From Marinicella sp. (GTDB lineage Bacteria > Pseudomonadota > Gammaproteobacteria > Xanthomonadales > Marinicellaceae): a DNA stretch of 64,000 bases. Of this stretch, positions 1-64,000 are shown piece by piece (position 1 is the first letter of the stretch; each line of letters opens with the position of its first letter). The stretch is from contig OZ246001.1 of NCBI GenBank assembly GCA_965230295.1, forward strand, positions 3,744,001 to 3,808,000. The letters are read 5' to 3'. The notes beneath the pieces are model-generated. The model had not been told where the DNA came from and did not search any database. It worked only from the letters and a program-made list of their open reading frames with translations. The position numbers were made by a program, and so were the translations under genes.

Positions 1-116
1 TTATGACTTGGCTTAGATGGCTTCAAGTAAACGCCTCGATTAGCAATCATGAAGCGTCTGAATTTACCATAGCCACTTTCTCCTGGTCTTCGCATCAGTA
101 ATCCTGTGTTAAGCAT
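1..116 (-). CDS. tniQ: Probable TniQ/TnsD-family target selector, N-terminus only (runs off the window)
   Basis: ATG at 116-114 overlaps the tnsC stop (TGATG). It reads MLNTGLLMRRPGESGYGKFRRFMIANRG..., open to the edge. The PGES..G...R....N pattern resembles TniQ N-termini, and the position directly after tnsC fits. Not in the ORF track. Confidence 0.6.
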   Translation of the reverse strand, partial: MLNTGLLMRRPGESGYGKFRRFMIANRGVYLKPSKPSH

Positions 117-1063
117 CAGCTGACCTTCTTAACGAGGTTTTTAACCAGACCTGACACATGAATGCTCTCATGAATCATTGACCTTAACTGTTCTTCATCC
201 TCAATTCCATAGTTGAGAAGAAAGTCAGTCAGCAGTATTCTGACCATAGCCACAAAATATTGCATGGGCCAGGACCTTAATTTCAATGGATTCATAAAGT
301 GTTCACGATATTCTTCCCAGATCAAATCTGACAGTGATGCCAGCTTCCAGTTACCTGGTACTACGTCACTCAGAAAAAACTGTGTATATGACAAACCACC
401 TTCTGGAAACTGACAGGTATCATATTGACTTAAGCACTTTTTAAGTTCATTAAAAGTGCGAATACCATGCAATCTGAATTCTTGAGTAAAGAATCGCCCC
501 CTGATCAGCTCATACCTGTCTTCACTCAGGCTTTTGATCAGCTTATTGGAAGCAGCGTCGTTGCCAGCAAACAAAACAAACAAGTTGGCACCCACACCAA
601 CTAAACCATCATAAAGCTCAGCAAAGGCTTCAAATTGGCTCACATTGAGTCTTTGTAGTTCATCAACTATTAAGACCACTTGTCTGGTACTGTTGGTTAA
701 AGAAAGCTCGCCTAAGTGATGCAAGATCAGATTTGACATGTCATCTGCTGTGGCTTTCACTTTCAAGTCAAAATCAAGTGCATGACAAATATTCTTAAAC
801 ACGCCGGCAATGGTTCCAACATCCCTGGGTGCCACTGATATGTATCGGGCAGGAATTTTCTCTCCTATACAGTTGGTTAACTGATTCATGATTTGCATGA
901 GTGCCCGGGTTTTACCAATGCGGAAAGTTCCGTAGATCGCTGAGCCTGATATACCATTCCATAGACATCGGGTAATCTCATTTTTAAGTGCAGTGATCAT
1001 TGGAGTGTGGATAAAAAACTGACTGTTGTTAAAAATAGGGTGCTCTTCAAACGATGTGCTCAT
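116..1063 (-). CDS. tnsC: TnsC/TniB-like AAA+ ATPase
   Basis: Walker A GTFRIGKT, Walker B LIVDE; overlaps the upstream DDE transposase gene. Confidence 0.8.
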   Translation of the reverse strand: MSTSFEEHPIFNNSQFFIHTPMITALKNEITRCLWNGISGSAIYGTFRIGKTRALMQIMNQLTNCIGEKIPARYISVAPRDVGTIAGVFKNICHALDFDLKVKATADDMSNLILHHLGELSLTNSTRQVVLIVDELQRLNVSQFEAFAELYDGLVGVGANLFVLFAGNDAASNKLIKSLSEDRYELIRGRFFTQEFRLHGIRTFNELKKCLSQYDTCQFPEGGLSYTQFFLSDVVPGNWKLASLSDLIWEEYREHFMNPLKLRSWPMQYFVAMVRILLTDFLLNYGIEDEEQLRSMIHESIHVSGLVKNLVKKVS

Positions 1064-2928
1064 GATCGATTCCCGCCCTTAATGACATTGGCTTGCCATT
1101 TGATTTTTCTCTTTGTAAAAACCGGCGTTTGCAGCTTTGGCACATACTCATCATCATTTGATGCCACAGATGTAGATTGACTGATATCTTTTATCAGTCC
1201 TGTTAAGCTCAGAGACACTGATGGTAAGTTCTTATGAATGCGTAAATACTCAATAACCCCATGCAGCGGGTCTTTTCCAGAAATGAGCTTTTGATCAATG
1301 AGGCCCCTGATGTATTTCCTGCTATCAATGCTGTGTTTGTAAAGCTGCCATGTTCTTGGTGCTTTTAAGGTACCTAGCTTTTTGCCTTTGGTAGTAATGG
1401 CTTCAAGCTGTCTGATGTCTCTGAAATCATATCGGATGATGATGTCTTTTTTGACCATTGAATAATCAAGTACATTTGGTGCTGAATACCTCAAGTCTTC
1501 AAAATGAACATAGGGGATTCTTTTTTCTGAAGCACGCCAACAAACCTTGACTCTTCGCTCCCGGATGAATGGGTTAGGTTGATTAGAAATCAGGTGATGA
1601 TTCATTCGAATCAAACGGTTACTCATTTGGGCCTGTATCATTGATAGGGGAGAGTGACCACATAATCGATTTTGGGGTTTGTTATTATGCTGGGTGATGA
1701 TCACACTCAGAATATCTTCTAGCGCATTGACAGTAAGAATAGGGGGCTTCTTGGTGTTAATCAAAGATTCTTTTTTGGGGTCATTGGGATGTGAACCAGT
1801 AGTACACGAAAACCGATGTATGTACTTGTTGATGCGATTAAATGCATATTCAACCACATTCCTGGTCTTAGGATGAGCAGGTATACCTAACCTCATCGTG
1901 GCACCCATCTCATTGCAGATAAAATCTTTAATTGATTCAGAGTGATGGCATTGAGCATTATCCAAACTGATGGTTCCAATACCCACATTTCGATATTCAC
2001 TACCAAGGCTACTCGGCAAGCAGGACCCTGGTTCATAAGCCAAGCCAGGTGTGTTGAGTTTTCTGGGCTTCCATTCTTTATTAATGCCTATCAAGACATT
2101 CAATAAGTCATATTGCGTTGGGCTATCAGTGAAACACAGTTTATATGACAAAATACAATCTGTGGCCACATCTATAGCAACAAACAAAGTCATCCTCGAA
2201 ACCCGGTGGGGACTCATGATGCCATCAAATTCAAAGTATGCTGTAGTATGAATGTCTAAAGTCTGTGAATCAATTTGTACTTCATCATAAGCTCTGTCAA
2301 TAGGTGGCCCGACACGTACTCGACTGGTTTCGGTTCTGGGGATACTGAACTTGGCTACAAGCTTGTGAAAATACTTTCTGCAGGTTTCATACCCCAACTT
2401 TTTTTGATCAAAAGGGTACCTGTCTTTGGGCCAGTTTTGATCAGATAAATAGGCAAGAAATTGCCGGTGAAATGAGCTAGGTGTTAAGTTCTCCCCATGC
2501 CTGGCTCTTTTAACATATAGCTTCACAATTTCATTCAGGAAGTCATCGAGTCCTGGTACAGTGTCTAATAATAAGTGAAAGGAACAACGAGCACCAATGC
2601 TGTTTTTAAAATCGCTGATTGCGGCCCTTCTTTTGTCTTTATTCAGCTTGGTCATGGGGATTAATGCAGCGGTGAGAGCAGGGGGCTTATCTGCATCACC
2701 AGCAAAAGTCCTTTTCAACAGTTTAGAAACCGCAGCTGGTGAAACGTTGAACTCTCTTGCAACATCTTTCATTGAGTGACCGTTCACAACTTTAGTAACT
2801 ATCTTGATGTTTCTGATAAACAGTTCTCTTTTAGATGCTACCAATGAACATGGATCTATTTCCAACCATTCATTTACTTTTTTGTAACTAGGAGACGACT
2901 CTAGTCTTTGCTGCCAATTTAATCGCAT
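1060..2928 (-). CDS. tnsB: TnsB-like DDE transposase (Mu/Tn7 type)
   Basis: N-terminal HTH (MKDVAREFNVSPAAVSKLL); DDE motifs VQIDSQ, SLDNA, NVVEYAF; Mu-like C-terminus (IRYDFRDIRQL). Confidence 0.85.
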   Translation of the reverse strand: MRLNWQQRLESSPSYKKVNEWLEIDPCSLVASKRELFIRNIKIVTKVVNGHSMKDVAREFNVSPAAVSKLLKRTFAGDADKPPALTAALIPMTKLNKDKRRAAISDFKNSIGARCSFHLLLDTVPGLDDFLNEIVKLYVKRARHGENLTPSSFHRQFLAYLSDQNWPKDRYPFDQKKLGYETCRKYFHKLVAKFSIPRTETSRVRVGPPIDRAYDEVQIDSQTLDIHTTAYFEFDGIMSPHRVSRMTLFVAIDVATDCILSYKLCFTDSPTQYDLLNVLIGINKEWKPRKLNTPGLAYEPGSCLPSSLGSEYRNVGIGTISLDNAQCHHSESIKDFICNEMGATMRLGIPAHPKTRNVVEYAFNRINKYIHRFSCTTGSHPNDPKKESLINTKKPPILTVNALEDILSVIITQHNNKPQNRLCGHSPLSMIQAQMSNRLIRMNHHLISNQPNPFIRERRVKVCWRASEKRIPYVHFEDLRYSAPNVLDYSMVKKDIIIRYDFRDIRQLEAITTKGKKLGTLKAPRTWQLYKHSIDSRKYIRGLIDQKLISGKDPLHGVIEYLRIHKNLPSVSLSLTGLIKDISQSTSVASNDDEYVPKLQTPVFTKRKIKWQANVIKGGNRS

Positions 2929-3581
2929 AATATTACCTCTGTATCTATGTCTATTGGTTTGTCATGAGAGATGCTTAACCTACTTTGATGTATTAGTCTG
3001 TATAGTGCTATTTCATTAAGGTAAGCATTCATTCGATTATTGATCTGTACCACATCTCCGATGCGTTGTTTGGGTCTGAAATAGAACTGACCTAACAACT
3101 CTTGTTCTTGGTTGTTTGTTGAAATTTCGCTGACATTTGAAAGGGTTCTGATGATGAAAAGCATATTCCTTGCTTTTAGTTCCTGGTCAAAAACGCTTTC
3201 ATTAGTGACCACTTTGAAATCAGCATCATGCTTTTGCCTGAAATGCTCGGTTAATGGAACCACCATAGATTCATCAAATTTACCTTCTGGCTTCAGTTCT
3301 ATTACTTCACGTTTGGTTTTGTATGCCACGTAGCAATCAGGGATATATCTTTTGCCATTTACGAACAACTTAAAAGGCTGGGGCACAAATGAAATAACAT
3401 CTGGGTCAGCCTCCAATAAGGCTGCGTAGAGGAGCTCTGCCAGCGAGTGAAATATCCCAATTTGTGGGAATCTAATGAATTTTTGCAAATAGCAATCAGC
3501 ATTTTTGAGTAATTTTGATGCTGTTTTTACCTGCTGTTTGGCGATTAGTTGTCTTTGTTGAATGTGCATAATTTGCTCCAA
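2919..3581 (-). CDS. tnsA: TnsA-like PD-(D/E)xK endonuclease
   Basis: HSLAE...LEADPDVISFVPQP...YIPDCYV...IELKP is the TnsA N-terminal pattern; overlaps tnsB. Start could be ATG at 3569. Confidence 0.8.
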   Translation of the reverse strand: MEQIMHIQQRQLIAKQQVKTASKLLKNADCYLQKFIRFPQIGIFHSLAELLYAALLEADPDVISFVPQPFKLFVNGKRYIPDCYVAYKTKREVIELKPEGKFDESMVVPLTEHFRQKHDADFKVVTNESVFDQELKARNMLFIIRTLSNVSEISTNNQEQELLGQFYFRPKQRIGDVVQINNRMNAYLNEIALYRLIHQSRLSISHDKPIDIDTEVILCD

Positions 3582-3787
3582 AATAGAAAATATGAATTTT
3601 TAAGCTATTAAAAATTCCAAAAACTTATAAAAATATAAGTTAAACCTACTTTTTTACTTATAAAAATTACAATATTATCTATAAATTCAATAACATACGA
3701 GCTTCAAGCCTATAACATGTTCTGGTAAAATACCTAACATGAAATCATATAAAAAATCGCAAGAAATGATATAAAACAAGATTAAGA

Positions 3788-4675
3788 ATGGGAAAATATC
3801 TAACAATATCAAAAGGTTTAAAAGCAGCAGAAGTAAAGCTTTTTTTAGGTGTTGATGATTATGAATATCGAAAAATCAGAGATTTACTTGAATTCGATAG
3901 CTCTAAGGTTTTTTTCTCTACTATCGAACTTTTAGTTTTTTCAATTGTGAAGATTGTTCTTATAAAAAGAAAAAGTGATGTTGAAATGTTTGAAGGTATC
4001 AAATGGGAATTCTTTTTAGAGTGTGTCAAACAAAATGGCATGGATTACTATTTTGGTGAGGTTTTGTATTTGGATGTAGAGGAAAAGAATGTTTTTCTAT
4101 CGAACCCTACAAGCCAATTTGAAGATCAGTTTGAGCCTTCGTATTTGATAAATTTCAGCGATATTTTTAAGAATTTATATGAGTACTTTTTCGACCTTGA
4201 TGATAGCGAACATTATTCTCAAATCATGATCTCTGATTTCCTGGAAACCAAACAGTATTTTCTAAGAAAATGGATCAAAACAGTATATCCAAATATTCAA
4301 AAAGCCAGCTACTCCCGGAATGATATATTTGTTCTTAGGGTTTTTAAAAAAATTATGGCAAAAGGTCATTCACCATCAGATTTAGAAAACATGGATTGGA
4401 GCGTATTAGTTGATACGCTTGAAAACAATAGTTTTTTGGGGCTGTTTAATTTAATTTTGTCAGTAGATTTAAATCCCGCCAAAAAGTGCATAACAACCAT
4501 AAAATCTATAAATGATTTTGATCCCAGCAATGAATATTCACAGCCGGTCTATCTAAAAAAATTAGTAATTGACCACTTTAACACTTTCATTAATTTAGGG
4601 TGCCAAGGTCATGAAACTAAAACACTAGCCTTCTCAGAATCAAATTTTCTTCAACTAATGAAATTAACAGCATGA
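3788..4675 (+). CDS. Hypothetical protein with two tandem MerR-like HTH modules
   Basis: Two related halves: FSTIELLVFSIVKIV...EGIKWEFFLE and YSRNDIFVLRVFKKIMAKGHSPSDLENMDWSVLVD; divergent from tnsA. Confidence 0.5.
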   Translation: MGKYLTISKGLKAAEVKLFLGVDDYEYRKIRDLLEFDSSKVFFSTIELLVFSIVKIVLIKRKSDVEMFEGIKWEFFLECVKQNGMDYYFGEVLYLDVEEKNVFLSNPTSQFEDQFEPSYLINFSDIFKNLYEYFFDLDDSEHYSQIMISDFLETKQYFLRKWIKTVYPNIQKASYSRNDIFVLRVFKKIMAKGHSPSDLENMDWSVLVDTLENNSFLGLFNLILSVDLNPAKKCITTIKSINDFDPSNEYSQPVYLKKLVIDHFNTFINLGCQGHETKTLAFSESNFLQLMKLTA

Positions 4676-5130
4676 GAATTGGGTTGCTTCGCGACCATAT
4701 TTCAGTTTGCTATTAACAAGCTTTAAATATTCAATTTTGTTACTCTTTATAAAACTTTGTATTTGCTCTTGAATTTTTAATATATTACCCAACAAATAAA
4801 ACAATCCTTTTTGGGTTTTCAACTTATATGGAGGACATTATGTTAGCCAAATTTTTGGATATCCCAACTTTTCTCAAACAGTTGCCAATGTTTGATACCT
4901 AAATCACGGGATTAAATGAGGAATAATTGAACTCAATAATCTGTGACATCGTTGCAGAATTGAACCTTTTGAGTGGCAACGATAAAGGCAAGTAAACTAA
5001 AATTTGAGATGATTTGGGTGGTACCCTGTTTACACTTCGTGTACGTAGGTAAGTATCAAGAAAAGGTCACAAATTGCTCCTCTCTTTCGTTTCAATCCCA
5101 AGTTACACAAATAGTTAATTTAATTAATAA

Positions 5131-6114
5131 ATGGCAAATACTGGAATTGCAAAGGTACAACACTACGTTCCCCAATTTATTTTAAAAAAATTTTGTACAG
5201 GGAAGAAACCTCAGCTCTGGGTTTACGACAAACATAACGACAGGTGTTTTAAGTCTCACGTAAAAAACATTGCATCGGAAACTTCATTTTATGACATTGA
5301 TATAGATGATACGTCTTATACCTATGAGATTGGTCTAGGTGAGCTTGAAACCATATCCGCTCCAATATTAAAGAGAATAGTAAAGGAAGGAAATATTTCA
5401 TTTTTAAGTGATGATGATAGAGCCGTTTTGTCATATTTCTTTTCTATCCAATTTGTAAGGACAAAGCAACACAGACAAATGTTTAAACATATTCATGAGT
5501 CTTTAGAAGAGTTCCTTTTAAGAGATCATAACGATATTAATAACGTAGAAGGGTGGAGTCCTTTAAACGATCAAACACTCAAATTACATGGCATGCAAGC
5601 TATTGAAAATGCTGTTCAATTTATTCCATACTTCCTCAATAAAAAATGGGTGTTAATGAAAGCAAAACCTTCAAACCCTTTCCTCACATCTGACCACCCA
5701 GTCTGCATGCATAATTCAAAAGATTTTGGACCACGAGGAAATCTTGGTCTTGATGTCCAAGGTATTGAAATTTATTTTCCTATTAGCAAGGATTATTGCA
5801 TAACGATGTATTGCCCAAGCATTGAGAGGGAGTTACTTGAAGGATATGAGTACTATAAAAATGCTTTAGATAAACACCCAGAAGTAGTGCCAATGTTTAT
5901 TGATGAACAAAACGATTTAGAACTATTAGTTGATGGGCTCGAAAACGGGGTCAGTGTAGAGGCCATGCCTGAAAATATTTTATTTATGAATTCACTTCAT
6001 GTTAGGAATTCACACAGATTTATTTTTTCACCAAATAAAAACTTCGAAATGGTGAAAGATATTCTAAATGAACACCCAGATCTTAAAACAGGATCTAAAC
6101 CAGTTTCAAATTAA
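5131..6114 (+). CDS. DUF4238-domain protein (putative anti-phage)
   Basis: N-terminal QHYVPQFILKKF; later FLTSDHPV and IYFPIS motifs. Confidence 0.8.
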   Translation: MANTGIAKVQHYVPQFILKKFCTGKKPQLWVYDKHNDRCFKSHVKNIASETSFYDIDIDDTSYTYEIGLGELETISAPILKRIVKEGNISFLSDDDRAVLSYFFSIQFVRTKQHRQMFKHIHESLEEFLLRDHNDINNVEGWSPLNDQTLKLHGMQAIENAVQFIPYFLNKKWVLMKAKPSNPFLTSDHPVCMHNSKDFGPRGNLGLDVQGIEIYFPISKDYCITMYCPSIERELLEGYEYYKNALDKHPEVVPMFIDEQNDLELLVDGLENGVSVEAMPENILFMNSLHVRNSHRFIFSPNKNFEMVKDILNEHPDLKTGSKPVSN

Positions 6115-6572
6115 TTGCTTGCTTGATTTAGGCAGAAGGAGTGTTTATGATTTTGACTTCACAAAATTAATTCATTTTAAATCATCAGCGATAATGTTTT
6201 CATTAAACAAAGCGTATTTGACATTAACTGTTTTTAGGAAAGGATATGAACCATCCCTTACAATAATTTAGCTTTATAGAAGCATGAGGTTCATAGGTTT
6301 TTGTGCGTTTAAAACTACTTTATTAACATTATCAACTTTGTTTTATTCGAGTTCATGTTTTTTTTGATATTTGAATGCAAAGATTGCAGCTCCAGCACCT
6401 AATAAAGCACCTATAAATAACATTACCTTTGGGTATATTAATTACTTCCTGTTTTCAGCCCTTCTACAGAACTAATCAATTCATCTATCTTGTTTAACAC
6501 AGTTAACACCTTTATGATATATGTACATAATTTACCATATTATTTGAATTTAACCTAAGCAAGGATAGAACC

Positions 6573-7937
6573 ATAAAAGAAATTTATATTGAAAATTTAA
6601 AAGAATTAACTACACAATTAGATCGGTACAGCGAGAATCATCTTTTTCGAGGTCAAACAGGTCATTACCTAGATAAACATGATGAAGTTAATATCCCAAC
6701 ATCCTTTGAACGGCATGGCTGTATTCCTCCTCTCATGCTCAAATGGACTCACTATTCCAAAGCAATTATTCGTGCATTTAGTGGAGAAGATTACCATGAT
6801 ATGGATATTGGCCTCTCTCAGGCAATACTTCAACACTATGGGTGGAGATCATTTTTTATAGACTTGTCTAAAGATGCATATATAGCTTGTTGGTTTGCAG
6901 CTAACAAATATGAAGATGAAATAACTTCATACATGTGTGAGGATTTTGAAGAAAGCCCTGTTATGCTATTTCATAGAAAAGCTTCATATAATGAGTTTAA
7001 AGAAGATGGAAACATTTATATTATTGATACAAGGTACTTTTCAAAAAACAATATTAAAATTCATGATTTAACAGTTTTATCAGACCCTCAAGATAACAAT
7101 AGATTTCAGGTACAATCCGCATGCTTAGTCGAAGCTTTTAATGGTTTTTTACCTGTTGATAGTATAGCTGCACATTTAATAGTAAAACATGAGGTATTAA
7201 AAGAATACTATGTATCCAAGGGTGTAAATAATACTCTTGACATATTTCCTGACAGAAAAAATGATTTTATTTTGAACAGTCTATTATCATTGCCTTGGTA
7301 CAATGTTCCGTCAGGTTCTAATTATTCTATTCCATTTTTTAAACGAAGCTTAGAAATTCCTGAATATGATTTTTCTTTCATAAAACACTTACCTGCTTCA
7401 ATAACACTTTTTAAACCCTTTTGGGTATCTGACCATAAACAGTTAGACAATTTTCCGTTTGTAGACTTTCTATCGTTTAAGGTTAGCGAAAATGACTACT
7501 TTACTGGTAAAAGTGATCAGTTTGATCTGATTGAAGTAAATCAGGTATTACTAGAGAATCCAAAGATTATTATCGAAATCGATGGACTAATAAAAATTCC
7601 TGAGTTTAGTGATAATTGTGAATTTGAAAAGGGGATAGTAGTTGAGAAGATCAACAATAATATTTATTCAGTGTCTGCATTAATAGTAAAACAACTTGGC
7701 CAAGTAGTTACTGGTGTCGGCACAAATAATGGTTGGTTCTATAAAGTTATTAATGGAAACTGGAAAAAGATAAATCATTCAAAACAGTGTCCATGTAATA
7801 ATGATTTAAGACATGAACTTCAATTTTCATTACTAAGAATGTTAAATGAACACTTAAAAGATGAACTAATGATTCCTGAGAAAAATATGAATTTTTCCTA
7901 CAAAGGATTATTAAACTATAGAGGACTATTAAAGTAA
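6573..7937 (+). CDS. FRG-domain protein (start extended to ATA 6573)
   Basis: In-frame LFRGQ at 6642-6656 lies upstream of the track's ATG (6735); LQHYGWRSFFIDLS...WFA second FRG motif; AAGGA at 6561-6565. Confidence 0.7.
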   Translation: MKEIYIENLKELTTQLDRYSENHLFRGQTGHYLDKHDEVNIPTSFERHGCIPPLMLKWTHYSKAIIRAFSGEDYHDMDIGLSQAILQHYGWRSFFIDLSKDAYIACWFAANKYEDEITSYMCEDFEESPVMLFHRKASYNEFKEDGNIYIIDTRYFSKNNIKIHDLTVLSDPQDNNRFQVQSACLVEAFNGFLPVDSIAAHLIVKHEVLKEYYVSKGVNNTLDIFPDRKNDFILNSLLSLPWYNVPSGSNYSIPFFKRSLEIPEYDFSFIKHLPASITLFKPFWVSDHKQLDNFPFVDFLSFKVSENDYFTGKSDQFDLIEVNQVLLENPKIIIEIDGLIKIPEFSDNCEFEKGIVVEKINNNIYSVSALIVKQLGQVVTGVGTNNGWFYKVINGNWKKINHSKQCPCNNDLRHELQFSLLRMLNEHLKDELMIPEKNMNFSYKGLLNYRGLLK

Positions 7938-8181
7938 GCTGAATTCGATATTATTCAATAAATGATCATTTAATATGGGTTATAACTAATTAAAAATTAT
8001 TGAATAAATTGAAACAATAAATATTGATAAATTAGATGAATAGGGTGTTCATCTAATTTTACAAATAGCTCCTCATGTAGCAATTGAATATTTTGAATGT
8101 CTACAACCGCTAGTTTTCTACCCAATATAAAATACATTATGTGAGTCTAAATTAACTACTTCTTTAGAGCTTAGCTTTAAA

Positions 8182-8220
8182 GTTTAACTGTTGTATCACT
8201 ACCGGTGCACTTGTTAGCTC
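8182..8220 (-). other. Truncated attC-like site
   Basis: Minus strand GAGCTAAC immediately after the FRG stop matches the reverse complement of this cassette's GTTAGCAC start at 7/8; GTTAAAC follows, but the whole site is only 39 bp. Confidence 0.45.
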
Positions 8221-8221
8221 T

Positions 8222-9130
8222 TTACTTGGCATGATTTCTAGCTAAATGTTTATTTAGGTTTTTGGGGTTAAGTTTAACGTTACATTCTGGGCACGTTATA
8301 TATTCTACGTTGCGTTCCTCTCTTCCGGCTCCACTAAGTTTCGCCATACTTGTTGTCAACGCGGTATCATTAGTTGTATTACGCTCAGCTGGAGATGGAC
8401 CAACAGTCAGCCTTGTTTTGATACTCTCGAAAGCTTTTTTACATACCGACTCTATTCCTGGACTCAGCTGTATAGCTGTTACCCCCATTAATTCCAAATC
8501 ACGCATTATAACTGGACGTTCTTTGACTGAAATTGTGTACTTAGTTAAGAAATGCATACCATTTTTTTCATTAATTCGGATATGGGCTTCAGGGTCTTGG
8601 GTGTTAGTAAACCAGAAAACACCTTGTTGAAGCATTTGCTTATGATTGCCCCGAAAAGTTGGCCTTAGTAAAGTGACATGTTGGGCTGGGTCGTCAAAGT
8701 TGTAGTTAGGTTTATAATAATTTGACCACAACTGCTGATTAAAACTGTAAATAGCCACTTCATCGGATTGTGGTTCAAATTGGTCTACACCCTCTAAAGC
8801 AAAATATGCAGCAATATATGGAGAAAAGGTCCAATCTAGCAAAGGTGTTGGAAATCCATTATGTTGAAGAAATGCCAAAAATTGAGCCATGTCAATAGGA
8901 TTACTTAAGTCTCTTCTAGTGCCATCCCATGCCTCTACTTGTTCTTGGATTTCCGGAATCAACGTTCTAAAGTAAAAAAGGAAATCTTCAGTTGTGGTAA
9001 TCAGCTTTGTTCGATGAAGAGACGTAGTTAAAAACCATGCTGAATTGGATTGCCCTCGGTATATAAGGTTCTTCCTATCTTGGATTTCCATTCCAACGAT
9101 CTCTTTGTATTTATCCCATGATATTTTCAT
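8222..9130 (-). CDS. FRG-domain protein with C-terminal C2H2-like zinc finger (integron cassette)
   Basis: IYRGQ, LQHNGFPTPLLDWT..PYIAAYFA, QQGVF; CPEC...HLARNH tail. ATG 9130 preferred because 9146-9217 is an attC. Confidence 0.85.
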   Translation of the reverse strand: MKISWDKYKEIVGMEIQDRKNLIYRGQSNSAWFLTTSLHRTKLITTTEDFLFYFRTLIPEIQEQVEAWDGTRRDLSNPIDMAQFLAFLQHNGFPTPLLDWTFSPYIAAYFALEGVDQFEPQSDEVAIYSFNQQLWSNYYKPNYNFDDPAQHVTLLRPTFRGNHKQMLQQGVFWFTNTQDPEAHIRINEKNGMHFLTKYTISVKERPVIMRDLELMGVTAIQLSPGIESVCKKAFESIKTRLTVGPSPAERNTTNDTALTTSMAKLSGAGREERNVEYITCPECNVKLNPKNLNKHLARNHAK

Positions 9131-9145
9131 CCACGATCTCTTTAG

Positions 9146-9217
9146 TGCTAACGCCCGCATTTGCGGCTGATTTGGAGCGCAGCGGATAACCAGTCCGACA
9201 ACATGCGCTTGTTAGGT
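9146..9217 (-). other. Integron attC recombination site (72 bp)
   Basis: Minus strand: R'' ACCTAAC (contains the upstream gene's TAA), 5 bp, L'' CATGTTGT, stem CGGACTGGTT/AATCAGCCG, L' GCAAATG, 5 bp, R' GTTAGCA; two unpaired bases at the expected positions; GC-rich within AT-rich DNA. Confidence 0.9.
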
Positions 9218-10279
9218 TTTACTTTCAATATGGCTCTCACAGTTTGTTGTAATTATATCAACCAATGAATGGATGTCGTCTTCATTGTAATTCACCTGAT
9301 CAAGAACCCATGGGAAAGCTTTGAAGTGCTCAAACATTCCATACTCTCTTTGCGTTTGCTCTATGATAGGTTGAACAGGTAAAGAAGGGAATTGTGGAAT
9401 TATCGAAGTAAGCTCCTGTGGAATGCTTTTGGGGCTAGATATGTCAGCAATAACGAACTTTGCTAAAGACGCTAGAGTAATAATGGTTTCTGTTACATTT
9501 CTACTACTCGGCCCCTCGAAATCAAATAGCACTGGCAGGTAGCCCTTATTCTGAAGTTCTTCTTTTATAGTATCGAGGATGGCCTTACGTTCTTCTGTGA
9601 ACCGTCCAAGTATGAGAACAACTTTTGATGTAATTGTATCTATTACGTCTCTTATCTTTGAATTATTAACCAATAAAGATATAAATTGTGCCAACTCAAT
9701 GGTTGGAACTGTGATGCATGTTCCTACCTCTTCGATGTAGATATTACTCTGCCGACTACCATCTAGAACAAGGTCCCAAGCAGATACACCATAAACCCTA
9801 GCTCCATCAATTACCGTATCTGTAAAATCGGTTTTTACCAAACTCATATTACTTAGTTTTGTGAAAATAAACTTGGAACCTGAGAAATTCGTTTCCTCTG
9901 CACTACAGTATGAAAGATCGGCGTTCGTGAAATCACACTCATGAAATTCTGCTGAGCCTATTTTTGTGACAGCAAGACTAGCACCCTCAAAACTACAGTT
10001 TTGAAAGAATGAAAAGCAAATATCTGAAAAATTGAGATCGCTACCGGCTAGAAAACAGCGTATAAAATATGAATTTCTTGCGGTTACTCGATTTAGATTC
10101 ATGCAGGACAAATTATAACCAGTAAATTCTGGCATGTCGTAAGTTGATTCATAAGTGTGAACGTCTTTCTCGAAATCAATATCCGATAGGTCTGGCTTTA
10201 TGTTAGGATTTCCATTTCTCCAAGCATTCCATACTTGAGGGCCTTTTTTAAATATTTCGACATGTTCTGCTACTGCCAC
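9212..10279 (-). CDS. Pentapeptide-repeat protein with C-terminal alpha/beta domain (integron cassette)
   Basis: Pentapeptide repeats (FTNADLSYC, FSGSKFIFT); C-terminal VVLILGRF...GYLPVLFDF...FVIADIS..PQEL; AGGAGG before the GTG start. Confidence 0.85.
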   Translation of the reverse strand: MAVAEHVEIFKKGPQVWNAWRNGNPNIKPDLSDIDFEKDVHTYESTYDMPEFTGYNLSCMNLNRVTARNSYFIRCFLAGSDLNFSDICFSFFQNCSFEGASLAVTKIGSAEFHECDFTNADLSYCSAEETNFSGSKFIFTKLSNMSLVKTDFTDTVIDGARVYGVSAWDLVLDGSRQSNIYIEEVGTCITVPTIELAQFISLLVNNSKIRDVIDTITSKVVLILGRFTEERKAILDTIKEELQNKGYLPVLFDFEGPSSRNVTETIITLASLAKFVIADISSPKSIPQELTSIIPQFPSLPVQPIIEQTQREYGMFEHFKAFPWVLDQVNYNEDDIHSLVDIITTNCESHIESKT

Positions 10280-10291
10280 TTAACCCTCCTT

Positions 10292-10353
10292 AAACCCAAC
10301 TATTTATTATATGTGCATTAATGTTATATATCGTCATATTTGTGTATTTATTG
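10292..10353 (-). other. Cassette 5' core site GTTGGGT and possible attI
   Basis: GTTGGGTTT (G at 10300) matches the reverse complement of the cassette's AAACCTAAC at 8/9; no attC hairpin upstream; imperfect direct repeats at 10311-10323 and 10340-10353. Confidence 0.5.
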
Positions 10354-10487
10354 TATCCTTAATTTTACTATATTGGGTGATGTGCCAGATTTGATGAAAT
10401 TCACCCATTAAACCAGTTTAACATATTGATTTTATTAATTAAAAAGTTCTTGTTTTTGAAATAGAAGAGTAGGGCAGTTTGATAATC

Positions 10488-13400
10488 CTATCCAGGTGAT
10501 TTGTATATCTTTATATTCATCATATCTTTGATACTTGCAGTAAATGAACTGGTATGCTTATGATCAAAATCATAAAACCCTTTCATGCTGATATGTAACC
10601 ATGATATTACTGACCCTTTCCGAATTGAATCAATGACCTCTATTTTTTCTGCTTTGGTTTTCAAATTATGAATGTGATTGGACAAAAACAGATAATTCCA
10701 GAGCACGATGGCATTTTTGATCAGGGCAGTGCATGAAACTACTTTGAGCATTTCTCTTTGGGAGCCAACAAAAAGTTTCCCTTTCCTGGCAAAGAATACT
10801 GCATCAGATAATTTTTGACCTAACTCTACAATATTGAGCTGTTTTTGGATTGATCTTCTCAATTTTTTACTATCAATGTACTCGAGTATGAATTTCGATT
10901 TAATCAACCTTCCGAATTCCCTGATTGCCTTGTAGAGCTCATTTTGTTTTGGGCTTGAAGATATGATTTTAAAGAGGTGTGATGGTGAATAATCACCTCG
11001 TTTAATGGTGGCCATAAATCTTAAAATGTCATCCCAATTCTTCAATATCAACTTACGATTGATTTTAGTCTTGGGGGCAATTGGCGAATCTGAATATCTT
11101 CTCAATGACTTAGTTTCATAGGCATAAATAACCTGCTTATTAACTTGTTTTATACGTGGGGCAAAAGACACATCTAAAAAATGCATGCCAGCAAATATGG
11201 GCTCCGTGTAACCATGAGTATCAGTTGAGTGGATGTAATCATATTTTCCCTCACGAAAAATTGAAGCTCTTGTTTCAACGATACCATCCATCATGTAAGC
11301 AGCTTCTCGATCTGATGATGTGAGGATATTGACATGGTAAAATGTATGTTTATTGTCAACAAATGAATTCACACTGATGCCTTGCTCTCTTCCATAATAC
11401 TTATACGAATAGTTTGCAAGAATCGAATCAACAGCGACAACCACTTTCTTGCCATCACTGCTCGAATGAATGGTGCCATTAGCATCACTGAATAGGGTAG
11501 GGAGTGGTAGTTTTTTAATAAATTTGCTGATCCTGTTATTAGCTCTTCTTATATTCTTCAACGAAAATCTATTTCTATCCGTTTGTTCAAGAATCTTTTT
11601 TGAAATGCCTCTGGTAGATCTTGACATATCACTATGCCCAATGTTGTTTCCCAAGCTCATCAAAGTGGCATAAATCAGTTTTAAATCAATACTTTCTTTG
11701 GAGTGTTTTCTTGAATGATGCGTGAAACATTCAGAGAATTGAGTGTATTCGTCAATTTCAGCAAGTAGTTCATACAACATTTTAAAACTGGACTCGCTGA
11801 GCAAGTTTGGTATGTACTTAGTAGACTCATAATTAGGCTCATTATCTATTAATCTCCATTTACCACTATCTGAGATTTTCAAGTATTTATTCTTGCCCTC
11901 GATGCAATTCCGGTTGATTCGCTCATAAGTTTTGGTTAGATCTTTTCCAAGTTCATCGAGAACCTTCTCACCATCAGCATATTTCAACAAGCAAACATGC
12001 TCCAATATTTCATTTTTATCTTTATCCCATTGTTCATCAGGTATGAAATATGAGTTGTGTGCTCTGTATTTGTAGGAGTATTTCAAAGTGAGTTCTTTGT
12101 TTCTGATTGCCTCTTTGATATGAGTAAATAGTATGACTTTGAATTTAGTGACGTGTGGATATCCATTGCTGTCATCATTCATATGCTCAAGCTCATGAGC
12201 TGAAAATAAGTGGTTACTGTATTCAATGGTTTCTTCACTTTTTGCATAACTTGCAATTGCGTCATACAAGGCCTCTTTAGAGTTTTCTTGATCAAAAACA
12301 AGGACCTTTAATGATGAAGACAGGGCACTTTGCATTGACTTTGATAATTTAAAAAGCGCAAGATAGTATTCTAGTTTTGATTTTGAGTTTTCAACATCCT
12401 CATGAATCCTGGTTGCATGCTGTTCAAAGTCGGGAAATAACTCTCTGAGATACGATTTAACTTCCATCAAGGCCTCTTGAACTTTCATATCTGAGGAATA
12501 TGTTTCATCCTCCAGTATTCCTTCAATCTTTTCAAATCCTTTCTTTGCACTGAAACCAGTAGCAACCGCAGCTACACTTGATGTATGAAGGTCTTTTTCA
12601 CCTTGCTGTTTGATCTCGACCTCAAGTCTCCTTGCTTGGTGCATATCGCGTATAACACGACGAAGTATTGAATCAACAGCATGATCTTGCCTTTGAAAAA
12701 ACTGATCTTGAACAAATGCGACCAATCGTAACCTCAGCATGGTTTTATTCTTCAAATTTTTGATTTGATATAAATCCGTTTTATAAATCCATTCTGAAAA
12801 GTGTTTCACGGCTTCTGGAGTTATTTCAAGTTTTTTGATCAATGGTTTTATCGTGAAAAAAACCTCTTTGATCGCTCCAAGGATCTTGGCATTTTGATTT
12901 AAATCTCTATTAGCTGGTGATTGGCTGATTCGTTTGTATTCTGTGAATGAATTCACAGCCTCTGGATCTTCTAATAAATTTTTTAGAGCAATCTTCTGTT
13001 TCAAACTGATGTTATTGCTTAATCTTTCCATGATCATGGTTTCGTATTTCAAATAAGCATCATTAACAATAGATTCTAATTTGATGAAGCGTGGAATTTC
13101 AATCTTGCGACCCCACAGAAAATTGATCAATGTAAAAATCGTTTCTTCTTTAGACTTTTGTTTATCGACTTGTATGCTGGCATGTGATCTTAAATCACGG
13201 TCATACTCTTTGCTGAATGATCTCCAGCCTTTTAGCTTAAGGATAATCTTTTGATGCCGTTTGTATGTTTTGTAATCATAATGACTCAAATCAACCGCAC
13301 TCAGAGCTCCTACAATCATTTCAGCCCTTGTAATATCTCGTTTTCTAAGTCTTAGTTTTTTTAGATCAAAAAACCTTCCTTTTGACCTAAAATAAGCCCA

Positions 13401-13562
13401 TTGGAGTAAAAAGCCTACCTTGTTAACCGAGCTACCCAATGAGTAAACAAACTTTCTGTTAACGGCATTTATACAAACATAAACTTTACGTTCTTCTGAG
13501 TTGAATTTGGGAATTTCTCGGAACCTTCTTTCATGACCTTTGGTTAATATTTTATTTGTCAT
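10488..13562 (-). CDS. tnpA: Tn3-family transposase
   Basis: 1024 aa; HSSSDGKK, DREAAYMMDG, HSTDTHGYTE, FAPRI, LRRSIQKQLNIVE, NAIVLWNY. Confidence 0.92.
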   Translation of the reverse strand: MTNKILTKGHERRFREIPKFNSEERKVYVCINAVNRKFVYSLGSSVNKVGFLLQWAYFRSKGRFFDLKKLRLRKRDITRAEMIVGALSAVDLSHYDYKTYKRHQKIILKLKGWRSFSKEYDRDLRSHASIQVDKQKSKEETIFTLINFLWGRKIEIPRFIKLESIVNDAYLKYETMIMERLSNNISLKQKIALKNLLEDPEAVNSFTEYKRISQSPANRDLNQNAKILGAIKEVFFTIKPLIKKLEITPEAVKHFSEWIYKTDLYQIKNLKNKTMLRLRLVAFVQDQFFQRQDHAVDSILRRVIRDMHQARRLEVEIKQQGEKDLHTSSVAAVATGFSAKKGFEKIEGILEDETYSSDMKVQEALMEVKSYLRELFPDFEQHATRIHEDVENSKSKLEYYLALFKLSKSMQSALSSSLKVLVFDQENSKEALYDAIASYAKSEETIEYSNHLFSAHELEHMNDDSNGYPHVTKFKVILFTHIKEAIRNKELTLKYSYKYRAHNSYFIPDEQWDKDKNEILEHVCLLKYADGEKVLDELGKDLTKTYERINRNCIEGKNKYLKISDSGKWRLIDNEPNYESTKYIPNLLSESSFKMLYELLAEIDEYTQFSECFTHHSRKHSKESIDLKLIYATLMSLGNNIGHSDMSRSTRGISKKILEQTDRNRFSLKNIRRANNRISKFIKKLPLPTLFSDANGTIHSSSDGKKVVVAVDSILANYSYKYYGREQGISVNSFVDNKHTFYHVNILTSSDREAAYMMDGIVETRASIFREGKYDYIHSTDTHGYTEPIFAGMHFLDVSFAPRIKQVNKQVIYAYETKSLRRYSDSPIAPKTKINRKLILKNWDDILRFMATIKRGDYSPSHLFKIISSSPKQNELYKAIREFGRLIKSKFILEYIDSKKLRRSIQKQLNIVELGQKLSDAVFFARKGKLFVGSQREMLKVVSCTALIKNAIVLWNYLFLSNHIHNLKTKAEKIEVIDSIRKGSVISWLHISMKGFYDFDHKHTSSFTASIKDMMNIKIYKSPG

Positions 13563-13684
13563 TATGATATAATCTATTTCTTAGACTTAGTTATTTTAAA
13601 TTAAAAAACAGTCTTTTTCGTTACCGTTTTTCCCATTTTTGGGAAGGCAATATTACAGTATACATAGCCAGAGAGCTGATTTTT

Positions 13685-13702
13685 TTGTATTGTACAATAC
13701 AA
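13685..13702. promoter_or_regulatory. Perfect 18-bp palindrome, candidate operator
   Basis: TTGTATTGTACAATACAA; related copy ATTGTACAAAACAAT at 13793-13807; lies between divergent tnpA and the SprT-like gene. Confidence 0.5.
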
Positions 13703-13831
13703 TTTTTTTCATCCATATTCTCTCCCAAAGCACTCATCAATTTTTACAAGCCAGTAACATAAGATTGACTCTTGAAGTCTTAATATTTATGCATTGTACA
13801 AAACAATATTATTTGAGTTTATAATGAAAGA

Positions 13832-14629
13832 ATGGAGCCTACATCCGAACTTTACGAATCACTGCAAATTGCGTACAAGCATTTCAATAAGAGACTATTT
13901 GATGAAAGTCTTGTAAAAGTCATTTTTACTGTTCAAAGACAAAAAGGTGTTATGGGCTTTTTCGCTCCTGACAGGTGGGGGAGTTTAGAGGGAACTAAAT
14001 GCCATGAGATTGCCATCAATCCATCATACATCGCAAATGCTCGTTTAATTGAGGTGATGCAGACGCTGGTTCATGAAATGGTTCATTGTTGGCAATTTTG
14101 CTATGGTGACCCAGGACGGAAGTTCTACCATAACAAAGAATGGGCCAACAAAATGATTGAGATCGGTTTAATGCCATCTCACACTGGTAGGCCTGGTGGA
14201 AGGATAACCGGTCAACACATGAGCGATTACATCATTAAAAATGGTGAGTTTCACAAAGCTTTTAAAGTTTTGGATAGGCGAAAAAAATTTAAGTTAAAGT
14301 GGGTTGATCTGCTCTCACTTCCAAGACTAAACGATCCAATAATTGCTGACCCAAGTGTTAAAGATAATAACCAAGCAAATCTGACAACTATCATCAAAAA
14401 TAATCCAGAACTGGATGAATTTGACCTTACTAAATTATCTGAATACGAAATAGAGGATGATGTTTCATCCTTCACCGAGTTGCTCCCAAACAACTTTGTT
14501 ATTCAACAAAAACCGCCCAATAAAACAAGGATTAAATATGTTTGTTACGGTTGTAATGCCATTGTCTATGGTAAACAAAATCTAAACATCAGATGCGAGG
14601 ATTGCAATATCTCGTTTGAGGAAAATTGA
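13832..14629 (+). CDS. SprT-like zinc metalloprotease with C-terminal Zn ribbon
   Basis: TLVHEMVH...YHNKEW; CYGC...CEDC. Confidence 0.85.
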   Translation: MEPTSELYESLQIAYKHFNKRLFDESLVKVIFTVQRQKGVMGFFAPDRWGSLEGTKCHEIAINPSYIANARLIEVMQTLVHEMVHCWQFCYGDPGRKFYHNKEWANKMIEIGLMPSHTGRPGGRITGQHMSDYIIKNGEFHKAFKVLDRRKKFKLKWVDLLSLPRLNDPIIADPSVKDNNQANLTTIIKNNPELDEFDLTKLSEYEIEDDVSSFTELLPNNFVIQQKPPNKTRIKYVCYGCNAIVYGKQNLNIRCEDCNISFEEN

Positions 14630-14642
14630 TAGCTAGAGAAGT

Positions 14643-14855
14643 CTATCTGCTGTGGCATTCGCTGGCACAGTAATAACATCCATCTACATTTGCATAATAC
14701 CTTTTAGCCTCAAGAATAGCACTTTGACAATTGGGATGAACACCCAAAAATACCTGATTATGCGGTAAAGGTAACCTGTTGCAGTGTCTGTCTAAATTAT
14801 GAACTTCGTGTTCCCCGGTTGCTTGAGCATTTTTATTTACACAAAATCTTGGCAT
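14643..14855 (-). CDS. Small conserved Cys/His-rich hypothetical protein
   Basis: VNKNAQATGEHEVH..C...GCYYCASECH pattern; probable metal binder. Confidence 0.7.
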   Translation of the reverse strand: MPRFCVNKNAQATGEHEVHNLDRHCNRLPLPHNQVFLGVHPNCQSAILEAKRYYANVDGCYYCASECHSR

Positions 14856-15003
14856 TGAATCAATCCGCTTTAAAAGGTAATAACATAATTGAATTCAATT
14901 AATTTATCTGTCAATAAATTCTTACTTGCATGTAAGAAAATATCAATACTTTAAGAGAATGTGGAGTCTAACATTTAGTTCATTTATTGATTCTCAGAAT
15001 TGC

Positions 15004-15408
15004 TTAATCTTTACAGTCACAATCTTGTAAAGATTTAATGATGCCACAATCGCCAACTTTTTGATTTAAGGGGCATGAATCATTGAGCATTTGTAATTGG
15101 GATTTAAGTTTTCTCAATTCCTTCATTTTGATTGTTACCAACCTGATTTGAGTATTAATGAGTTCATTGACTTCCTCACAAAATGAATCAGGATTATCTC
15201 TCAATTCGTTAATACGTTTAATGTCACTTAAGGATAAATCAAGGTGACGACAGTGTTTAATGAACTCCAGTTGATCGATGACCTTTTTATCATAGACCCT
15301 GAAGTTCCCCTCTGTTCTGCCTGCTGATCTTATTAACTTTTGAGACTCATAGTAACGAATGGTCTGAACGGGGAGGTTGGTTTTTTTGGAAACTTGTCCA
15401 ATTTTCAT
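15004..15408 (-). CDS. cadR: Cd(II)/Pb(II)-responsive MerR-family regulator
   Basis: MKIGQV...TIRYYE...RTEGNFRVY, FIKHCRHLDLSL, C..VN and C......CGII. Confidence 0.88.
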   Translation of the reverse strand: MKIGQVSKKTNLPVQTIRYYESQKLIRSAGRTEGNFRVYDKKVIDQLEFIKHCRHLDLSLSDIKRINELRDNPDSFCEEVNELINTQIRLVTIKMKELRKLKSQLQMLNDSCPLNQKVGDCGIIKSLQDCDCKD

Positions 15409-15416
15409 GTTTATTC

Positions 15417-15447
15417 TTGACTCTATAGTAACTATAGATATTAAACT
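15417..15447 (+). promoter_or_regulatory. MerR-type promoter/operator for the metal transporter operon
   Basis: TTGACT, 19-bp spacer with dyad CTATAGTAACTATAG, then TAAACT. Confidence 0.9.
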
Positions 15448-15476
15448 GCAAACTTAATAAGAACAAGCATATTTTC

Positions 15477-16364
15477 ATGTCAGATACATGTAACAATAAT
15501 TGCAATGCCGAAAAGCAAAGTACAGACCAAATCACAGACATTCCTGATCATGGCCTGGTAAGTACTTTTAAGGTGACCAAAATGGATTGTCCTTCAGAAG
15601 AAAGAATGATTCGTATGGCTCTGGAAAATTGCCAGTCTTTAAAAGCCATGGAATTTGACATCCCTGAACGGATTTTGAAGGTTTACCATGAAAAAGACAT
15701 CGATCATATCAATCAGAAGCTAACTGATTTGAACTTGGGATCAAAGTTGTTAAAAACCCAAGAAATAACTTCTGAAGCACTTTCTGAAATCGTTGACAAA
15801 GCCAATTCAGAGGATGCCAAGGAATTCAAAGTGCTCATGTGGCTATTGACCATCAATGCTGTCATGTTTGTGGTTGAGTTTACTGTTGGCATAGTGGCTC
15901 AATCTACAGGCTTGATTGCTGACTCCCTTGATATGTTTGCAGATGCTGCCGTTTATGGCACTGCGATTTATGCAATTGGTAAAAGTGATGTGTTGAAATT
16001 AAAAGCAGCTCATTTATCTGGATGGCTCCAAATATTGTTAGGTCTTGGTGCCTTGTTGGAAGTTATTCGAAGATTTATATATGGCAGCGAACCGGTTTCT
16101 GCGTTAATGATTTCAATGGGATTGGTTGCATTGATTGCTAACGTTGCATGTTTGATGCTTATCGCGAAGAAAAAAGATTCCGGGGCACACATGAAGGCCA
16201 GTTGGATTTTTTCAGCCAACGACGTGATTGCCAATGTTGGTGTGATTTTGGCGGGATTTCTCGTTTGGTTTACCGGTTCTGCACTTCCTGATTTATTGAT
16301 AGGACTTGTTATAGTAGCTGTTGTATTGAATGGGGCGCGACGGATCTTACAAATAAAATCATGA
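15477..16364 (+). CDS. CDF-family cation transporter with N-terminal HMA-like domain
   Basis: KMDCPSEE; LIADSLDMFADA; WIFSANDV; several TM segments. Confidence 0.9.
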   Translation: MSDTCNNNCNAEKQSTDQITDIPDHGLVSTFKVTKMDCPSEERMIRMALENCQSLKAMEFDIPERILKVYHEKDIDHINQKLTDLNLGSKLLKTQEITSEALSEIVDKANSEDAKEFKVLMWLLTINAVMFVVEFTVGIVAQSTGLIADSLDMFADAAVYGTAIYAIGKSDVLKLKAAHLSGWLQILLGLGALLEVIRRFIYGSEPVSALMISMGLVALIANVACLMLIAKKKDSGAHMKASWIFSANDVIANVGVILAGFLVWFTGSALPDLLIGLVIVAVVLNGARRILQIKS

Positions 16365-16444
16365 GTTAGATACTGCAACAATACTGAACGACTTGATACA
16401 ATATGAGTCAAAACATAAATACGACAATTAGACATTTAGATTTC

Positions 16445-16777
16445 ATGCATCACAAACCGCTCATCATTCTGCTTTTATTGGCTGTTTCATTTCAGTCAAT
16501 TTCTGCAGTGGCTGATGTTCACCAGTCTCACCAATCCGGTGTTGAGCATTTAGAGTTTGAGCACGATCATGATTCAGAACCAGAAATAAAAACTGATGAT
16601 GAGTCGAGTTCCTTTGATTGTCATCATTGTTGTCATTGTCATGGGGGACATGTGTCTTCCTTTTTACATCGAACCTTTAATCTGGTTTTTCAGGAGCTGG
16701 ATCAATCCATTCAAATATATGGCCAGTCCTTTCAGAAGGGTGTCTCTTCCCGGCTATTAAGGCCACCGCAAGCCTGA
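16445..16777 (+). CDS. CzcI-like His/Cys-rich small exported protein
   Basis: Signal peptide, DCHHCCHCHGGH, terminal LRPP; directly upstream of czcC. Confidence 0.7.
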   Translation: MHHKPLIILLLLAVSFQSISAVADVHQSHQSGVEHLEFEHDHDSEPEIKTDDESSSFDCHHCCHCHGGHVSSFLHRTFNLVFQELDQSIQIYGQSFQKGVSSRLLRPPQA

Positions 16778-16860
16778 ATCTTTATTAATTAAAAGAACGA
16801 TGTCTCGACACGGCTTTGTGTCGGTGACCTCATTGTATTTTTAAAGATTTAGGAAAACAC

Positions 16861-18164
16861 ATGAACATTAAAAATCAGAGCATGCCTTGGCGCATGTTCA
16901 ATTGGTCGGGTGCCAGCAAATGGTTATTTGCGATTTCGCTGATAGTATCAGGTCAACTTCTTGCCGATGATATCAACCTGGAAACAGCCATCAAACTGAT
17001 GTCTGAACGCAATCCAACTCTTAAGGAGTTTGAAATTCGCAAGCGCATCCTTGGTGGAGCAAAAATAACAGCTGAATTAAATCCTGAATTGGAGGCTGGC
17101 ATTGAAGTTGAAAACTTTGCCGGTACCAACCCATACAGTACATTCAGACAGTCTGAACTGACAGTGGCGCTGTCATCAGTGATCGAGCTGGGTGGTAAGA
17201 AAGAATCCAGGAATAACCTGGTATTAAAGCAGCATGAATTACTTGATGCCCAAAGGAAAGTTCACTCTCTGGATCTCATTTCTGGATTGACCGAGCAGTT
17301 TATTGAAACCCTCGCCACGCAAGAACGCATAAAGTTGGCCCATGAATCTGTCCAGTTAAACGAAGACATTTTTAAATCGGTTAAACGCAAAGCAAATGCA
17401 GGGGCGATCAGCGATGTCGAGGTTAAGCGATCTTTTGCAGCATTAAAGCAGGCTCAATTAACCCTCAATGCTGAACAACTTAAACTTGATCGGCAAAGGG
17501 TTAATTTAAGCCTTCTTTGGGCAGATAAAAACCCAAGCTTTGATCAGCTTTCAGGGTCGCTTTTTAATTTCGGTCATATCAAAGACTTAGAACTGGTCAT
17601 GAGCAATTTGGAACAGTCAAGCCTGATTGCTGTATTGGCTGCAAATCAACGCATGGCTGAGTCACAATTGCAAATTGCTCAAGCTGAGTCAAAGGCTGAC
17701 ATCAGCTGGTCATTTGGGATTCGTAGGATAGAAGAAAGCAATGACAATGCATTAACCGCTGGGTTTTCTATTCCGCTTTTTAAGAAGAAAAGAAATGAGG
17801 GCGCACTGATTGAAGCAGCAGCTGAAATTGAAGCCCTGGAGACAAAACAAAACATCGCTCTGCTTGAATTATTTGGTCAGGCCAATGGGTTGTATTCACT
17901 CAGAACATCAGCACTTGAGCATTATTCGGTTCTTGAGGGTGAAGTCATTCCAGCGCTATCAGAAGCACTTTCTTTGACCACGGCAGCCTATTTGGATGGC
18001 AGGTATGGTTATCTGGAATATTCGGCTGCACGATCAGAGTTGATTCAATCGAAAAAGGCATTGATTGACACTGCCGAAAGCATTTTGAAATATGGTGTTC
18101 AGCTGGAACGAATTACGGCTGAATCTGTTTATGTAGACCCCACAAATAATCAAGGAGCAGGTTC

Positions 18165-18168
<4 letters not shown>
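16861..18168 (+). CDS. czcC: Outer-membrane efflux channel (TolC family)
   Basis: NPEL...IELGGKK, AY.DGRYGYLE; first gene of the CBA operon. Confidence 0.85.
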
Positions 18169-22183
<4,015 letters not shown>

Positions 22184-22194
22184 GTATACCACCC

Positions 22195-22235
22195 TCATAC
22201 TTGGCTTGATTCCATTGGTTTTAAGTCAAGTATGA
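22195..22235 (+). terminator. Hairpin after czcA, probable terminator
   Basis: TCATACTTGGCTT / AAGTCAAGTATGA inverted repeat. Confidence 0.55.
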
Positions 22236-22242
22236 AATTCGC

Positions 22243-22273
22243 TTGACTCTATAGTTACTGCAGATATTATCAT
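22243..22273 (+). promoter_or_regulatory. Second CadR-type promoter/operator
   Basis: TTGACTCTATAGTTACTGCAGATATTATCAT: same -35, 19-bp spacer and nearly the same dyad as 15417-15447. Confidence 0.85.
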
Positions 22274-22301
22274 CTCAGCTTATTAATTATTGAGAGAAAA
22301 A

Positions 22302-23066
22302 ATGAGTGCTAAACCACATATACGTACAGAGAAACTTGATGGTCAATATGAGCTTTTAACTCAAAAAACACCCATTCTAGATTATGAAAATAAACACATC
22401 CAAAAACTTATTGTAGAGCGTGGATGGAAGAAATTAACTGACTATGAAAAGATTGGTGCGGCATATGATTATGTACGCAATGAAATTTTATTCGGGTATA
22501 ACAAAGGTGATGACATATCTGCCAGTCAGGTTCTTGAAGATGGTTACGGCCAATGTAACACCAAGGGGAATCTGTTGATGGCCTTACTTCGAGGTTTAGG
22601 CGTACCATGTCGTTTCCATGGCTTTACAATCGACCAAAATCTGCAAAAAGGAGCCATTCCAGGATACATATTCTGGCTGGCACCAAAATACATCATTCAT
22701 AGTTGGGTTGAAGTACTCCATAGAGGACAATGGGTAAATTTAGAAGGCTTCATTTTGGATAAAACATACCTGAATTCAATTAAGGCAAAGTTTCCTGATG
22801 TAAATGGTTCTTTTTGTGGCTTTGGTGTAGCGACTAAATGTCTGTCCAACCCAGAAGTTGAATGGCTGGGTAAAGACACCTACATTCAAAAAGAGGGCAT
22901 ACATGATGACTTTGGTGTTTATGATTCACCAGATGACTTCTATACAGAAAAAGGAACCAACTTATCTGGTGTTAAAAAATGGCTTTATGAACGCTTCATA
23001 CGACATTTAATAAACAGGAATGTAGCAAAGCTTAGGAAAGAAAACCATGCTGCTGGTCTTGGATGA
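22302..23066 (+). CDS. Transglutaminase-like protein
   Basis: DGYGQCNTK catalytic Cys, IHSWVEV, WVNLEG. Confidence 0.85.
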   Translation: MSAKPHIRTEKLDGQYELLTQKTPILDYENKHIQKLIVERGWKKLTDYEKIGAAYDYVRNEILFGYNKGDDISASQVLEDGYGQCNTKGNLLMALLRGLGVPCRFHGFTIDQNLQKGAIPGYIFWLAPKYIIHSWVEVLHRGQWVNLEGFILDKTYLNSIKAKFPDVNGSFCGFGVATKCLSNPEVEWLGKDTYIQKEGIHDDFGVYDSPDDFYTEKGTNLSGVKKWLYERFIRHLINRNVAKLRKENHAAGLG

Positions 23067-23245
23067 TTTTTTACAGCACCATCTTGTTGAATTTACCATT
23101 CATAATCAATCATTTAAAAAAATATGTGAATTTTCGGGGGAATGTGCACAAAACCCCTACATGGAAGTTATTTGAACAAATTCACTATTTTTATATCTAA
23201 GGAACAGTATTGTTGAGTTATCAGCTTTATTGTAAACTTTACATC

Positions 23246-23599
23246 ATGAGTATTTCACTGCCACAAACAATTGTATTGATAATCAGCCTGGTATTCCAAG
23301 GTGCGATTGCTGATGCCGGTACATGTGATATGCCTATGGAACCCTCAATGTCGGAGGACCATGCATCAATGGATGATCACTCTCATCATGATATGGTAAT
23401 GGATAACGATCAAGTCAAGGAGGACAATTGTTGTGGTGATAATTGTGAATGTCTGATGTTTTCTTGCCAATTGGTATTTTCAATACACAATCGAAGCTTA
23501 AATCTTCATCAGTTCAAATCACAACTTTTCGACTTCACTAGTTCGTCCATTTCATTGGGCATCAAAACATCTATCTATCGCCCACCCATTTTTGCTTAA
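23246..23599 (+). CDS. Met/His/Cys-rich small exported metal-binding protein (CopL/CzcI-like)
   Basis: Signal peptide, MDDHSHHDM, CCGDNCEC, terminal YRPPI; precedes cusC. Confidence 0.65.
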   Translation: MSISLPQTIVLIISLVFQGAIADAGTCDMPMEPSMSEDHASMDDHSHHDMVMDNDQVKEDNCCGDNCECLMFSCQLVFSIHNRSLNLHQFKSQLFDFTSSSISLGIKTSIYRPPIFA

Positions 23600-23680
23600 C
23601 ACAGGATAATTGCGTCTGAAATTTGTGGGCTTTGCCCATTTCAGGCATCTTTGTATTTACAGCAAAAATGAGATTTTTTA

Positions 23681-24988
23681 ATGAGGCAATCAATTCTCGC
23701 CATCCTATGTTTGGCGCATTACTCAAACCCATTAGAAGCTGAGTCATTAGCACCAATGGAGTCAAACCTCTTATTTGAGGAAACCATTAAATCGGCAATC
23801 AAGAATGACCCTTGGCTTGAGGGAAGTATTCACAGGGAAAAATCACTTAATTCATTGAGTGTCGCAGCAGGACAACTCCCTGATCCAAAGGTGTCAGTTG
23901 GACTTGCAAACTTGGCTACCGACACGTTTGATTTTGATCAAGAAAGGATGACTCATCTGAAATTGGGTTTTTCTCAAGCGTTTCCTCGCGGCAAAACCAG
24001 GAAGCTTAAACAGGCACAACTGGATTTGCAAAGTCAAAAATATCCTTATTTGAGGGCAGATCGAATTGGTCAGATTACCTTGCATGTGGGCAGTCAATGG
24101 CTTGACTTGTTTGAGACACAAGAAAGCATTCGGATCATCAAAGACAGTCAACGTCTGTTTGAAAATTTGGTTGATGTCGCAGAAAGCAGTTACAGCTCGG
24201 CCATTGCAAAAACCAATCAATTGGACATCGTGCAAGCAGAACTGGAGTTGTCATTGCTAAATGACAGGCTCACGGTGTTAGAGCAGGGCCATCAAATGCA
24301 ACTGGCTCAATTGTCACGGTGGCTCAATCGTGATTTAGGTGAAAACAGTGTTGTTGATAAACAGTTGCCGAACATCGACCTCACTGAAAAAGAAGACATT
24401 GGCTTGAGACAATTCATGCGCCATCCAGCGATTTTATCTGTTGATAAGAACATTGAATCCGAGGCAGTTGCAATCAAGCTCGCTGAGCAACAATTCAAGC
24501 CGGCATGGTCATTGAATGCGGGCTATGGATACAGATCGAATGACCCCTCAGGGCTTGATCGATCTGACTTGCTTTCTGTCGGTGTTAGTTTTGATTTGCC
24601 CATTTTTACCGCCAAAAGACAAGACAAAAACTTGGATGCAGCCGTGCAATCACACAGCGCGTTGTTAACTGACAGGGAAGATGTGATTCGAAAGTTGATG
24701 GCCATTAATGCTGAAAACTCAGAAGCCATTGTGGGTCTGAGAAAAAGAGCCAAACTATATCAAGAAGAACTGCTTCCCCAGACCAGAGAAAGTGTCGAAA
24801 TCGCTTTGAGGGCTTATTCAAGTGATGAAGGCACATTCAATGATGTGATCAGGGCTCAGATTGCTGAATTGGACGCATCGCTACAACTGTTAAAAATTAA
24901 TGTTGAAATACAAAAAAGAATCTTATCTGTCAAATACACTCGCATTAGCGAAACAAACCACATAATTTCAAGAGGAGGGGACTCATGA
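23681..24988 (+). CDS. cusC: Outer-membrane efflux channel of a Cu/Ag CBA system
   Basis: QLPDPKV...FDQERMT...Q.FPRG; operon context. Confidence 0.8.
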   Translation: MRQSILAILCLAHYSNPLEAESLAPMESNLLFEETIKSAIKNDPWLEGSIHREKSLNSLSVAAGQLPDPKVSVGLANLATDTFDFDQERMTHLKLGFSQAFPRGKTRKLKQAQLDLQSQKYPYLRADRIGQITLHVGSQWLDLFETQESIRIIKDSQRLFENLVDVAESSYSSAIAKTNQLDIVQAELELSLLNDRLTVLEQGHQMQLAQLSRWLNRDLGENSVVDKQLPNIDLTEKEDIGLRQFMRHPAILSVDKNIESEAVAIKLAEQQFKPAWSLNAGYGYRSNDPSGLDRSDLLSVGVSFDLPIFTAKRQDKNLDAAVQSHSALLTDREDVIRKLMAINAENSEAIVGLRKRAKLYQEELLPQTRESVEIALRAYSSDEGTFNDVIRAQIAELDASLQLLKINVEIQKRILSVKYTRISETNHIISRGGDS

Positions 24989-26436
24989 AAAACATCATTA
25001 AATTCGTACTTCCAGGCATTATTTTGGGCGTTGTCATCACCATGGTATTACAAAATCAAGCCAGCCAATCCGTGGATGCCACAGCCGAAGAAAAACCCCT
25101 TTATTGGGTCGCTCCAATGGACCCAAACTTTCGAAAGGATCAACCAGGTAAGTCTCCGATGGGAATGGACTTGGTACCAGTTTATGCATCAGATTTAAAT
25201 TCCGAACAAAGCTCTGCTGGTGAAGTGTCTGTCTCTCCCGTGGTTGCTAATAATTTGGGACTCAAGACTGGCATTGCACGTATGGGAACCTTAAAGGGCC
25301 AGATTAAAACGGTTGGCATCGTTCAATATGATGAGAACAAGCTGTTACATGTTCATCCGCGGGTTGAGGGTTGGATTGAACGGTTACATGTTAAATCGAT
25401 GGGTGATCAAGTATCGAAGGGGCAATTGTTATATGAAATCTATTCCCCTGAGCTGGTTAATGCCCAAGAAGAGTTCGTTTTGGCTCTGAAACGCAATAAT
25501 GCTGCTTTGATCAAAGCCTCTGAAGCAAGACTTAAATCTTTGCAAATTCCCGTCGACATCATCAATTTGGTCAGGAAACAAAGGTCTTCTCAACAGACCA
25601 TTCCATATTACTCCCCACAAGACGGGGTGATTGAGCACATAGAAATCAGAGAAGGTTTTTTTGTTAAACCAGGTACCACCTTGATGTCAATCGCAGATTT
25701 AAGCAGTGTCTGGGTGGAGGCACAAGTGCTCGATTACAACAAGCCTGAATTGATCACAGGTGCTAATGCCATCATGCGTTTGAGGGCATTCCCTTATCAG
25801 TTATGGCAGGGAGTGGTGGAATATATATATCCATCCTTGGATCCCAAAACGCAAACACTGAGAGCCAGATTGGTTTTTCAAAATGACTCTGGGTTGCTTA
25901 AACCCAACATGTTTGTTGATGTTGAAATTGACCAGCCTGAAACTGAAGGTTTGCTTATTCCAAAAAGCGCATTGATTCGACTTGAGAACAGTCAACGTGT
26001 GGTTATGAAAACTGATATGGAAATGTATAAAACAGTTAACGTGACCACCGGCGGTTTCGATACAGAGAATGCGCAGATAACCTCTGGCTTGTTGCCAGGC
26101 GATGTTGTGGTGACTTCTGCTCAATTTATGTTGGACTCAGAATCAAGCAAATCATCTGACTTTGATCGCATGAGTTTAAGTGACGCTGAAGATGTGGCTT
26201 TAACCTATGGCATGATTAACACATTAGATCTGGAAAACAGGGTGCTTAACATCAGCCGGGACGCCATTGAAAAGTGGGGAAGGGCACCTGCAACCTTGGA
26301 TTTTAATGTTCCTCAACGCGTTGACATCAATCGCTTTGAAAGTGGACAAAACATTCGATTCTATTTCCAAGTCGATGATGGTGAGTTTTCCATTCTCCAC
26401 GCTGATGTGGTGACAGCTGGGAGTGCTGATTTATGA
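24985..26436 (+). CDS. cusB: CusB-type adaptor with N-terminal Met motif and C-terminal CusF-like domain
   Basis: YWVAPMDP...PGKSPMGMDLVP, YSPEL..AQEE, LKPNMF; C-terminal AIEKWGRAPATLDF. Confidence 0.88.
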   Translation: MKNIIKFVLPGIILGVVITMVLQNQASQSVDATAEEKPLYWVAPMDPNFRKDQPGKSPMGMDLVPVYASDLNSEQSSAGEVSVSPVVANNLGLKTGIARMGTLKGQIKTVGIVQYDENKLLHVHPRVEGWIERLHVKSMGDQVSKGQLLYEIYSPELVNAQEEFVLALKRNNAALIKASEARLKSLQIPVDIINLVRKQRSSQQTIPYYSPQDGVIEHIEIREGFFVKPGTTLMSIADLSSVWVEAQVLDYNKPELITGANAIMRLRAFPYQLWQGVVEYIYPSLDPKTQTLRARLVFQNDSGLLKPNMFVDVEIDQPETEGLLIPKSALIRLENSQRVVMKTDMEMYKTVNVTTGGFDTENAQITSGLLPGDVVVTSAQFMLDSESSKSSDFDRMSLSDAEDVALTYGMINTLDLENRVLNISRDAIEKWGRAPATLDFNVPQRVDINRFESGQNIRFYFQVDDGEFSILHADVVTAGSADL

Positions 26437-29400
26437 TAGAAGCCATCATCAATTGGTCGATCAAACAGCGTTTCCTGGTGCTATTGGCCACCTTATTTAT
26501 TGTCATCGGCGGTTTATTTTCAGTTAAAAACACACCAGTTGATGCAATACCGGACTTGTCTGATGTCCAGGTGATTGTCAAAACCAATTTTCCGGGCCAA
26601 TCACCTCAGGTGGTCGAAGATCAGGTCACATACCCTTTAACCACCGCCATGCTGTCTGTGCCTGGTGCTCAAACTGTAAGAGGCTTTTCCTTCTTTGGAG
26701 ATTCTTACGTTTATGTCATCTTTGATGAAGATACGAATTTGTATTGGGCCAGGTCCCGGGTTTTGGAATATTTGAACCAAGCAGCATCTCTATTACCTGC
26801 AGGGGTAAAGCCAGAACTTGGGCCCGATGCGACAGGTGTGGGGTGGGTGTATATCTATGCATTGTCTGATTCCAGTAATCAAACCGACATCAGCGAATTG
26901 CGCAGCATTCAAGATTGGTTCTTAAAGTATGAACTGCAAACCGTTGATGGGGTCTCTGAGGTTGCATCATTGGGCGGCATGGTCAAGCAATACCAAGTTG
27001 AGGTGGACCCCAATGCCATCAGGGCCTTAAACATTCCTTTGAACCATGTGGCCCAAGCCATTAAGAAAGGCAATCAAGAGGTGGGTGCTTCGGTGGTTGA
27101 AATGGCCGAAGCTGAGTACATGATCAATGCCACAGGGTATATCCAAAGCATTGAGGACTTGGAAAGCATTCCCATTGGTTTAAACCACAACGGTGTACCA
27201 TTGCTCTTAAAAGACATCGCCAGCATTCGCCTTGGCCCTCAGATGAGGAGGGGCATTGCGGAACTGAACGGTGAAGGTGAAGTGGTGGGTGGTATTGTGG
27301 TCATGCGCTATGGTGAAAATGCCCAGGAAGTTATTAACCGCGTACAGTCGAAACTGCAAAGTCTGGAAAAAAGCCTGCCAGAGGGTGTCACTGTCACCAC
27401 AGTGTATGACCGAAGTGATCTGATCGTGCGGGCTGTGAACAACTTGTGGGAGAAACTCATTGAAGAGTTCCTGGTTGTGATCGGGGTTTGTGTGATCTTT
27501 TTGTTCCATGTGCGCTCCTCATTGGTTGCGATCATTAGTTTGCCGGTGGGCATCCTCGCCGCATTCATCGTCATGAACTGGCAAGGGCTCAATGCCAACA
27601 TCATGTCCTTGGGTGGCATCGCCATTGCGATCGGAGCCATGATTGATGGGGCCATTGTGATGATTGAAAACATGCACAAACACATGGAAAAAACAGAGTT
27701 AACGAACGAGAATCGCTGGGAAGTGGTGGCAAAGTCAGCTTCGGAAGTCGGACCGGCTTTGTTTTTCAGCTTGTTAATCATTACCGTCAGTTTCTTTCCT
27801 GTGTTCTCCCTGGAAGCACAAGAAGGGCGCATGTTTTCTCCGCTTGCATTTACAAAAACCTATGCCATGGCCGCTGCTGCTGCCTTGGCAATCACACTGG
27901 TTCCCGTGCTAATGGGTTACTTCGTGAGGGGTAAAGTTATGGCCGAGCACAAGAATCCGATCAACCGTTTTCTGCTCAGACTGTACTTGCCGACGCTCAA
28001 AGCTGCATTGCGTTTTCCCAAATCAACTTTGCTTCTGTCTGGTATCATTCTCGCCATCAGCATTTGGCCGGCGCAGCGTATTGGCACTGAATTCATGCCC
28101 CAATTAGATGAGGGCGATCTGATGTACATGCCCACCACTTATCCAGGAATCTCCATTGGTGAGGCACGAGAATTACTACAACAAACAGACAAGTTGATCG
28201 CCACAATCCCTGAAGTCAAAAATGTGTTTGGAAAAATAGGGCGAGCGGAAACCGCAACCGATCCTGCACCACTGACAATGATCGAAACATTCATTCAACT
28301 CAAACCGAAGTCGGAGTGGCGTGCCGGTATAAAAACTGATGACTTAATCCAAGAGTTAGACTCCCTGGTTAACATACCAGGATTGACCAATGCCTGGGTG
28401 ATGCCAATAAAAACCAGAATTGATATGCTGGCCACCGGTATTAAAACACCAGTGGGCATCAAAATTGCTGGACCAGATCTGGATGTCATTCAAGGGATTG
28501 GGCAAGAAATTGAGTTGATGTTGGCTGATGTTGATGGCACCGCTTCTGTTTATGCTGAAAGGGTCTCCGGTGGACGCTACCTGAAAATTGACATTGATCG
28601 TTTGGCTGCCGCAAGGTATGGCTTGAATATTCAAGACATACAACAATTCATCAGTCTGGCAGTGGGCGGTAAAAACATTTCTCAAAGCGTAGAAAAATTG
28701 GAACGTTATCCCATTAACCTGCGTTTCCCACAACACCTCAGAGACACACCTGAATCCATCTTAAACCTGCCATTAATCACACCCAACGGAGAGCACATCG
28801 CTCTGGGTGAGATCGCCGATGTTTATTTAGAAGATGGACCACCTGGGATTAAAAGTGAAAATGCGCGCATCAATGGCTGGGTATTTATTGATATTGAAAA
28901 CATCGATGTGGGTCGGTATGTGGACATTGCAAAGGCCACACTGGAAGAAGGGTTGGCTTTGCCTCCAGGGTATTCAATCACATGGTCCGGCCAATATGAA
29001 TACATGCTGAGGGCGAAAGAAAAGTTAACCTACTTAATCCCAATTACATTGTTGATCATCACTATGTTGCTGTTTTTCAATTTCAAAAGCTTTTTGGAGG
29101 TGGCTATCATTATGGGTACCTTGCCATTTGCTTTGGTCGGTAGTATTTGGCTGATGTATTGGTTGGGCTTTAACTTCTCGGTATCAGTTGGCGTTGGGTT
29201 TATTGCATTGTCAGGTGTGGCGGTTGAAATTGCGGTAATCATGTTGAACTTTCTCAACAACAGTCTTGATGCACTCAGGCAGAAATTAAAAGAATCCAAT
29301 GACACTTTGACTAATGCGCTGTTGAAACAAGCGGTTTTGGAGGGATCCGGATTACGGGTTAGGCCCGTAATGATGACTTCATTGTCCATCATTGTTGGAT

Positions 29401-29546
29401 TGTTACCCATACTGTTCAGCCAAGGCACTGGTTCTGAAGTCATGAGCCGAATCGCAGCTCCTATGGTTGGTGGCATGATCAGTGCTTTGATTTTGACACT
29501 GATAGTGCTACCGGTAATTTACTACCTTTCAAAAAGCCTGGATTAA
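26433..29546 (+). CDS. cusA: CusA-type Cu/Ag RND permease
   Basis: PVDAIPDLSDVQVI, GPDATGVGW, DLMYMP, TMIET, RIDMLATGIK. Confidence 0.95.
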   Translation: MIEAIINWSIKQRFLVLLATLFIVIGGLFSVKNTPVDAIPDLSDVQVIVKTNFPGQSPQVVEDQVTYPLTTAMLSVPGAQTVRGFSFFGDSYVYVIFDEDTNLYWARSRVLEYLNQAASLLPAGVKPELGPDATGVGWVYIYALSDSSNQTDISELRSIQDWFLKYELQTVDGVSEVASLGGMVKQYQVEVDPNAIRALNIPLNHVAQAIKKGNQEVGASVVEMAEAEYMINATGYIQSIEDLESIPIGLNHNGVPLLLKDIASIRLGPQMRRGIAELNGEGEVVGGIVVMRYGENAQEVINRVQSKLQSLEKSLPEGVTVTTVYDRSDLIVRAVNNLWEKLIEEFLVVIGVCVIFLFHVRSSLVAIISLPVGILAAFIVMNWQGLNANIMSLGGIAIAIGAMIDGAIVMIENMHKHMEKTELTNENRWEVVAKSASEVGPALFFSLLIITVSFFPVFSLEAQEGRMFSPLAFTKTYAMAAAAALAITLVPVLMGYFVRGKVMAEHKNPINRFLLRLYLPTLKAALRFPKSTLLLSGIILAISIWPAQRIGTEFMPQLDEGDLMYMPTTYPGISIGEARELLQQTDKLIATIPEVKNVFGKIGRAETATDPAPLTMIETFIQLKPKSEWRAGIKTDDLIQELDSLVNIPGLTNAWVMPIKTRIDMLATGIKTPVGIKIAGPDLDVIQGIGQEIELMLADVDGTASVYAERVSGGRYLKIDIDRLAAARYGLNIQDIQQFISLAVGGKNISQSVEKLERYPINLRFPQHLRDTPESILNLPLITPNGEHIALGEIADVYLEDGPPGIKSENARINGWVFIDIENIDVGRYVDIAKATLEEGLALPPGYSITWSGQYEYMLRAKEKLTYLIPITLLIITMLLFFNFKSFLEVAIIMGTLPFALVGSIWLMYWLGFNFSVSVGVGFIALSGVAVEIAVIMLNFLNNSLDALRQKLKESNDTLTNALLKQAVLEGSGLRVRPVMMTSLSIIVGLLPILFSQGTGSEVMSRIAAPMVGGMISALILTLIVLPVIYYLSKSLD

Positions 29547-29568
29547 GAAATAAATAAAAGATGTTTAT

Positions 29569-29598
29569 GGTCGTGAACACTTCATTGCGTTCACGACC
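29569..29598 (+). terminator. Hairpin after cusA
   Basis: GGTCGTGAAC / GTTCACGACC perfect inverted repeat. Confidence 0.6.
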
Positions 29599-29647
29599 GT
29601 AAGGTTAATTAGAAGCAAAAATCAAACCCAAAAGACATGTTGTACCA

Positions 29648-30394
29648 ATGGGGTTAGATTTTTTAAATCGAATATTTAAGAAGAAAACAATCATGAACAA
29701 ACAGAAACTATATCGATACAGTCGAAAAATTCATAAATGGGTAGGGCTCTTCATTGCATTGCAAGTGCTATTCTGGATTGTTGGGGGGCTTGTAATGAGC
29801 TCAATACCCTTGGATAAAGTCCATGGCAAGCATCTTCATAAGAACTCAGCTTTGGAGCAAACTACGATTTCTGATTACCAGGTGTCGATTGCCTCTGTTC
29901 TAAATAAGAACTCACACAATCCAACATCTATAACGTTCTACCGAGTCAACCAAGAGCCTGTTTACGAAATTGAAGACCAGAGTAAATATTATTACTCAGG
30001 CATTACAGGGGATCATTTAGAACCACTTTCTAAAACACAAGTACATGAGTTAGCAAAAAAATATTTCACAGGACAAGAGGCAGTTAAAACCTCTGAGTTG
30101 ATTGATCAAATACCACTGGAAGCTTCAAAATTGAAAGCGCCTGTATGGCAAATATCCTTTGATGATTTTGTTAATACTACTTTTTATATTCACCCATACA
30201 ACGGACAACTGTTAACTGTAAGAAGTGACATTTGGCGATTGTTTGATTTTGTGTGGATGCTTCACATTATGGATTACGACACACGCGATGATTTTAACAA
30301 TCCATTGTTGATCACTTTTGCTGCTAGTGCACTCATATTCACAATCAGTGGAATAATTTTATTATTCCAGGTGTTTAGAAGGAGAAAACGTTGA
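29648..30394 (+). CDS. PepSY-domain membrane protein
   Basis: RKIHKWVGL...Q.LFW, WRLFDFVWMLHIMDY. Confidence 0.85.
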   Translation: MGLDFLNRIFKKKTIMNKQKLYRYSRKIHKWVGLFIALQVLFWIVGGLVMSSIPLDKVHGKHLHKNSALEQTTISDYQVSIASVLNKNSHNPTSITFYRVNQEPVYEIEDQSKYYYSGITGDHLEPLSKTQVHELAKKYFTGQEAVKTSELIDQIPLEASKLKAPVWQISFDDFVNTTFYIHPYNGQLLTVRSDIWRLFDFVWMLHIMDYDTRDDFNNPLLITFAASALIFTISGIILLFQVFRRRKR

Positions 30395-30521
30395 GAGCAC
30401 ACTGATTAGCGTTTCTCCAAATATCAAGGCCTTAAGCGATTGAACTGGTTATGACTAGCCTTTATGAACTGTTTAAAAAAGGGAATCTATATCCGACCTC
30501 ATTAAATATGCCAAAAACCTC

Positions 30522-30572
30522 TTGACCACCTCGATTATTTTGATCACAATAGAGGCTTTAAAAATCGAGGTG
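30522..30572 (+). promoter_or_regulatory. Promoter with flanking 10-bp inverted repeat (candidate XRE operator)
   Basis: TTGACC-17 bp-CACAAT; CACCTCGATT (30527-30536) and AATCGAGGTG (30563-30572) are perfect inverted copies. Confidence 0.6.
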
Positions 30573-30575
30573 CGT

Positions 30576-31211
30576 GTGAGCCAAGAATCAAAAACAGTCG
30601 ACGATAAGGTAGAAGTGATCAACAAATTGAGCCTTCTTGGGATTTCTATTGATCAGGTCAAAGAAATTGCTCTAAGAGCAATAACTGCTAAGTACAACGC
30701 TGTCAGCAACCACCCTCAGAATGCAGGAGGTATGTTGGCCTACATTGAAGGTGTCAAAACCTTAAGGGATGAACTCGGAAGAGACAGTGATTGGGAGCTT
30801 GCCAGGCCAAACAACATGGAAACCATTAGGAACTCAAAAACTAAAATTGAATTTGCATATTCTAATGTTGATTATTCTTGCAGGGCAGAGCATAACCCCC
30901 AACCCCTCTCTAAAAAAGGCAAGGCCTCAAAAAAGGCAGTCGACAATAACCAGTTACCTTTGTTTGGGGATGACATTGATTCTACTACGGTTGGAAACTA
31001 TCAACTGTGGTACGTTTTAGTAAGTGAAAAAAATGGACATATAAATGCTGAGGTTTCTCTACCAACATCAATGGAAGACGGTTGTTTTACGTCATTTAAA
31101 GAACGAATATTTTGTGTGATTAACGCCACTACTGATGAGATCGGTGATCTTTACGATGTGTCTAACGATGAATTAGAATACGACGACGAAATCACCATAT
31201 CAAGAAAATGA
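30576..31211 (+). CDS. Hypothetical protein, candidate toxin coupled to the XRE-ImmA gene
   Basis: Overlaps the next gene (ATGA); KKGKAS...QLPLF...W.VL...EVSLP...F.ERI. Start uncertain; the track's TTG 30522 is probably the -35. Confidence 0.6.
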   Translation: MSQESKTVDDKVEVINKLSLLGISIDQVKEIALRAITAKYNAVSNHPQNAGGMLAYIEGVKTLRDELGRDSDWELARPNNMETIRNSKTKIEFAYSNVDYSCRAEHNPQPLSKKGKASKKAVDNNQLPLFGDDIDSTTVGNYQLWYVLVSEKNGHINAEVSLPTSMEDGCFTSFKERIFCVINATTDEIGDLYDVSNDELEYDDEITISRK

Positions 31212-32293
31212 GTCAAACGTTCAATCCAATTAGATTATCTCTGGCAAGAAAGCGAAACAGGTTAACTAAAAAGACCTTGGCGTCTTTAGTTGGATTGACT
31301 CCAGACTCAATTACCAGGCTTGAAAATGGTACCCAGTCTCCACAAGATGAAACGATCAAAAAACTGAGTAAAGCATTGAAATACTCCGTAGAGTTTTTCT
31401 TTAAAGACAGTCCAGACATAATCACAGCTGATAATGTTAACTTCAGAAGCCTTTCAACCATGATTGCAAAAGATAGGGATGCTTTTCTTGCAGTTGGTAG
31501 CTTGTCTTTTGATGTCATTGATTGGGTTGATTCCAAATTTGTTTTACCAAAATTAAAGGTGCCAGATTTAAGTGTTGGATATACTCCAGATTCTGCGGCC
31601 GCTGTGATTCGAGATCAATGGGGAATAGGGCAGCAACCTATTAGTGATTTAATTAAACTGATTGAATCTAAAGGTGTAAGGGTTCTTTCCTTGAATGAAA
31701 GTATTGAAACCGCAGATGCCTTTTCATTATGGCGCAATGGAGTTCCTTACATATTTTTAAATGGAAATAAAACCGCAGAAAGAACCAGGTTTGATATTTC
31801 ACATGAACTCGGTCACATTGTTCTTCACCGAGGTGGCAGGGTTAAGGAATCCCCGATTAAGATTATTGAGAAAGAGGCTGATACATTTGCATCCTGTTTT
31901 TTAATGCCCGAGTGTGACGTCCGCTCCACTGTTAATGGTTTTATCTCAATTGATAAGCTGTTAAGGCTAAAACAAAGATGGAGAGTCTCACTAGCAGCAC
32001 TCTGTTATCGAATTCATAAGCTTGGCATTGTATCTGATTGGCAGTATAGAAATTTTTGTATTGAAATAAGAAAAAGGTATGGAAAGTCCGAACCTGCCTC
32101 AATTCAAAGTAAAGGATCTTCTTTGTGGAGGATGATTTTTTCTGAACTCTGGAAAGAAAAGATCACAATAAATCACATTGCCAAAGAGCTTGCGTTACCT
32201 GTTAATGAAATCATTGGCCTCACAAAGTTTGAATCCTTGGACGTAGCTGAAAAAGATAAAAACAAAGGAAATAGCCTCAAACTCGTAAATTAA
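31208..32293 (+). CDS. XRE-HTH fused ImmA/IrrE (M78) metallopeptidase
   Basis: LTKKTLASLVGLTPDSITRLENG; RFDISHELGH...EKEADTFASCFLMP. Confidence 0.92.
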   Translation: MSQTFNPIRLSLARKRNRLTKKTLASLVGLTPDSITRLENGTQSPQDETIKKLSKALKYSVEFFFKDSPDIITADNVNFRSLSTMIAKDRDAFLAVGSLSFDVIDWVDSKFVLPKLKVPDLSVGYTPDSAAAVIRDQWGIGQQPISDLIKLIESKGVRVLSLNESIETADAFSLWRNGVPYIFLNGNKTAERTRFDISHELGHIVLHRGGRVKESPIKIIEKEADTFASCFLMPECDVRSTVNGFISIDKLLRLKQRWRVSLAALCYRIHKLGIVSDWQYRNFCIEIRKRYGKSEPASIQSKGSSLWRMIFSELWKEKITINHIAKELALPVNEIIGLTKFESLDVAEKDKNKGNSLKLVN

Positions 32294-32316
32294 AAGTAGG
32301 ATAAAGTCAAAAATCT

Positions 32317-32352
32317 CACTATGTCCGATACGCTTTAGTATTGGACATAGTG
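32317..32352. other. Candidate tyrosine-recombinase crossover/operator site
   Basis: CACTATGTCCGATAC-GCTTTA-GTATTGGACATAGTG: 15-bp arms (14/15) around a 6-bp asymmetric spacer, 43 bp before the integrase ATG. Confidence 0.6.
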
Positions 32353-32395
32353 TGAAAATCCATATATACTGTCGTTTTAGATTTTTATACGTCGC

Positions 32396-33637
32396 ATGGC
32401 AATCAAAAAACCATTTCCTTTGTATCCCTTGTACAGCGAATTAAAAGAAATTTCACTGTCAGATTACCCACAGCTTGAAGCTGAGTTACAAACAATGAAT
32501 GACTGGCAAAGACAGCATTTTTGTTGGGGCCAAATGTTTCTAGAATACATTGGAAGAAATAAATCTGAACACACTTACACACGATTTAGAAATGAAACAG
32601 AACGATTTCTGCTTTGGTCGATGTACGTAAAAAATAAACCAATCGACACTTTTAAGAAATCTGACATTCTTGAGTATGCAGATTTTTGCTGGAAGCCACC
32701 AGCTTCATGGATAGCCACACGCAATCACGATAGATTTGTCTGGGACAATGGATTTTTTACTTCCAACAGATCATGGAAACCTTTCAAACTCCAGGCACCC
32801 AAAAGTCAAAAAGACAAAGAGATTTTAAAGAAAAAATATAAACCATCTCAACAAACATTAACCTCAACATTTACAGGAGTGATATCTTTTTTCAACTATT
32901 TGATGGGTGAAGAACTGGTGTTGGGAAACCCAGCACAAATTGCTAAAAAAGACTGTAAGCATTTCATCACAGAGTCGCAAATAAAAGAACCCAAGCGGTT
33001 GACTGAAGATCAATGGGAATTTGTTCTGAAAACTGCAGTTTTGATGGCAGATGAAAACCCAATATTTGAACGCAACTTATTCATCATTGCTTCATTGAAA
33101 GTATTGTTTTTAAGGATTTCAGAGCTATCTGAACGCAAAGAATGGTCGCCAGAAATGTCTCATTTTTGGGAAGATGCCACAAAAAACTGGTGGCTACGTG
33201 TGTATGGAAAAGGACGAAAAATAAGAGATGTCACTGTACCTGCAGACTTTTTGCATTTTTTAAAAAGATATCGAGAGTCTAGAAGCCTTAGCCCCCTACC
33301 CGACAGCAGTGATAAATCACCTTTGATTGAAAAAATTCGTGGGACTGGTGGCATGACGTCTCGACATCTTAGGAGACTTGTTCAAGATACTTTTGATCAT
33401 GCGTATAGCTCCATGAGTAAGTCTGCTGGCAAAATCGAAGCAAGAAAGCTTAAAGAAGCCACCACACATTGGCTCAGACACACTGGTGCGAGCATGGAAA
33501 TTGAAAGAGGAAGATCTTTAAAAGATCTATCTGAGGATTTGGGTCATGCCAGTATGGCTACCACTGATACGGTTTATGTACAAACTGAGAATAAAAAGCG
33601 TGCAGAAAGTGGTAAGACCAGAAAAGTCATTAAATAA
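32396..33637 (+). CDS. Tyrosine recombinase/integrase
   Basis: LRISE, GKGRK, HWLRH, LGH...T..VY catalytic set. Confidence 0.92.
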   Translation: MAIKKPFPLYPLYSELKEISLSDYPQLEAELQTMNDWQRQHFCWGQMFLEYIGRNKSEHTYTRFRNETERFLLWSMYVKNKPIDTFKKSDILEYADFCWKPPASWIATRNHDRFVWDNGFFTSNRSWKPFKLQAPKSQKDKEILKKKYKPSQQTLTSTFTGVISFFNYLMGEELVLGNPAQIAKKDCKHFITESQIKEPKRLTEDQWEFVLKTAVLMADENPIFERNLFIIASLKVLFLRISELSERKEWSPEMSHFWEDATKNWWLRVYGKGRKIRDVTVPADFLHFLKRYRESRSLSPLPDSSDKSPLIEKIRGTGGMTSRHLRRLVQDTFDHAYSSMSKSAGKIEARKLKEATTHWLRHTGASMEIERGRSLKDLSEDLGHASMATTDTVYVQTENKKRAESGKTRKVIK

Positions 33638-33773
33638 AGTTTTCTTTTCAATAGTATAAAAGGCTTTTCTAAAAGTTCAGATCACTTCAATCTGACCGCT
33701 GCTAATACCTTCTACGTATAGGTTTGATGCTCAAACTGTCATTAAATCATAAGAATTGTATATGCGAGGTTGT

Positions 33774-34427
33774 TTAGCCACCTGGTGTAAACAGTTGAAT
33801 GAACTCACTCCAGTCAATGAAGATTGACATGATGGTGGCAACGATGCTTAACAATGCAAGAATACGTGACACTAAATCATATGATTTACTTGTAGCAAGC
33901 GTGTCGTATCTTTGTTGGTTAATGATGCCAAAGAATTTGAGTAGTCCAATGGGTGCTCTGATGATCCGTTTAATGCCTCTGGGGTAAAGGTTTGCAAAAG
34001 AATAGCTGAGTTCGGGTGATTTCTGTAACTGTTCCAACTGTCCATTTAACTTCAACAATGTGTCATTTAAACGGTTGTATACCTCCGTGGCCAAACGCCC
34101 TGTGCTTGTTAAGAGTTCATCCCTTAATTCCGGAACAAAATTAAGAAACAATTGATAATTCGTGTGGATATATGATGCACCAATTGGCTGGTATTGAAAT
34201 CGTGTACCGAACTTGTTTGATATTGACTGCATCTTTTGTGATGATTTCATCAGCCATGAATATTGATCATCAGAACGTGCACGTGTTTTGTAATACTCAG
34301 TCAATTTATCTTGGTAAAGAATAATGAATTCATTTTGATCGGATATTGACTGTTTCATCTTTGCAACGCTCATAAAACCTAGCAAGTAAGGTAGCGACAA
34401 AATGCCGATGATGATTATGTATTCCAT
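33774..34427 (-). CDS. Hypothetical membrane protein (N- and C-terminal TM helices)
   Basis: 217-aa ORF with hydrophobic ends; no motif recognised. Confidence 0.7.
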   Translation of the reverse strand: MEYIIIIGILSLPYLLGFMSVAKMKQSISDQNEFIILYQDKLTEYYKTRARSDDQYSWLMKSSQKMQSISNKFGTRFQYQPIGASYIHTNYQLFLNFVPELRDELLTSTGRLATEVYNRLNDTLLKLNGQLEQLQKSPELSYSFANLYPRGIKRIIRAPIGLLKFFGIINQQRYDTLATSKSYDLVSRILALLSIVATIMSIFIDWSEFIQLFTPGG

Positions 34428-34718
34428 ATACTATTTGATTGATTTTGGTGTTTTGGGGCCCGGCGCATGCAAAAAAATAGATATCAACATCATTAGCACA
34501 CATCCTTCACTCGCAAGACAATGTACATCAATCAATAATAAATGTATACCGTCATGCTTTGATAAGCATGATCTGATGCGCCGTACACTGAACCTTAACT
34601 TTCCACATCACTCAAAGTATCAAAATATAAAAAGCAAGCAAATAAAACCCTTAATATCTGCAGCTTAAGTGATCACTGATGCATAATTTGGCTGGATATT
34701 GTCCAACACCCTTCTAAA

Positions 34719-34922
34719 GCTCGCAAACTTAAAGAAGCCACAACTCATTAGCTACGTCATACAGGAGCCAGTATGGAGATTGAACGTGGACATGCTTTAA
34801 AAGATCTGTCGGAAGATTTAGGACATGCGAGCATGGCAATGACTGATACTGTCTATGTTCAAACTGAGAATAAAGTCAGAGCTGAAAGCGGAAAAAGTAG
34901 AAAAGTTGACTCTGAAAAGTAA
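34719..34922 (+). pseudogene. 3' fragment of a paralogue of the 32396-33637 integrase
   Basis: Translates ARKLKEATTH*LRHTGASMEIERGHALKDLSEDLGHASMAMTDTVYVQTENKVRAESGKSRKV, with TAG in place of TGG. Confidence 0.9.
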
Positions 34923-35190
34923 ACTGTTTCAATAGCTTACATAGGTTTGGTGTCCATTTTTGGTTAAATCCGGCACTTCACCCTATATTCATTGTAAGTC
35001 ATTGATTTCACACTTGGCAGGGATTTTTTGAGTGTACAAATAACAAATTCTGAACGGATATAAATACACAAATGCAATCATATCCGCATATTACGGGCTA
35101 AAAGTTGATTTTGAGGTTTTTTTCTTTGGATATGATTCTGCGCCAGGTCGTCAGGTAACACTTAGTTAGCATATTTCCACCCATTAATTA

Positions 35191-35218
35191 GTACCACATA
35201 AAACACGTTATGTTATAC
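35191..35218 (+). other. dif-like 11-6-11 recombination site
   Basis: GTACCACATAA-AACACG-TTATGTTATAC; right arm 9/11 to the XerD arm TTATGTTAAAT; 27 bp before the integrase ATG. Confidence 0.65.
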
Positions 35219-35245
35219 TAATAGGGCATTCATAGATTAGCCAGA

Positions 35246-36196
35246 ATGGACCTAACTACACTCAATAATTCCCAGCTACCTTCTATTATTACTGTTGAGC
35301 CAGTAGCAACGCAGAAAGCTTTCATCAATTTCTTTACTGCATCGATACAAAATTCCAATACACGCCAGGCATATTACAGGAACACATTGCGTTTTTTAAA
35401 ATGGGTGATGGCCAGACAAATGAAGTTAGGAGATGTTGAGCCATTTCATGTAGCAGCATATAGGGAAGTGCTGATCAAAGATTTATCAGCACCAACAGTC
35501 AAGCAACATCTATCTGCATTGAAAATGCTGTTTGATTTTATGGTAGAAAAACAGTGCATTGCATTTAATCCTGCTGCAGGTGTAAAACCACCCAAGCACT
35601 CATACAAGAATGGCAAAACACCAAAGCTGACCCAAGAACAAACAAGGATGTTCTTTGATAGTATGGATGGTACTAAGTTAATTGATTACCGAGACAGGGC
35701 TTTAATTTCGGTTATGCTTTTTTCATTTGCACGTATTTCAGCGACCGTTGGAATGCGAATATGTGATTACCGAGTAAATGGACGAGAAGCTGAGTTTTTG
35801 CTGATCGATAAAGGAGGGCAGGAGAAAATAATACCAGTACATCATATAGCAGCTAGGTATGTAGATGAATACATAGAACAAGCTGGTTTTCACTCACAGT
35901 CTAACGAATATCTGTTCCGTAGTTTTGAAAAAGGTAAATCTGAATTATCAAATAAGCCACTTGACCGAACGAATGCCTGGGCAATGGTTAAACGTAGAGC
36001 GAAAAGGGCTGGCCTATCTAATTTAATTTCAAACCATACATTCCGGGGAACAGGTATGACTAATTTTTTAGAAAATGGCGGAGAACTAGAAATTGCTCAA
36101 GAAATAGCTGGACACTCTGACGTAAGAACTACAAAATTGTACGATGGAAGAAAACATAAAGCGACAAAATCAGAAATTGAAAGAATAAGGTTTTAA
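35246..36196 (+). CDS. Tyrosine recombinase (XerC/D-like, possible resolvase)
   Basis: NTRQAY, APTVKQHLSAL, YRDRALI...FARISA, DKGG, NHTFR, AGHSD.RTTKLY; no IntI-specific insertion seen. Confidence 0.92.
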   Translation: MDLTTLNNSQLPSIITVEPVATQKAFINFFTASIQNSNTRQAYYRNTLRFLKWVMARQMKLGDVEPFHVAAYREVLIKDLSAPTVKQHLSALKMLFDFMVEKQCIAFNPAAGVKPPKHSYKNGKTPKLTQEQTRMFFDSMDGTKLIDYRDRALISVMLFSFARISATVGMRICDYRVNGREAEFLLIDKGGQEKIIPVHHIAARYVDEYIEQAGFHSQSNEYLFRSFEKGKSELSNKPLDRTNAWAMVKRRAKRAGLSNLISNHTFRGTGMTNFLENGGELEIAQEIAGHSDVRTTKLYDGRKHKATKSEIERIRF

Positions 36197-36317
36197 TCTG
36201 TTACTTCTATTATTCAAAGGAGGGATAAAATTAATCAAGTTAGATCCATAATATTTTAGAAGTGGTATTTATTTCTAAAATGGACTTCAAAAACATAACT
36301 TTTTAGGAGAAATTATA

Positions 36318-37451
36318 GTGGCTTCAACTGATGCAGAACTTATTGAATTCTTTGAACTGAATCAAGGGACTCTTACTCAGGAGAGGAGTGATTTCTTACT
36401 GCCTCAAATTGTAGATTTTGTTGTTGATAGAAAATGGATTAATGCATCACCCGAATATCAGAGGCGTCAAGTATGGGACAACAAAAAGAAATCTCGGCTT
36501 ATTGAGTCTTTATTAATGAATGTTCCAATACCACCTATTTACCTTTTTGAAAATGATTACAACCGCTACGAAGTTATGGATGGTCAACAAAGGCTTCATG
36601 CTGTAGTAGACTTTTATAAAAATACGCTCAAATTGACCGGCCTTGATTCTTGGAAGTCTTTTAATGGCCTAACATATGACAGTCTTCCAGAGAAAATTAA
36701 AAGAGGCTTAGATAGAAGACGCTTAAATTCAACCGTAATAATAACAGATCTAAAAAATCAAGCTTACGACACATCGGATATAAGACGACAAGTTTTTGAT
36801 AGGCTTAACACTGGCGGTATGCCACTTCAAGCTCATGAACTCCGTAACTGCCTATTTCCAGGTAAGTTTAATAAATTATTAATTGAACTTTCATCCCACC
36901 CAATTTTTACTGATGCATTTAAGATACCTCGTCATTCTGCTCATGTAACTCAGGGGGGAAGAATAAACCCAACATTAGCAAAAAATTCTTTGTTCAGAAG
37001 AATGAAAGACTGTGAGTATGTACTTCGTTTCTTTGCCTTTCGACCAGAGAAAGCTATCAGAAGCTCAATCCCTAAAATTTTAGACCGGTGCATGGAAGAG
37101 AATCTTGAATGCAATGAAACAACAGTTAATAAGTTTAGATTAGACTTTGAAAGATGCCTAAATCTATCAAGTCAAATGTTTGAAGAAAAGGTGTTTCAGT
37201 TGCCTGGTAGCTATGGAAATGGTAAGGCATCTGTACCATTGTATGATGCAACAATGATTGCGATTGATCGATTGAAAGGACATGATGATGAGCTGTTAAA
37301 AGCAGGCCCCAAAGCCATGAAAATTTTAGAAGAGAAATTAGAAGATACCAATTACTATGAAATAGTTATTGGTAAAACTGGTACAGCTAAAGCTATGAAG
37401 GCTAGAATAAATCTTCTAACAGCAATACTTAAAGAGGCAGCGAATATTTGA
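36318..37451 (+). CDS. DUF262 (ParB/Srx-like, GmrS-type) protein
   Basis: PEYQRRQVW, LIESLL..VPIP, VMDGQQRL, FDRLNTGG.PL...ELRN. Confidence 0.9.
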   Translation: MASTDAELIEFFELNQGTLTQERSDFLLPQIVDFVVDRKWINASPEYQRRQVWDNKKKSRLIESLLMNVPIPPIYLFENDYNRYEVMDGQQRLHAVVDFYKNTLKLTGLDSWKSFNGLTYDSLPEKIKRGLDRRRLNSTVIITDLKNQAYDTSDIRRQVFDRLNTGGMPLQAHELRNCLFPGKFNKLLIELSSHPIFTDAFKIPRHSAHVTQGGRINPTLAKNSLFRRMKDCEYVLRFFAFRPEKAIRSSIPKILDRCMEENLECNETTVNKFRLDFERCLNLSSQMFEEKVFQLPGSYGNGKASVPLYDATMIAIDRLKGHDDELLKAGPKAMKILEEKLEDTNYYEIVIGKTGTAKAMKARINLLTAILKEAANI

Positions 37452-38242
37452 TGCCACTTTCTAATACTTTGAAAGCATTTGAGGCGAGGCTTGATGAGAT
37501 AGCTACACATCAACAATTTGTTTCCTCTTCTTTGAAAATAGGCAGAGAAGCTTCTTCTTATTGGGATTACAAGACACTCACACAAGTGAATAATATTAAA
37601 AGTTTAGTTAATGAACATCAAGCTGGAAGTAAGCAAGTTCGGCTTGAAGATTTATGTGGTGCGTTATCTGTACAATTATTTGCTGCTGTTGAGTGGTTTA
37701 TTGGTCAAACATTAACTAAGTCTGTGCAAAGAATTAGTAATTTAGTTGAAAATTTTGATGATCTTCCTCCCGAGGTTAACAAAAACCATATCATTCTGAC
37801 AGGAAGGGCTCTTACTAGAATATTTGAGTCACCACCTCATGAACGTTTAGATAAAGATAAATTATTTAGAAGCCTTTCAGGATGTGTAAAAGGTAGTAAG
37901 TCTTTTGAGATTAATGACGACATTTTTTCATTTTATTTACCTAATATTGATTCAACCAACTTATCTAAATGCTTATTAAGAATTGGATTAAAACTTGATT
38001 GGGATTTAATTGGTGAAAATAAAAATTTACAAAAACTTTTTCAAGTGACATCCAAGAGAAAGACTGCTAATGAATGTTCAACTTTTTTAGATCAGTGTGC
38101 AAAAAACAGAAATGCTGTTGCACACAGAGGTGATGGTTCTGCTACCACTGAATTTGAAGAGCTTACAAAACAGATTTTTTTCTTTAGGAATTTATCCAAG
38201 TCATTGGTTGAACAGGTTATTTCACATTTAAATCAAATTTAA
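37448..38242 (+). CDS. HEPN-family putative RNase
   Basis: RNAVAH (R-x4-H) near the C-terminus; overlaps the DUF262 gene. Confidence 0.8.
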   Translation: MMPLSNTLKAFEARLDEIATHQQFVSSSLKIGREASSYWDYKTLTQVNNIKSLVNEHQAGSKQVRLEDLCGALSVQLFAAVEWFIGQTLTKSVQRISNLVENFDDLPPEVNKNHIILTGRALTRIFESPPHERLDKDKLFRSLSGCVKGSKSFEINDDIFSFYLPNIDSTNLSKCLLRIGLKLDWDLIGENKNLQKLFQVTSKRKTANECSTFLDQCAKNRNAVAHRGDGSATTEFEELTKQIFFFRNLSKSLVEQVISHLNQI

Positions 38243-38390
38243 TAGAATTTTGGGCTACAAGTATCATCAGTATTATTTCTTTAAAATTCATAAAATATTA
38301 CTGGATACCAAATTAACCACTTTAATAGGAAATTAACTCCTTTAGTTGTAGAAAAGTAACCACTTTGGTTGGACGTCCAAAACTAAAGAT

Positions 38391-38540
38391 ACAACTAAAC
38401 CACTAAACATAATCAGCTCGTAAGTTATTGATTTTCCCATTCTGAAACAACTTTTACAACTAACCTACTAAACAAAATGGCTTGGATTGCTCAATTATTT
38501 CTGAAGTTCTTATTAACAACTAACCCACTAAACTAACACA
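38391..38540 (-). repeat. Tn7-type transposon end: three 18-bp TnsB-like sites plus terminal TGT
   Basis: ACAACTAAACCACTAAAC (38391), ACAACTAACCTACTAAAC (38456), ACAACTAACCCACTAAAC (38516), then TAACACA ending at 38540; minus strand reads TGTGTTAG-TTTAGTGGGTTAGTTGT. Confidence 0.75.
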
Positions 38541-39481
38541 CCACGATTAGTTCTAATAATTTCATGATTAGTTTAAATCCTATTTCACCTAGGTTTAAGC
38601 TTGGTGTAGGGGGCATCGAAACCTTTCCGTATTACCAAGGCTGCTGAACCTTGTAGACAAAAACACAATAACATGAAATGTGAAAGAAACAGTGCCTGGA
38701 GAAGGTTCAAAAATATAACTCCAATTCCTAGTAATGTACGTTTATATTTAATATGCTCGCCCAACCAACCTGGTCTGGATTTAACACTGATTCTGGTTTT
38801 TTCGTGACTCTAATTTCACTCATTATTTTCCTTCTTTATTGGGAACATAGCATTTATACCTTTATAAACGCTCAATTTTCCTAACACATTAGGAAAATAG
38901 TTTACCTGTACACCGGAGCAGTCTGTTCTTCCAATATTTTGGTATGGGTTAAAGTTGGGCAGGTTTTACCCGATTCCACTATCTTCGTGATAGTGTGTTA
39001 CAAAGTTTGGTTTATTTCATTCCAATTTTCATCATCTTATCTTTTAATACTTTTAAAACATTAACTGCTACAAAATTTATTTAAAATTCAACAAATTTAA
39101 TAACTGTCATGAGGCATGTTTATTAAGCTGAGTGAATATGCAATTGAAGTCTATGAGCCAGTGTCTCATTAATGTCAACTTGTTCGTGCCTTTGATTTAG
39201 ATTTTGAATTAAAAAAGGGTTTGAGCAATTATTTAAGGCATTCAAGCATGAATCAAGTTTCAATTGCAGATGATCTAGAAGCCAAAATAAAAGCGTGCCT
39301 TAAAAAGGCGGGTTTAACGTAAAAAAAAGTTCATATTGCTAGGTCTCTGGATTAGTGAAATTAATGTTTTGGCAACATCGTTAAGATGTTGATGAGACTA
39401 TCTATTAGCAAGGTCTTGTCATATCACTATTCTGTTAAAAGACATTAATTAATCTCAAACAACTAAATGCGGAGATAAAAA

Positions 39482-41752
39482 ATGATAAGCATGATTCATA
39501 AGTCCCTATTTATCCTTGGGTTGATTATATTGAGCATAAAGTCTAATGCTTGCGGTGGCAATACTGATATGTTTGTTACCACATGGCAAACAAACATTGC
39601 AAACCCAAATGAGCAATCTTTACATATTGTTCTAACCAATGGTGGATTTGATGACTATAGCTATAATGTAGATTGGGACTGTGACGGCGAGTTTGATGAA
39701 ACAGATATTACTGGTGATTTGGTTCACACATTTGGTTCCCCTGGCACATACCAAATTGGTATATATGGTGATTTTCCATCTTTCAAATTAGTTCACAGCG
39801 CAATAAACGAGAAGCAGAAACTAGTTGGAATTGAACAATGGGGTACCAACAACTGGAGGAGCATGTCAAGGGCGTTTCAAGGTGCTTCTAATTTAGTTGT
39901 TAACGCAACTGATATTCCAAATCTTTCATCTGTGAGCGGATTGAATAACATGTTTGAAGGTGCCACCTATGCCAACCCAGATGTAAGCAACTGGGATCTT
40001 TCAAATATAGATAATATTTCAGGCATGTTCCGCGCGGTAAACTTTAACCCTGATGTCAGCAATTGGGATACATCTAATATTGTAACAATGGTCCGAGTTT
40101 TTGAAAATGCATTGGGCGCGGAACCTGATGTCAGCAACTGGAATACCTCCTCAGTTACCAACATGAGCTATATGTTCTCTGGAGCGAGCAGTGCTGACCC
40201 TGATGTAAGTGGTTGGGATACCTCCAACGTAACCAACATGAGTAATATGTTTTCTGGAGCGAGCAGCGCTGAGCCTGATGTAAGTAGTTGGGATACCTCC
40301 AATGTGACCAGAATGAACTCAATGTTTCGAGATGCTACCAAGGCTAACCCTGATGTAAGTGGTTGGGACACCTCCAACGTGACCTACATGAGTAGTATGT
40401 TTTTTGGAGCGAGCAGTGCTGAGCCTGATGTAAGTGGTTGGGACACCTCTAACGTGACCAGCATGGTCTCAATGTTTTTTGGAGCGAGCAATGCTAACCC
40501 TGATGTAAGTGGTTGGGATACTTCCAACGTGACTGACATGAGCGCAATGTATTATGGAGCGAGCAATGCTAATCCTGATGTAAGTGGTTGGGATACCTCC
40601 AATGTGACCAGAATGAACTCAATGTTTCGAGATGCTACCAAGGCTAACCCTGATGTAAGTGGTTGGGATACTTCCAACGTGACTGACATGAGCCTAATGT
40701 ATTATGGAGCGAGCAATGCTAATCCCGATGTAAGTGATTGGGATACTTCCAACGTGCTCAACATGGGTTTTATGTTTTTTGAAGCGAGCAGTGCTAACCC
40801 TGATGTAAGCGGTTGGGATACTTCCAACGTGACTGACATGAGCGCAATGTATTATGGAGCGAGCAATGCTAACCCTGATGTAAGTGATTGGGATACTTCC
40901 AACGTGGTCAACATGGGTTCTATGTTTTTTGAAGCGAGCAGTGCTAACCCTGATGTAAGCGGTTGGGATACTTCCAACGTGACCAACATGGGTTTTATGT
41001 TTTTTGAAGCGAGCAGCGCTAACCCTGATGTAAGTGGGTGGGACACCTCCAACGTGACCAACATGAATTTTATGTTTTCTGGAGCGAGCAACGCTCACCC
41101 AAATATACTTTCCTGGAACATTGAAATGGTAATCCATATGTATAAATTCTTGACTGATTCATCTCTACCACCGAGGCAATATGACCTAACACTCCAAAAC
41201 TTTGCTTCTCAAAATGTTCAAAGTGATGTCGATTTTTCTGCAGGGGATTCTTGGTACTGTGATGATGTTAATAGGCAGGTACTTATTAATAAAGGCTGGG
41301 ATATTTTCGATGCAGGTCAAGGCTGTGGTTTGGACTTGTCAGTTTCCATAAATAATATTGCCCCTCATGTAGTTGGTGGAGAGATAGTGAAATACATTGT
41401 TACGGTAAAGAACACTGGATATGAGGACTCACTACCAGGAAACTCAACACTGGAAATCAATTATTCTCCAGCTCATTTTAACCTAGTAAGCTTCGAGTGT
41501 TTATCACTTGTCAATGCAACTTGTTTTGACGATGGCGGCATATTAAGTTTTACAATTGATGCATTTGCTGAGAGCGAGATGAAGGTGTTGATATCGGCAG
41601 TACCGAATGCTTTAATTGGTTCACAGGTGAATATGCAAAGCAACATTTCAGTGGTTAATCAGGAGGACCTGTTTATGCCAGATAATCAAGACGAACTGAT
41701 CGAAGTTGTTCTGGCTTCTGATGATCCTATTTTTTACAGTCGTTTTGACTAA
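39482..41752 (+). CDS. Secreted DUF285/BspA-like repeat protein
   Basis: Signal peptide, FVTTW, IEQWG..W.SM, about 15 x 25-aa ANPDVSGWDTSNVT.M..MF repeats, Ig/DUF11-like domain; ends DPIFYSRFD. Confidence 0.9.
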   Translation: MISMIHKSLFILGLIILSIKSNACGGNTDMFVTTWQTNIANPNEQSLHIVLTNGGFDDYSYNVDWDCDGEFDETDITGDLVHTFGSPGTYQIGIYGDFPSFKLVHSAINEKQKLVGIEQWGTNNWRSMSRAFQGASNLVVNATDIPNLSSVSGLNNMFEGATYANPDVSNWDLSNIDNISGMFRAVNFNPDVSNWDTSNIVTMVRVFENALGAEPDVSNWNTSSVTNMSYMFSGASSADPDVSGWDTSNVTNMSNMFSGASSAEPDVSSWDTSNVTRMNSMFRDATKANPDVSGWDTSNVTYMSSMFFGASSAEPDVSGWDTSNVTSMVSMFFGASNANPDVSGWDTSNVTDMSAMYYGASNANPDVSGWDTSNVTRMNSMFRDATKANPDVSGWDTSNVTDMSLMYYGASNANPDVSDWDTSNVLNMGFMFFEASSANPDVSGWDTSNVTDMSAMYYGASNANPDVSDWDTSNVVNMGSMFFEASSANPDVSGWDTSNVTNMGFMFFEASSANPDVSGWDTSNVTNMNFMFSGASNAHPNILSWNIEMVIHMYKFLTDSSLPPRQYDLTLQNFASQNVQSDVDFSAGDSWYCDDVNRQVLINKGWDIFDAGQGCGLDLSVSINNIAPHVVGGEIVKYIVTVKNTGYEDSLPGNSTLEINYSPAHFNLVSFECLSLVNATCFDDGGILSFTIDAFAESEMKVLISAVPNALIGSQVNMQSNISVVNQEDLFMPDNQDELIEVVLASDDPIFYSRFD
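39971..41100 (+). repeat. 75-bp coding tandem repeat array
   Basis: gctaaccctgatgtaagtggttgggatac(c/t)tccaacgtgac recurs every 75 bp. Confidence 0.95.
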
Positions 41753-41874
41753 TTTAATGCATAAGTACTTTATGGCACAAATAAATACTGTTCTGAATAA
41801 GTGGAAAAAGTATATATTGTTTGCTTTTCATATAAAGATGTATCGGAATCAGTCATGAAAGAACATAAACATTA

Positions 41875-42175
41875 AGAGATAATGAGCCTGGTATAATCAT
41901 CCAGTATGTTTACAAATAATTCTAACCCCAGCCAATAATCTTGAAGTAAGTAAAATCATTCTGCCAAATCTGATTCATTCGGGTACTGGGTTTGTCAAAC
42001 TTATCTAAAGCTTGCACCAGAATGTAAGCTGGAGATTTAACCAAGCCTTGTAACTTCAACAGCCTTTACTTTGATTATGATATATGAAACCTTGGGAATC
42101 GCTATATTTGACCGTCAGTTCTTGTGGCGTTACATTGGCATGGTTCAAAGCCATTTCAGCAATGGCTTGTTTCAG
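41875..42175 (-). pseudogene. IS3-family transposase remnant
   Basis: Minus strand gives ALNHANVTPQELTVKY / LVKSPAYILVQA.DKF...NQIWQNDFTYFKIIGWG*NYL* / ILDDYTRLII with stops and frameshifts. Confidence 0.75.
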
Positions 42176-42273
42176 TGATAAAGTTTCTGCGCAAAGATTT
42201 TTTGAGAACCAAAAGAGTGCAGGATACTCTGGCCTTACAACAACGCCCTCATATTACATTTAGCTAATTTGTT

Positions 42274-42337
42274 TGCAACAATTTTAAAATTTATTGCAAC
42301 CAGCTTAATATCGCCCCTAAAACATTATTCATATTAT
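42274..42337 (+). promoter_or_regulatory. TGCAAC-N15-TGCAAC box with -10-like TATTAT
   Basis: Half-sites at 42274 and 42295; TATTAT at 42332. Confidence 0.65.
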
Positions 42338-42421
42338 GTGTGTATGCACGATTTTTTCTGAATTTTCGTGAACTGAGAAAAATCAATCATTTGAATGGCT
42401 TAGATCTACTGATCAATATTA

Positions 42422-43825
42422 ATGAGGTATACCATGAATACAAAGGTTCTTAACAATAACAAAATTTTATTAACAACAGCAATATTAATGGAATTAACCA
42501 CTCGACCTACGACTGTCAACGCCGCCACTATCTTCGTCGACCAAGAAAATTGTCATTTAGCTTCAGCAATCGTTGCTGCAAATACTGATTCTGCTGTATT
42601 TGGTTGTACAGCTGGTTTTGGAGCAGATGAGATCGTTTTAAGCTCAAGAACCCAGATTGTTCTGAATGAGGCCCTGCCAATTATTAACAGTTCCATCACT
42701 ATACAAGGCAATGAATCAAGCATTGAAAGAAATAGTACAGATATATTCAGGGTGATAGATGTTCAGGCTGGTTCCTTAACTTTAAACGACGTTACTTTGA
42801 GTGGCGGTGCTTCTGAAAATTCAGGTTATAGGACGGATTATGGTGCAGGTATAAGGGTGTCATCTGGAAAACTGTATACAAACAATGCTATTGTTAAGAA
42901 CAACAGCGGAATTGGTGTTGCTGTATTGAACAATAGTATCGCAACCATCAACAACTCTGTGGTTGAAAATAATAACGGTTTGGCAACATATTTCAGCGGT
43001 GGAGGCGGGCTTCATATTGAAGGCAGCCAAGTAGATGTGCTCAACAGTGATATTTCAAATAATAACAACAATTCAACTGGGTTTGGTGGGGGTGGTGTCT
43101 ATATTTCAAATTACAATGCCCTATCAATTGTGAACATCAACAGCAGCAGTATTAATAACAACACTTCAATCCGCAGTGGTGGTGGAATAAGTGCCATTGC
43201 CAGTGGTGCAGGGGGGGCAGATGCTATTACTTTAAATATAAGAAACTCAACCATTAGTGGAAATACAACTGATGAAAATGGTGGAGGCATACACTGTAAC
43301 CTTATCAATTCATCAATCATCAGTAGTACAATCTCCGCAAACACAGCTACTGGATACAGGGGCGGTGGGATTTCATGCGGCATCAGTTTTTTACCAGCAG
43401 GATCTGTTGTTAACATTGAGCACAGCATTATATCTGGAAATATTGCGGAAATTGGTAGTGAGATTAACGATTTGGATTCGGTATTTTCAAATGGCTATAA
43501 CATCATAGGTCAGCTGGGTTACAATGGAATAGCAGGACCACTCACGCCTGTTGTATCAGATTTGGTGCCCACCGTTAGTATCGAAAATATAATCAAAAAC
43601 CTTGCTGATAACAGTTCTAACAATAACAAGGGTATGACTCATAATTTAGTGACTGCTAGCCCAGCCATTGACTTGATTAACAACAACATTGATTGCGAAA
43701 CAAGGGATCAAAACGGAGTAATCCGACCACTTGATGGAGATGGGTCCTCAACTAGCGAGTGCGATGCGGGTGCTGTTGAATACGAATTTCACTCTGATTT
43801 GATTTTCAGCGACGGCTTCGAATGA
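42422..43825 (+). CDS. Secreted right-handed beta-helix protein (CSLREA-like N-terminus, choice-of-anchor Q-like C-terminus)
   Basis: CHLASAIVAAN, GGGI/TISGN repeats, SPAID...DQNG..R......CDAGAVE; ends DLIFSDGFE. Confidence 0.85.
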   Translation: MRYTMNTKVLNNNKILLTTAILMELTTRPTTVNAATIFVDQENCHLASAIVAANTDSAVFGCTAGFGADEIVLSSRTQIVLNEALPIINSSITIQGNESSIERNSTDIFRVIDVQAGSLTLNDVTLSGGASENSGYRTDYGAGIRVSSGKLYTNNAIVKNNSGIGVAVLNNSIATINNSVVENNNGLATYFSGGGGLHIEGSQVDVLNSDISNNNNNSTGFGGGGVYISNYNALSIVNINSSSINNNTSIRSGGGISAIASGAGGADAITLNIRNSTISGNTTDENGGGIHCNLINSSIISSTISANTATGYRGGGISCGISFLPAGSVVNIEHSIISGNIAEIGSEINDLDSVFSNGYNIIGQLGYNGIAGPLTPVVSDLVPTVSIENIIKNLADNSSNNNKGMTHNLVTASPAIDLINNNIDCETRDQNGVIRPLDGDGSSTSECDAGAVEYEFHSDLIFSDGFE

Positions 43826-43842
43826 CTAACACGCCACCAATT

Positions 43843-43907
43843 TGTGCACTTATTGAAATTATATTTACTAACACTACCTTTAAATTATGTCATTAGATAA
43901 GTGCGCA
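43843..43907. repeat. Dispersed inverted-repeat element, copy 1
   Basis: TGTGCACTTATT...GATAAGTGCGCA; related copies at 48940-48999 and 51275-51341. Confidence 0.7.
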
Positions 43908-44666
43908 TTTTTTCCATTTTTACCTTTTTACAATAACACTAAAAGCGACCTATGCTTTTATATTGTAAAAACATATAAAACAATAGTTAGTTTAATCCTA
44001 ATTTCACCACTATTACTTTTAATCCAATAGAAAGTGATTTTACTGTGAATGATTTAATTGCTTTTAGAAATTTTGACTGACTTATAATTACCTATTTACT
44101 GAATTTAATCCTTATACCAATTTTTTACTTTTTATTCCTGTTAATAAACAACACTATGGGTACGTCTTCAATTTCATCAATTCAATAAGATATATTCAAT
44201 TTGCTTACTATTTATTTTTTCTTGTATCACAATTTACAGATACTTACATCATTCCAAAAATCATAATTATCCCTTTGTTTTAAAATAACCAAAGTTATTT
44301 AAACATCATCGAAGTCATTGAGTGTTTTGACTTTATCTTCATCAAATGTATGGAAAGATAATTGCAATTAACCTATAGAAAAACGAGAACATAGCGCGTT
44401 CTTTAACACGATATTTATCAGTGTGTAAAACCCAAAAAATTTACACTAATAAAACAATTTCACTTACAATGACTGTGTGTGCTTTAAAAAATATTTTATC
44501 CATCATAAATTACTCAGGTAATGAATGATTTGTCATTCTTGTAATAACATTCGTCTTATCTGTTTTTGTGTTGGCATCTAAGGTTATGGAATCAGTTCAT
44601 CCAATGAGATTGATGATGTATAATTCTGGTGAATTCAATATCTATTGACTACGGTAATTAAACATT

Positions 44667-47600
44667 TTGAAAAAAATTATTTTTATAATATTTTTATGTT
44701 GTAGTTTTACAACCAATGCCAATAAATATTTTGGGCAGCCCCTTGCGGAAATATATACACCAAGTGAAATTCAAGGACATTTCCAAAACTGGTGTCTGTA
44801 TCAAACTAATAATGATTTCATCTACGTGTGTAATGGTAACAGTATTCGAGTCTGGGATGGCGAGTCATGGAGTTTGTTGAGGCTGCCGAATAATTTAGGT
44901 CCAAGGCAACTAACAGAATGGAAAGGGCAGATATATTTGGGATTACCAAAAGATTTAGGTCTATTGAGCGAAAATGGTCAAGGGGTAAAGCAATTCAAAA
45001 GTTTGCTTACTGATGATGAAACACTAGAAATTGATCAAATTTGGTCAGTGGCTGCCACAGAAGATTATTTGTACTTTGTTGATACTAGTCAAATTTTTGT
45101 TTGGGATAATGAAAACTTAACACAATATGACATCCCCGACTTTAAAAGCAAAGTTTACAAATTTAAAAATAAGCTGTATTTAAAAACTTATGATGACATA
45201 TATGTCTACGAAATAACACCCACAGGCCTAAATAAAACTAATTGGCAATTACCGGAGAGGGGTTTGATTCGAGGAATGTTTCAAACAGCATATGGTGATT
45301 TTATGGTCACCAACAACTTTGGTATATATTCTATAGGTTCTGAACTAGAACTGATCAAAAACCCCTTTAACTCAGACGTATTCATTTTTAACAGCATCCT
45401 CACAAATGATGGGTATTTATATGTTGCATCTATCAACAAGGGCCTTTTCATACTTGATCATAAACTAGATATTCGATTGAATTTGACGCAGTCAGACAAA
45501 TTTGGCATGAGCCAAGTGGCTGATGTTATCCAAGATCGACAAGGGAATATATGGGCGGCTGGTTCTCCAAATATAGTGGTTATGCAACCACCACACATAA
45601 TGGGTAAAATCGTATTTGATGGTGATAATAACACTGTTTTGAATATTAAAAATATAGGCGATGAAACTATTGCGCTTGGTCGAGGGGCTTACAAATTGTC
45701 TGATGATAATGAGAGGCATCAGGCAAAATTTAAACATTGGTTGGAATTCAGAACTGTCAATGATGTTATTGAATATGATTATGATATCCTGGTATTTGCC
45801 CATAGCACAGGGATACAAGTTGTCAATTATGTCAATGGCCAGGCAAGAAAAAAGCAAAACCTATTAACAGGAACTCATGTTAATTCGTTATTCCGTCACC
45901 CAAGGACATCTTTTATTTATGCAGCTTCAGATGATGGCCTATTTGAAATAAAACAAGAACGAAATCAATGGATTGTTGAGTCTGTAGATGGTGTTTCCGA
46001 AGATGTTAGTCGGTTGATAATGGGAGACCAAGGCTATTTATGGGTGGGCGATGATTATGGAAATATATTTCAAGTTGAACCCAGCCAAATTGGAACTTCT
46101 AGTAAATTAATCAGGGTGTTTACTGAAAAGAATGGAATAGCCCAAAGCAACGTTGTACCTTTTGTCATAAATAATCAAACCTATATTGGAACATTTGATG
46201 GCGCCATGCAATGGGATGAATTCAATGATAATTTACAAATGGCAGAAGGCTTGCCAGAGATTTTTACAACCAAAGGGCAAGACATTCACCGAGTTTACCA
46301 AGATCATGATAATAACACTTTTTACCGTATCGGTAACCACAGTGGGTTAGCAAAATTTAATCAAGAAAAATGGAGTATAAATGAAAAATTGTTTTTACCA
46401 TTTAAAGCTAATTCAATTCAATCATTTTTGAAGGTCGAATCGACTTTATATTTTGTTGTTCCAGGTGTAGGTGTCTATTATTTAAACCAACCCGAGCATT
46501 CGATTTTACCTCCACAAGGTAAATTACATTTTAGAGCCGTTGAAGATAAACACAAGGGAGAATTACTATTTGATAATGCTGATAACTTAGATTCAATAAA
46601 TCGTAACTATAATGACACTGCACTCCGCTTGCTTTTTGCTTTTACTGATTACTCCTTACCTAACAAAACTTTATACAGAAGTAGGGTTGTTGGGTCAATT
46701 TCTCCTTCATGGTCGGTATGGAATACAGAAAATTTTCGTGAAGTTGATATAACGAAGGGAGGAACTTACGAACTAGAAATCCAAGCTAAGGACGGTTGGG
46801 AAAGACTCTCTGAAATCAAAAGCATTACGTTTACTATTGAACCACCTTGGTTTGCTTCATTTTGGGCTTATACCGCTTATGCCATTCTATTTATAATTAT
46901 TAATATCTTGATTGCGAATTATTATTCGAGATACCGAAATATGAAACTTGAAAAGGCTAAGTTACAACTACAAAAAACAGTCAAGGAAAAAACAAAAAAT
47001 GTTTATATTAAGGCCATGGAACTTGAACAAACACAAATGGCAAAAGATCGTTTCTTTGATGATTTCTCTCACGAATTAAGAACCCCACTGTCCTTGGTAA
47101 TGGCACCTTTAGAACAGTTGAGAGACAAAGATAAGAATGATGATCGGATGTTAGATTTGGCAATTCAAAATGCAGATAAATTGAGAAACCAAGTCAATCG
47201 ATTGTTTCAGATCCATGATGCAAATTTTAACAGCAACGACCTGTCTAAATCAGTGGTAGATTTAAGGGCCCGGGTACAAGAATTGGTAAAAGAATTTATG
47301 CCTTGGTCGATTAAATTGAAGCAACACATGGAGTTAGTTACTAACAAGCAAGAAATATCATGTTTTTGTGATGCCGATAAAATGGATGCTGTATTTAGGA
47401 ACCTGTTAAGCAATGCAATCAAGTACAGTGGTCAACAATCAAATATAAATGTGAATATGGCGCACGATTCGGAGAAGGTTGTTGTTTCAGTAATAGATGA
47501 TGGACCAGGAGTTGCCCAGCAAGATCAACAAAAGGTCTTTTCTCGGGACTTCAAAAGCGATGAGAATAATCAAAGTGATCAACCAGCTGTTGGCATTGGT

Positions 47601-48524
47601 TTGTCTATCGTTAAAGATGTAGTAGAAGCGCATAATGGTTCGATCACATTAAGTACCAATCAGCCTCACGGGGCACATTTTATGGTAATGATTCCAACCG
47701 GGATGAACGCAAATTGTGCAACTATTGAGAATGAGTCAAGAAATGAGGAAGACTCAACCGAACAATTGCAATTACCTAAAAACGACATAATGACCATTAT
47801 GTTGGTTGAAGACAATGACGAATTAAGGGAATTTCTTATTTATGTGTTTGCCACATCATACAAAGTAGTTGACTATGCGAATCCAGTAGAGGCACTGAAG
47901 GATATTGATGAAATACTGCCTGACGTTATTGTCAGTGATGTCATGATGCCAGAAATGAACGGTATTGAATTCACTGTAGCAGTTAGGGAAAAAACAGTAT
48001 TTAGCGCGATACCGATCATTTTATTGACAGCCAAATCAACTCAAAGTGATGTGGAAAAAGGTTTAACCCTAGGGGCGACCGATTACATGGTTAAGCCATT
48101 TAGCCCCAAAGAATTGTTATTGAGGGTAGATAATCACATTAATACGCTTAAGTCGATCGTATCGCATTATAAAATACCTCTTAAAAGTGCTAAAGCTGTC
48201 AGTAAGACATTGCAAAAAATCAATGAAATCATAAAGAACAACTTACATGATACAAATTTCAGCACTTCAGCATTAGCAGAAATGATGTTTATGGATCGAA
48301 CCACGTTATTCCGTAAAATAAAAAAGGAGGTAGGACTCTCTCCTGTAAAATATATTAAATCCTTTAAAATGGAAGTAGCTGCTCAACTATTGATGGAAAA
48401 AGACGTAAGTGTTAGTGAAGTGGCTTATTTAACTGGATTTGATAGTTTGGCTTATTTTTCTGCCAATTTTAAAGCGCATTACCAACAAACACCTTCAGAA
48501 TATATAGCAAAGTTAGACAGGTAG
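44667..48524 (+). CDS. Hybrid two-component system (beta-propeller + Y_Y_Y-like + TM + HisKA + HATPase + REC + AraC HTH)
   Basis: IQDRQGNIW, GTYELEIQAKD, IEPPW, FSHELRTPL, NLLSNAIKY, DDGPG, GIGL, VEDNDEL..VSDVMMP, VSEVAYLTGFDSLAYFS. Confidence 0.95.
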   Translation: MKKIIFIIFLCCSFTTNANKYFGQPLAEIYTPSEIQGHFQNWCLYQTNNDFIYVCNGNSIRVWDGESWSLLRLPNNLGPRQLTEWKGQIYLGLPKDLGLLSENGQGVKQFKSLLTDDETLEIDQIWSVAATEDYLYFVDTSQIFVWDNENLTQYDIPDFKSKVYKFKNKLYLKTYDDIYVYEITPTGLNKTNWQLPERGLIRGMFQTAYGDFMVTNNFGIYSIGSELELIKNPFNSDVFIFNSILTNDGYLYVASINKGLFILDHKLDIRLNLTQSDKFGMSQVADVIQDRQGNIWAAGSPNIVVMQPPHIMGKIVFDGDNNTVLNIKNIGDETIALGRGAYKLSDDNERHQAKFKHWLEFRTVNDVIEYDYDILVFAHSTGIQVVNYVNGQARKKQNLLTGTHVNSLFRHPRTSFIYAASDDGLFEIKQERNQWIVESVDGVSEDVSRLIMGDQGYLWVGDDYGNIFQVEPSQIGTSSKLIRVFTEKNGIAQSNVVPFVINNQTYIGTFDGAMQWDEFNDNLQMAEGLPEIFTTKGQDIHRVYQDHDNNTFYRIGNHSGLAKFNQEKWSINEKLFLPFKANSIQSFLKVESTLYFVVPGVGVYYLNQPEHSILPPQGKLHFRAVEDKHKGELLFDNADNLDSINRNYNDTALRLLFAFTDYSLPNKTLYRSRVVGSISPSWSVWNTENFREVDITKGGTYELEIQAKDGWERLSEIKSITFTIEPPWFASFWAYTAYAILFIIINILIANYYSRYRNMKLEKAKLQLQKTVKEKTKNVYIKAMELEQTQMAKDRFFDDFSHELRTPLSLVMAPLEQLRDKDKNDDRMLDLAIQNADKLRNQVNRLFQIHDANFNSNDLSKSVVDLRARVQELVKEFMPWSIKLKQHMELVTNKQEISCFCDADKMDAVFRNLLSNAIKYSGQQSNINVNMAHDSEKVVVSVIDDGPGVAQQDQQKVFSRDFKSDENNQSDQPAVGIGLSIVKDVVEAHNGSITLSTNQPHGAHFMVMIPTGMNANCATIENESRNEEDSTEQLQLPKNDIMTIMLVEDNDELREFLIYVFATSYKVVDYANPVEALKDIDEILPDVIVSDVMMPEMNGIEFTVAVREKTVFSAIPIILLTAKSTQSDVEKGLTLGATDYMVKPFSPKELLLRVDNHINTLKSIVSHYKIPLKSAKAVSKTLQKINEIIKNNLHDTNFSTSALAEMMFMDRTTLFRKIKKEVGLSPVKYIKSFKMEVAAQLLMEKDVSVSEVAYLTGFDSLAYFSANFKAHYQQTPSEYIAKLDR

Positions 48525-48530
48525 ACTGTA

Positions 48531-48594
48531 TGCAACAAAGCTTATATTCACTGCAACAAGCATAATAACCCCTCTAATACATTCTGCGTAGGAT
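48531..48594 (+). promoter_or_regulatory. TGCAAC-N15-TGCAAC box with -10-like TAGGAT
   Basis: Half-sites at 48531 and 48552; TAGGAT at 48589. Confidence 0.65.
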
Positions 48595-48694
48595 GTGACT
48601 CTACTGATTTATCGTTTTGAAAAAAATATAAATCTCTGAATTAACAGAATGAAAAACATTCAATTAACATGACATATCTGATGAGGAAAACGTA

Positions 48695-48920
48695 ATGAAA
48701 ATACTTAAAGTACCTCTTGCTGTGCATGGATGCATCGAGTTTGAATTTGATGAGTTTGAATTTAATTTATCAGGTTCTTCTGGTTGTTCCGCTATTAATG
48801 ATGGCAATGTTAAGGGCAAAAATCAGCGTAGAGGTAGAAGTATGTGGAATTTTGAAACTGGCAGCTATGTGATATTGAATGCATGGGAAAGAAAAACCCA
48901 ATTTTACTAGTGAAAATTAA
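48695..48920 (+). pseudogene. Internally deleted relic of an FG-GAP gene
   Basis: 48853-48920 (gaaactggcagctatgtgata...gggaaagaaaaaccc..ttttacta) aligns with the last ~65 nt of 49676-51256; upstream and downstream flanks are also homologous. Confidence 0.7.
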
Positions 48921-49273
48921 TCACTAAGCAACGAGTATGTGTGCACTTATCGAAAGCTTGTTTCCCCCCCCTTTTTTTTAGTTAGTAGATAAGGGCACAT
49001 TTTAAATTCATTTAGGAAAAATGTATCAGGTTTTGAGGCATGCTAGATGAAACACAAAAGAAGGTCAATTTATTATAAAGGTGAATTTATCGTTAATGAT
49101 TTAATAACTGCACATAATTTTGAGTGACTCTTTAAAGTGCCACTCCTCCTAATTGTGCTCCAACCTTAAATTCTGGCAAATACAACTCACCTCGTGTATA
49201 ACAGAATGGTTGGAGCGCAATCCTTACGTTATACGTGCGGCTGACCACTAATTCGATCGAGTAACAAATAGCA

Positions 49274-49530
49274 TACAAGATACACATTTCAGCACTCAAA
49301 GTGTTTGTTAGTCGAAATGATGTTTATGTATCGAATCACTTTACCCCGTAAAATAAAAAAGATAATAGGTGCTCTCCTGTAAAACATAATAAAACCATTA
49401 ATATGTAATCAACTGCTTAACTATTGCTAAAAAGTTAGTCTGCGTTGGCGTAGTGGCTTACTTTCTTTCGATTTTAAAGCGTTATTGCTAATAAATACCT
49501 TCATAAAGTATAGCAAATTCAATCTAATAG
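49274..49530 (+). pseudogene. Degenerate duplicate of the 3' end (AraC HTH) of the hybrid sensor gene
   Basis: gaaatgatgtttatgtatcgaatcactttaccccgtaaaataaaaaag...ctctcctgtaaaa aligns with 48279-48350. Confidence 0.85.
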
Positions 49531-49536
49531 GCTTTC

Positions 49537-49600
49537 TGCAACAAAGCTTATATTCATGCAACAAGCATAATAATTTCCTCTCAAGCATTCTGTATAAAAT
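49537..49600 (+). promoter_or_regulatory. TGCAAC direct-repeat box (20-bp period) with -10-like TAAAAT
   Basis: Half-sites at 49537 and 49557; near-identical to 48531-48570 with a 1-bp deletion. Confidence 0.6.
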
Positions 49601-49675
49601 TCGTATCAGTGGTTTATCGTTTTTCGGTTTACAAAAGTATAAATCATGATTTAAACAAAATGAGAGAGAAATATC

Positions 49676-51256
49676 ATGGATAAAATTACATTTGTGTATA
49701 TGATTTCAAGTTTGCTTTTTCTAGCTATAAACGGTTTACTCAGTCCGAGCCGGAATATTAATTTAGCTGACATCAATGGAAACAACGGCTTGGTGATTCA
49801 TGGGGAGCAAACTTCAGATTTTTCAGGTTATTCGGTCAGTAGTGCAGGTGATGTTAATGGAGACGGGATTGATGACATAATTATTGGTGCTTTTGAACCA
49901 GATCAGAACACAAAATACAATACTGGGCGCAGTTATGTGGTTTTTGGTAGTGATCAAGGGTTTTCTAATCCATTGGGTTTGGAAAACCTGAATGGATCTA
50001 ACGGTTTTGTTATAAATGGTGCTGAACACAATGATTCATCGGGCATGTCAGTTGCCTCAGCAGGTGACTTTAATAACGATGGGGTTGGAGATTTGCTTAT
50101 AGGAGCACCTGATGCATCAACAGGCATTGGATCAGTTTATATCATTTGGGGTAACAGGGAAGAACAATTCCCCAGCCCATTTGAATTGTCAGACATTAAT
50201 GGTGTTAACGGACTGGTTATCCATGGCGAAGAAGTTCAAGGGAAACTGGGTTTTTATGTCAGTTCAGCGAGTGATGTTAATGGTGACGGAATCAATGATA
50301 TGATTATTAGCTCACCAAAATCGGATGGCAATGGTACTGTCGATTCTGGTGCTATTTATGTGATATTTGGGAATGAATTGGGGCTTCCAAACCCATTTCG
50401 TGTCGGCTCCATTAATGGGGTGAATGGATTTAAGATCAATGGAGTTCCAACTACTGGTGCTCAGTCTGGTTTTTCTGTTAGCAAAGCAGGTGATATTAAT
50501 GCTGACGGTATTTCTGACCTTCTAATTGGTGTTCCATTTGATTCTAGTAACGGTAATTTGTTGTCAGGAAAAGTATACATTATTTTTGGAAAAAATAATG
50601 TATACCCAAATCTCTTTGAACTCTCAAGTATAAATGGATTGAATGGCATTCAGATTAATGGAGAAAATCAGGATGATCATTTAGGTTATTCTGTCAGTTT
50701 GGCTGGCGATGTCAATGGCGATAGTATAGACGACATCATTCTGGGAGCGCCATTTGCACAAGCTAATAATAGCGTGCAAGCTGGTGCCGCATATGTGATA
50801 TTTGGCAGCAATAAAAGACTACCAAACCCATTCAATATATCTACTATCAATGGTTTGAACGGATTCAAGATCACTGGAAATATCATTGGAGGCAAGCTTA
50901 GTCATTCAGTAAGTGGTGGAAGCGATATCAATGGCGATGGCTTAACCGACATAATAATAGGAGAACCTGATTCTAGGGCAGGAAGGAGTCATGTAATTTT
51001 TGGAAGCAACGAGGATTTCTCTAACCCATATAGCGTTGACTCTATCAATGATTCAACTGGATATACCATTAACGGTGTTAATGGTGGTGATTTACTGGGA
51101 TTCTCAGTCAGTGGTGCTGGAGATTTTAACGATGATGGTATTGGTGACATTATATTAGGTGCACATGGTGCTGATCCAAATGATATTTTTGAAGCTGGTA
51201 ACAGCTATGTGATATTTGGGAAAGAACAACCCGTTTTTGCTAATGGATTTGATTAA
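49676..51256 (+). CDS. Secreted FG-GAP/integrin-alpha-like beta-propeller protein
   Basis: About seven SVS.AGD.NGDG.DD.IIGA...G..YV.FG repeats; ends QPVFANGFD. Confidence 0.92.
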   Translation: MDKITFVYMISSLLFLAINGLLSPSRNINLADINGNNGLVIHGEQTSDFSGYSVSSAGDVNGDGIDDIIIGAFEPDQNTKYNTGRSYVVFGSDQGFSNPLGLENLNGSNGFVINGAEHNDSSGMSVASAGDFNNDGVGDLLIGAPDASTGIGSVYIIWGNREEQFPSPFELSDINGVNGLVIHGEEVQGKLGFYVSSASDVNGDGINDMIISSPKSDGNGTVDSGAIYVIFGNELGLPNPFRVGSINGVNGFKINGVPTTGAQSGFSVSKAGDINADGISDLLIGVPFDSSNGNLLSGKVYIIFGKNNVYPNLFELSSINGLNGIQINGENQDDHLGYSVSLAGDVNGDSIDDIILGAPFAQANNSVQAGAAYVIFGSNKRLPNPFNISTINGLNGFKITGNIIGGKLSHSVSGGSDINGDGLTDIIIGEPDSRAGRSHVIFGSNEDFSNPYSVDSINDSTGYTINGVNGGDLLGFSVSGAGDFNDDGIGDIILGAHGADPNDIFEAGNSYVIFGKEQPVFANGFD

Positions 51257-51649
51257 CCATTAAGCAAGCAAGTTTGTGCTCTTATCGAAAGCTTGGTTTT
51301 TCCCCTTTCCCTTTTTATCCTAGTTAATAGATAAGAGCACTTTTTAAATTCACTGGTGGAAAATAGATCAAGTTTCGATGACATAAAAGATGAAACACAA
51401 AATAACATTAAATCATCCATGTTCAGCCTTTTTAGAAGCTACATTAAAGATATACAAATAAGATTAAGTCTAAAAAAGCTATAACTGCGTTCCAATCAAA
51501 TTTCTTAATTACTGATCTTTTTAGAATTTTAGGAATGGATTTAATTACTATTCCACCTGTATCTTATTTGTAAATTTTTACAATCTTATGTGGCAATTTA
51601 TTCTTTTCAATAAAATAACGTGACAAAAAAATGCTCATATTGCGATGTT

Positions 51650-51714
51650 TGAAACAATTCTCATGACCATCGCAACATTTACAATATGTGACCATAAAAA
51701 TTTTTAGATATTCT
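51650..51714 (+). promoter_or_regulatory. Degenerate TGAAAC-N15-CGCAAC box with -10-like TATTCT
   Basis: Half-sites at 51650 and 51671; TATTCT at 51709. Confidence 0.5.
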
Positions 51715-51750
51715 TTCCTGCCTTATACCACACTAATCCAGAGGAGAAAA

Positions 51751-53940
51751 ATGAAGTTATCATTGCTATTAGTTTTATTAATCATCAAACAGCCTATTCA
51801 AGCTGGAGAAACTGAGCTCTCAAATCCAATTATGTTTGTTACGCAGTTTCCTATATCGAGTGACTTTGGCACAATTGGATCAACATTTGCAAATCACAGA
51901 GCTGACATAGCGGCTGTAGGTAGAGGCGGTGATTTGTACATCAGATACACTAATGGTGACTTAAGAAACTTAACCAGAGAGGCTGGTTTTGGCCAAGTGG
52001 GATTGCAAACGGGTAACGGGATTGCTGTTCGTGATCCAAGTATACATTGGAGCGGTGAAAAAGCATTGTTTAGTATGGTTGTCGGAGCTCCAGAAAGATT
52101 CGGTTCTAATGAATATTATTGGCAATTATATGAGATAACTGGTTTTGGAGTAGGAGAAACGGTTTCAATAACTAAGATACAAAACCAACCAACTGATTAC
52201 AACAATATCACTCCGATATATGGATCGGATGATGCAATCATTTTTACCTCAGATATGCCCAGGAGCAAAAACAGGCATAATTACCCACAATATGATGAAT
52301 ATGAATCAACACCCACTAATACAGGGTTATGGAGACTTAAAGAAGGTCGTGTCTCTTTGATACAACACTCACCATCTGGTTCTTTTAGTCCCTTAGTTGA
52401 TAGTTATGGTCGACTGGTATTTACACGTTGGGATCATTTGCAAAGAGATCAACAAGCTTCCCCAATAAATATAAATGGAGCCTTTAACTACAGCAGTGAA
52501 TCTCCAAACGCTCAATTACTGAATGAAATCACTGAAGTATTTCCGGAACCAAGACCAATTGAGTTCGATTTATTAAATGGAACCAATCTAGTTGGGCATA
52601 GAAGCAATCATTTCTTCCCTTGGCAAATCAATCAGGATGGCACTGAGGAAGAAACATTAAACCATGTGGGTCGTCATGAGCTTCATAGTTTTTTTGCTAG
52701 ATCTATAAACGATGATTCAAATGTAGTAGATTTCATAATTGGACAAAATCGCCCAAATCAAAACGCCATTCTTAACACCCTTCACTTGAATGAAGATCCC
52801 AACAATCCAGGGAGGTTCCTTGCTATTGATGCTCCAGAATTTCAGACACATTCAGGCGGACAATTGATTTCTTTTGATTTACCACTCGGTGCTGATCCTT
52901 CTTTAGTAACTGTCAGCTATATGAGCCATGAAAGTACTCGCTATGTGGTAGCAGATGGTACCACCGCTTCTCCAGAGCACGTTGGTTTTTTTCGCGAAGC
53001 AAGAACATTAACTGATGGTACTATCATAGCTTCACATACTTCTGAAACGAGGAAGGCCGGTAATGAAGGAACGTTAACTAATCCAGACCCCAGGTATGAT
53101 TTTACCATCAAAACTTTAACTCAAAACCAATCAGGAAATTGGGTGCCTGATTCCAGAATAACAAATTTAAACACAGTCAACATATCCTATTACAATCCTG
53201 ATGAGTTGGTGGATTATACTGGTCCTTTATGGGAGCTAATGCCTGTTGAAGTTGTGGCTCGAGAAGTACCTACTTACACCAGCGAAATTTTGCAGCCCCC
53301 CGAGCTTCAGGTTTTTGCTGAGGAAAATGTTGATGTCCAGTTATTTAAGGAATTTCTGAAAAACTATCGATTGGCACTTGCGGTGATGCGCGATGTAACT
53401 ACAAGGGATGAATTAGATTTACAACAGCCCTATAACCTCAAAGTGGCAAGCAGTGATCATCAAACTATTGCTAATAGTGGTCAATTATATGAAATTTCAC
53501 ACATGCAATTTTTCCAAGGAGATCAAATCAGGGGATATGGTGGAATAGATTCCCCCTTAAGTGGGCAGAGAGTTTTGGCTCAATTTCAACATGATTTAGC
53601 AGCCGATAAATATAATCTTCCATTCTCATCAAACCCACCTGGAAGTACTGAAATCTTTTCAGATGGTTCAGTTGCATTCTTAGTACCTGCTAACCGAGCG
53701 ATGAGCTGGCAAACTCTCGCTCCTGATGGTGAGGCTGTTGTGCGAGAACGTTACTGGGTAAACTTCCAACCAGGTGAAATTAGGGCGTGTGGTGGATGCC
53801 ATGGAGTCAATCAAGTTGATCAAGCAGGGCAGTTACCGTCCACTCAAAAACCAGAAGCTTTGCGAGCATTGTTAGCACATTGGAAAAACACATTCACAGA
53901 CTTAATTAAGAAGCATGACTTTGAGGTTGTTGAGCAATGA
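51751..53940 (+). CDS. Secreted beta-propeller protein with hydrazine-synthase-alpha-like domain and CxxCH heme motif
   Basis: GAGGAG then ATG 51751; DPSIHWSG..LFSM, GRLVFTRWDH, DGSVAFLVPANRAMSWQ...QPGEIRACGGCH; ends DLIKKHDFEVVEQ. Confidence 0.75.
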   Translation: MKLSLLLVLLIIKQPIQAGETELSNPIMFVTQFPISSDFGTIGSTFANHRADIAAVGRGGDLYIRYTNGDLRNLTREAGFGQVGLQTGNGIAVRDPSIHWSGEKALFSMVVGAPERFGSNEYYWQLYEITGFGVGETVSITKIQNQPTDYNNITPIYGSDDAIIFTSDMPRSKNRHNYPQYDEYESTPTNTGLWRLKEGRVSLIQHSPSGSFSPLVDSYGRLVFTRWDHLQRDQQASPININGAFNYSSESPNAQLLNEITEVFPEPRPIEFDLLNGTNLVGHRSNHFFPWQINQDGTEEETLNHVGRHELHSFFARSINDDSNVVDFIIGQNRPNQNAILNTLHLNEDPNNPGRFLAIDAPEFQTHSGGQLISFDLPLGADPSLVTVSYMSHESTRYVVADGTTASPEHVGFFREARTLTDGTIIASHTSETRKAGNEGTLTNPDPRYDFTIKTLTQNQSGNWVPDSRITNLNTVNISYYNPDELVDYTGPLWELMPVEVVAREVPTYTSEILQPPELQVFAEENVDVQLFKEFLKNYRLALAVMRDVTTRDELDLQQPYNLKVASSDHQTIANSGQLYEISHMQFFQGDQIRGYGGIDSPLSGQRVLAQFQHDLAADKYNLPFSSNPPGSTEIFSDGSVAFLVPANRAMSWQTLAPDGEAVVRERYWVNFQPGEIRACGGCHGVNQVDQAGQLPSTQKPEALRALLAHWKNTFTDLIKKHDFEVVEQ

Positions 53941-54016
53941 TGTGTTTGATGAAAAAAATACAAATTGGTTTTTAAATAAATAATAAATCAGATCTATTAA
54001 AACATGGAATGACTGG

Positions 54017-54451
54017 ATGAGAAGACGAATAATTACAAAAGAAATTTTAATTGATGCCAGACCTGAAAAGGTATTTGATGCCTTGACAACGCCTGAAAAA
54101 ATCATAATTTTTTTTCCAGTTAGCGAAGTGATCTCAAATTGGGAAGTTGGAGGAGTTGTTGAATTTAAAGGAGGTACAAATGATCAATCCTTTACAAACT
54201 ATGGTGTAATAACAGAGTTTACCAAGCCTCATCATTTTACCTATCAATACTGGATTAATAACTATGGAGAAGAAAAAACCCCTGAGAACCATATTTATAT
54301 CAGCTACTCTTTAACAAGAAAAGATAACCTAACTAAGCTACAAGTGGTTCAAAGGAACATAAGATCACAAGAGTTGTTTGAAACTATGGATAACGTTGTT
54401 TGGGGCAATATCCTTAATAGCCTTAAAAATTATGTAGAGTTAGATACGTAA
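54017..54451 (+). CDS. SRPBCC/AHSA1-family protein
   Basis: EILIDARPEKVFDALTTPE...WEVGG...W..IL.SLK.YVE. Confidence 0.85.
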   Translation: MRRRIITKEILIDARPEKVFDALTTPEKIIIFFPVSEVISNWEVGGVVEFKGGTNDQSFTNYGVITEFTKPHHFTYQYWINNYGEEKTPENHIYISYSLTRKDNLTKLQVVQRNIRSQELFETMDNVVWGNILNSLKNYVELDT

Positions 54452-54804
54452 TAACACTTCTTCAATAACTTTTACATCAATGTTGAAATCGGATAATAAA
54501 TTAAAATTTCAGGCTTCGAATGTATTTTGGTGTGATTGTCATACTATTCTGATTTGATTGTTAACAAAGAAAACCGAACTTAATAGATGATGAATTTTAA
54601 GTTATACATGTACCCAACTATTATGTTTGGCTTAAATACAGTGAAAATTTTGAAAATTAACCACTCTAACATATCAATATTTTAGACTTAATCTTACTAG
54701 AACAATTCGAATTAAAATATTTAGTAACTTGTCACAAGTTATCTTTCAGTTAATGATTTTATTGATTGTGATTACTATTAATGAAGAATTAGTACGAGGG
54801 AAAA

Positions 54805-57800
54805 ATGAAATTCATAATTACAATTGCACTACTTTTGGGATTGGTGGCTGCACCCGTTGATGCAGAAAAAAAAGAATCATCTAAATTGATGACAGATAAA
54901 CTGTTTTCTGGGATGAAACTAAGAAATATTGGTCCTGCTTATATGTCAGGACGAATTGCGGATATTGAAGTTGACCCAAACAATCCTTCGATTTGGTATG
55001 TGGCTGTTGGCTCAGGTGGGGTATGGAAAACCGCTAATGGCGGCATTACCTGGGATCCAATTTTTGATAGCCAACCCGTTTATTCGATCGGTGATGTCAC
55101 TCTTGATCCTAGTAACTCAAACATTGTTTGGGTAGGCACAGGCGAAAACAATGCTGGTCGTCACTTGAGTTTTGGTGATGGCATTTACCGTTCACTTGAT
55201 GGTGGTGCTACTTGGACCAACATGGGGCTAAAAAAATCTGAACATATTTCAGATATTATTATTCACCCCAAAGATTCCAATACGGTTTGGGTTGCTGTTC
55301 AAGGCCCTTTATGGACTAAAGGTGGTCAAAGAGGATTATATAAAACTACTGATGGTGGTATGAACTGGAAAAACATACTTGAATTTAATGAGTGGACAGG
55401 TGTTACATCATTAGTCATGGATTCTCGAAATCCAGATAAACTTTATGCGGCCAGTTGGCAAAGACAGAGAACATTGCCAACCTATGTAGGAACCGGCCCC
55501 GGTTCTGGTATTCATACCACAGATGATGGTGGTAAAACCTGGAGAAAATTAAGTGGAGGTTTACCTATTGAAGATATGGGTAAAATTGGCTTAGCCATTT
55601 CAGCCCAAAATCCTGATGTTGTTTATGCCGCGATTGAAGTAAACCAACGTAAAGGTGGTGTTTATCGCTCAACTAACCAAGGTGCCAGCTGGAACAAAAT
55701 GTCCGATGAAGTAGGAAGTGGAACCGGTCCTCACTATTACCAAGAAATCTATACTGACCCACATCGTGATGATCGAATTTACTTAATGAGTAATAACAGT
55801 AAATACAGTAATGACGGTGGTAAGACTTGGGCCAATTTAAGTAATCAGTATAAGCATGTTGATGATCATGCCATGGCTTTTCATCCAAAAGACCCTTATT
55901 TTATGCTAGTGGGCAGTGACGGTGGTGTGTATGAATCAAGAGACGACATGAAGAATTGGCGTTATATGCAGAATTTACCAATTACTCAGTTTTATAAAAT
56001 AGCAGTTGATGATTCTATGCCTTTTTACTATATTTATGGCGGTACTCAAGATAATGCATCCCAAGGAGGCCCTTCACGAACAACCAGAGCACATGGAATT
56101 AAGAATAGTGACTGGTTTTTGATTTTGAATTGGGACGGACACCAACCGGCTACAGAACCTGGTAACCCAGATATTGTTTATGGGCAAAGACAAGAAGGTA
56201 ATCTGGCTCGATACCATCGCAAAACCAACGAATACGTATCAATTCAACCACAAGCCAGACCAGGTGAGCCAGGCGAGCGTTACAATTGGGATGCTCCAAT
56301 TTTAGTTTCAGCTCATGATCCGAAGCGCCTTTACCATGCTTCCCAGAGAGTATGGCGTTCTGATGATAGAGGTAACAGTTGGCGCACCATTTCAGGCGAT
56401 TTAACCAAGAATGAAAACAGAATGCATATACCGGTAATGGATCGTACGTGGTCAGTAAATTCTGGGTTTGATCTTTACGCTATGTCTAATTACAACACCA
56501 TCACAAACATCGCTGAATCACCACTTGATGAAAATATTTTGTACGTCGGTACGGATGATGGCTTGATTCAAGTGACATCAGATGGTGGAGCAAATTGGCA
56601 GCGTCATCAACTGGCTAACATCAGAGGCGTCCCTGAAACTGCATATGTGAACGACATTCGAGCAGATTTATTTGACAAAGACACGGTTTATGCTGCTTTA
56701 GATAATCACAAGCATGGTGATTACAACCCTTATCTGATTAAAAGTACCAATCGTGGAAAGTCTTGGAAATCTATCGCATCGAATTTACCCAATAATCATT
56801 TCGTTTGGAGGATTGTCCAAGATCATGTGAATAAAAATCTATTTTTTGTGGGTACAGAATTTGGATTGTTCTTTACTGTTAATGCAGGTAAAGATTGGGT
56901 TAAATTAACAGGTGATGTACCAACTATTTCTTTCCGAGATGTAAAAATTCAACGCCGCGAGAATGACTTGGTTGCAGGCAGTTTTGGCCGTGGTATATTT
57001 ATTTTAGATGACTATTCACCCTTGCGGAGTATCAGTGAATCAACACTTAGACAAGATGCTTTGTTGTTTCCCTCAAGAGATGCCCTCTGGTACATACCAG
57101 ATGCCTTACATACAAATTCGCACGGGGATTTTGAATACCGAGCCAAGAATCCAGATTTTGGTGCCACATTCACTTATTATCTGCGCGATGGTGTTAAATC
57201 AATGAAAGCGCTTCGAGAGGAGAAAGAGCAAAAGAACATACAGAAGGGAGAGTACCCATTGTATCCGGCCTTGGATATGATTGAGGCTGAAGTCAGAGAA
57301 ACAAAACCAGAAGTTTATTTACTTATAAAAGACAGTGAAGACAACATTGTTCGCAAGGTTGCTGCAAAAACAGGAAAAGGGCTTCACCGAGTCACTTGGA
57401 ATTTGCGCAAACCGTCTACAAATGCATTAGGCACAGCGCCAAGCTTTTTTGGAAATGTAGGCTCTTTAGTAGCGCCAGGTGAGTACAGTGCATCGTTGCA
57501 CGCAAAAATCGGTGGTCAAACGAGTATGTTGACACCAGCTGTTCGTTTTAATGTAATAGCACTTCATCAAGAAAATGAGGATGGTGCCGTTTCACCTCAA
57601 AAACGTACTGAGCTTATGCATGATGTTGATAATTTAAGGCGACATGTTTCAACAGCAAACAGTCAAGTCAAATTTCTAGAAAGTCAATTGACTTTCATAC
57701 AAACTGCGATGGATCGCTCTGCTACAATTTCTGCTGAATTGGAAGATAAATACCAACAATTGAGAGCAGCTGTATTTGAAATAGATAAGGTTCTAAATGG

Positions 57801-58059
57801 TTACTCATTCAGTAGAGGCTTAAATGCCATAGGTGCTGCACCTGCCACACTTTCAGACCGTATGTTTATGATTGAATTTGCCAAAGCCAACACTTGGGGT
57901 CTGACAGATACTCAAAAACAACAAATTGTATATGTGAAAGATGCATTAGGTAAGTTGCAGCCAAAAATTAAAAGATTGATGCAAAAAGAGTTCCCAGCTT
58001 TTAAAGCTTCACTTCTGAAAGCAGGTGCCCCCGGGATTCCAGCAGGTGTAATTGAATAA
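54805..58059 (+). CDS. Secreted VPS10/BNR (Asp-box) repeat protein, glycosyl-hydrolase-like
   Basis: LRNIGPA.MSGRIAD, repeated S.DGG.TW Asp-boxes, YGGTQDN, GSFGRG. Confidence 0.9.
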   Translation: MKFIITIALLLGLVAAPVDAEKKESSKLMTDKLFSGMKLRNIGPAYMSGRIADIEVDPNNPSIWYVAVGSGGVWKTANGGITWDPIFDSQPVYSIGDVTLDPSNSNIVWVGTGENNAGRHLSFGDGIYRSLDGGATWTNMGLKKSEHISDIIIHPKDSNTVWVAVQGPLWTKGGQRGLYKTTDGGMNWKNILEFNEWTGVTSLVMDSRNPDKLYAASWQRQRTLPTYVGTGPGSGIHTTDDGGKTWRKLSGGLPIEDMGKIGLAISAQNPDVVYAAIEVNQRKGGVYRSTNQGASWNKMSDEVGSGTGPHYYQEIYTDPHRDDRIYLMSNNSKYSNDGGKTWANLSNQYKHVDDHAMAFHPKDPYFMLVGSDGGVYESRDDMKNWRYMQNLPITQFYKIAVDDSMPFYYIYGGTQDNASQGGPSRTTRAHGIKNSDWFLILNWDGHQPATEPGNPDIVYGQRQEGNLARYHRKTNEYVSIQPQARPGEPGERYNWDAPILVSAHDPKRLYHASQRVWRSDDRGNSWRTISGDLTKNENRMHIPVMDRTWSVNSGFDLYAMSNYNTITNIAESPLDENILYVGTDDGLIQVTSDGGANWQRHQLANIRGVPETAYVNDIRADLFDKDTVYAALDNHKHGDYNPYLIKSTNRGKSWKSIASNLPNNHFVWRIVQDHVNKNLFFVGTEFGLFFTVNAGKDWVKLTGDVPTISFRDVKIQRRENDLVAGSFGRGIFILDDYSPLRSISESTLRQDALLFPSRDALWYIPDALHTNSHGDFEYRAKNPDFGATFTYYLRDGVKSMKALREEKEQKNIQKGEYPLYPALDMIEAEVRETKPEVYLLIKDSEDNIVRKVAAKTGKGLHRVTWNLRKPSTNALGTAPSFFGNVGSLVAPGEYSASLHAKIGGQTSMLTPAVRFNVIALHQENEDGAVSPQKRTELMHDVDNLRRHVSTANSQVKFLESQLTFIQTAMDRSATISAELEDKYQQLRAAVFEIDKVLNGYSFSRGLNAIGAAPATLSDRMFMIEFAKANTWGLTDTQKQQIVYVKDALGKLQPKIKRLMQKEFPAFKASLLKAGAPGIPAGVIE

Positions 58060-58864
58060 TTAAAAGAGTGTTTTTTTACATCATTGAACACGACTTTCAG
58101 AGAGGGAGGAACTGTTTCCTCTAATTTTCAAGAAAATTAATCCTGTATCATCGAAGTTGTATATTTAACTGGTTTTGACAGATCGTCTTATTATACACGT
58201 AACATTTTATTTCATTAACAATAACATAAAGTATGGCCTAACCCTGATGTTAGTTTATGTGCAACAATTTCAATGCATTTGACAACAATGTTAATAATTA
58301 ATAATTATTTGCTGTACTAAAATTTAGACATGCCATAAGTGTTTAAGACAATATGGAATTAGTAAAGAAAACAACTTAAGGCATTTTGCAATCGCGCCCT
58401 GAGAAATGAAGGCAGCTTTCTATCACACACTCACTAACCTGCTGGATTATCAATGGGCGCCTTTCAACTTCATGGAAAGGTTTAAGAGTCAACTGATTTT
58501 GTGATGAAATATCGTTTATATCACCGCACTTGAGTATTTAATTATTCTTAAATTTTGAAGCACATAAATTTAATAGGGCAGGTGTAATATTGAATTGTTA
58601 GCTCTAAGAATAAAATAACTTCAAAAAAATTATTTCAACCTATCGTGCTGACCTATCAATTGCATGTCATTCAACATCGTTACAATCCATTTTGTAGACC
58701 ACCACGACTACTAGTTCAGCTAGTAAGTGGTGGGATACCACAGTGCATCAATTTTAATTGAAATTGCAATTTTATTAATAACGACATCACATGCTAGAAA
58801 ATAAAATAATTGAATTAGGGTTCGCTTCTTAAAGCTAACTCAATTTTTTTGAATTTTAATATGT

Positions 58865-59443
58865 GTGTTTAAAATTATGATAAAAACTATTAATCAATTG
58901 GTAATTTTGGCTGGTCCCAAGTGTGTAGGGAAATCCACTTTCATGAGCGATTTATTAGATAATGAACCACCATTTATACACAAGTGTTTGGGTACTGATG
59001 AAAATCAAAAGTGGCATTTATTGAAACCAGAATATCTTGATAAAAAAGAATGGCCTGCTGCATCAAATCTTATTTGGGATTATGACTTTAATCACCCAAT
59101 CATCAGAAATCTTAAAAGCTATAAAGATGATAGCATGGTGTGTTTAATTAGATCTGCGAAACTTATAAATTTTGTAACAATGTGGTGCCCCAAACATGAA
59201 ATGATTAATCGCTTAAATAATCAGATTTTAAAAATGGATGATGAGAGTTTAAAAAATAAACTAATATGGCTTAGATGGTTGTACCAAACTGATGGCTTGT
59301 TAAGCAAAGTTTATTCCAATTGGTTTAAATTTATTACAGAATTTGAGGCTAATAACTGGCTGTTATTAAATAGTCAAAATGAAATAGAGCTTTCTGCTCT
59401 TAATATTGATAAATATCACTCAAATGTTGCCCCTTACATTTAA
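58865..59443 (+). CDS. P-loop protein, kinase-like, function unknown
   Basis: LAGPKCVGKST Walker A. Confidence 0.65.
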   Translation: MFKIMIKTINQLVILAGPKCVGKSTFMSDLLDNEPPFIHKCLGTDENQKWHLLKPEYLDKKEWPAASNLIWDYDFNHPIIRNLKSYKDDSMVCLIRSAKLINFVTMWCPKHEMINRLNNQILKMDDESLKNKLIWLRWLYQTDGLLSKVYSNWFKFITEFEANNWLLLNSQNEIELSALNIDKYHSNVAPYI

Positions 59444-59494
59444 TTTTATATATGTATAAAAACTTAGCTGAAATTGAACCACACTAAAGTGTTC

Positions 59495-59558
59495 GCGCCC
59501 TTGAATGAGAAGTTTGTTTTCTCTCTCTCTTCAAACAGATATTTCATCTCAAGGGCGC
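59495..59558 (+). terminator. Long hairpin after the P-loop gene
   Basis: GCGCCCTTGA / TCAAGGGCGC followed by a T-run; degenerate relative at 58393-58460. Confidence 0.5.
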
Positions 59559-59814
59559 CTTTTTATATTACAGTTCATGTAAAATTGACTTAAACGCTGA
59601 ATGTTTTTTGTACAACTAAAAAAGATCAGATCCCACATACACTTTATTTCCTTCATAATTGCAACCACAAAACCGTTGGTACATTTAAAACCTTAATTAA
59701 TGTGTGCACCATCAATTCAACTTGAGTGTTTTGTTTAGCAGCTGTTCTCAGGTTGCAATTTATTATTAATGCGCCTCCATTTAAAACCTTTTCAATAAGT
59801 CGCTTAAATGGCCT

Positions 59815-59879
59815 TGCAACAAAACTGATAGAAGTTGCAACGAACCTGATCGTTATTTTTTCATGTGCAAGTGTAAACT
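59815..59879 (+). promoter_or_regulatory. TGCAAC-N15-TGCAAC box with -10-like TAAACT
   Basis: Half-sites at 59815 and 59836; TAAACT at 59874. Confidence 0.65.
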
Positions 59880-59982
59880 CTTCGACATAGTAATTCTTCC
59901 GATATGTGACTCGCTTTCACTACAAGATTTAGGTTCGCATTGACTTGTATGGACATGCATTAAAAACAAAACAGGTTTAGTT

Positions 59983-61635
59983 ATGAAAATAAACAAAATA
60001 GTATTTTTACTGACGCTATTATTCAGTCATCTATCTGTGATGGCACAATTACTCAGCGAAGTCGACTTATCTAGTTTGGATGGTCAAAATGGCTTTGTCA
60101 TCAATGGTGAATCTTTAGGTCTTTTTGGCGGTTCAGTCAGTTCTGCAGGCGATGTCAATGGTGATGGGCTTGGTGATTTTATTGTTGGGGCTCCGTTCGC
60201 CTCTAGTTCAAACAGTGATGTGGAGGTTCGTGAGAGGGTTGGCAAGAGTTATGTGATCTTTGGCAGTGAGGAAGGTTTTTCCAATCCGTTTGATTTATCC
60301 ACTCTCGATGGCGGGAATGGATTTGTTATAAATGGCGAGAATGCAGATGATCTTACGGGTTATTCTGTCAGTTCAGCCGGCGATGTCAATAGTGATGGTA
60401 TTGATGATTTAGTCATTGGTGCGTATGGCGCAGATCCATATGGTGGGCCAGAAAATGCTGGTAGAAGTTATGTGATTTTTGGCAGTGACGAAGAGAATGG
60501 TTTTTCCAGTTCGTTAAACGTGACTGATGTTGATGGTGAAAATGGCTTTGTCATCAATGGTGAAAATATGAATGATTATTCGGGTGTTTCAGTCAGTTTG
60601 GCGGGTGATGTTAATGGTGATGGGGTTGGTGATTTAATTATCGGGGCAGATTTTGCTGATCCGCATGGATTAAAAAATGCTGGTGTATGTTATGTGATTT
60701 TTGGCAAAAGGGTTGATGGCAGTAAGATTGGTTTTCCTCATCCGTTTAACCTATCTACTCTCGATGGTGAGAACGGCTTTGCTATCAATGGCGGAAGTGT
60801 AAGTGGTTTTCTGGGACGTGAAGTCAGCTCGGCCGGTGATGTCAATGGTGATGGGATTGATGATTTGATCATGGGTGCAGCTAGTGCAGATATAGGCGGT
60901 CAGTTTAATGTTGGTAAAAGTTATGTGATTTTTGGCAGCGACGAAGAGAATGGTTTGCCTCATCCGTTTAACCTGGTTGACCTTAATGGTGACAATGGAT
61001 TTGTCATTATTGGCGAAAATGAAGATGATTCGTCGGGTAGATCTGCCAGTTCAGCTGGCGATGTCAATGGTGATGGAATTGACGATCTGATAGTTGGAGC
61101 GTCTGGAGCTAATAAAAATTATGTGATCTATGGCCGCAGAATTGATTTCCCTCATCCATTTAACCTATCCACCCTGGATGGTGGTAGAAATGGTTTTGTT
61201 ATTAATGGCGAAAATGCAGGTGACGCTTTGGGTTCGTCAGTCAGTGCATTAGGCGATCTCAATGGTGATCAAATTGATGATTTGTTTGTTGGGGCTCCTG
61301 GTGCAGATCCTGATGGCAGATCAAATGCCGGTAAAAGTTATGTTGTCTTTGGGAGGAACGGTGGTTTACCCAATCCGTTTAATCTGTCTAACCTTAACAT
61401 CGACAACTGTCATAAAGGTATTACCATTAATGGTGAAAGTATAGATGATCTTTCAGGTTGGAGACTCAGTTCAGCAGGTGATGTCAATGGTGATGAAATT
61501 AATGATTTGATTATTGGAGTACCTGGTGCAGGTTCGGTTGGTAAAAGTTATGTGATCTTTGGAAAGAATGATAGCGCTGATATAGGCGGCGACAATGGTG
61601 ACACAATCTTTAAAAGCGGTTTTGAATGTATCTAG
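59983..61635 (+). CDS. Secreted FG-GAP/integrin-alpha-like protein
   Basis: Signal peptide, SAGDVNGDG.DD.I.GA repeats; ends DTIFKSGFECI. Confidence 0.92.
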   Translation: MKINKIVFLLTLLFSHLSVMAQLLSEVDLSSLDGQNGFVINGESLGLFGGSVSSAGDVNGDGLGDFIVGAPFASSSNSDVEVRERVGKSYVIFGSEEGFSNPFDLSTLDGGNGFVINGENADDLTGYSVSSAGDVNSDGIDDLVIGAYGADPYGGPENAGRSYVIFGSDEENGFSSSLNVTDVDGENGFVINGENMNDYSGVSVSLAGDVNGDGVGDLIIGADFADPHGLKNAGVCYVIFGKRVDGSKIGFPHPFNLSTLDGENGFAINGGSVSGFLGREVSSAGDVNGDGIDDLIMGAASADIGGQFNVGKSYVIFGSDEENGLPHPFNLVDLNGDNGFVIIGENEDDSSGRSASSAGDVNGDGIDDLIVGASGANKNYVIYGRRIDFPHPFNLSTLDGGRNGFVINGENAGDALGSSVSALGDLNGDQIDDLFVGAPGADPDGRSNAGKSYVVFGRNGGLPNPFNLSNLNIDNCHKGITINGESIDDLSGWRLSSAGDVNGDEINDLIIGVPGAGSVGKSYVIFGKNDSADIGGDNGDTIFKSGFECI

Positions 61636-61763
61636 GAATAAATTGTTTATTAAAAAGAATTCTCAGTTCTGAGGAGCAAGGCTGACCCTTTTGTGTATAT
61701 AGGCGTCAGACTGGGTTAGCCATTCTGGCAAATGTTATTTAATTAATAAAAATAAAGAAAGTT

Positions 61764-63398
61764 ATGAAAAAAAGTAAAAATGTATATGTAATTATATTAT
61801 TGGCAGTATTAGGCCATCAAGCTGCGTTTGCACAGTTTACAAGTGAATTAAATCTGTCAGATCTGAATGGTCAAAATGGCTTGATCATCATTGGTGAAAA
61901 TGGAATTGATTTTTTTTCGGGCTACTCTGTCAGTTCAGCCGGTGATGTTAATGGAGATGATGTTGATGATTTAATTATTGGAGCCTTTGGAGCTGACTTG
62001 GATGGGCTGGAAGGTGCTGGTAAAAGTTATGTGGTCTTTGGTAGTGAGGGCCGTTTGCCCAACCCTATTAATCTGTCTAACCTCAACGGGCAAAATGGTT
62101 TTATGATCAACGGCGAAAACAGGGATGATGCCTCAGGTATTTCCGTCAGCTCAGCTGGTGATGTTAATGGAGATGATGTTGATGATTTGATCATTGGAGC
62201 CTTAAGAGGAAATCCGAATGGCCAGACAAATGCTGGTAAAAGTTATGTGGTTTTTGGGAGCGCCGATGGTTTTTCAAGTCCGTTTAACCTGTTCCTTCTC
62301 AACGGACAGAATGGCTTTATTATCGATGGCGAAAGTGCAGGTGATTTCTCGGGCCATTCAGTCAGTTCTGCCGGTGATGTTAATAATGATGGATTTGACG
62401 ATTTAATTATTGGAGCATTTGGTGCTAATACAGGTGGTCAGCCATTTGCAGGAAAAAGTTATGTGGTCTATGGTAGTGGAAATAGTTTTCCAAATCCTCT
62501 TAACCTGTCTACCCTCAATAGTGAGAACGGGTTTGCTATTAATGGCGAATTTGCAGGTGATGAATCTGGCCGTTCAGTCAGTTCTGCTGGCGATATAAAT
62601 GGTGACGGAGTGGGTGATTTTGTAATTGGAGCCCATCCTGCAGATTTGGGTGGAGATGTAAATGTTGGTAAAAGTTATGTAGTCTTTGGTAGAAACGGCG
62701 GTTTGACCGATCCGTTCAACCTGCTTCAACTCAACGGACGGAATGGCTTTGTCATTAATGGTGAAAATGCAGGTGATAATTCAGGCATCTCGGTTAATTC
62801 AGCCGGTGATATAAATGGTGATGGCATTGATGATTTAATCATCGGTGCTTCTGGTGCAGATCCAAATGGTCAGTCGAATGCTGGAAAAAGCTATGTATTT
62901 TTTGGCATTGAAGATGAGGAAGGGGAGTTGGTTTTCCCCAATCCGCTTAACTTAATTGACATTAACGGACAGAATGGCTTTGTGATTTATGGAGAAAATG
63001 CAGGTGATGAATCAGGTATTTCGGTCAGTTCAGCTGGGGATGTTAATGATGATGGAATTGATGATTTGATTATTGGAGCTAGTAAGGCAAATCCGAATGG
63101 TGCTTTTGGTGCTGGTAAAAGCTATGTGGTTTTTGGTAATTCGACCTGTTTTCCTAGCCCACTTTACTTATCAACCCTCAATGGTAACCATGGTTTCACT
63201 ATTAATGGCGAAAATGAAGGTGATGAATCTGGCATTTCCGTTAGTTCAGCTGGTGATTTTGATAATGATGGAATTGATGATTTGATTATTGGAGCCAGTA
63301 GAGCAGATCTGAAAGGAGCTTTTGGTGCTGGTAAAAGCTATGTGGTTTTTGGTGGCAAGAGCGATATGGTTTTTGCAGATGGTTTTGATTGTAATTAA
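61764..63398 (+). CDS. Secreted FG-GAP/integrin-alpha-like protein
   Basis: Signal peptide ending AFA, same repeats; ends DMVFADGFDCN. Confidence 0.92.
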   Translation: MKKSKNVYVIILLAVLGHQAAFAQFTSELNLSDLNGQNGLIIIGENGIDFFSGYSVSSAGDVNGDDVDDLIIGAFGADLDGLEGAGKSYVVFGSEGRLPNPINLSNLNGQNGFMINGENRDDASGISVSSAGDVNGDDVDDLIIGALRGNPNGQTNAGKSYVVFGSADGFSSPFNLFLLNGQNGFIIDGESAGDFSGHSVSSAGDVNNDGFDDLIIGAFGANTGGQPFAGKSYVVYGSGNSFPNPLNLSTLNSENGFAINGEFAGDESGRSVSSAGDINGDGVGDFVIGAHPADLGGDVNVGKSYVVFGRNGGLTDPFNLLQLNGRNGFVINGENAGDNSGISVNSAGDINGDGIDDLIIGASGADPNGQSNAGKSYVFFGIEDEEGELVFPNPLNLIDINGQNGFVIYGENAGDESGISVSSAGDVNDDGIDDLIIGASKANPNGAFGAGKSYVVFGNSTCFPSPLYLSTLNGNHGFTINGENEGDESGISVSSAGDFDNDGIDDLIIGASRADLKGAFGAGKSYVVFGGKSDMVFADGFDCN

Positions 63399-63487
63399 TA
63401 ATTAATAGTAAATTAAAAGAGTTTTTACGGTCAGGATACGGTGATCTTTTTATGAAAATTTTTATCTCTGTGGAGTTAATTAAACAT

Positions 63488-64000
63488 ATGAAAAAAACAA
63501 ATATATGTGTGTTCTTATTGTTACTGACAGTATTAAGCCATCAAACTGTGTTCGCGCAATTCCTCAGTGAATTTGAGCTGTCTGAATTGAATAATAAAAA
63601 TGGCTTTATTATCAAAGGTGAAAATGAAGGTGATCTTTCAGGCTTTTCTGTCAGTTCAGCAGGTGATGTCAATGGTGATGGGATTGATGATTTAATTATT
63701 GGGGCTTTCGGCGCAGATCCGGGCGGAGAGTCAAGTGCTGGTAAAAGTTATGTGATCTTTGGGAATAGGAATGGTTTCTCCAATCCGTTGAACCTATCCA
63801 CCCTAAACGGTGAAAACGGGTTTGTGATTAATGGCGAAGATACAGATGATTTTTCCGGCATTTCAATTAGTTCAGCAGGCGATGTCAATGGCGATGAGAT
63901 TGATGATTTAATTATTGGGGCCTCCGGTGCAGACCCAGGTGCTGTATCAAGAGCAGGTAAAAGTTATGTGATTTTTGGTAGTAGGATTAAATTTCCACAT
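63488..64000 (+). CDS. Secreted FG-GAP protein, partial (runs off the window)
   Basis: ATG 63488 MKKTNICVFLLLLTVLSHQTVFAQFLSEFEL..., then SAGDVNGDGIDDLIIGA repeats; not in the ORF track. Confidence 0.9.
   Translation, partial: MKKTNICVFLLLLTVLSHQTVFAQFLSEFELSELNNKNGFIIKGENEGDLSGFSVSSAGDVNGDGIDDLIIGAFGADPGGESSAGKSYVIFGNRNGFSNPLNLSTLNGENGFVINGEDTDDFSGISISSAGDVNGDEIDDLIIGASGADPGAVSRAGKSYVIFGSRIKFPH

Follow-up and report, generated by a model that had tools for sequence, protein, structure and literature searches.

Several bacterial systems sort exported proteins by a signal at the C-terminus. PEP-CTERM/exosortase, IPTL-CTERM, GlyGly-CTERM/rhombosortase and LPXTG/sortase signals are C-terminal, independent of fold and carried by proteins with signal peptides, and these tripartite signals have tens to >100 clients per genome. 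In Bacteroidota, the signal of the type IX secretion system (T9SS) is a CTD that folds over 70-100 aa (Por_Secre_tail, PF18962 / TIGR04183); this domain lacks a transmembrane (TM) helix, marks Sec-exported cargo of many folds and is read after translocation, and the cargo is finally tied to a surface glycan. The "acidic + hydrophobic" tails of T1SS metalloproteases, the OMP beta-signal and the DegS-activating YxF are short C-terminal peptides read in the envelope; T1SS cargo has no signal peptide, and the OMP signal belongs to a barrel protein whose last residue is aromatic. Substrates of type II secretion systems (T2SS; Xps/Gsp) are Sec-dependent hydrolases and adhesin-like proteins for which no linear secretion signal is known, and how these systems select their cargo has puzzled the field for decades.

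The window analyzed here is the whole 64,000-nucleotide stretch of Marinicella sp. DNA. A first-pass annotation had proposed that six of its secreted proteins, of four unrelated folds, share a C-terminal peptide that could serve as a sorting or anchoring signal. All six C-termini read exactly as claimed and at the same coordinates (Table 1), the four folds do differ (FG-GAP recurs in three proteins), and the motif is absent from the SRPBCC, VPS10-like, P-loop and sensor proteins of the region. The weakest tail, that of exported protein 4, is by comparison with its paralogue a decayed copy of the tag: the paralogue (72% identity, genome 2037244-2039493) has TFTDLIFADDFE-stop at the aligned tail.

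Table 1. Tagged genes of the window and the associated secretion genes (window positions unless marked as genome)
Feature	Location	Strand	Description	Tag and position
Tagged exported protein 1	39482..41752	+	756 aa, DUF285/PARCEL repeats, lipoprotein-like signal peptide	DPIFYSRFD, 41723-41749, then stop
Tagged exported protein 2	42422..43825	+	467 aa, right-handed beta-helix + choice-of-anchor Q	DLIFSDGFE, 43796-43822
Tagged exported protein 3	49676..51256	+	526 aa, FG-GAP propeller	QPVFANGFD, 51227-51253
Exported protein 4	51688..53940	+	750 aa, HZS_alpha-like	decayed, DLIKKHDFE then VVEQ, 53899-53937
Tagged exported protein 5	59983..61635	+	550 aa, FG-GAP	DTIFKSGFE then CI, 61600-61632
Tagged exported protein 6	61764..63398	+	544 aa, FG-GAP	DMVFADGFD then CN, 63363-63395
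Seventh FG-GAP gene	63452..64000 (genome 3807452-3809116)	+	crosses window end	variant, DIIFESAFDCN
Type II secretion operon	genome 857482-867919		Xps-like, gspE to gspM, gspN, gspD	
lipo144			144-aa lipoprotein; gene directly after gspD, paired with fam186	
fam186	genome 855496-856917		~470-aa all-beta secreted protein, no known family; 12 paralogues	

The consensus of the tag is D-[LV]-I-F-x-[DNS]-[GD]-F-[DE], typically the last residues of the protein. To quantify it genome-wide, we searched 3425 crude gene calls with the regular expression [IVLM][FY]..[GSDRNH]F[DE] and obtained 154 matches, 109 of them ≤9 residues from the C-terminus. The reversed motif gave 24 matches in the same scan (2 near the C-terminus), and 20 within-protein shuffles gave a mean of 36.4 matches with 1.2 near the C-terminus (maximum 3). 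C-terminal matches lie far above both controls, which refutes chance, and the motif is overwhelmingly C-terminal rather than equally frequent internally. One of the 109 was a cytoplasmic false match, leaving at least 108 tagged proteins, or ~3% of the genes of this Marinicella-like genome. The tag is exactly terminal in 64 of the 108 and followed by 1-7 additional residues in 44; its final residue is E in 68 and D in 40, and position 4 is G (62), D (24), S (11) or N (8). I, F and F are near-invariant among the nine conserved positions, and the tag holds 3-4 acidic residues, 3-4 hydrophobic or aromatic residues and zero basic ones. Because ~8 internal copies exist, one directly after a signal peptide, a free carboxyl end is not strictly required. 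Variation among its codons shows that the tag is under selection at the protein level.

The 108 tagged proteins fall into 68 sequence families (51 singletons), in keeping with the proposed independence of fold. Pfam searches of 49 of the 108 returned M14, M28, M12, M64 and trypsin-like peptidases, Exo_endo_phos, purple-acid-phosphatase-like, arylsulfotransferase, LamG, beta-helix, FG-GAP and DUF285 domains, and 13 of those searched had no Pfam family. Overall, the cargo comprises peptidases, enzymes resembling nucleases and phosphatases, and surface-type proteins of FG-GAP, DUF285 and beta-helix fold. A deliberately crude signal-peptide heuristic was positive for 92/109 tagged and 1357/3316 untagged proteins (odds ratio 7.8, p 4e-20), which is the enrichment that the first-pass annotation had proposed to test for. 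On visual inspection, the majority of the 17 tagged proteins that the heuristic missed begin like signal peptides too, so that nearly all tagged proteins have one. On sequence grounds, this is a previously undescribed address tag on >100 unrelated exported proteins.

The tail is covered by no Pfam, NCBIfam or PDB entry. In the AlphaFold2 model of the protein at 42422-43825, the beta-helix has a mean pLDDT of 88; over the last ~13 residues pLDDT falls from 59 to 42, and these have no secondary structure and do not pack on the domain. The model shows the tag as a free, unstructured tail and not as a structural strand of the preceding domain. Tags directly abut folded domains, and the lack of a flexible linker between them fits poorly with recognition in a deep binding groove. 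NCBIfam assigns choice-of-anchor Q (NF041518) to this one protein at residues 399-455 (41.2 bits against a cut-off of 25), just upstream of the variable C-terminal anchor. We compared 120 homologues of it anchored on the CD.GA.E motif. Directly after this motif, some carry the same tag, others a PEP-CTERM (P0073), an IPTL-like VPT + TM + RRR ending (P0009) or PTAV + TM + RRR, and the remainder other short tails or none; a long form, DGFESGDTTAWSxxxP, occurs in P0079 and its variant DGFETGDISGWSSAVP in P0111. The alignment shows the tag in the slot of membrane-anchored sorting signals, exactly at the PEP-CTERM/IPTL-like position.

The tag shares with the tripartite signals its C-terminal place, cargo type and client number, but it comprises 9 residues plus 0-7 more, with neither TM helix nor basic cluster. 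It matches none of LPXTG, PEP-CTERM, GlyGly-CTERM or the T9SS CTD, as had been claimed. No PEP-CTERM layout (PEP, TM helix, Arg-rich cluster) was found on the window proteins, whose tails stop 0-4 residues past the motif with no hydrophobic stretch and for which NCBIfam gave no PEP-CTERM match at E≤1; nor was the signature, TM helix and basic residues of LPXTG or GlyGly-CTERM found in them, or the IPTL-like motif, TM helix and basic cluster of IPTL-CTERM on the six. Four other proteins of the genome end, by eye, in VPVP + TM + basic tails, so a separate minor sorting system may coexist. Like the T9SS CTD, the tag lacks a TM helix and marks Sec-exported proteins of diverse folds, and a polysaccharide ABC exporter adjoins the linked secretion operon, reminiscent of the T9SS glycan link; unlike that beta-sandwich, it spans 9 residues, is unstructured and belongs to a gammaproteobacterial order, with no Pfam/NCBIfam match to PF18962 / TIGR04183 and a tail pLDDT <60. 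It resembles T1SS, OMP and DegS signals as a short aromatic or hydrophobic C-terminal peptide, but signal-like N-termini on 92/109 (more by eye) differ from T1SS cargo, and its last residue is D/E and the modelled cargo a soluble beta-helix, unlike the OMP beta-signal. Its cargo resembles type II substrates, and it co-occurs with Xps-like accessory genes, although the operon occurs without tags too.

For the phyletic range, we used a strict DNA pattern coding for I-F-x-x-[GDE]-F-[DE]-stop, which gave 46 matches in the genome itself and 0 for the reversed control. All 36/36 genomes of family f1 were positive (9-66 matches each), tags were patchy in families f2 and f12 (order sample, 221 genomes), and outside the order 0/300 class genomes exceeded 3 matches, the control level; by this pattern the tag is limited, within its class, to one order. 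The first-pass annotation's mention of similar tails on "marine Xanthomonadales-type" surface proteins fits, close homologues carrying the name Marinicella.

Profiling of tag-rich against tag-free genomes, which had been suggested as a way to a co-occurring membrane partner, pointed to T2SS accessory genes and not to a membrane barrel. Among f2/f12 genomes, fam186 was found in 8/8 tag-rich ones (≥14 matches; G447, G047, G363, G379, G462, G395, G482 and G516) and in 2/55 of the remainder (G402 and G416). The genes gspE to gspM and gspD are kept in tag-rich and tagless genomes alike, and in this comparison lipo144-fam186 lies downstream of gspD in tag-rich genomes only. The only tag-rich genomes with no fam186 match, G439 and G489, have contig breaks right at gspD. 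Tag count correlated with fam186 matches (Spearman 0.78 over 61 genomes; 0.67 inside f1, 0.71 outside f1) and not with genome size (-0.05); related genomes are not independent, so these co-occurrence statistics overstate the case, and only two losses might suffice to account for the f2/f12 co-absence. The order gspD-lipo144-fam186 is conserved in ~57/75 named loci, including Marinicella, Wenzhouxiangella, Dokdonella, Aquimonas and Pseudomarimonas.

As judged from gene content, the lipo144 and fam186 genes are needed, yet insufficient, for tag richness. In f7/f8 the fam186 module is present in 60/62 genomes with only 0-9 pattern matches, likely ~1-3 real tags per genome in the five inspected; G042 has a complete operon and no clear tag, and fam186 homologues also occur in 8 tagless genomes of the class that lie outside the order. 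One fam186 paralogue is itself tagged, and fam186 may be no more than a substrate inherited together with the secretion system. As required partners of the tag, we rejected GspC-PDZ, two PDZ proteins (their distribution does not follow the tag), VPS10 paralogues and ECF sigma factors (PF07638 scores strongly in tagless genomes too).

The tag is most likely a post-Sec secretion or surface-retention signal, to judge by its placement and cargo. More specifically, we consider it somewhat probable that it is a post-Sec linear recognition peptide that keeps or sends cargo outside the cell, likeliest through the Xps-like T2SS with fam186 and lipo144. Cargo would first cross the inner membrane by Sec; the tag would then act as a short linear peptide that routes cargo outside the cell or holds it there, with fam186 and the lipoprotein passing it to the secretin or retaining exported cargo on the cell surface. 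A narrower version, in which the tag is a transferable T2SS targeting peptide read by an outer-membrane lipoprotein (lipo144) and a lectin-like fam186, the pair feeding cargo to the secretin or docking it on Wzm/Wzt polysaccharide, is tentative and less likely than not. If it holds, T2SS cargo would have its first simple sequence signal, and the tag would be a counterpart of the T9SS CTD / A-LPS arrangement; any linear T2SS signal would be a new feature of type II secretion. The tail is simple to delete or graft, the organisms (Marinicella, Dokdonella, Wenzhouxiangella) are culturable and the list of candidate readers is short, so the T2SS cargo question can now be put to direct experimental test. 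With the motif, the exoproteome of these degraders from sea and soil can be predicted by a one-line rule, and the tag might be put to use as a portable tag for export or display.

An unlikely alternative to this T2SS-linked recognition is surface retention with no protein reader, the acidic-aromatic tail binding the outer leaflet directly, at LPS or the Wzm/Wzt polysaccharide, possibly via divalent cations, and keeping enzymes on the cell whatever their export route. The composition of the tail, free of basic residues, fits, as does a Wzm/Wzt/GT2 cluster after the secretion operon in G000, G040, G042, G447, G363 and many named loci. All six candidates for a dedicated reader were rejected. However, nine conserved positions exceed what charge and greasiness require, and tag loss alongside lipo144/fam186, with gspE to gspM and gspD kept, is left unexplained.

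The genome has 12 modules of an ECF sigma factor and a Ser/Thr kinase; every one of these kinases has a single TM helix and places a TPR region in the periplasm. A tagged gene immediately adjoins 7/12 modules and lies within two genes of 8/12 (0/20,000 random placements reached as high), and the adjoining tagged proteins are mutually unrelated, one pair excepted. Acidic peptides at a C-terminus can be gripped by TPR domains (e.g., the EEVD tail by Hop), and DegS senses the C-termini of outer-membrane proteins; in parallel, the TPR domains of the kinases might sense the tails in the periplasm as a report of exoprotein load or export failure. We regard this as quite improbable: an identical tail on >100 proteins gives the modules no individual specificity, the adjacency is equally explained if tagged genes are sigma factor targets, the PF07638 scores extend to tagless genomes, and tagged genes of low-count genomes do not adjoin such modules. 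The adjacency also offers a handle on the signals of ECF-sigma/Ser-Thr kinases.

Similarly small is the likelihood that a periplasmic or extracellular protease reads the tail as a site of cleavage or as a degron, which is removed at maturation or serves to clear unexported protein. Post-motif residues are dispensable (0-7 extra seen), internal copies lie at domain borders, and many C-terminal extensions of secreted proteases get clipped; against this, position 4 (G/D/S/N) offers no conserved scissile position, the PDZ-bearing candidates do not follow the tag, and the S41 peptidase of the Prc/CtpA C-terminal processing family numbered 0/8 among annotated PDZ proteins. Least probable, and disfavoured, is a structural relic, in which the tail is what remains of a longer C-terminal module F-x-DGFESGDTSAWS, its first strand or a stub, and is functionless alone: the long form occurs once in this genome (3860455-3861678) besides P0079 and P0111, but nine residues are kept in >100 independent proteins despite varying codons, AlphaFold2 leaves the tail of the 42422-43825 protein unpacked, and the single decayed copy at 51688..53940 illustrates what lost constraint looks like.

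A nine-residue peptide, D-[LV]-I-F-x-[DNS]-[GD]-F-[DE] (searched as [IVLM][FY]..[GSDRNH]F[DE]; hereafter, the tag), forms the C-terminus of exported proteins in this genome. The first-pass annotation had described it on six secreted window proteins of differing fold as a candidate sorting or anchoring signal. All six C-termini read exactly as it had worded them, the coordinates were verified, and domain searches returned different folds. Signal-peptide-like N-termini were present in six of six proteins and a C-terminal hydrophobic stretch in none, and the motif was absent from the SRPBCC, VPS10-like, P-loop and hybrid sensor proteins interspersed among the tagged genes. The ending that had been called weakest, on the HZS_alpha-like protein, is a decayed copy of the tag as judged against a 72% identical paralogue, with aligned ends of TFTDLIKKHDFEVVEQ-stop in the window protein and TFTDLIFADDFE-stop in the paralogue. 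An FG-GAP gene truncated by the window end has a variant tag, DIIFESAFDCN, at its C-terminus.

Coordinates of tagged window proteins, secretion genes, partner candidates and neighbouring features
Feature	Frame	Positions	Remark
DUF285/PARCEL repeat protein	window	39482-41752	tagged
Beta-helix with choice-of-anchor Q domain	window	42422-43825	tagged
Hybrid sensor, 1285 aa	window	44667-48524	Reg_prop propeller, HisKA, HATPase, REC, AraC HTH; between tagged genes
FG-GAP propellers (n=3)	window	49676-51256, 59983-61635, 61764-63398	tagged
HZS_alpha-like protein	window	51688-53940	tagged (decayed copy)
VPS10/sortilin-like BNR protein, 1084 aa	window	54805-58059	secreted
Window	genome	3744001-3808000
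IPTL-CTERM-like proteins (n=4)	genome	3056-3868, 820214-821107, 982792-983415, 2778439-2783760
Two-PDZ protein	genome	618292-619584
PDZ-bearing GspC	genome	658963-659829	second T2SS
Partial T2SS cluster	genome		gspC(PDZ)-D-E-F
Xps-like T2SS operon	genome	857482-867919	full; gspE-F-G-H-I-J-K-L-M-N-D
gspD-linked fam186	genome	855496-856917	directly after gspD and the 144-aa lipoprotein gene
Xps-like operon with its continuation	genome	847810-867919
ECF sigma factor/kinase modules (n=12)	genome	1136103-3451616	e.g. 1520012-1525769
PDZ and alpha/beta-hydrolase protein	genome	3214288-3215604
Tagged gene and TIR-like/TPR protein (L020)	G054:C18	7901-10725	low-tag genome

The whole proteome encoded on the single 4,008,074-bp contig was scanned for the motif, as the annotation had proposed. 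Among 5814 stop-to-stop ORFs of ≥100 aa there were 115 matches, 90 of them ≤6 residues from the stop and 56 exactly terminal. A crude set of 3425 genes gave 154 matches (reversed motif: 24; 20 shuffles: mean 36.4, maximum 47), of which 109 lay ≤9 residues from the end (reversed motif: 2; shuffles: mean 1.2, maximum 3), a clear concentration at the C-terminus. Because one of these 109 is a chance match on a cytoplasmic protein, we count 108 tagged proteins; variants with Q or G at the end, or with A or T at one position, occur on about 16 more, and 108 is therefore a lower bound. The expected enrichment among signal-peptide proteins was borne out: a permissive heuristic called signal peptides in 92 of the 109 tagged proteins, compared with 1357 of the 3316 that lack the tag (odds ratio 7.8, p 4e-20).

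Across the 108 tags, position counts were D at -2 in 84, I in 94, F in 102, D, N or S in 99, and G or D in 86, and the motif closes on E in 68 cases and on D in the remaining 40. The tag stands at the very end of 64 proteins and is followed by 1-7 residues in the other 44; no Pro/Gly/Ser-rich linker precedes it. By sequence its carriers form 68 families, 51 of which have a single member, and seven carriers are lipoprotein-like. Pfam searches of 49 tagged proteins returned five peptidase families, nuclease-, phosphatase- and sulfotransferase-like enzymes, LamG, beta-helix, DUF11, FG-GAP and DUF285 domains, and no family for 13; no Pfam model covered the tail in these 49. About eight internal copies of the motif are found in the genome, one directly behind a signal peptide and others between domains or ahead of an 88-aa C-terminal module; a tandem double copy and a long form, ...VFSDGFESGDTSAWSASCP, occur once each.

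Unstructured and independent of fold, the tag is carried by 108 or more Sec-exported proteins. An AlphaFold2 model of the window beta-helix protein (35-row alignment) had a mean pLDDT of 88, falling from 59 to 42 over the last ~13 residues, which lacked secondary structure. This ending is thus no strand of the beta-helix domain; the annotation had named a structural strand of a known domain as an explanation that would refute a sorting signal. Among 120 homologues of this protein (P-numbered sequences), endings vary directly after the conserved CD.GA.E of the choice-of-anchor Q domain: the tag in Marinicella-type sequences, the long form (P0079, P0111), PEP-CTERM (P0073), an IPTL-like VPT with TM helix and RRR (P0009), PTAV with TM helix and RRR, several other TM-less short tails, or nothing. 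Over evolution, then, sorting signals have come to fill this position, and the tag that sits there is positionally equivalent to those already known. Tag codons differ between genes, and selection therefore acts on the peptide. A search of the PDB with a tail profile matched only designed propellers, aligned to the upstream FG-GAP part; the long form (GFE-x-G) was not enriched in tagless genomes; and a full-text literature search, judged at the level of result lists, found no publication on the tag.

Two further kinds of ending were seen. At least three other TM-less short tails follow the choice-of-anchor Q motif in other lineages (P0011-P0119), namely Y/F-L-P-h-h-h-[RK], F-V-V-P-L-x-N-G-K-x-V-I-F-x-L and L-Y-L-L-L-L-N, and each looks like an uncatalogued tag of its own. 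IPTL-CTERM-like endings (VPVP-type motif, TM helix and basic residues) are present on four proteins of the genome, one of which is encoded directly downstream of a small tagged ORF.

Within the class, the tag is restricted to one order. A strict DNA pattern, I-F-x-x-[GDE]-F-[DE]-stop, gave 46 matches in the genome (reversed control: 0) and 9-66 per genome in 36 of 36 genomes of its own family (f1; other families of the order are numbered likewise). Among 300 class genomes, evenly drawn, each ≥90% complete and including G328 (flagged unpublished, and carrying no claim made here), none outside the order exceeded 3 matches, which is the control level. A looser pattern was applied to 221 genomes of the order, with controls mostly of 0-3 and up to 14 per genome in low-GC f1. 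Matches per genome were 9-79 in f1, 4-34 in f3, 8-98 in f4 (mostly with L for I), 11-47 in f9 and 19-61 in f11, low to moderate in f5 and f6, 0-9 in f7 and f8, and 0-2 in f2 except for G447 (24); f12 was split, with seven genomes at 14-43 and the other 24 at 0-5. Close homologues are named Marinicella in the sources.

PilQ and two type II secretion systems (T2SS) are encoded in the genome, and the tag is co-distributed with two accessory genes of the Xps-like one. These encode a 144-aa lipoprotein (lipo144) and fam186, a 12-member family of ~470-aa secreted proteins that was noticed through a screen of paralogue neighbours. Profiling of motif-rich against motif-free genomes, which the annotation had proposed as a way to co-occurring membrane proteins, led to fam186 and lipo144. 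In 61 relatives, fam186 is present in all families except f2 (0/3) and in all f12 genomes except G057, and these four exceptions (the three f2 genomes and G057) are the relatives devoid of tags. Among the 221 genomes sampled it occurs in one of 32 from f2, G447, the sole tag-rich one, and in nine of 31 from f12 (all seven that are rich in tags, plus G402 and G416), so that for f2 and f12 pooled it is found in 8/8 tag-rich genomes against 2/55 others. The only tag-rich genomes that gave no match to it are G439 and G489, and in both the contig ends at gspD. Tag count correlates with fam186 matches (Spearman 0.78 across all 61 genomes; 0.67 for f1 alone, 0.71 for the genomes outside f1) and not with genome size (-0.05).

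By tblastn, gspE to gspM, gspN, gspD, lipo144 and fam186 are present in G040, G060, G050, G447, G363 and the tagless G042, often with Wzm/Wzt/GT2 genes after fam186. The operons fetched from tagless G057, G048, G371, G428 and G364 contain gspE to gspM and gspD, and gave no matches for lipo144, fam186 or Wzm/Wzt. GspL is kept in the tag-rich G447 and G363 and in the tagless G371, G428 and G364, and fam186 only in the first two. The order gspD-lipo144-fam186 is conserved in ~57 of 75 named loci, from Marinicella, Wenzhouxiangella, Dokdonella, Aquimonas, Pseudomarimonas and Elongatibacter, and also Nitrotoga, Sterolibacterium and Halioglobus. Outside the order, only eight of the 299 class genomes that were scored carry a fam186 homologue, and all eight are tagless.

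We infer that the tag would serve as a post-Sec secretion or surface-retention signal, for which the T2SS would be the route of tagged cargo and in which fam186 and the lipoprotein would take part. The gspD-lipo144-fam186 module looks necessary for the tag and not sufficient; fam186 is present in 60 of 62 f7 and f8 genomes, yet only few tagged clients occur there, and G042 has the whole operon and no visible tagged client. Two loss events may be enough to account for the co-absences in f2 and f12. It may also be that fam186 is a substrate rather than a reader of the tag, as one tagged paralogue would suggest, although the gspD-linked copies are untagged.

Other candidates failed as required partners on their phyletic profiles in the 61 relatives. 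GspL of the Xps-like T2SS is near-universal, tagless genomes included, and therefore does not discriminate tag-bearing from tagless genomes; GspN-like proteins have ORFs in both tag-rich and tagless operons, and PF07638 ECF sigma factors are present everywhere. Searches for the PDZ-bearing GspC, including one with PF11356, gave no match in G043, G054 or G044 (15 tags), and tagless G042 has this protein. Sortilin is the analogy that made the VPS10-like protein a candidate receptor for C-terminal peptides; this family is large in the order and has at least five paralogues in the genome, but several tag-rich f1 genomes have either no match to it or a weak one, and low-tag families do carry it. 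The two-PDZ protein is absent from g5, G032 and G035, and the PDZ and alpha/beta-hydrolase protein is patchy (24/61 genomes). No recurrent neighbour of tagged genes emerged from 12 loci in low-count genomes (G040, G043, G054, G059 and G053), and a related-locus search with one protein as query returned three loci.

fam186 belongs to no Pfam or NCBIfam family, has no sequence relative in the PDB, and matches only 'cell surface protein' clusters in the Atlas. It was confidently modelled as all-beta (pLDDT 90), and its best structural match (VIA) was 1nc7_A (TM1070; Z 8.9, rmsd 2.4, 104 residues spanning 36-234 of the model), with galectin- and GOLD-like sandwiches next (Z ~5); in the model, the N-terminal sandwich resembles TM1070 and, weakly, galectin and GOLD domains. 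Foldseek gave no match at E≤1e-3. Complex prediction for residues 29-473 with a 40-residue tail alignment (score 0.00, mark 0.32) gave no verdict either way.

Twelve modules in the genome pair an ECF sigma factor (PF07638) with a Ser/Thr kinase that has one TM helix and, in the periplasm, a TPR region. A tagged gene immediately adjoins seven of the 12 and lies within two genes of eight, an adjacency reached in 0 of 20,000 random placements; in three of the seven it forms an apparent operon with the module. The tagged proteins beside modules are mutually unrelated, one pair excepted, and the sigma family occurs in tagless genomes too. Either the sigma factors may drive exoprotein genes or the kinase TPR domains may sense tag tails. 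At locus L020, a tagged gene of 236 aa overlaps the beginning of one for a 705-aa protein, which has a TIR-like N-terminus and a TPR region similar to those of the kinases (27% identical across 355 aa).

The Xps-like operon continues, with overlapping or near-abutting starts and stops, through the lipoprotein gene and fam186 into genes for a 420-aa protein of unknown function, a parvulin-type PPIase, Wzm/Wzt (with a Wzt_C domain), a GT2 glycosyltransferase and a methyltransferase, and a T2SS is linked to a polysaccharide exporter in other families and at Nitrotoga-type loci as well. In the window, GC skew is +0.31 at 60001-64000, over the tandem FG-GAP genes, against 0.03-0.10 elsewhere in 39482-63398, a jump that probably reflects the codon composition of Gly/Asp-rich repeats.

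Follow-up and report, generated by a model that had tools for sequence, protein, structure and literature searches.

A 42-bp tandem repeat concentrated in one proteobacterial gene island is probably the operator of a neighbouring hybrid sensor-regulator

At the araBAD promoter, AraC binds the direct-repeat half-sites araI1 and araI2, which have a 21-bp period and the proximal of which overlaps the -35 element—an arrangement also predicted for the locus described here; AraC additionally depends on CRP and forms a loop with a half-site far away. XylS is likewise an activator, and the proximal repeat at its Pm promoter reaches -35. The LytTR regulators AgrA and ComE also use short direct repeats with a ~21-bp period, which lie upstream of the promoters that they activate. 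Hybrid two-component system (HTCS) regulators have been studied almost only in Bacteroides, as glycan-utilisation switches. For 16 Bacteroides HTCSs, the operators have been predicted to be direct repeats spaced ~21 bp, in some cases with 16-bp sites separated by a 5-bp spacer (PMC3878776), while the footprints reported for BT4124 are tandem half-sites ~22 bp apart (PMC13292587). For XylS, the direct repeats are described as 15 bp long, consisting of TGCA, 6 bp, and GGTA (PMC5481539). One comparative study calls the HTCS family unique to the phylum of Bacteroides (PMC3878776), and among the matches listed by our literature search for proteobacterial HTCS regulons, all were Bacteroides or gut reports, which is no proof that none has been described.

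The DNA analysed here (the window: 64,000 nucleotides of contig OZ246001.1, from Marinicella sp.) includes part of a 66-kb gene island with ~19 copies of a 42-bp box, each composed of two TGCAAC-type repeats. The half-site is 16 bp long (TGCAACAAnnTTnATA) and is repeated with a period of 21 bp in 18 boxes and of 20 bp in one. Eight of the 19 boxes lie within the window and 11 past its end. The preliminary description had listed six half-site pairs on the + strand, each followed by a TAnnnT hexamer. All six pairs and all six hexamers are present: 42274/42295, 48531/48552 and 59815/59836 match TGCAAC exactly, as does 49537/49557 at the shorter period, and 51650/51671 and 58260/58281 are degenerate. 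The list was nevertheless incomplete, since it missed two boxes in the window and the 11 beyond it. The features of the window are as follows (+ strand where given; the promoter assignments are predictions).

39066..39107, +: box, TGCTACAAAATTTATT.. / TTCAACAAATTTAATA..; 27.0 bits with a matrix untrained on this site; TAnnnT at 39124, offset 37; absent from the preliminary list
39482-41752: DUF285/PARCEL lipoprotein gene (Pfam/NCBIfam), the next ORF after box 39066; leader ~350 nt
42274..42315, +: box, exact TGCAAC pair; -10-like TATTAT at 42332
42422-43825: gene for a secreted choice-of-anchor-Q protein with C-terminus ..DLIFSDGFE, predicted to be driven by box 42274
44667..48524, +: hybrid sensor-regulator gene, 1285 aa (Pfam)
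48531..48572, +: box, exact pair, starting 7 bp past the TAG stop of the sensor gene; TAGGAT at 48589; nothing but a sensor-gene relic and a 71-aa ORF between it and the next box
49274..49517, +: relic of the sensor 3' end, immediately upstream of box 49537
49537..49577, +: box, exact pair, 20-bp period (one base deleted compared with 48531); TAAAAT at 49595
49676-51256: FG-GAP gene, predicted to be driven by box 49537
51650..51691, +: box, degenerate (TGAAAC / CGCAAC), used for matrix training; TATTCT at 51709
51751-53940: gene for an HZS_alpha-domain protein, predicted to be driven by box 51650
54017-54451 and 54805-58059: AHSA1 gene and BNR/sortilin gene, without boxes of their own, which may belong to the same unit as 51751-53940
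58153..58192, +: short relic of the sensor 3' end, ~70 bp upstream of box 58260
58260..58301, +: box, degenerate (TGCAAC / GACAAC); TAAAAT at 58318; no ORF of at least 60 aa before the next box
58744..58785, +: box, TGCATC / TGCAAT; 26.8 bits, untrained; TAAAAT at 58802; absent from the preliminary list
58865-59443: ORF of 192 aa with a Walker-A-like GPKCVGKS and no family match, predicted to be driven by box 58744
59815..59856, +: box, exact pair; TAAACT at 59874
59983-61635, 61764-63398 and 63452 to past the window end: run of FG-GAP paralogues, predicted to be driven by box 59815

Two of these boxes, 48531 and 58260, have no intact gene behind them, and transcription from box 42274 could possibly read through into the sensor gene. 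As the preliminary description held, the boxes are intergenic: a GTG-initiated ORF from 51688 overlaps box 51650, but the start of that gene is likely the ATG at 51751, behind GAGGAG.

The recurrence of the spaced pair exceeds chance. Allowing at most two mismatches, it occurs 18 times in the window, versus 8.0 +/- 2.9 times in shuffled sequence (0/100 shuffles reach 18); the lone TGCAAC hexamer is not enriched (36 in the window versus 47 +/- 7). Across both strands of the 4.0-Mb genome, exact TGCAAC-N15-TGCAAC is found five times, always on the + strand and within 48 kb (3786274-3833928). At the neighbouring gaps from 13 to 17, exact pairs are limited to one at gap 13 and one at gap 14 (box 49537), with none at gaps 16 and 17. 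When one mismatch is permitted at gap 15, the genome contains 51 sites, 12 of which are intergenic according to a crude ORF map; 11 of the 12 lie in the island, two of these being reverse-strand echoes of + sites. A matrix trained on five sites of the preliminary list gave the same picture: all eight other genome matches above 25 bits, and 11 of 13 above 20 bits, fall in the island, which makes up 1.7% of the genome, while the reversed-sequence control peaked at 16 bits. After iteration of the matrix, the island accounts for 18 of the 19 top-scoring sites of the genome; the weak island sites are 86425, 82146 (- strand) and 76709, at 18.9–20.6 bits. The regulon put forward in the preliminary description stands as a prediction, but has about three times the size given there and extends ~42 kb past the window end. 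Rfam returned no family at gathering score for the window and the 40 kb downstream, long leaders included.

The product of 44667-48524 has a signal/anchor, a putative periplasmic domain of Reg_prop type and a TM segment, together with HisKA, HATPase_c, REC and an AraC-type HTH_18. Its HisKA, HATPase_c, receiver and HTH_18 Pfam domains (residues 792-1280) lie in one polypeptide, as in HTCSs, and its N-terminal 760 residues are flanked by two hydrophobic segments. Reg_prop is represented by one repeat (21.7 bits versus a cut-off of 20.4; E 1.9e-4). The nearest Atlas clusters are generic HTCSs that carry PF07494, and among solved proteins, the REC-DBD part comes closest to a 'hybrid two-component system protein' (E 7e-21).

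No box occurs in the 840 bp immediately before the sensor gene, and no 21-bp-period repeat in the 420 bp past the stops of the three other HTCS-size genes of the genome. Decayed pieces of the sensor gene do adjoin further boxes. The relic at 49274-49517 corresponds to sensor nt 3578-3845 (aa 1193-1282), contains stop codons and a deletion, and is 75–81% identical (blastn E 6e-28 and 1e-4; also recovered by tblastn and alignment). The relic at 58153-58192 (sensor nt 3751-3790, aa 1251-1264; 80% identical, blastn E 0.002) is the weaker of the two. The preliminary description had named this sensor or a paralogue as the activator; the sensor fits the computational tests, whereas the island holds relics alone and no intact paralogue.

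For comparison, the 28 loci with the closest homologues of the DNA-binding domain were taken from 400 genomes of the order. In 6/28 loci, versus 2/462 control windows, a box follows the sensor match on its own strand, 8–191 bp from where the match ends. These six boxes score 9.9–28.2 bits, and at offset 37 each carries a -10-like hexamer (TATAGT in two of them, otherwise TAACAT, TATTGT, TACAAT and CACAAT, all but the last being TAnnnT proper). The AraC-type sensor is the gene that co-occurs with the box in seven genomes. All six positives belong to just three genera (g1, g17 and g86) in two families, and so do not amount to six independent events. The other 22 loci have no such box within 300 bp downstream, among them loci whose DNA-binding domains are as similar as those of the positives (G185, 47%; G054, 44%). 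An exact-pattern scan of 41 relatives produced mostly matches in coding sequence; only those in two genomes (G015 and G019) adjoined a sensor homologue. Separately, a search for related loci with an alignment of five sensors yielded 80 generic HTCS loci (24–34% identity, mostly Bacteroidota). This set was rejected for orthologue tests, as its matches were generic and our own genome was absent from it.

Taken on this sequence evidence, the boxes are probably operators of the hybrid sensor 44667-48524 at activator-dependent sigma-70-type promoters. It is unlikely that they instead serve a regulator encoded elsewhere, for which the genome offers 17 other AraC-family proteins (18 HTH_18 genes in all) and 12 LytTR proteins, the latter also a family whose sites are short repeats of this period. 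In line with such a regulator, the island sensor is not set apart from box-less homologues by its recognition helix, and we found no clean pattern in the first recognition helix that separates box-positive from box-negative homologues. Against it, (i) the sensor is the sole HTH_18 gene of the island, and no LytTR response-regulator gene lies in the island or beside the repeats (the nearest, at 3678274, is >100 kb from the first box), (ii) a box of the same geometry follows the sensor stop both in this genome and in six others, (iii) sensor-gene relics accompany two further boxes, and (iv) the half-site is bipartite. Its information peaks at positions 1-8 (TGCAACAA) and 11-16 (TTnATA) in both halves; that is, TGCA(AC) is followed ~6 bp on by TTnATA, resembling the TGCA-N6-box-B layout of XylS. 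Two conserved parts per half-site would fit two helix-turn-helix units.

Operation by the island sensor is also in keeping with the promoter geometry. The boxes are direct repeats with a ~21-bp period, which is the tandem half-site arrangement of AraC/XylS-type activator sites. All 19 match the strand of the next ORF (17 on +, 2 on -). In 18 of the 19, TAnnnT begins 37–38 bp downstream of the first base of the second half-site (offset 37 in 11, offset 38 in seven), the exception being box 86425; at every other offset between 19 and 50, it occurs at most once. The earlier caution that TAnnnT is common in AT-rich DNA does not apply to a hexamer fixed in this manner. A -10 at this distance would place the proximal half-site at about -50 to -34, abutting or overlapping -35 as predicted for an AraC/XylS-type site. 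A sigma-70 consensus scan requiring a -35 match reported none of the box promoters, as expected if an activator stands in for -35.

Also unlikely, and slightly less probable than a regulator encoded elsewhere, is a reading in which the bound sensor represses transcription or only modulates it, or in which it binds without being phosphorylated. In most Bacteroides HTCSs, the S/CHIP latch is described as keeping the DNA-binding domain inactive, the motif being 84–98% conserved, and deviations from it are linked to loss of the contact that inhibits, and possibly to phosphorylation-independent DNA binding (PMC11253607). The alpha3-beta4 loop of the sensor receiver aligns as SAIP, with Ala in place of the S/CHIP His, and reads TTPV and ATPI in two aligned box-associated homologues of the same genus. 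The latch is a common HTCS feature, not a defining one. A predicted site at about -71 to -34 and the missing -35 match are activator traits, while for a repressor a position over the -10 or the start would be more likely.

Several boxes are duplicates of one another (48531/49537/78533; 59815/67137/70991; 42274/89928; 95519/105622), so that independent origins number nearer 13 than 19. The least probable reading—that promoter DNA was merely copied with FG-GAP paralogues and the sensor 3' end, leaving young copies with no shared regulator now—draws on these duplicate families and on an island full of paralogues, gene fragments and relics between flanking transposase and integrase genes, but is opposed by the alignment, in which the 5-bp spacer and the 30 bp upstream carry about zero information and the half-sites and -10 are high (a pattern of selection), by the non-homologous families behind the boxes (DUF285, choice-of-anchor Q, HZS_alpha, LRR, lipoprotein and FG-GAP), and by the recurrence of box and spacing in other genera before different genes, those of 1700-aa HYR-domain proteins.

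Under activation by the sensor, the Reg_prop-type domain would detect a periplasmic signal and the kinase would pass phosphate to the sensor's own receiver domain. In a sensor dimer, the two DNA-binding domains would then occupy the two half-sites, one AraC-type domain with two helix-turn-helix units on each: the distal at about -71 to -55, and the proximal in place of the -35 element. RNA polymerase would thereby be recruited to ~17–19 promoters over the 66 kb around the sensor gene.

Almost all members of the predicted regulon have a signal peptide. They comprise about a dozen propeller paralogues of the FG-GAP type, as well as PARCEL/DUF285, LRR, choice-of-anchor-Q and BNR proteins. The propeller paralogues, LRR proteins and PARCEL proteins carry a C-terminal tag, ..[LIV]IFxDGF[DE], that is shared with ~95 ORFs of the genome; our literature search matched it to no described sorting signal. 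Tentatively, and with much less confidence than the operator assignment, we suggest a private local regulon of a membrane-tethered proteobacterial sensor. All ~19 predicted operators lie within 66 kb of the sensor gene, and a membrane-fixed regulator perhaps works best near its site of synthesis. Such a regulon might grow by a portable cassette—the sensor-gene 3' end plus the operator abutting its stop codon—of which two decayed copies remain in the island. Its output might be a signal-induced change of the secreted or surface set: the dozen integrin-like propeller paralogues, LRR proteins and PARCEL proteins, all with the tag.

If the assignment holds, this is a computationally well-supported proteobacterial HTCS regulon, with unusually many predicted operators and with targets outside glycan utilisation. 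The operator sequence, geometry and predicted starts are precise enough for direct testing, and the list of co-regulated secreted proteins could help to explain the FG-GAP paralogue arrays and their shared tag.

The closest known systems are the Bacteroides HTCSs, which likewise join kinase, receiver and AraC-type domain in one polypeptide behind a periplasmic sensor (of Reg_prop type there and putatively here), have tandem direct-repeat operators ~21–22 bp apart, and are encoded beside their targets, as predicted here. The host is not a Bacteroidota, however, but a beta/gamma-proteobacterium with LolB and no match to SusD_RagB in its genome (the control was positive in B. thetaiotaomicron), so that the Bacteroidetes hybrid systems cited in the preliminary description are an analogue in another phylum. 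Unlike those systems, the sensor adjoins no polysaccharide-utilisation locus with SusC/SusD and no glycan-degrading locus, but FG-GAP, LRR, DUF285 and other genes, with ~17–19 promoters of secreted repeat proteins; its receiver lacks the S/CHIP His; and the -10 is TAnAAT-type, different from the Bacteroidota -7 element, TAnnTTTG. AgrA and ComE differ in their consensus, as well as in the family of the regulator. XylS at Pm is alike in its two direct repeats of ~15–16 bp, in each of which a 5' TGCA box is followed 6 bp later by another. It differs in being soluble and effector-binding with one plasmid target promoter, whereas the DNA-binding domain here is the output of a membrane kinase with many predicted targets, and the second box is TTnATA rather than GGnTA. 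The predicted mechanism, tandem AraC-type half-sites overlapping -35, is a known one, here in an unusual host and with an unusual regulon.

The six pairs of TGCAAC half-sites listed in the preliminary description are all present at their positions. By itself, the hexamer TGCAAC shows no enrichment there (36 occurrences in the window against 47 ± 7 in shuffled sequences); the spaced pair (gap of 15, up to two mismatches) occurs 18 times against 8.0 ± 2.9, a count reached in 0 of 100 shuffles. The genome is a single contig of 4,008,074 bp, with the window at 3744001–3808000. Across both of its strands, the exact pair with gap 15 occurs five times, always on the plus strand and within 48 kb (3786274–3833928). 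Gap 14 gives a single exact pair (at 49537), gap 13 a single, unrelated one, and gaps 16 and 17 none on either strand genome-wide. With one mismatch allowed, the genome holds 51 pairs at gap 15 against 12–24 at neighbouring gaps. A crude ORF map places 12 of the 51 in intergenic DNA, and 3786274–3839493 contains 11 of these, two being reverse-strand echoes of plus-strand sites.

A 42-bp matrix, covering two 16-bp half-sites in direct repeat with a 21-bp period (hereafter, the box), was trained on five sites of the preliminary description and used to scan the whole genome; the element at 49537 was excluded from training because of its 20-bp period. All eight non-training matches above 25 bits, and 11 of the 13 above 20 bits, fall within 3783000–3850000 (1.7% of the genome), and a reversed-sequence control yielded no score above 16 bits. 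Once the matrix was iterated, this ~66-kb gene stretch (the island) held 18 of the 19 top-scoring genome sites. Two matches lie outside it, at 879047 (23.0 bits) and 13854 (21.0 bits). The original observation is confirmed and extended to a total of 19 boxes, 49537 included (coordinates above 64000 continue the window numbering downstream):

39066, 42274, 48531, 49537, 51650, 58260, 58744 and 59815: the eight boxes in the window
67137, 70991, 76709, 78533, 82146 (minus strand), 82318, 86425, 89928, 91836, 95519 (minus strand) and 105622: boxes past the window, of which 86425, 82146 and 76709 are weak (18.9–20.6 bits)

Alignment of the 19 boxes reveals conservation only at positions 1–8 (TGCAACAA) and 11–16 (TTnATA) of each 21-bp half, and in a TAAAAT-like block downstream of the half-sites; information content is close to zero in the 5-bp spacers and over the 30 bp upstream. 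Measured from the first base of the second half-site, a TAnnnT hexamer begins at 37 bp in 11 boxes and at 38 bp in seven, and is found at most once at each other offset from 19 to 50. The earlier reservation that TAnnnT is common in AT-rich DNA therefore does not apply. All 19 boxes (17 plus, two minus) are oriented towards the next ORF. Taking the hexamer as a -10 element would place the proximal half-site at approximately -50 to -34 and its distal partner at about -71 to -55; none of the box promoters was listed by a consensus promoter scan requiring a -35 match. Boxes 39066, 67137 and 70991 lie 410–422 bp ahead of a start codon (39066–39482, 67137–67559 and 70991–71401), and leaders of ~350–370 nt are therefore predicted. 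No Rfam family was matched in the window plus 40 kb downstream, long leaders included.

The box-preceded genes, most of whose products have signal peptides, encode DUF285/PARCEL proteins, a choice-of-anchor-Q protein, about a dozen FG-GAP paralogues of ~530 aa (best solved relatives: integrin alpha propellers, E about 5e-12), an HZS_alpha-domain protein (with AHSA1 and BNR/sortilin proteins possibly next in the same unit), LRR proteins, a lipoprotein-like ORF and a 192-aa ORF with a Walker-A-like motif; a CotH gene among them has no box of its own. Nearly all are found among the 95 of 3833 crude ORFs genome-wide whose last 14 residues match, as a regular expression, the C-terminal tag ..[ILVMFY][FY]x x[GSANT][FL][DEQG]. 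The tag usually takes the form ..D[LIV]IFxDGF[DE], is followed by C[INM] in the FG-GAP array, and also ends the giant sensor-adjacent proteins of three other genomes (G015, G019 and G039). The tag resembles a sorting or secretion signal; it is covered by no Pfam or NCBIfam model, and a limited literature search found nothing relevant to it. The island, which contains many fragments of FG-GAP and other genes, includes the following:

42422–43825, 49676–51256, 59983–61635 and 61764–63398: genes with the tag at their C-termini
65117–65632 and 75400–77100: FG-GAP fragments
82667–84254: a split FG-GAP gene
about 75085–75495: a second, broken copy of the AHSA1 gene

The array of FG-GAP paralogues is undergoing turnover. 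A perfect tandem repeat of 6.0 copies of a 15-bp unit (CAATAGGTTAGATTA, 100% matches; 6108–6197 of the downstream locus L002, or 90108–90197) separates box 89928 from the ATG of an LRR gene; if read from an upstream TTG, the repeat would encode NRLDY six times.

We consider it likely that the boxes are operators of the island's own hybrid sensor-regulator (44667–48524, plus strand), a prediction supported by location, geometry and cross-genome conservation. The sensor carries HisKA, HATPase_c, receiver and HTH_18 domains; its 760-residue periplasmic part matches one Reg_prop repeat, barely above the cut-off, and among solved proteins its output half is closest to a 'hybrid two-component system protein' (E 7e-21). 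Box 48531 starts 7 bp downstream of the sensor's stop codon. That the boxes belong to another regulator is unlikely: the sensor is the one island member of the genome's 18 HTH_18 genes, and the 12 LytTR genes all lie outside the island. Slightly less likely still is that the sensor binds the boxes without activating transcription.

No close orthologue of the sensor was detected in 40 relatives (best full-length match, 33% identity). A search of 400 genomes of the same order with its last 121 residues returned 29 loci besides its own, of which 28 (L103–L130) were scored with 1.5-kb flanks; the excluded locus, L013 of G033, had nothing above 8 bits when the first loci were scanned. At six of the 28 loci (G302, 28.2 bits; G015, 22.9; G019, 19.3; G316, 17.9; G286, 13.8; G303, 9.9), the island matrix reaches 9.9–28.2 bits within 300 bp past the sensor end, on the same strand, compared with two of 462 equally sized control windows. 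These six come from three genera in two families and are therefore not independent events. The remaining 22 loci have no such box within the flank examined, and box-positive and box-negative homologues cannot be told apart by their first recognition helix. In G019, one base separates stop codon and box; in both G015 and G019, the gene downstream of the box encodes a 1700-aa HYR-domain protein unrelated to the island genes. A -10-like hexamer starts at offset 37 in all six (TATAGT, TAACAT, CACAAT, TATAGT, TATTGT and TACAAT).

The suspicion that two copies come from one duplication is borne out by relics of the sensor's 3' end ahead of boxes: a decayed copy of its last ~270 nt (75–81% identity, E 6e-28) ends 20 bp upstream of box 49537, and a shorter relic of 40 nt (80%, E 0.002) is found some 70 bp upstream of box 58260. 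The duplicated unit is hence the junction of sensor gene 3' end and operator. No 21-bp-period repeat was found in the 420 bp past the stops of three other sensors of similar size in the genome. Mere duplication is the least probable alternative explanation of the recurrence.

Integrase-like, Tn3-transposase and AAA_22-containing genes occur on both sides of the island, and G+C content is 38.1% in the window against 44.0% in the genome. The neighbouring features are:

116–3581, minus strand, and L002 15203–18722, minus strand: two copies, ~100 kb apart, of a three-gene module (AAA_22 ATPase, 315/331 aa; 622/634-aa protein; 220/221-aa protein)
10488–13562, minus strand: Tn3-family transposase, then a cation-efflux gene
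within 10488–30394, after the cation-efflux gene: two RND efflux operons with outer-membrane and HlyD/CusB-type partners, one with CusF and heavy-metal-binding domains
32396–33637 and 35246–36196: two integrase genes, ahead of the next pair
36318–38242: GmrSD_N and HEPN RiboL-PSP genes with a 4-bp overlap, just upstream of the first box

The module, whose two non-ATPase proteins have no Pfam matches, may be a transposon; its second copy adjoins an integrase-like gene and splits the island between boxes 95519 and 105622. The 10488–30394 segment, which adjoins the island, looks like a mobile region for metal resistance, and the GmrSD_N/HEPN RiboL-PSP genes are probably a defence pair.

LolB is known only from beta- and gamma-proteobacteria. 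It is present in this genome (E 7e-32; control match in E. coli only), so the organism is not a member of the Bacteroidota; no SusD was found in the genome (the control matched in B. thetaiotaomicron). With the island sensor as the predicted activator, the boxes give a hybrid sensor of a proteobacterium an operator model precise enough to be tested, together with a defined set of predicted co-regulated secreted proteins.

The proposed mechanism is of a known kind. The predicted operators of 16 Bacteroides hybrid two-component systems (HTCSs) are all direct repeats with a mean separation of 21 bp, some with 16-bp sites and a 5-bp spacer (Ravcheev et al., PMC3878776), the same layout as the boxes here. 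A 2026 study footprinted BT4124 on tandem half-sites separated by about 22 bp and ascribes the requirement for two domains to the kinase being a dimer (PMC13292587); XylS recognises a pair of 15-bp direct repeats, each made up of TGCA, 6 bp and GGTA (PMC5481539). Of HTCS receivers, 91% have the His of S/CHIP, and deviations at this position are linked to weaker auto-inhibition (PMC11253607); the alpha3-beta4 loop of our sensor's receiver (window 47900–48000) instead reads SAIP, and those of aligned homologues TTPV, ATPI and NAIP. By analogy, weaker auto-inhibition may apply to this sensor too. The HTCS family is termed unique to Bacteroidetes in PMC3878776; the system described here differs from the Bacteroides HTCSs in belonging to another phylum, in a regulon without SusC/SusD or glycan enzymes, in its number of operators and in its SAIP-type receiver.
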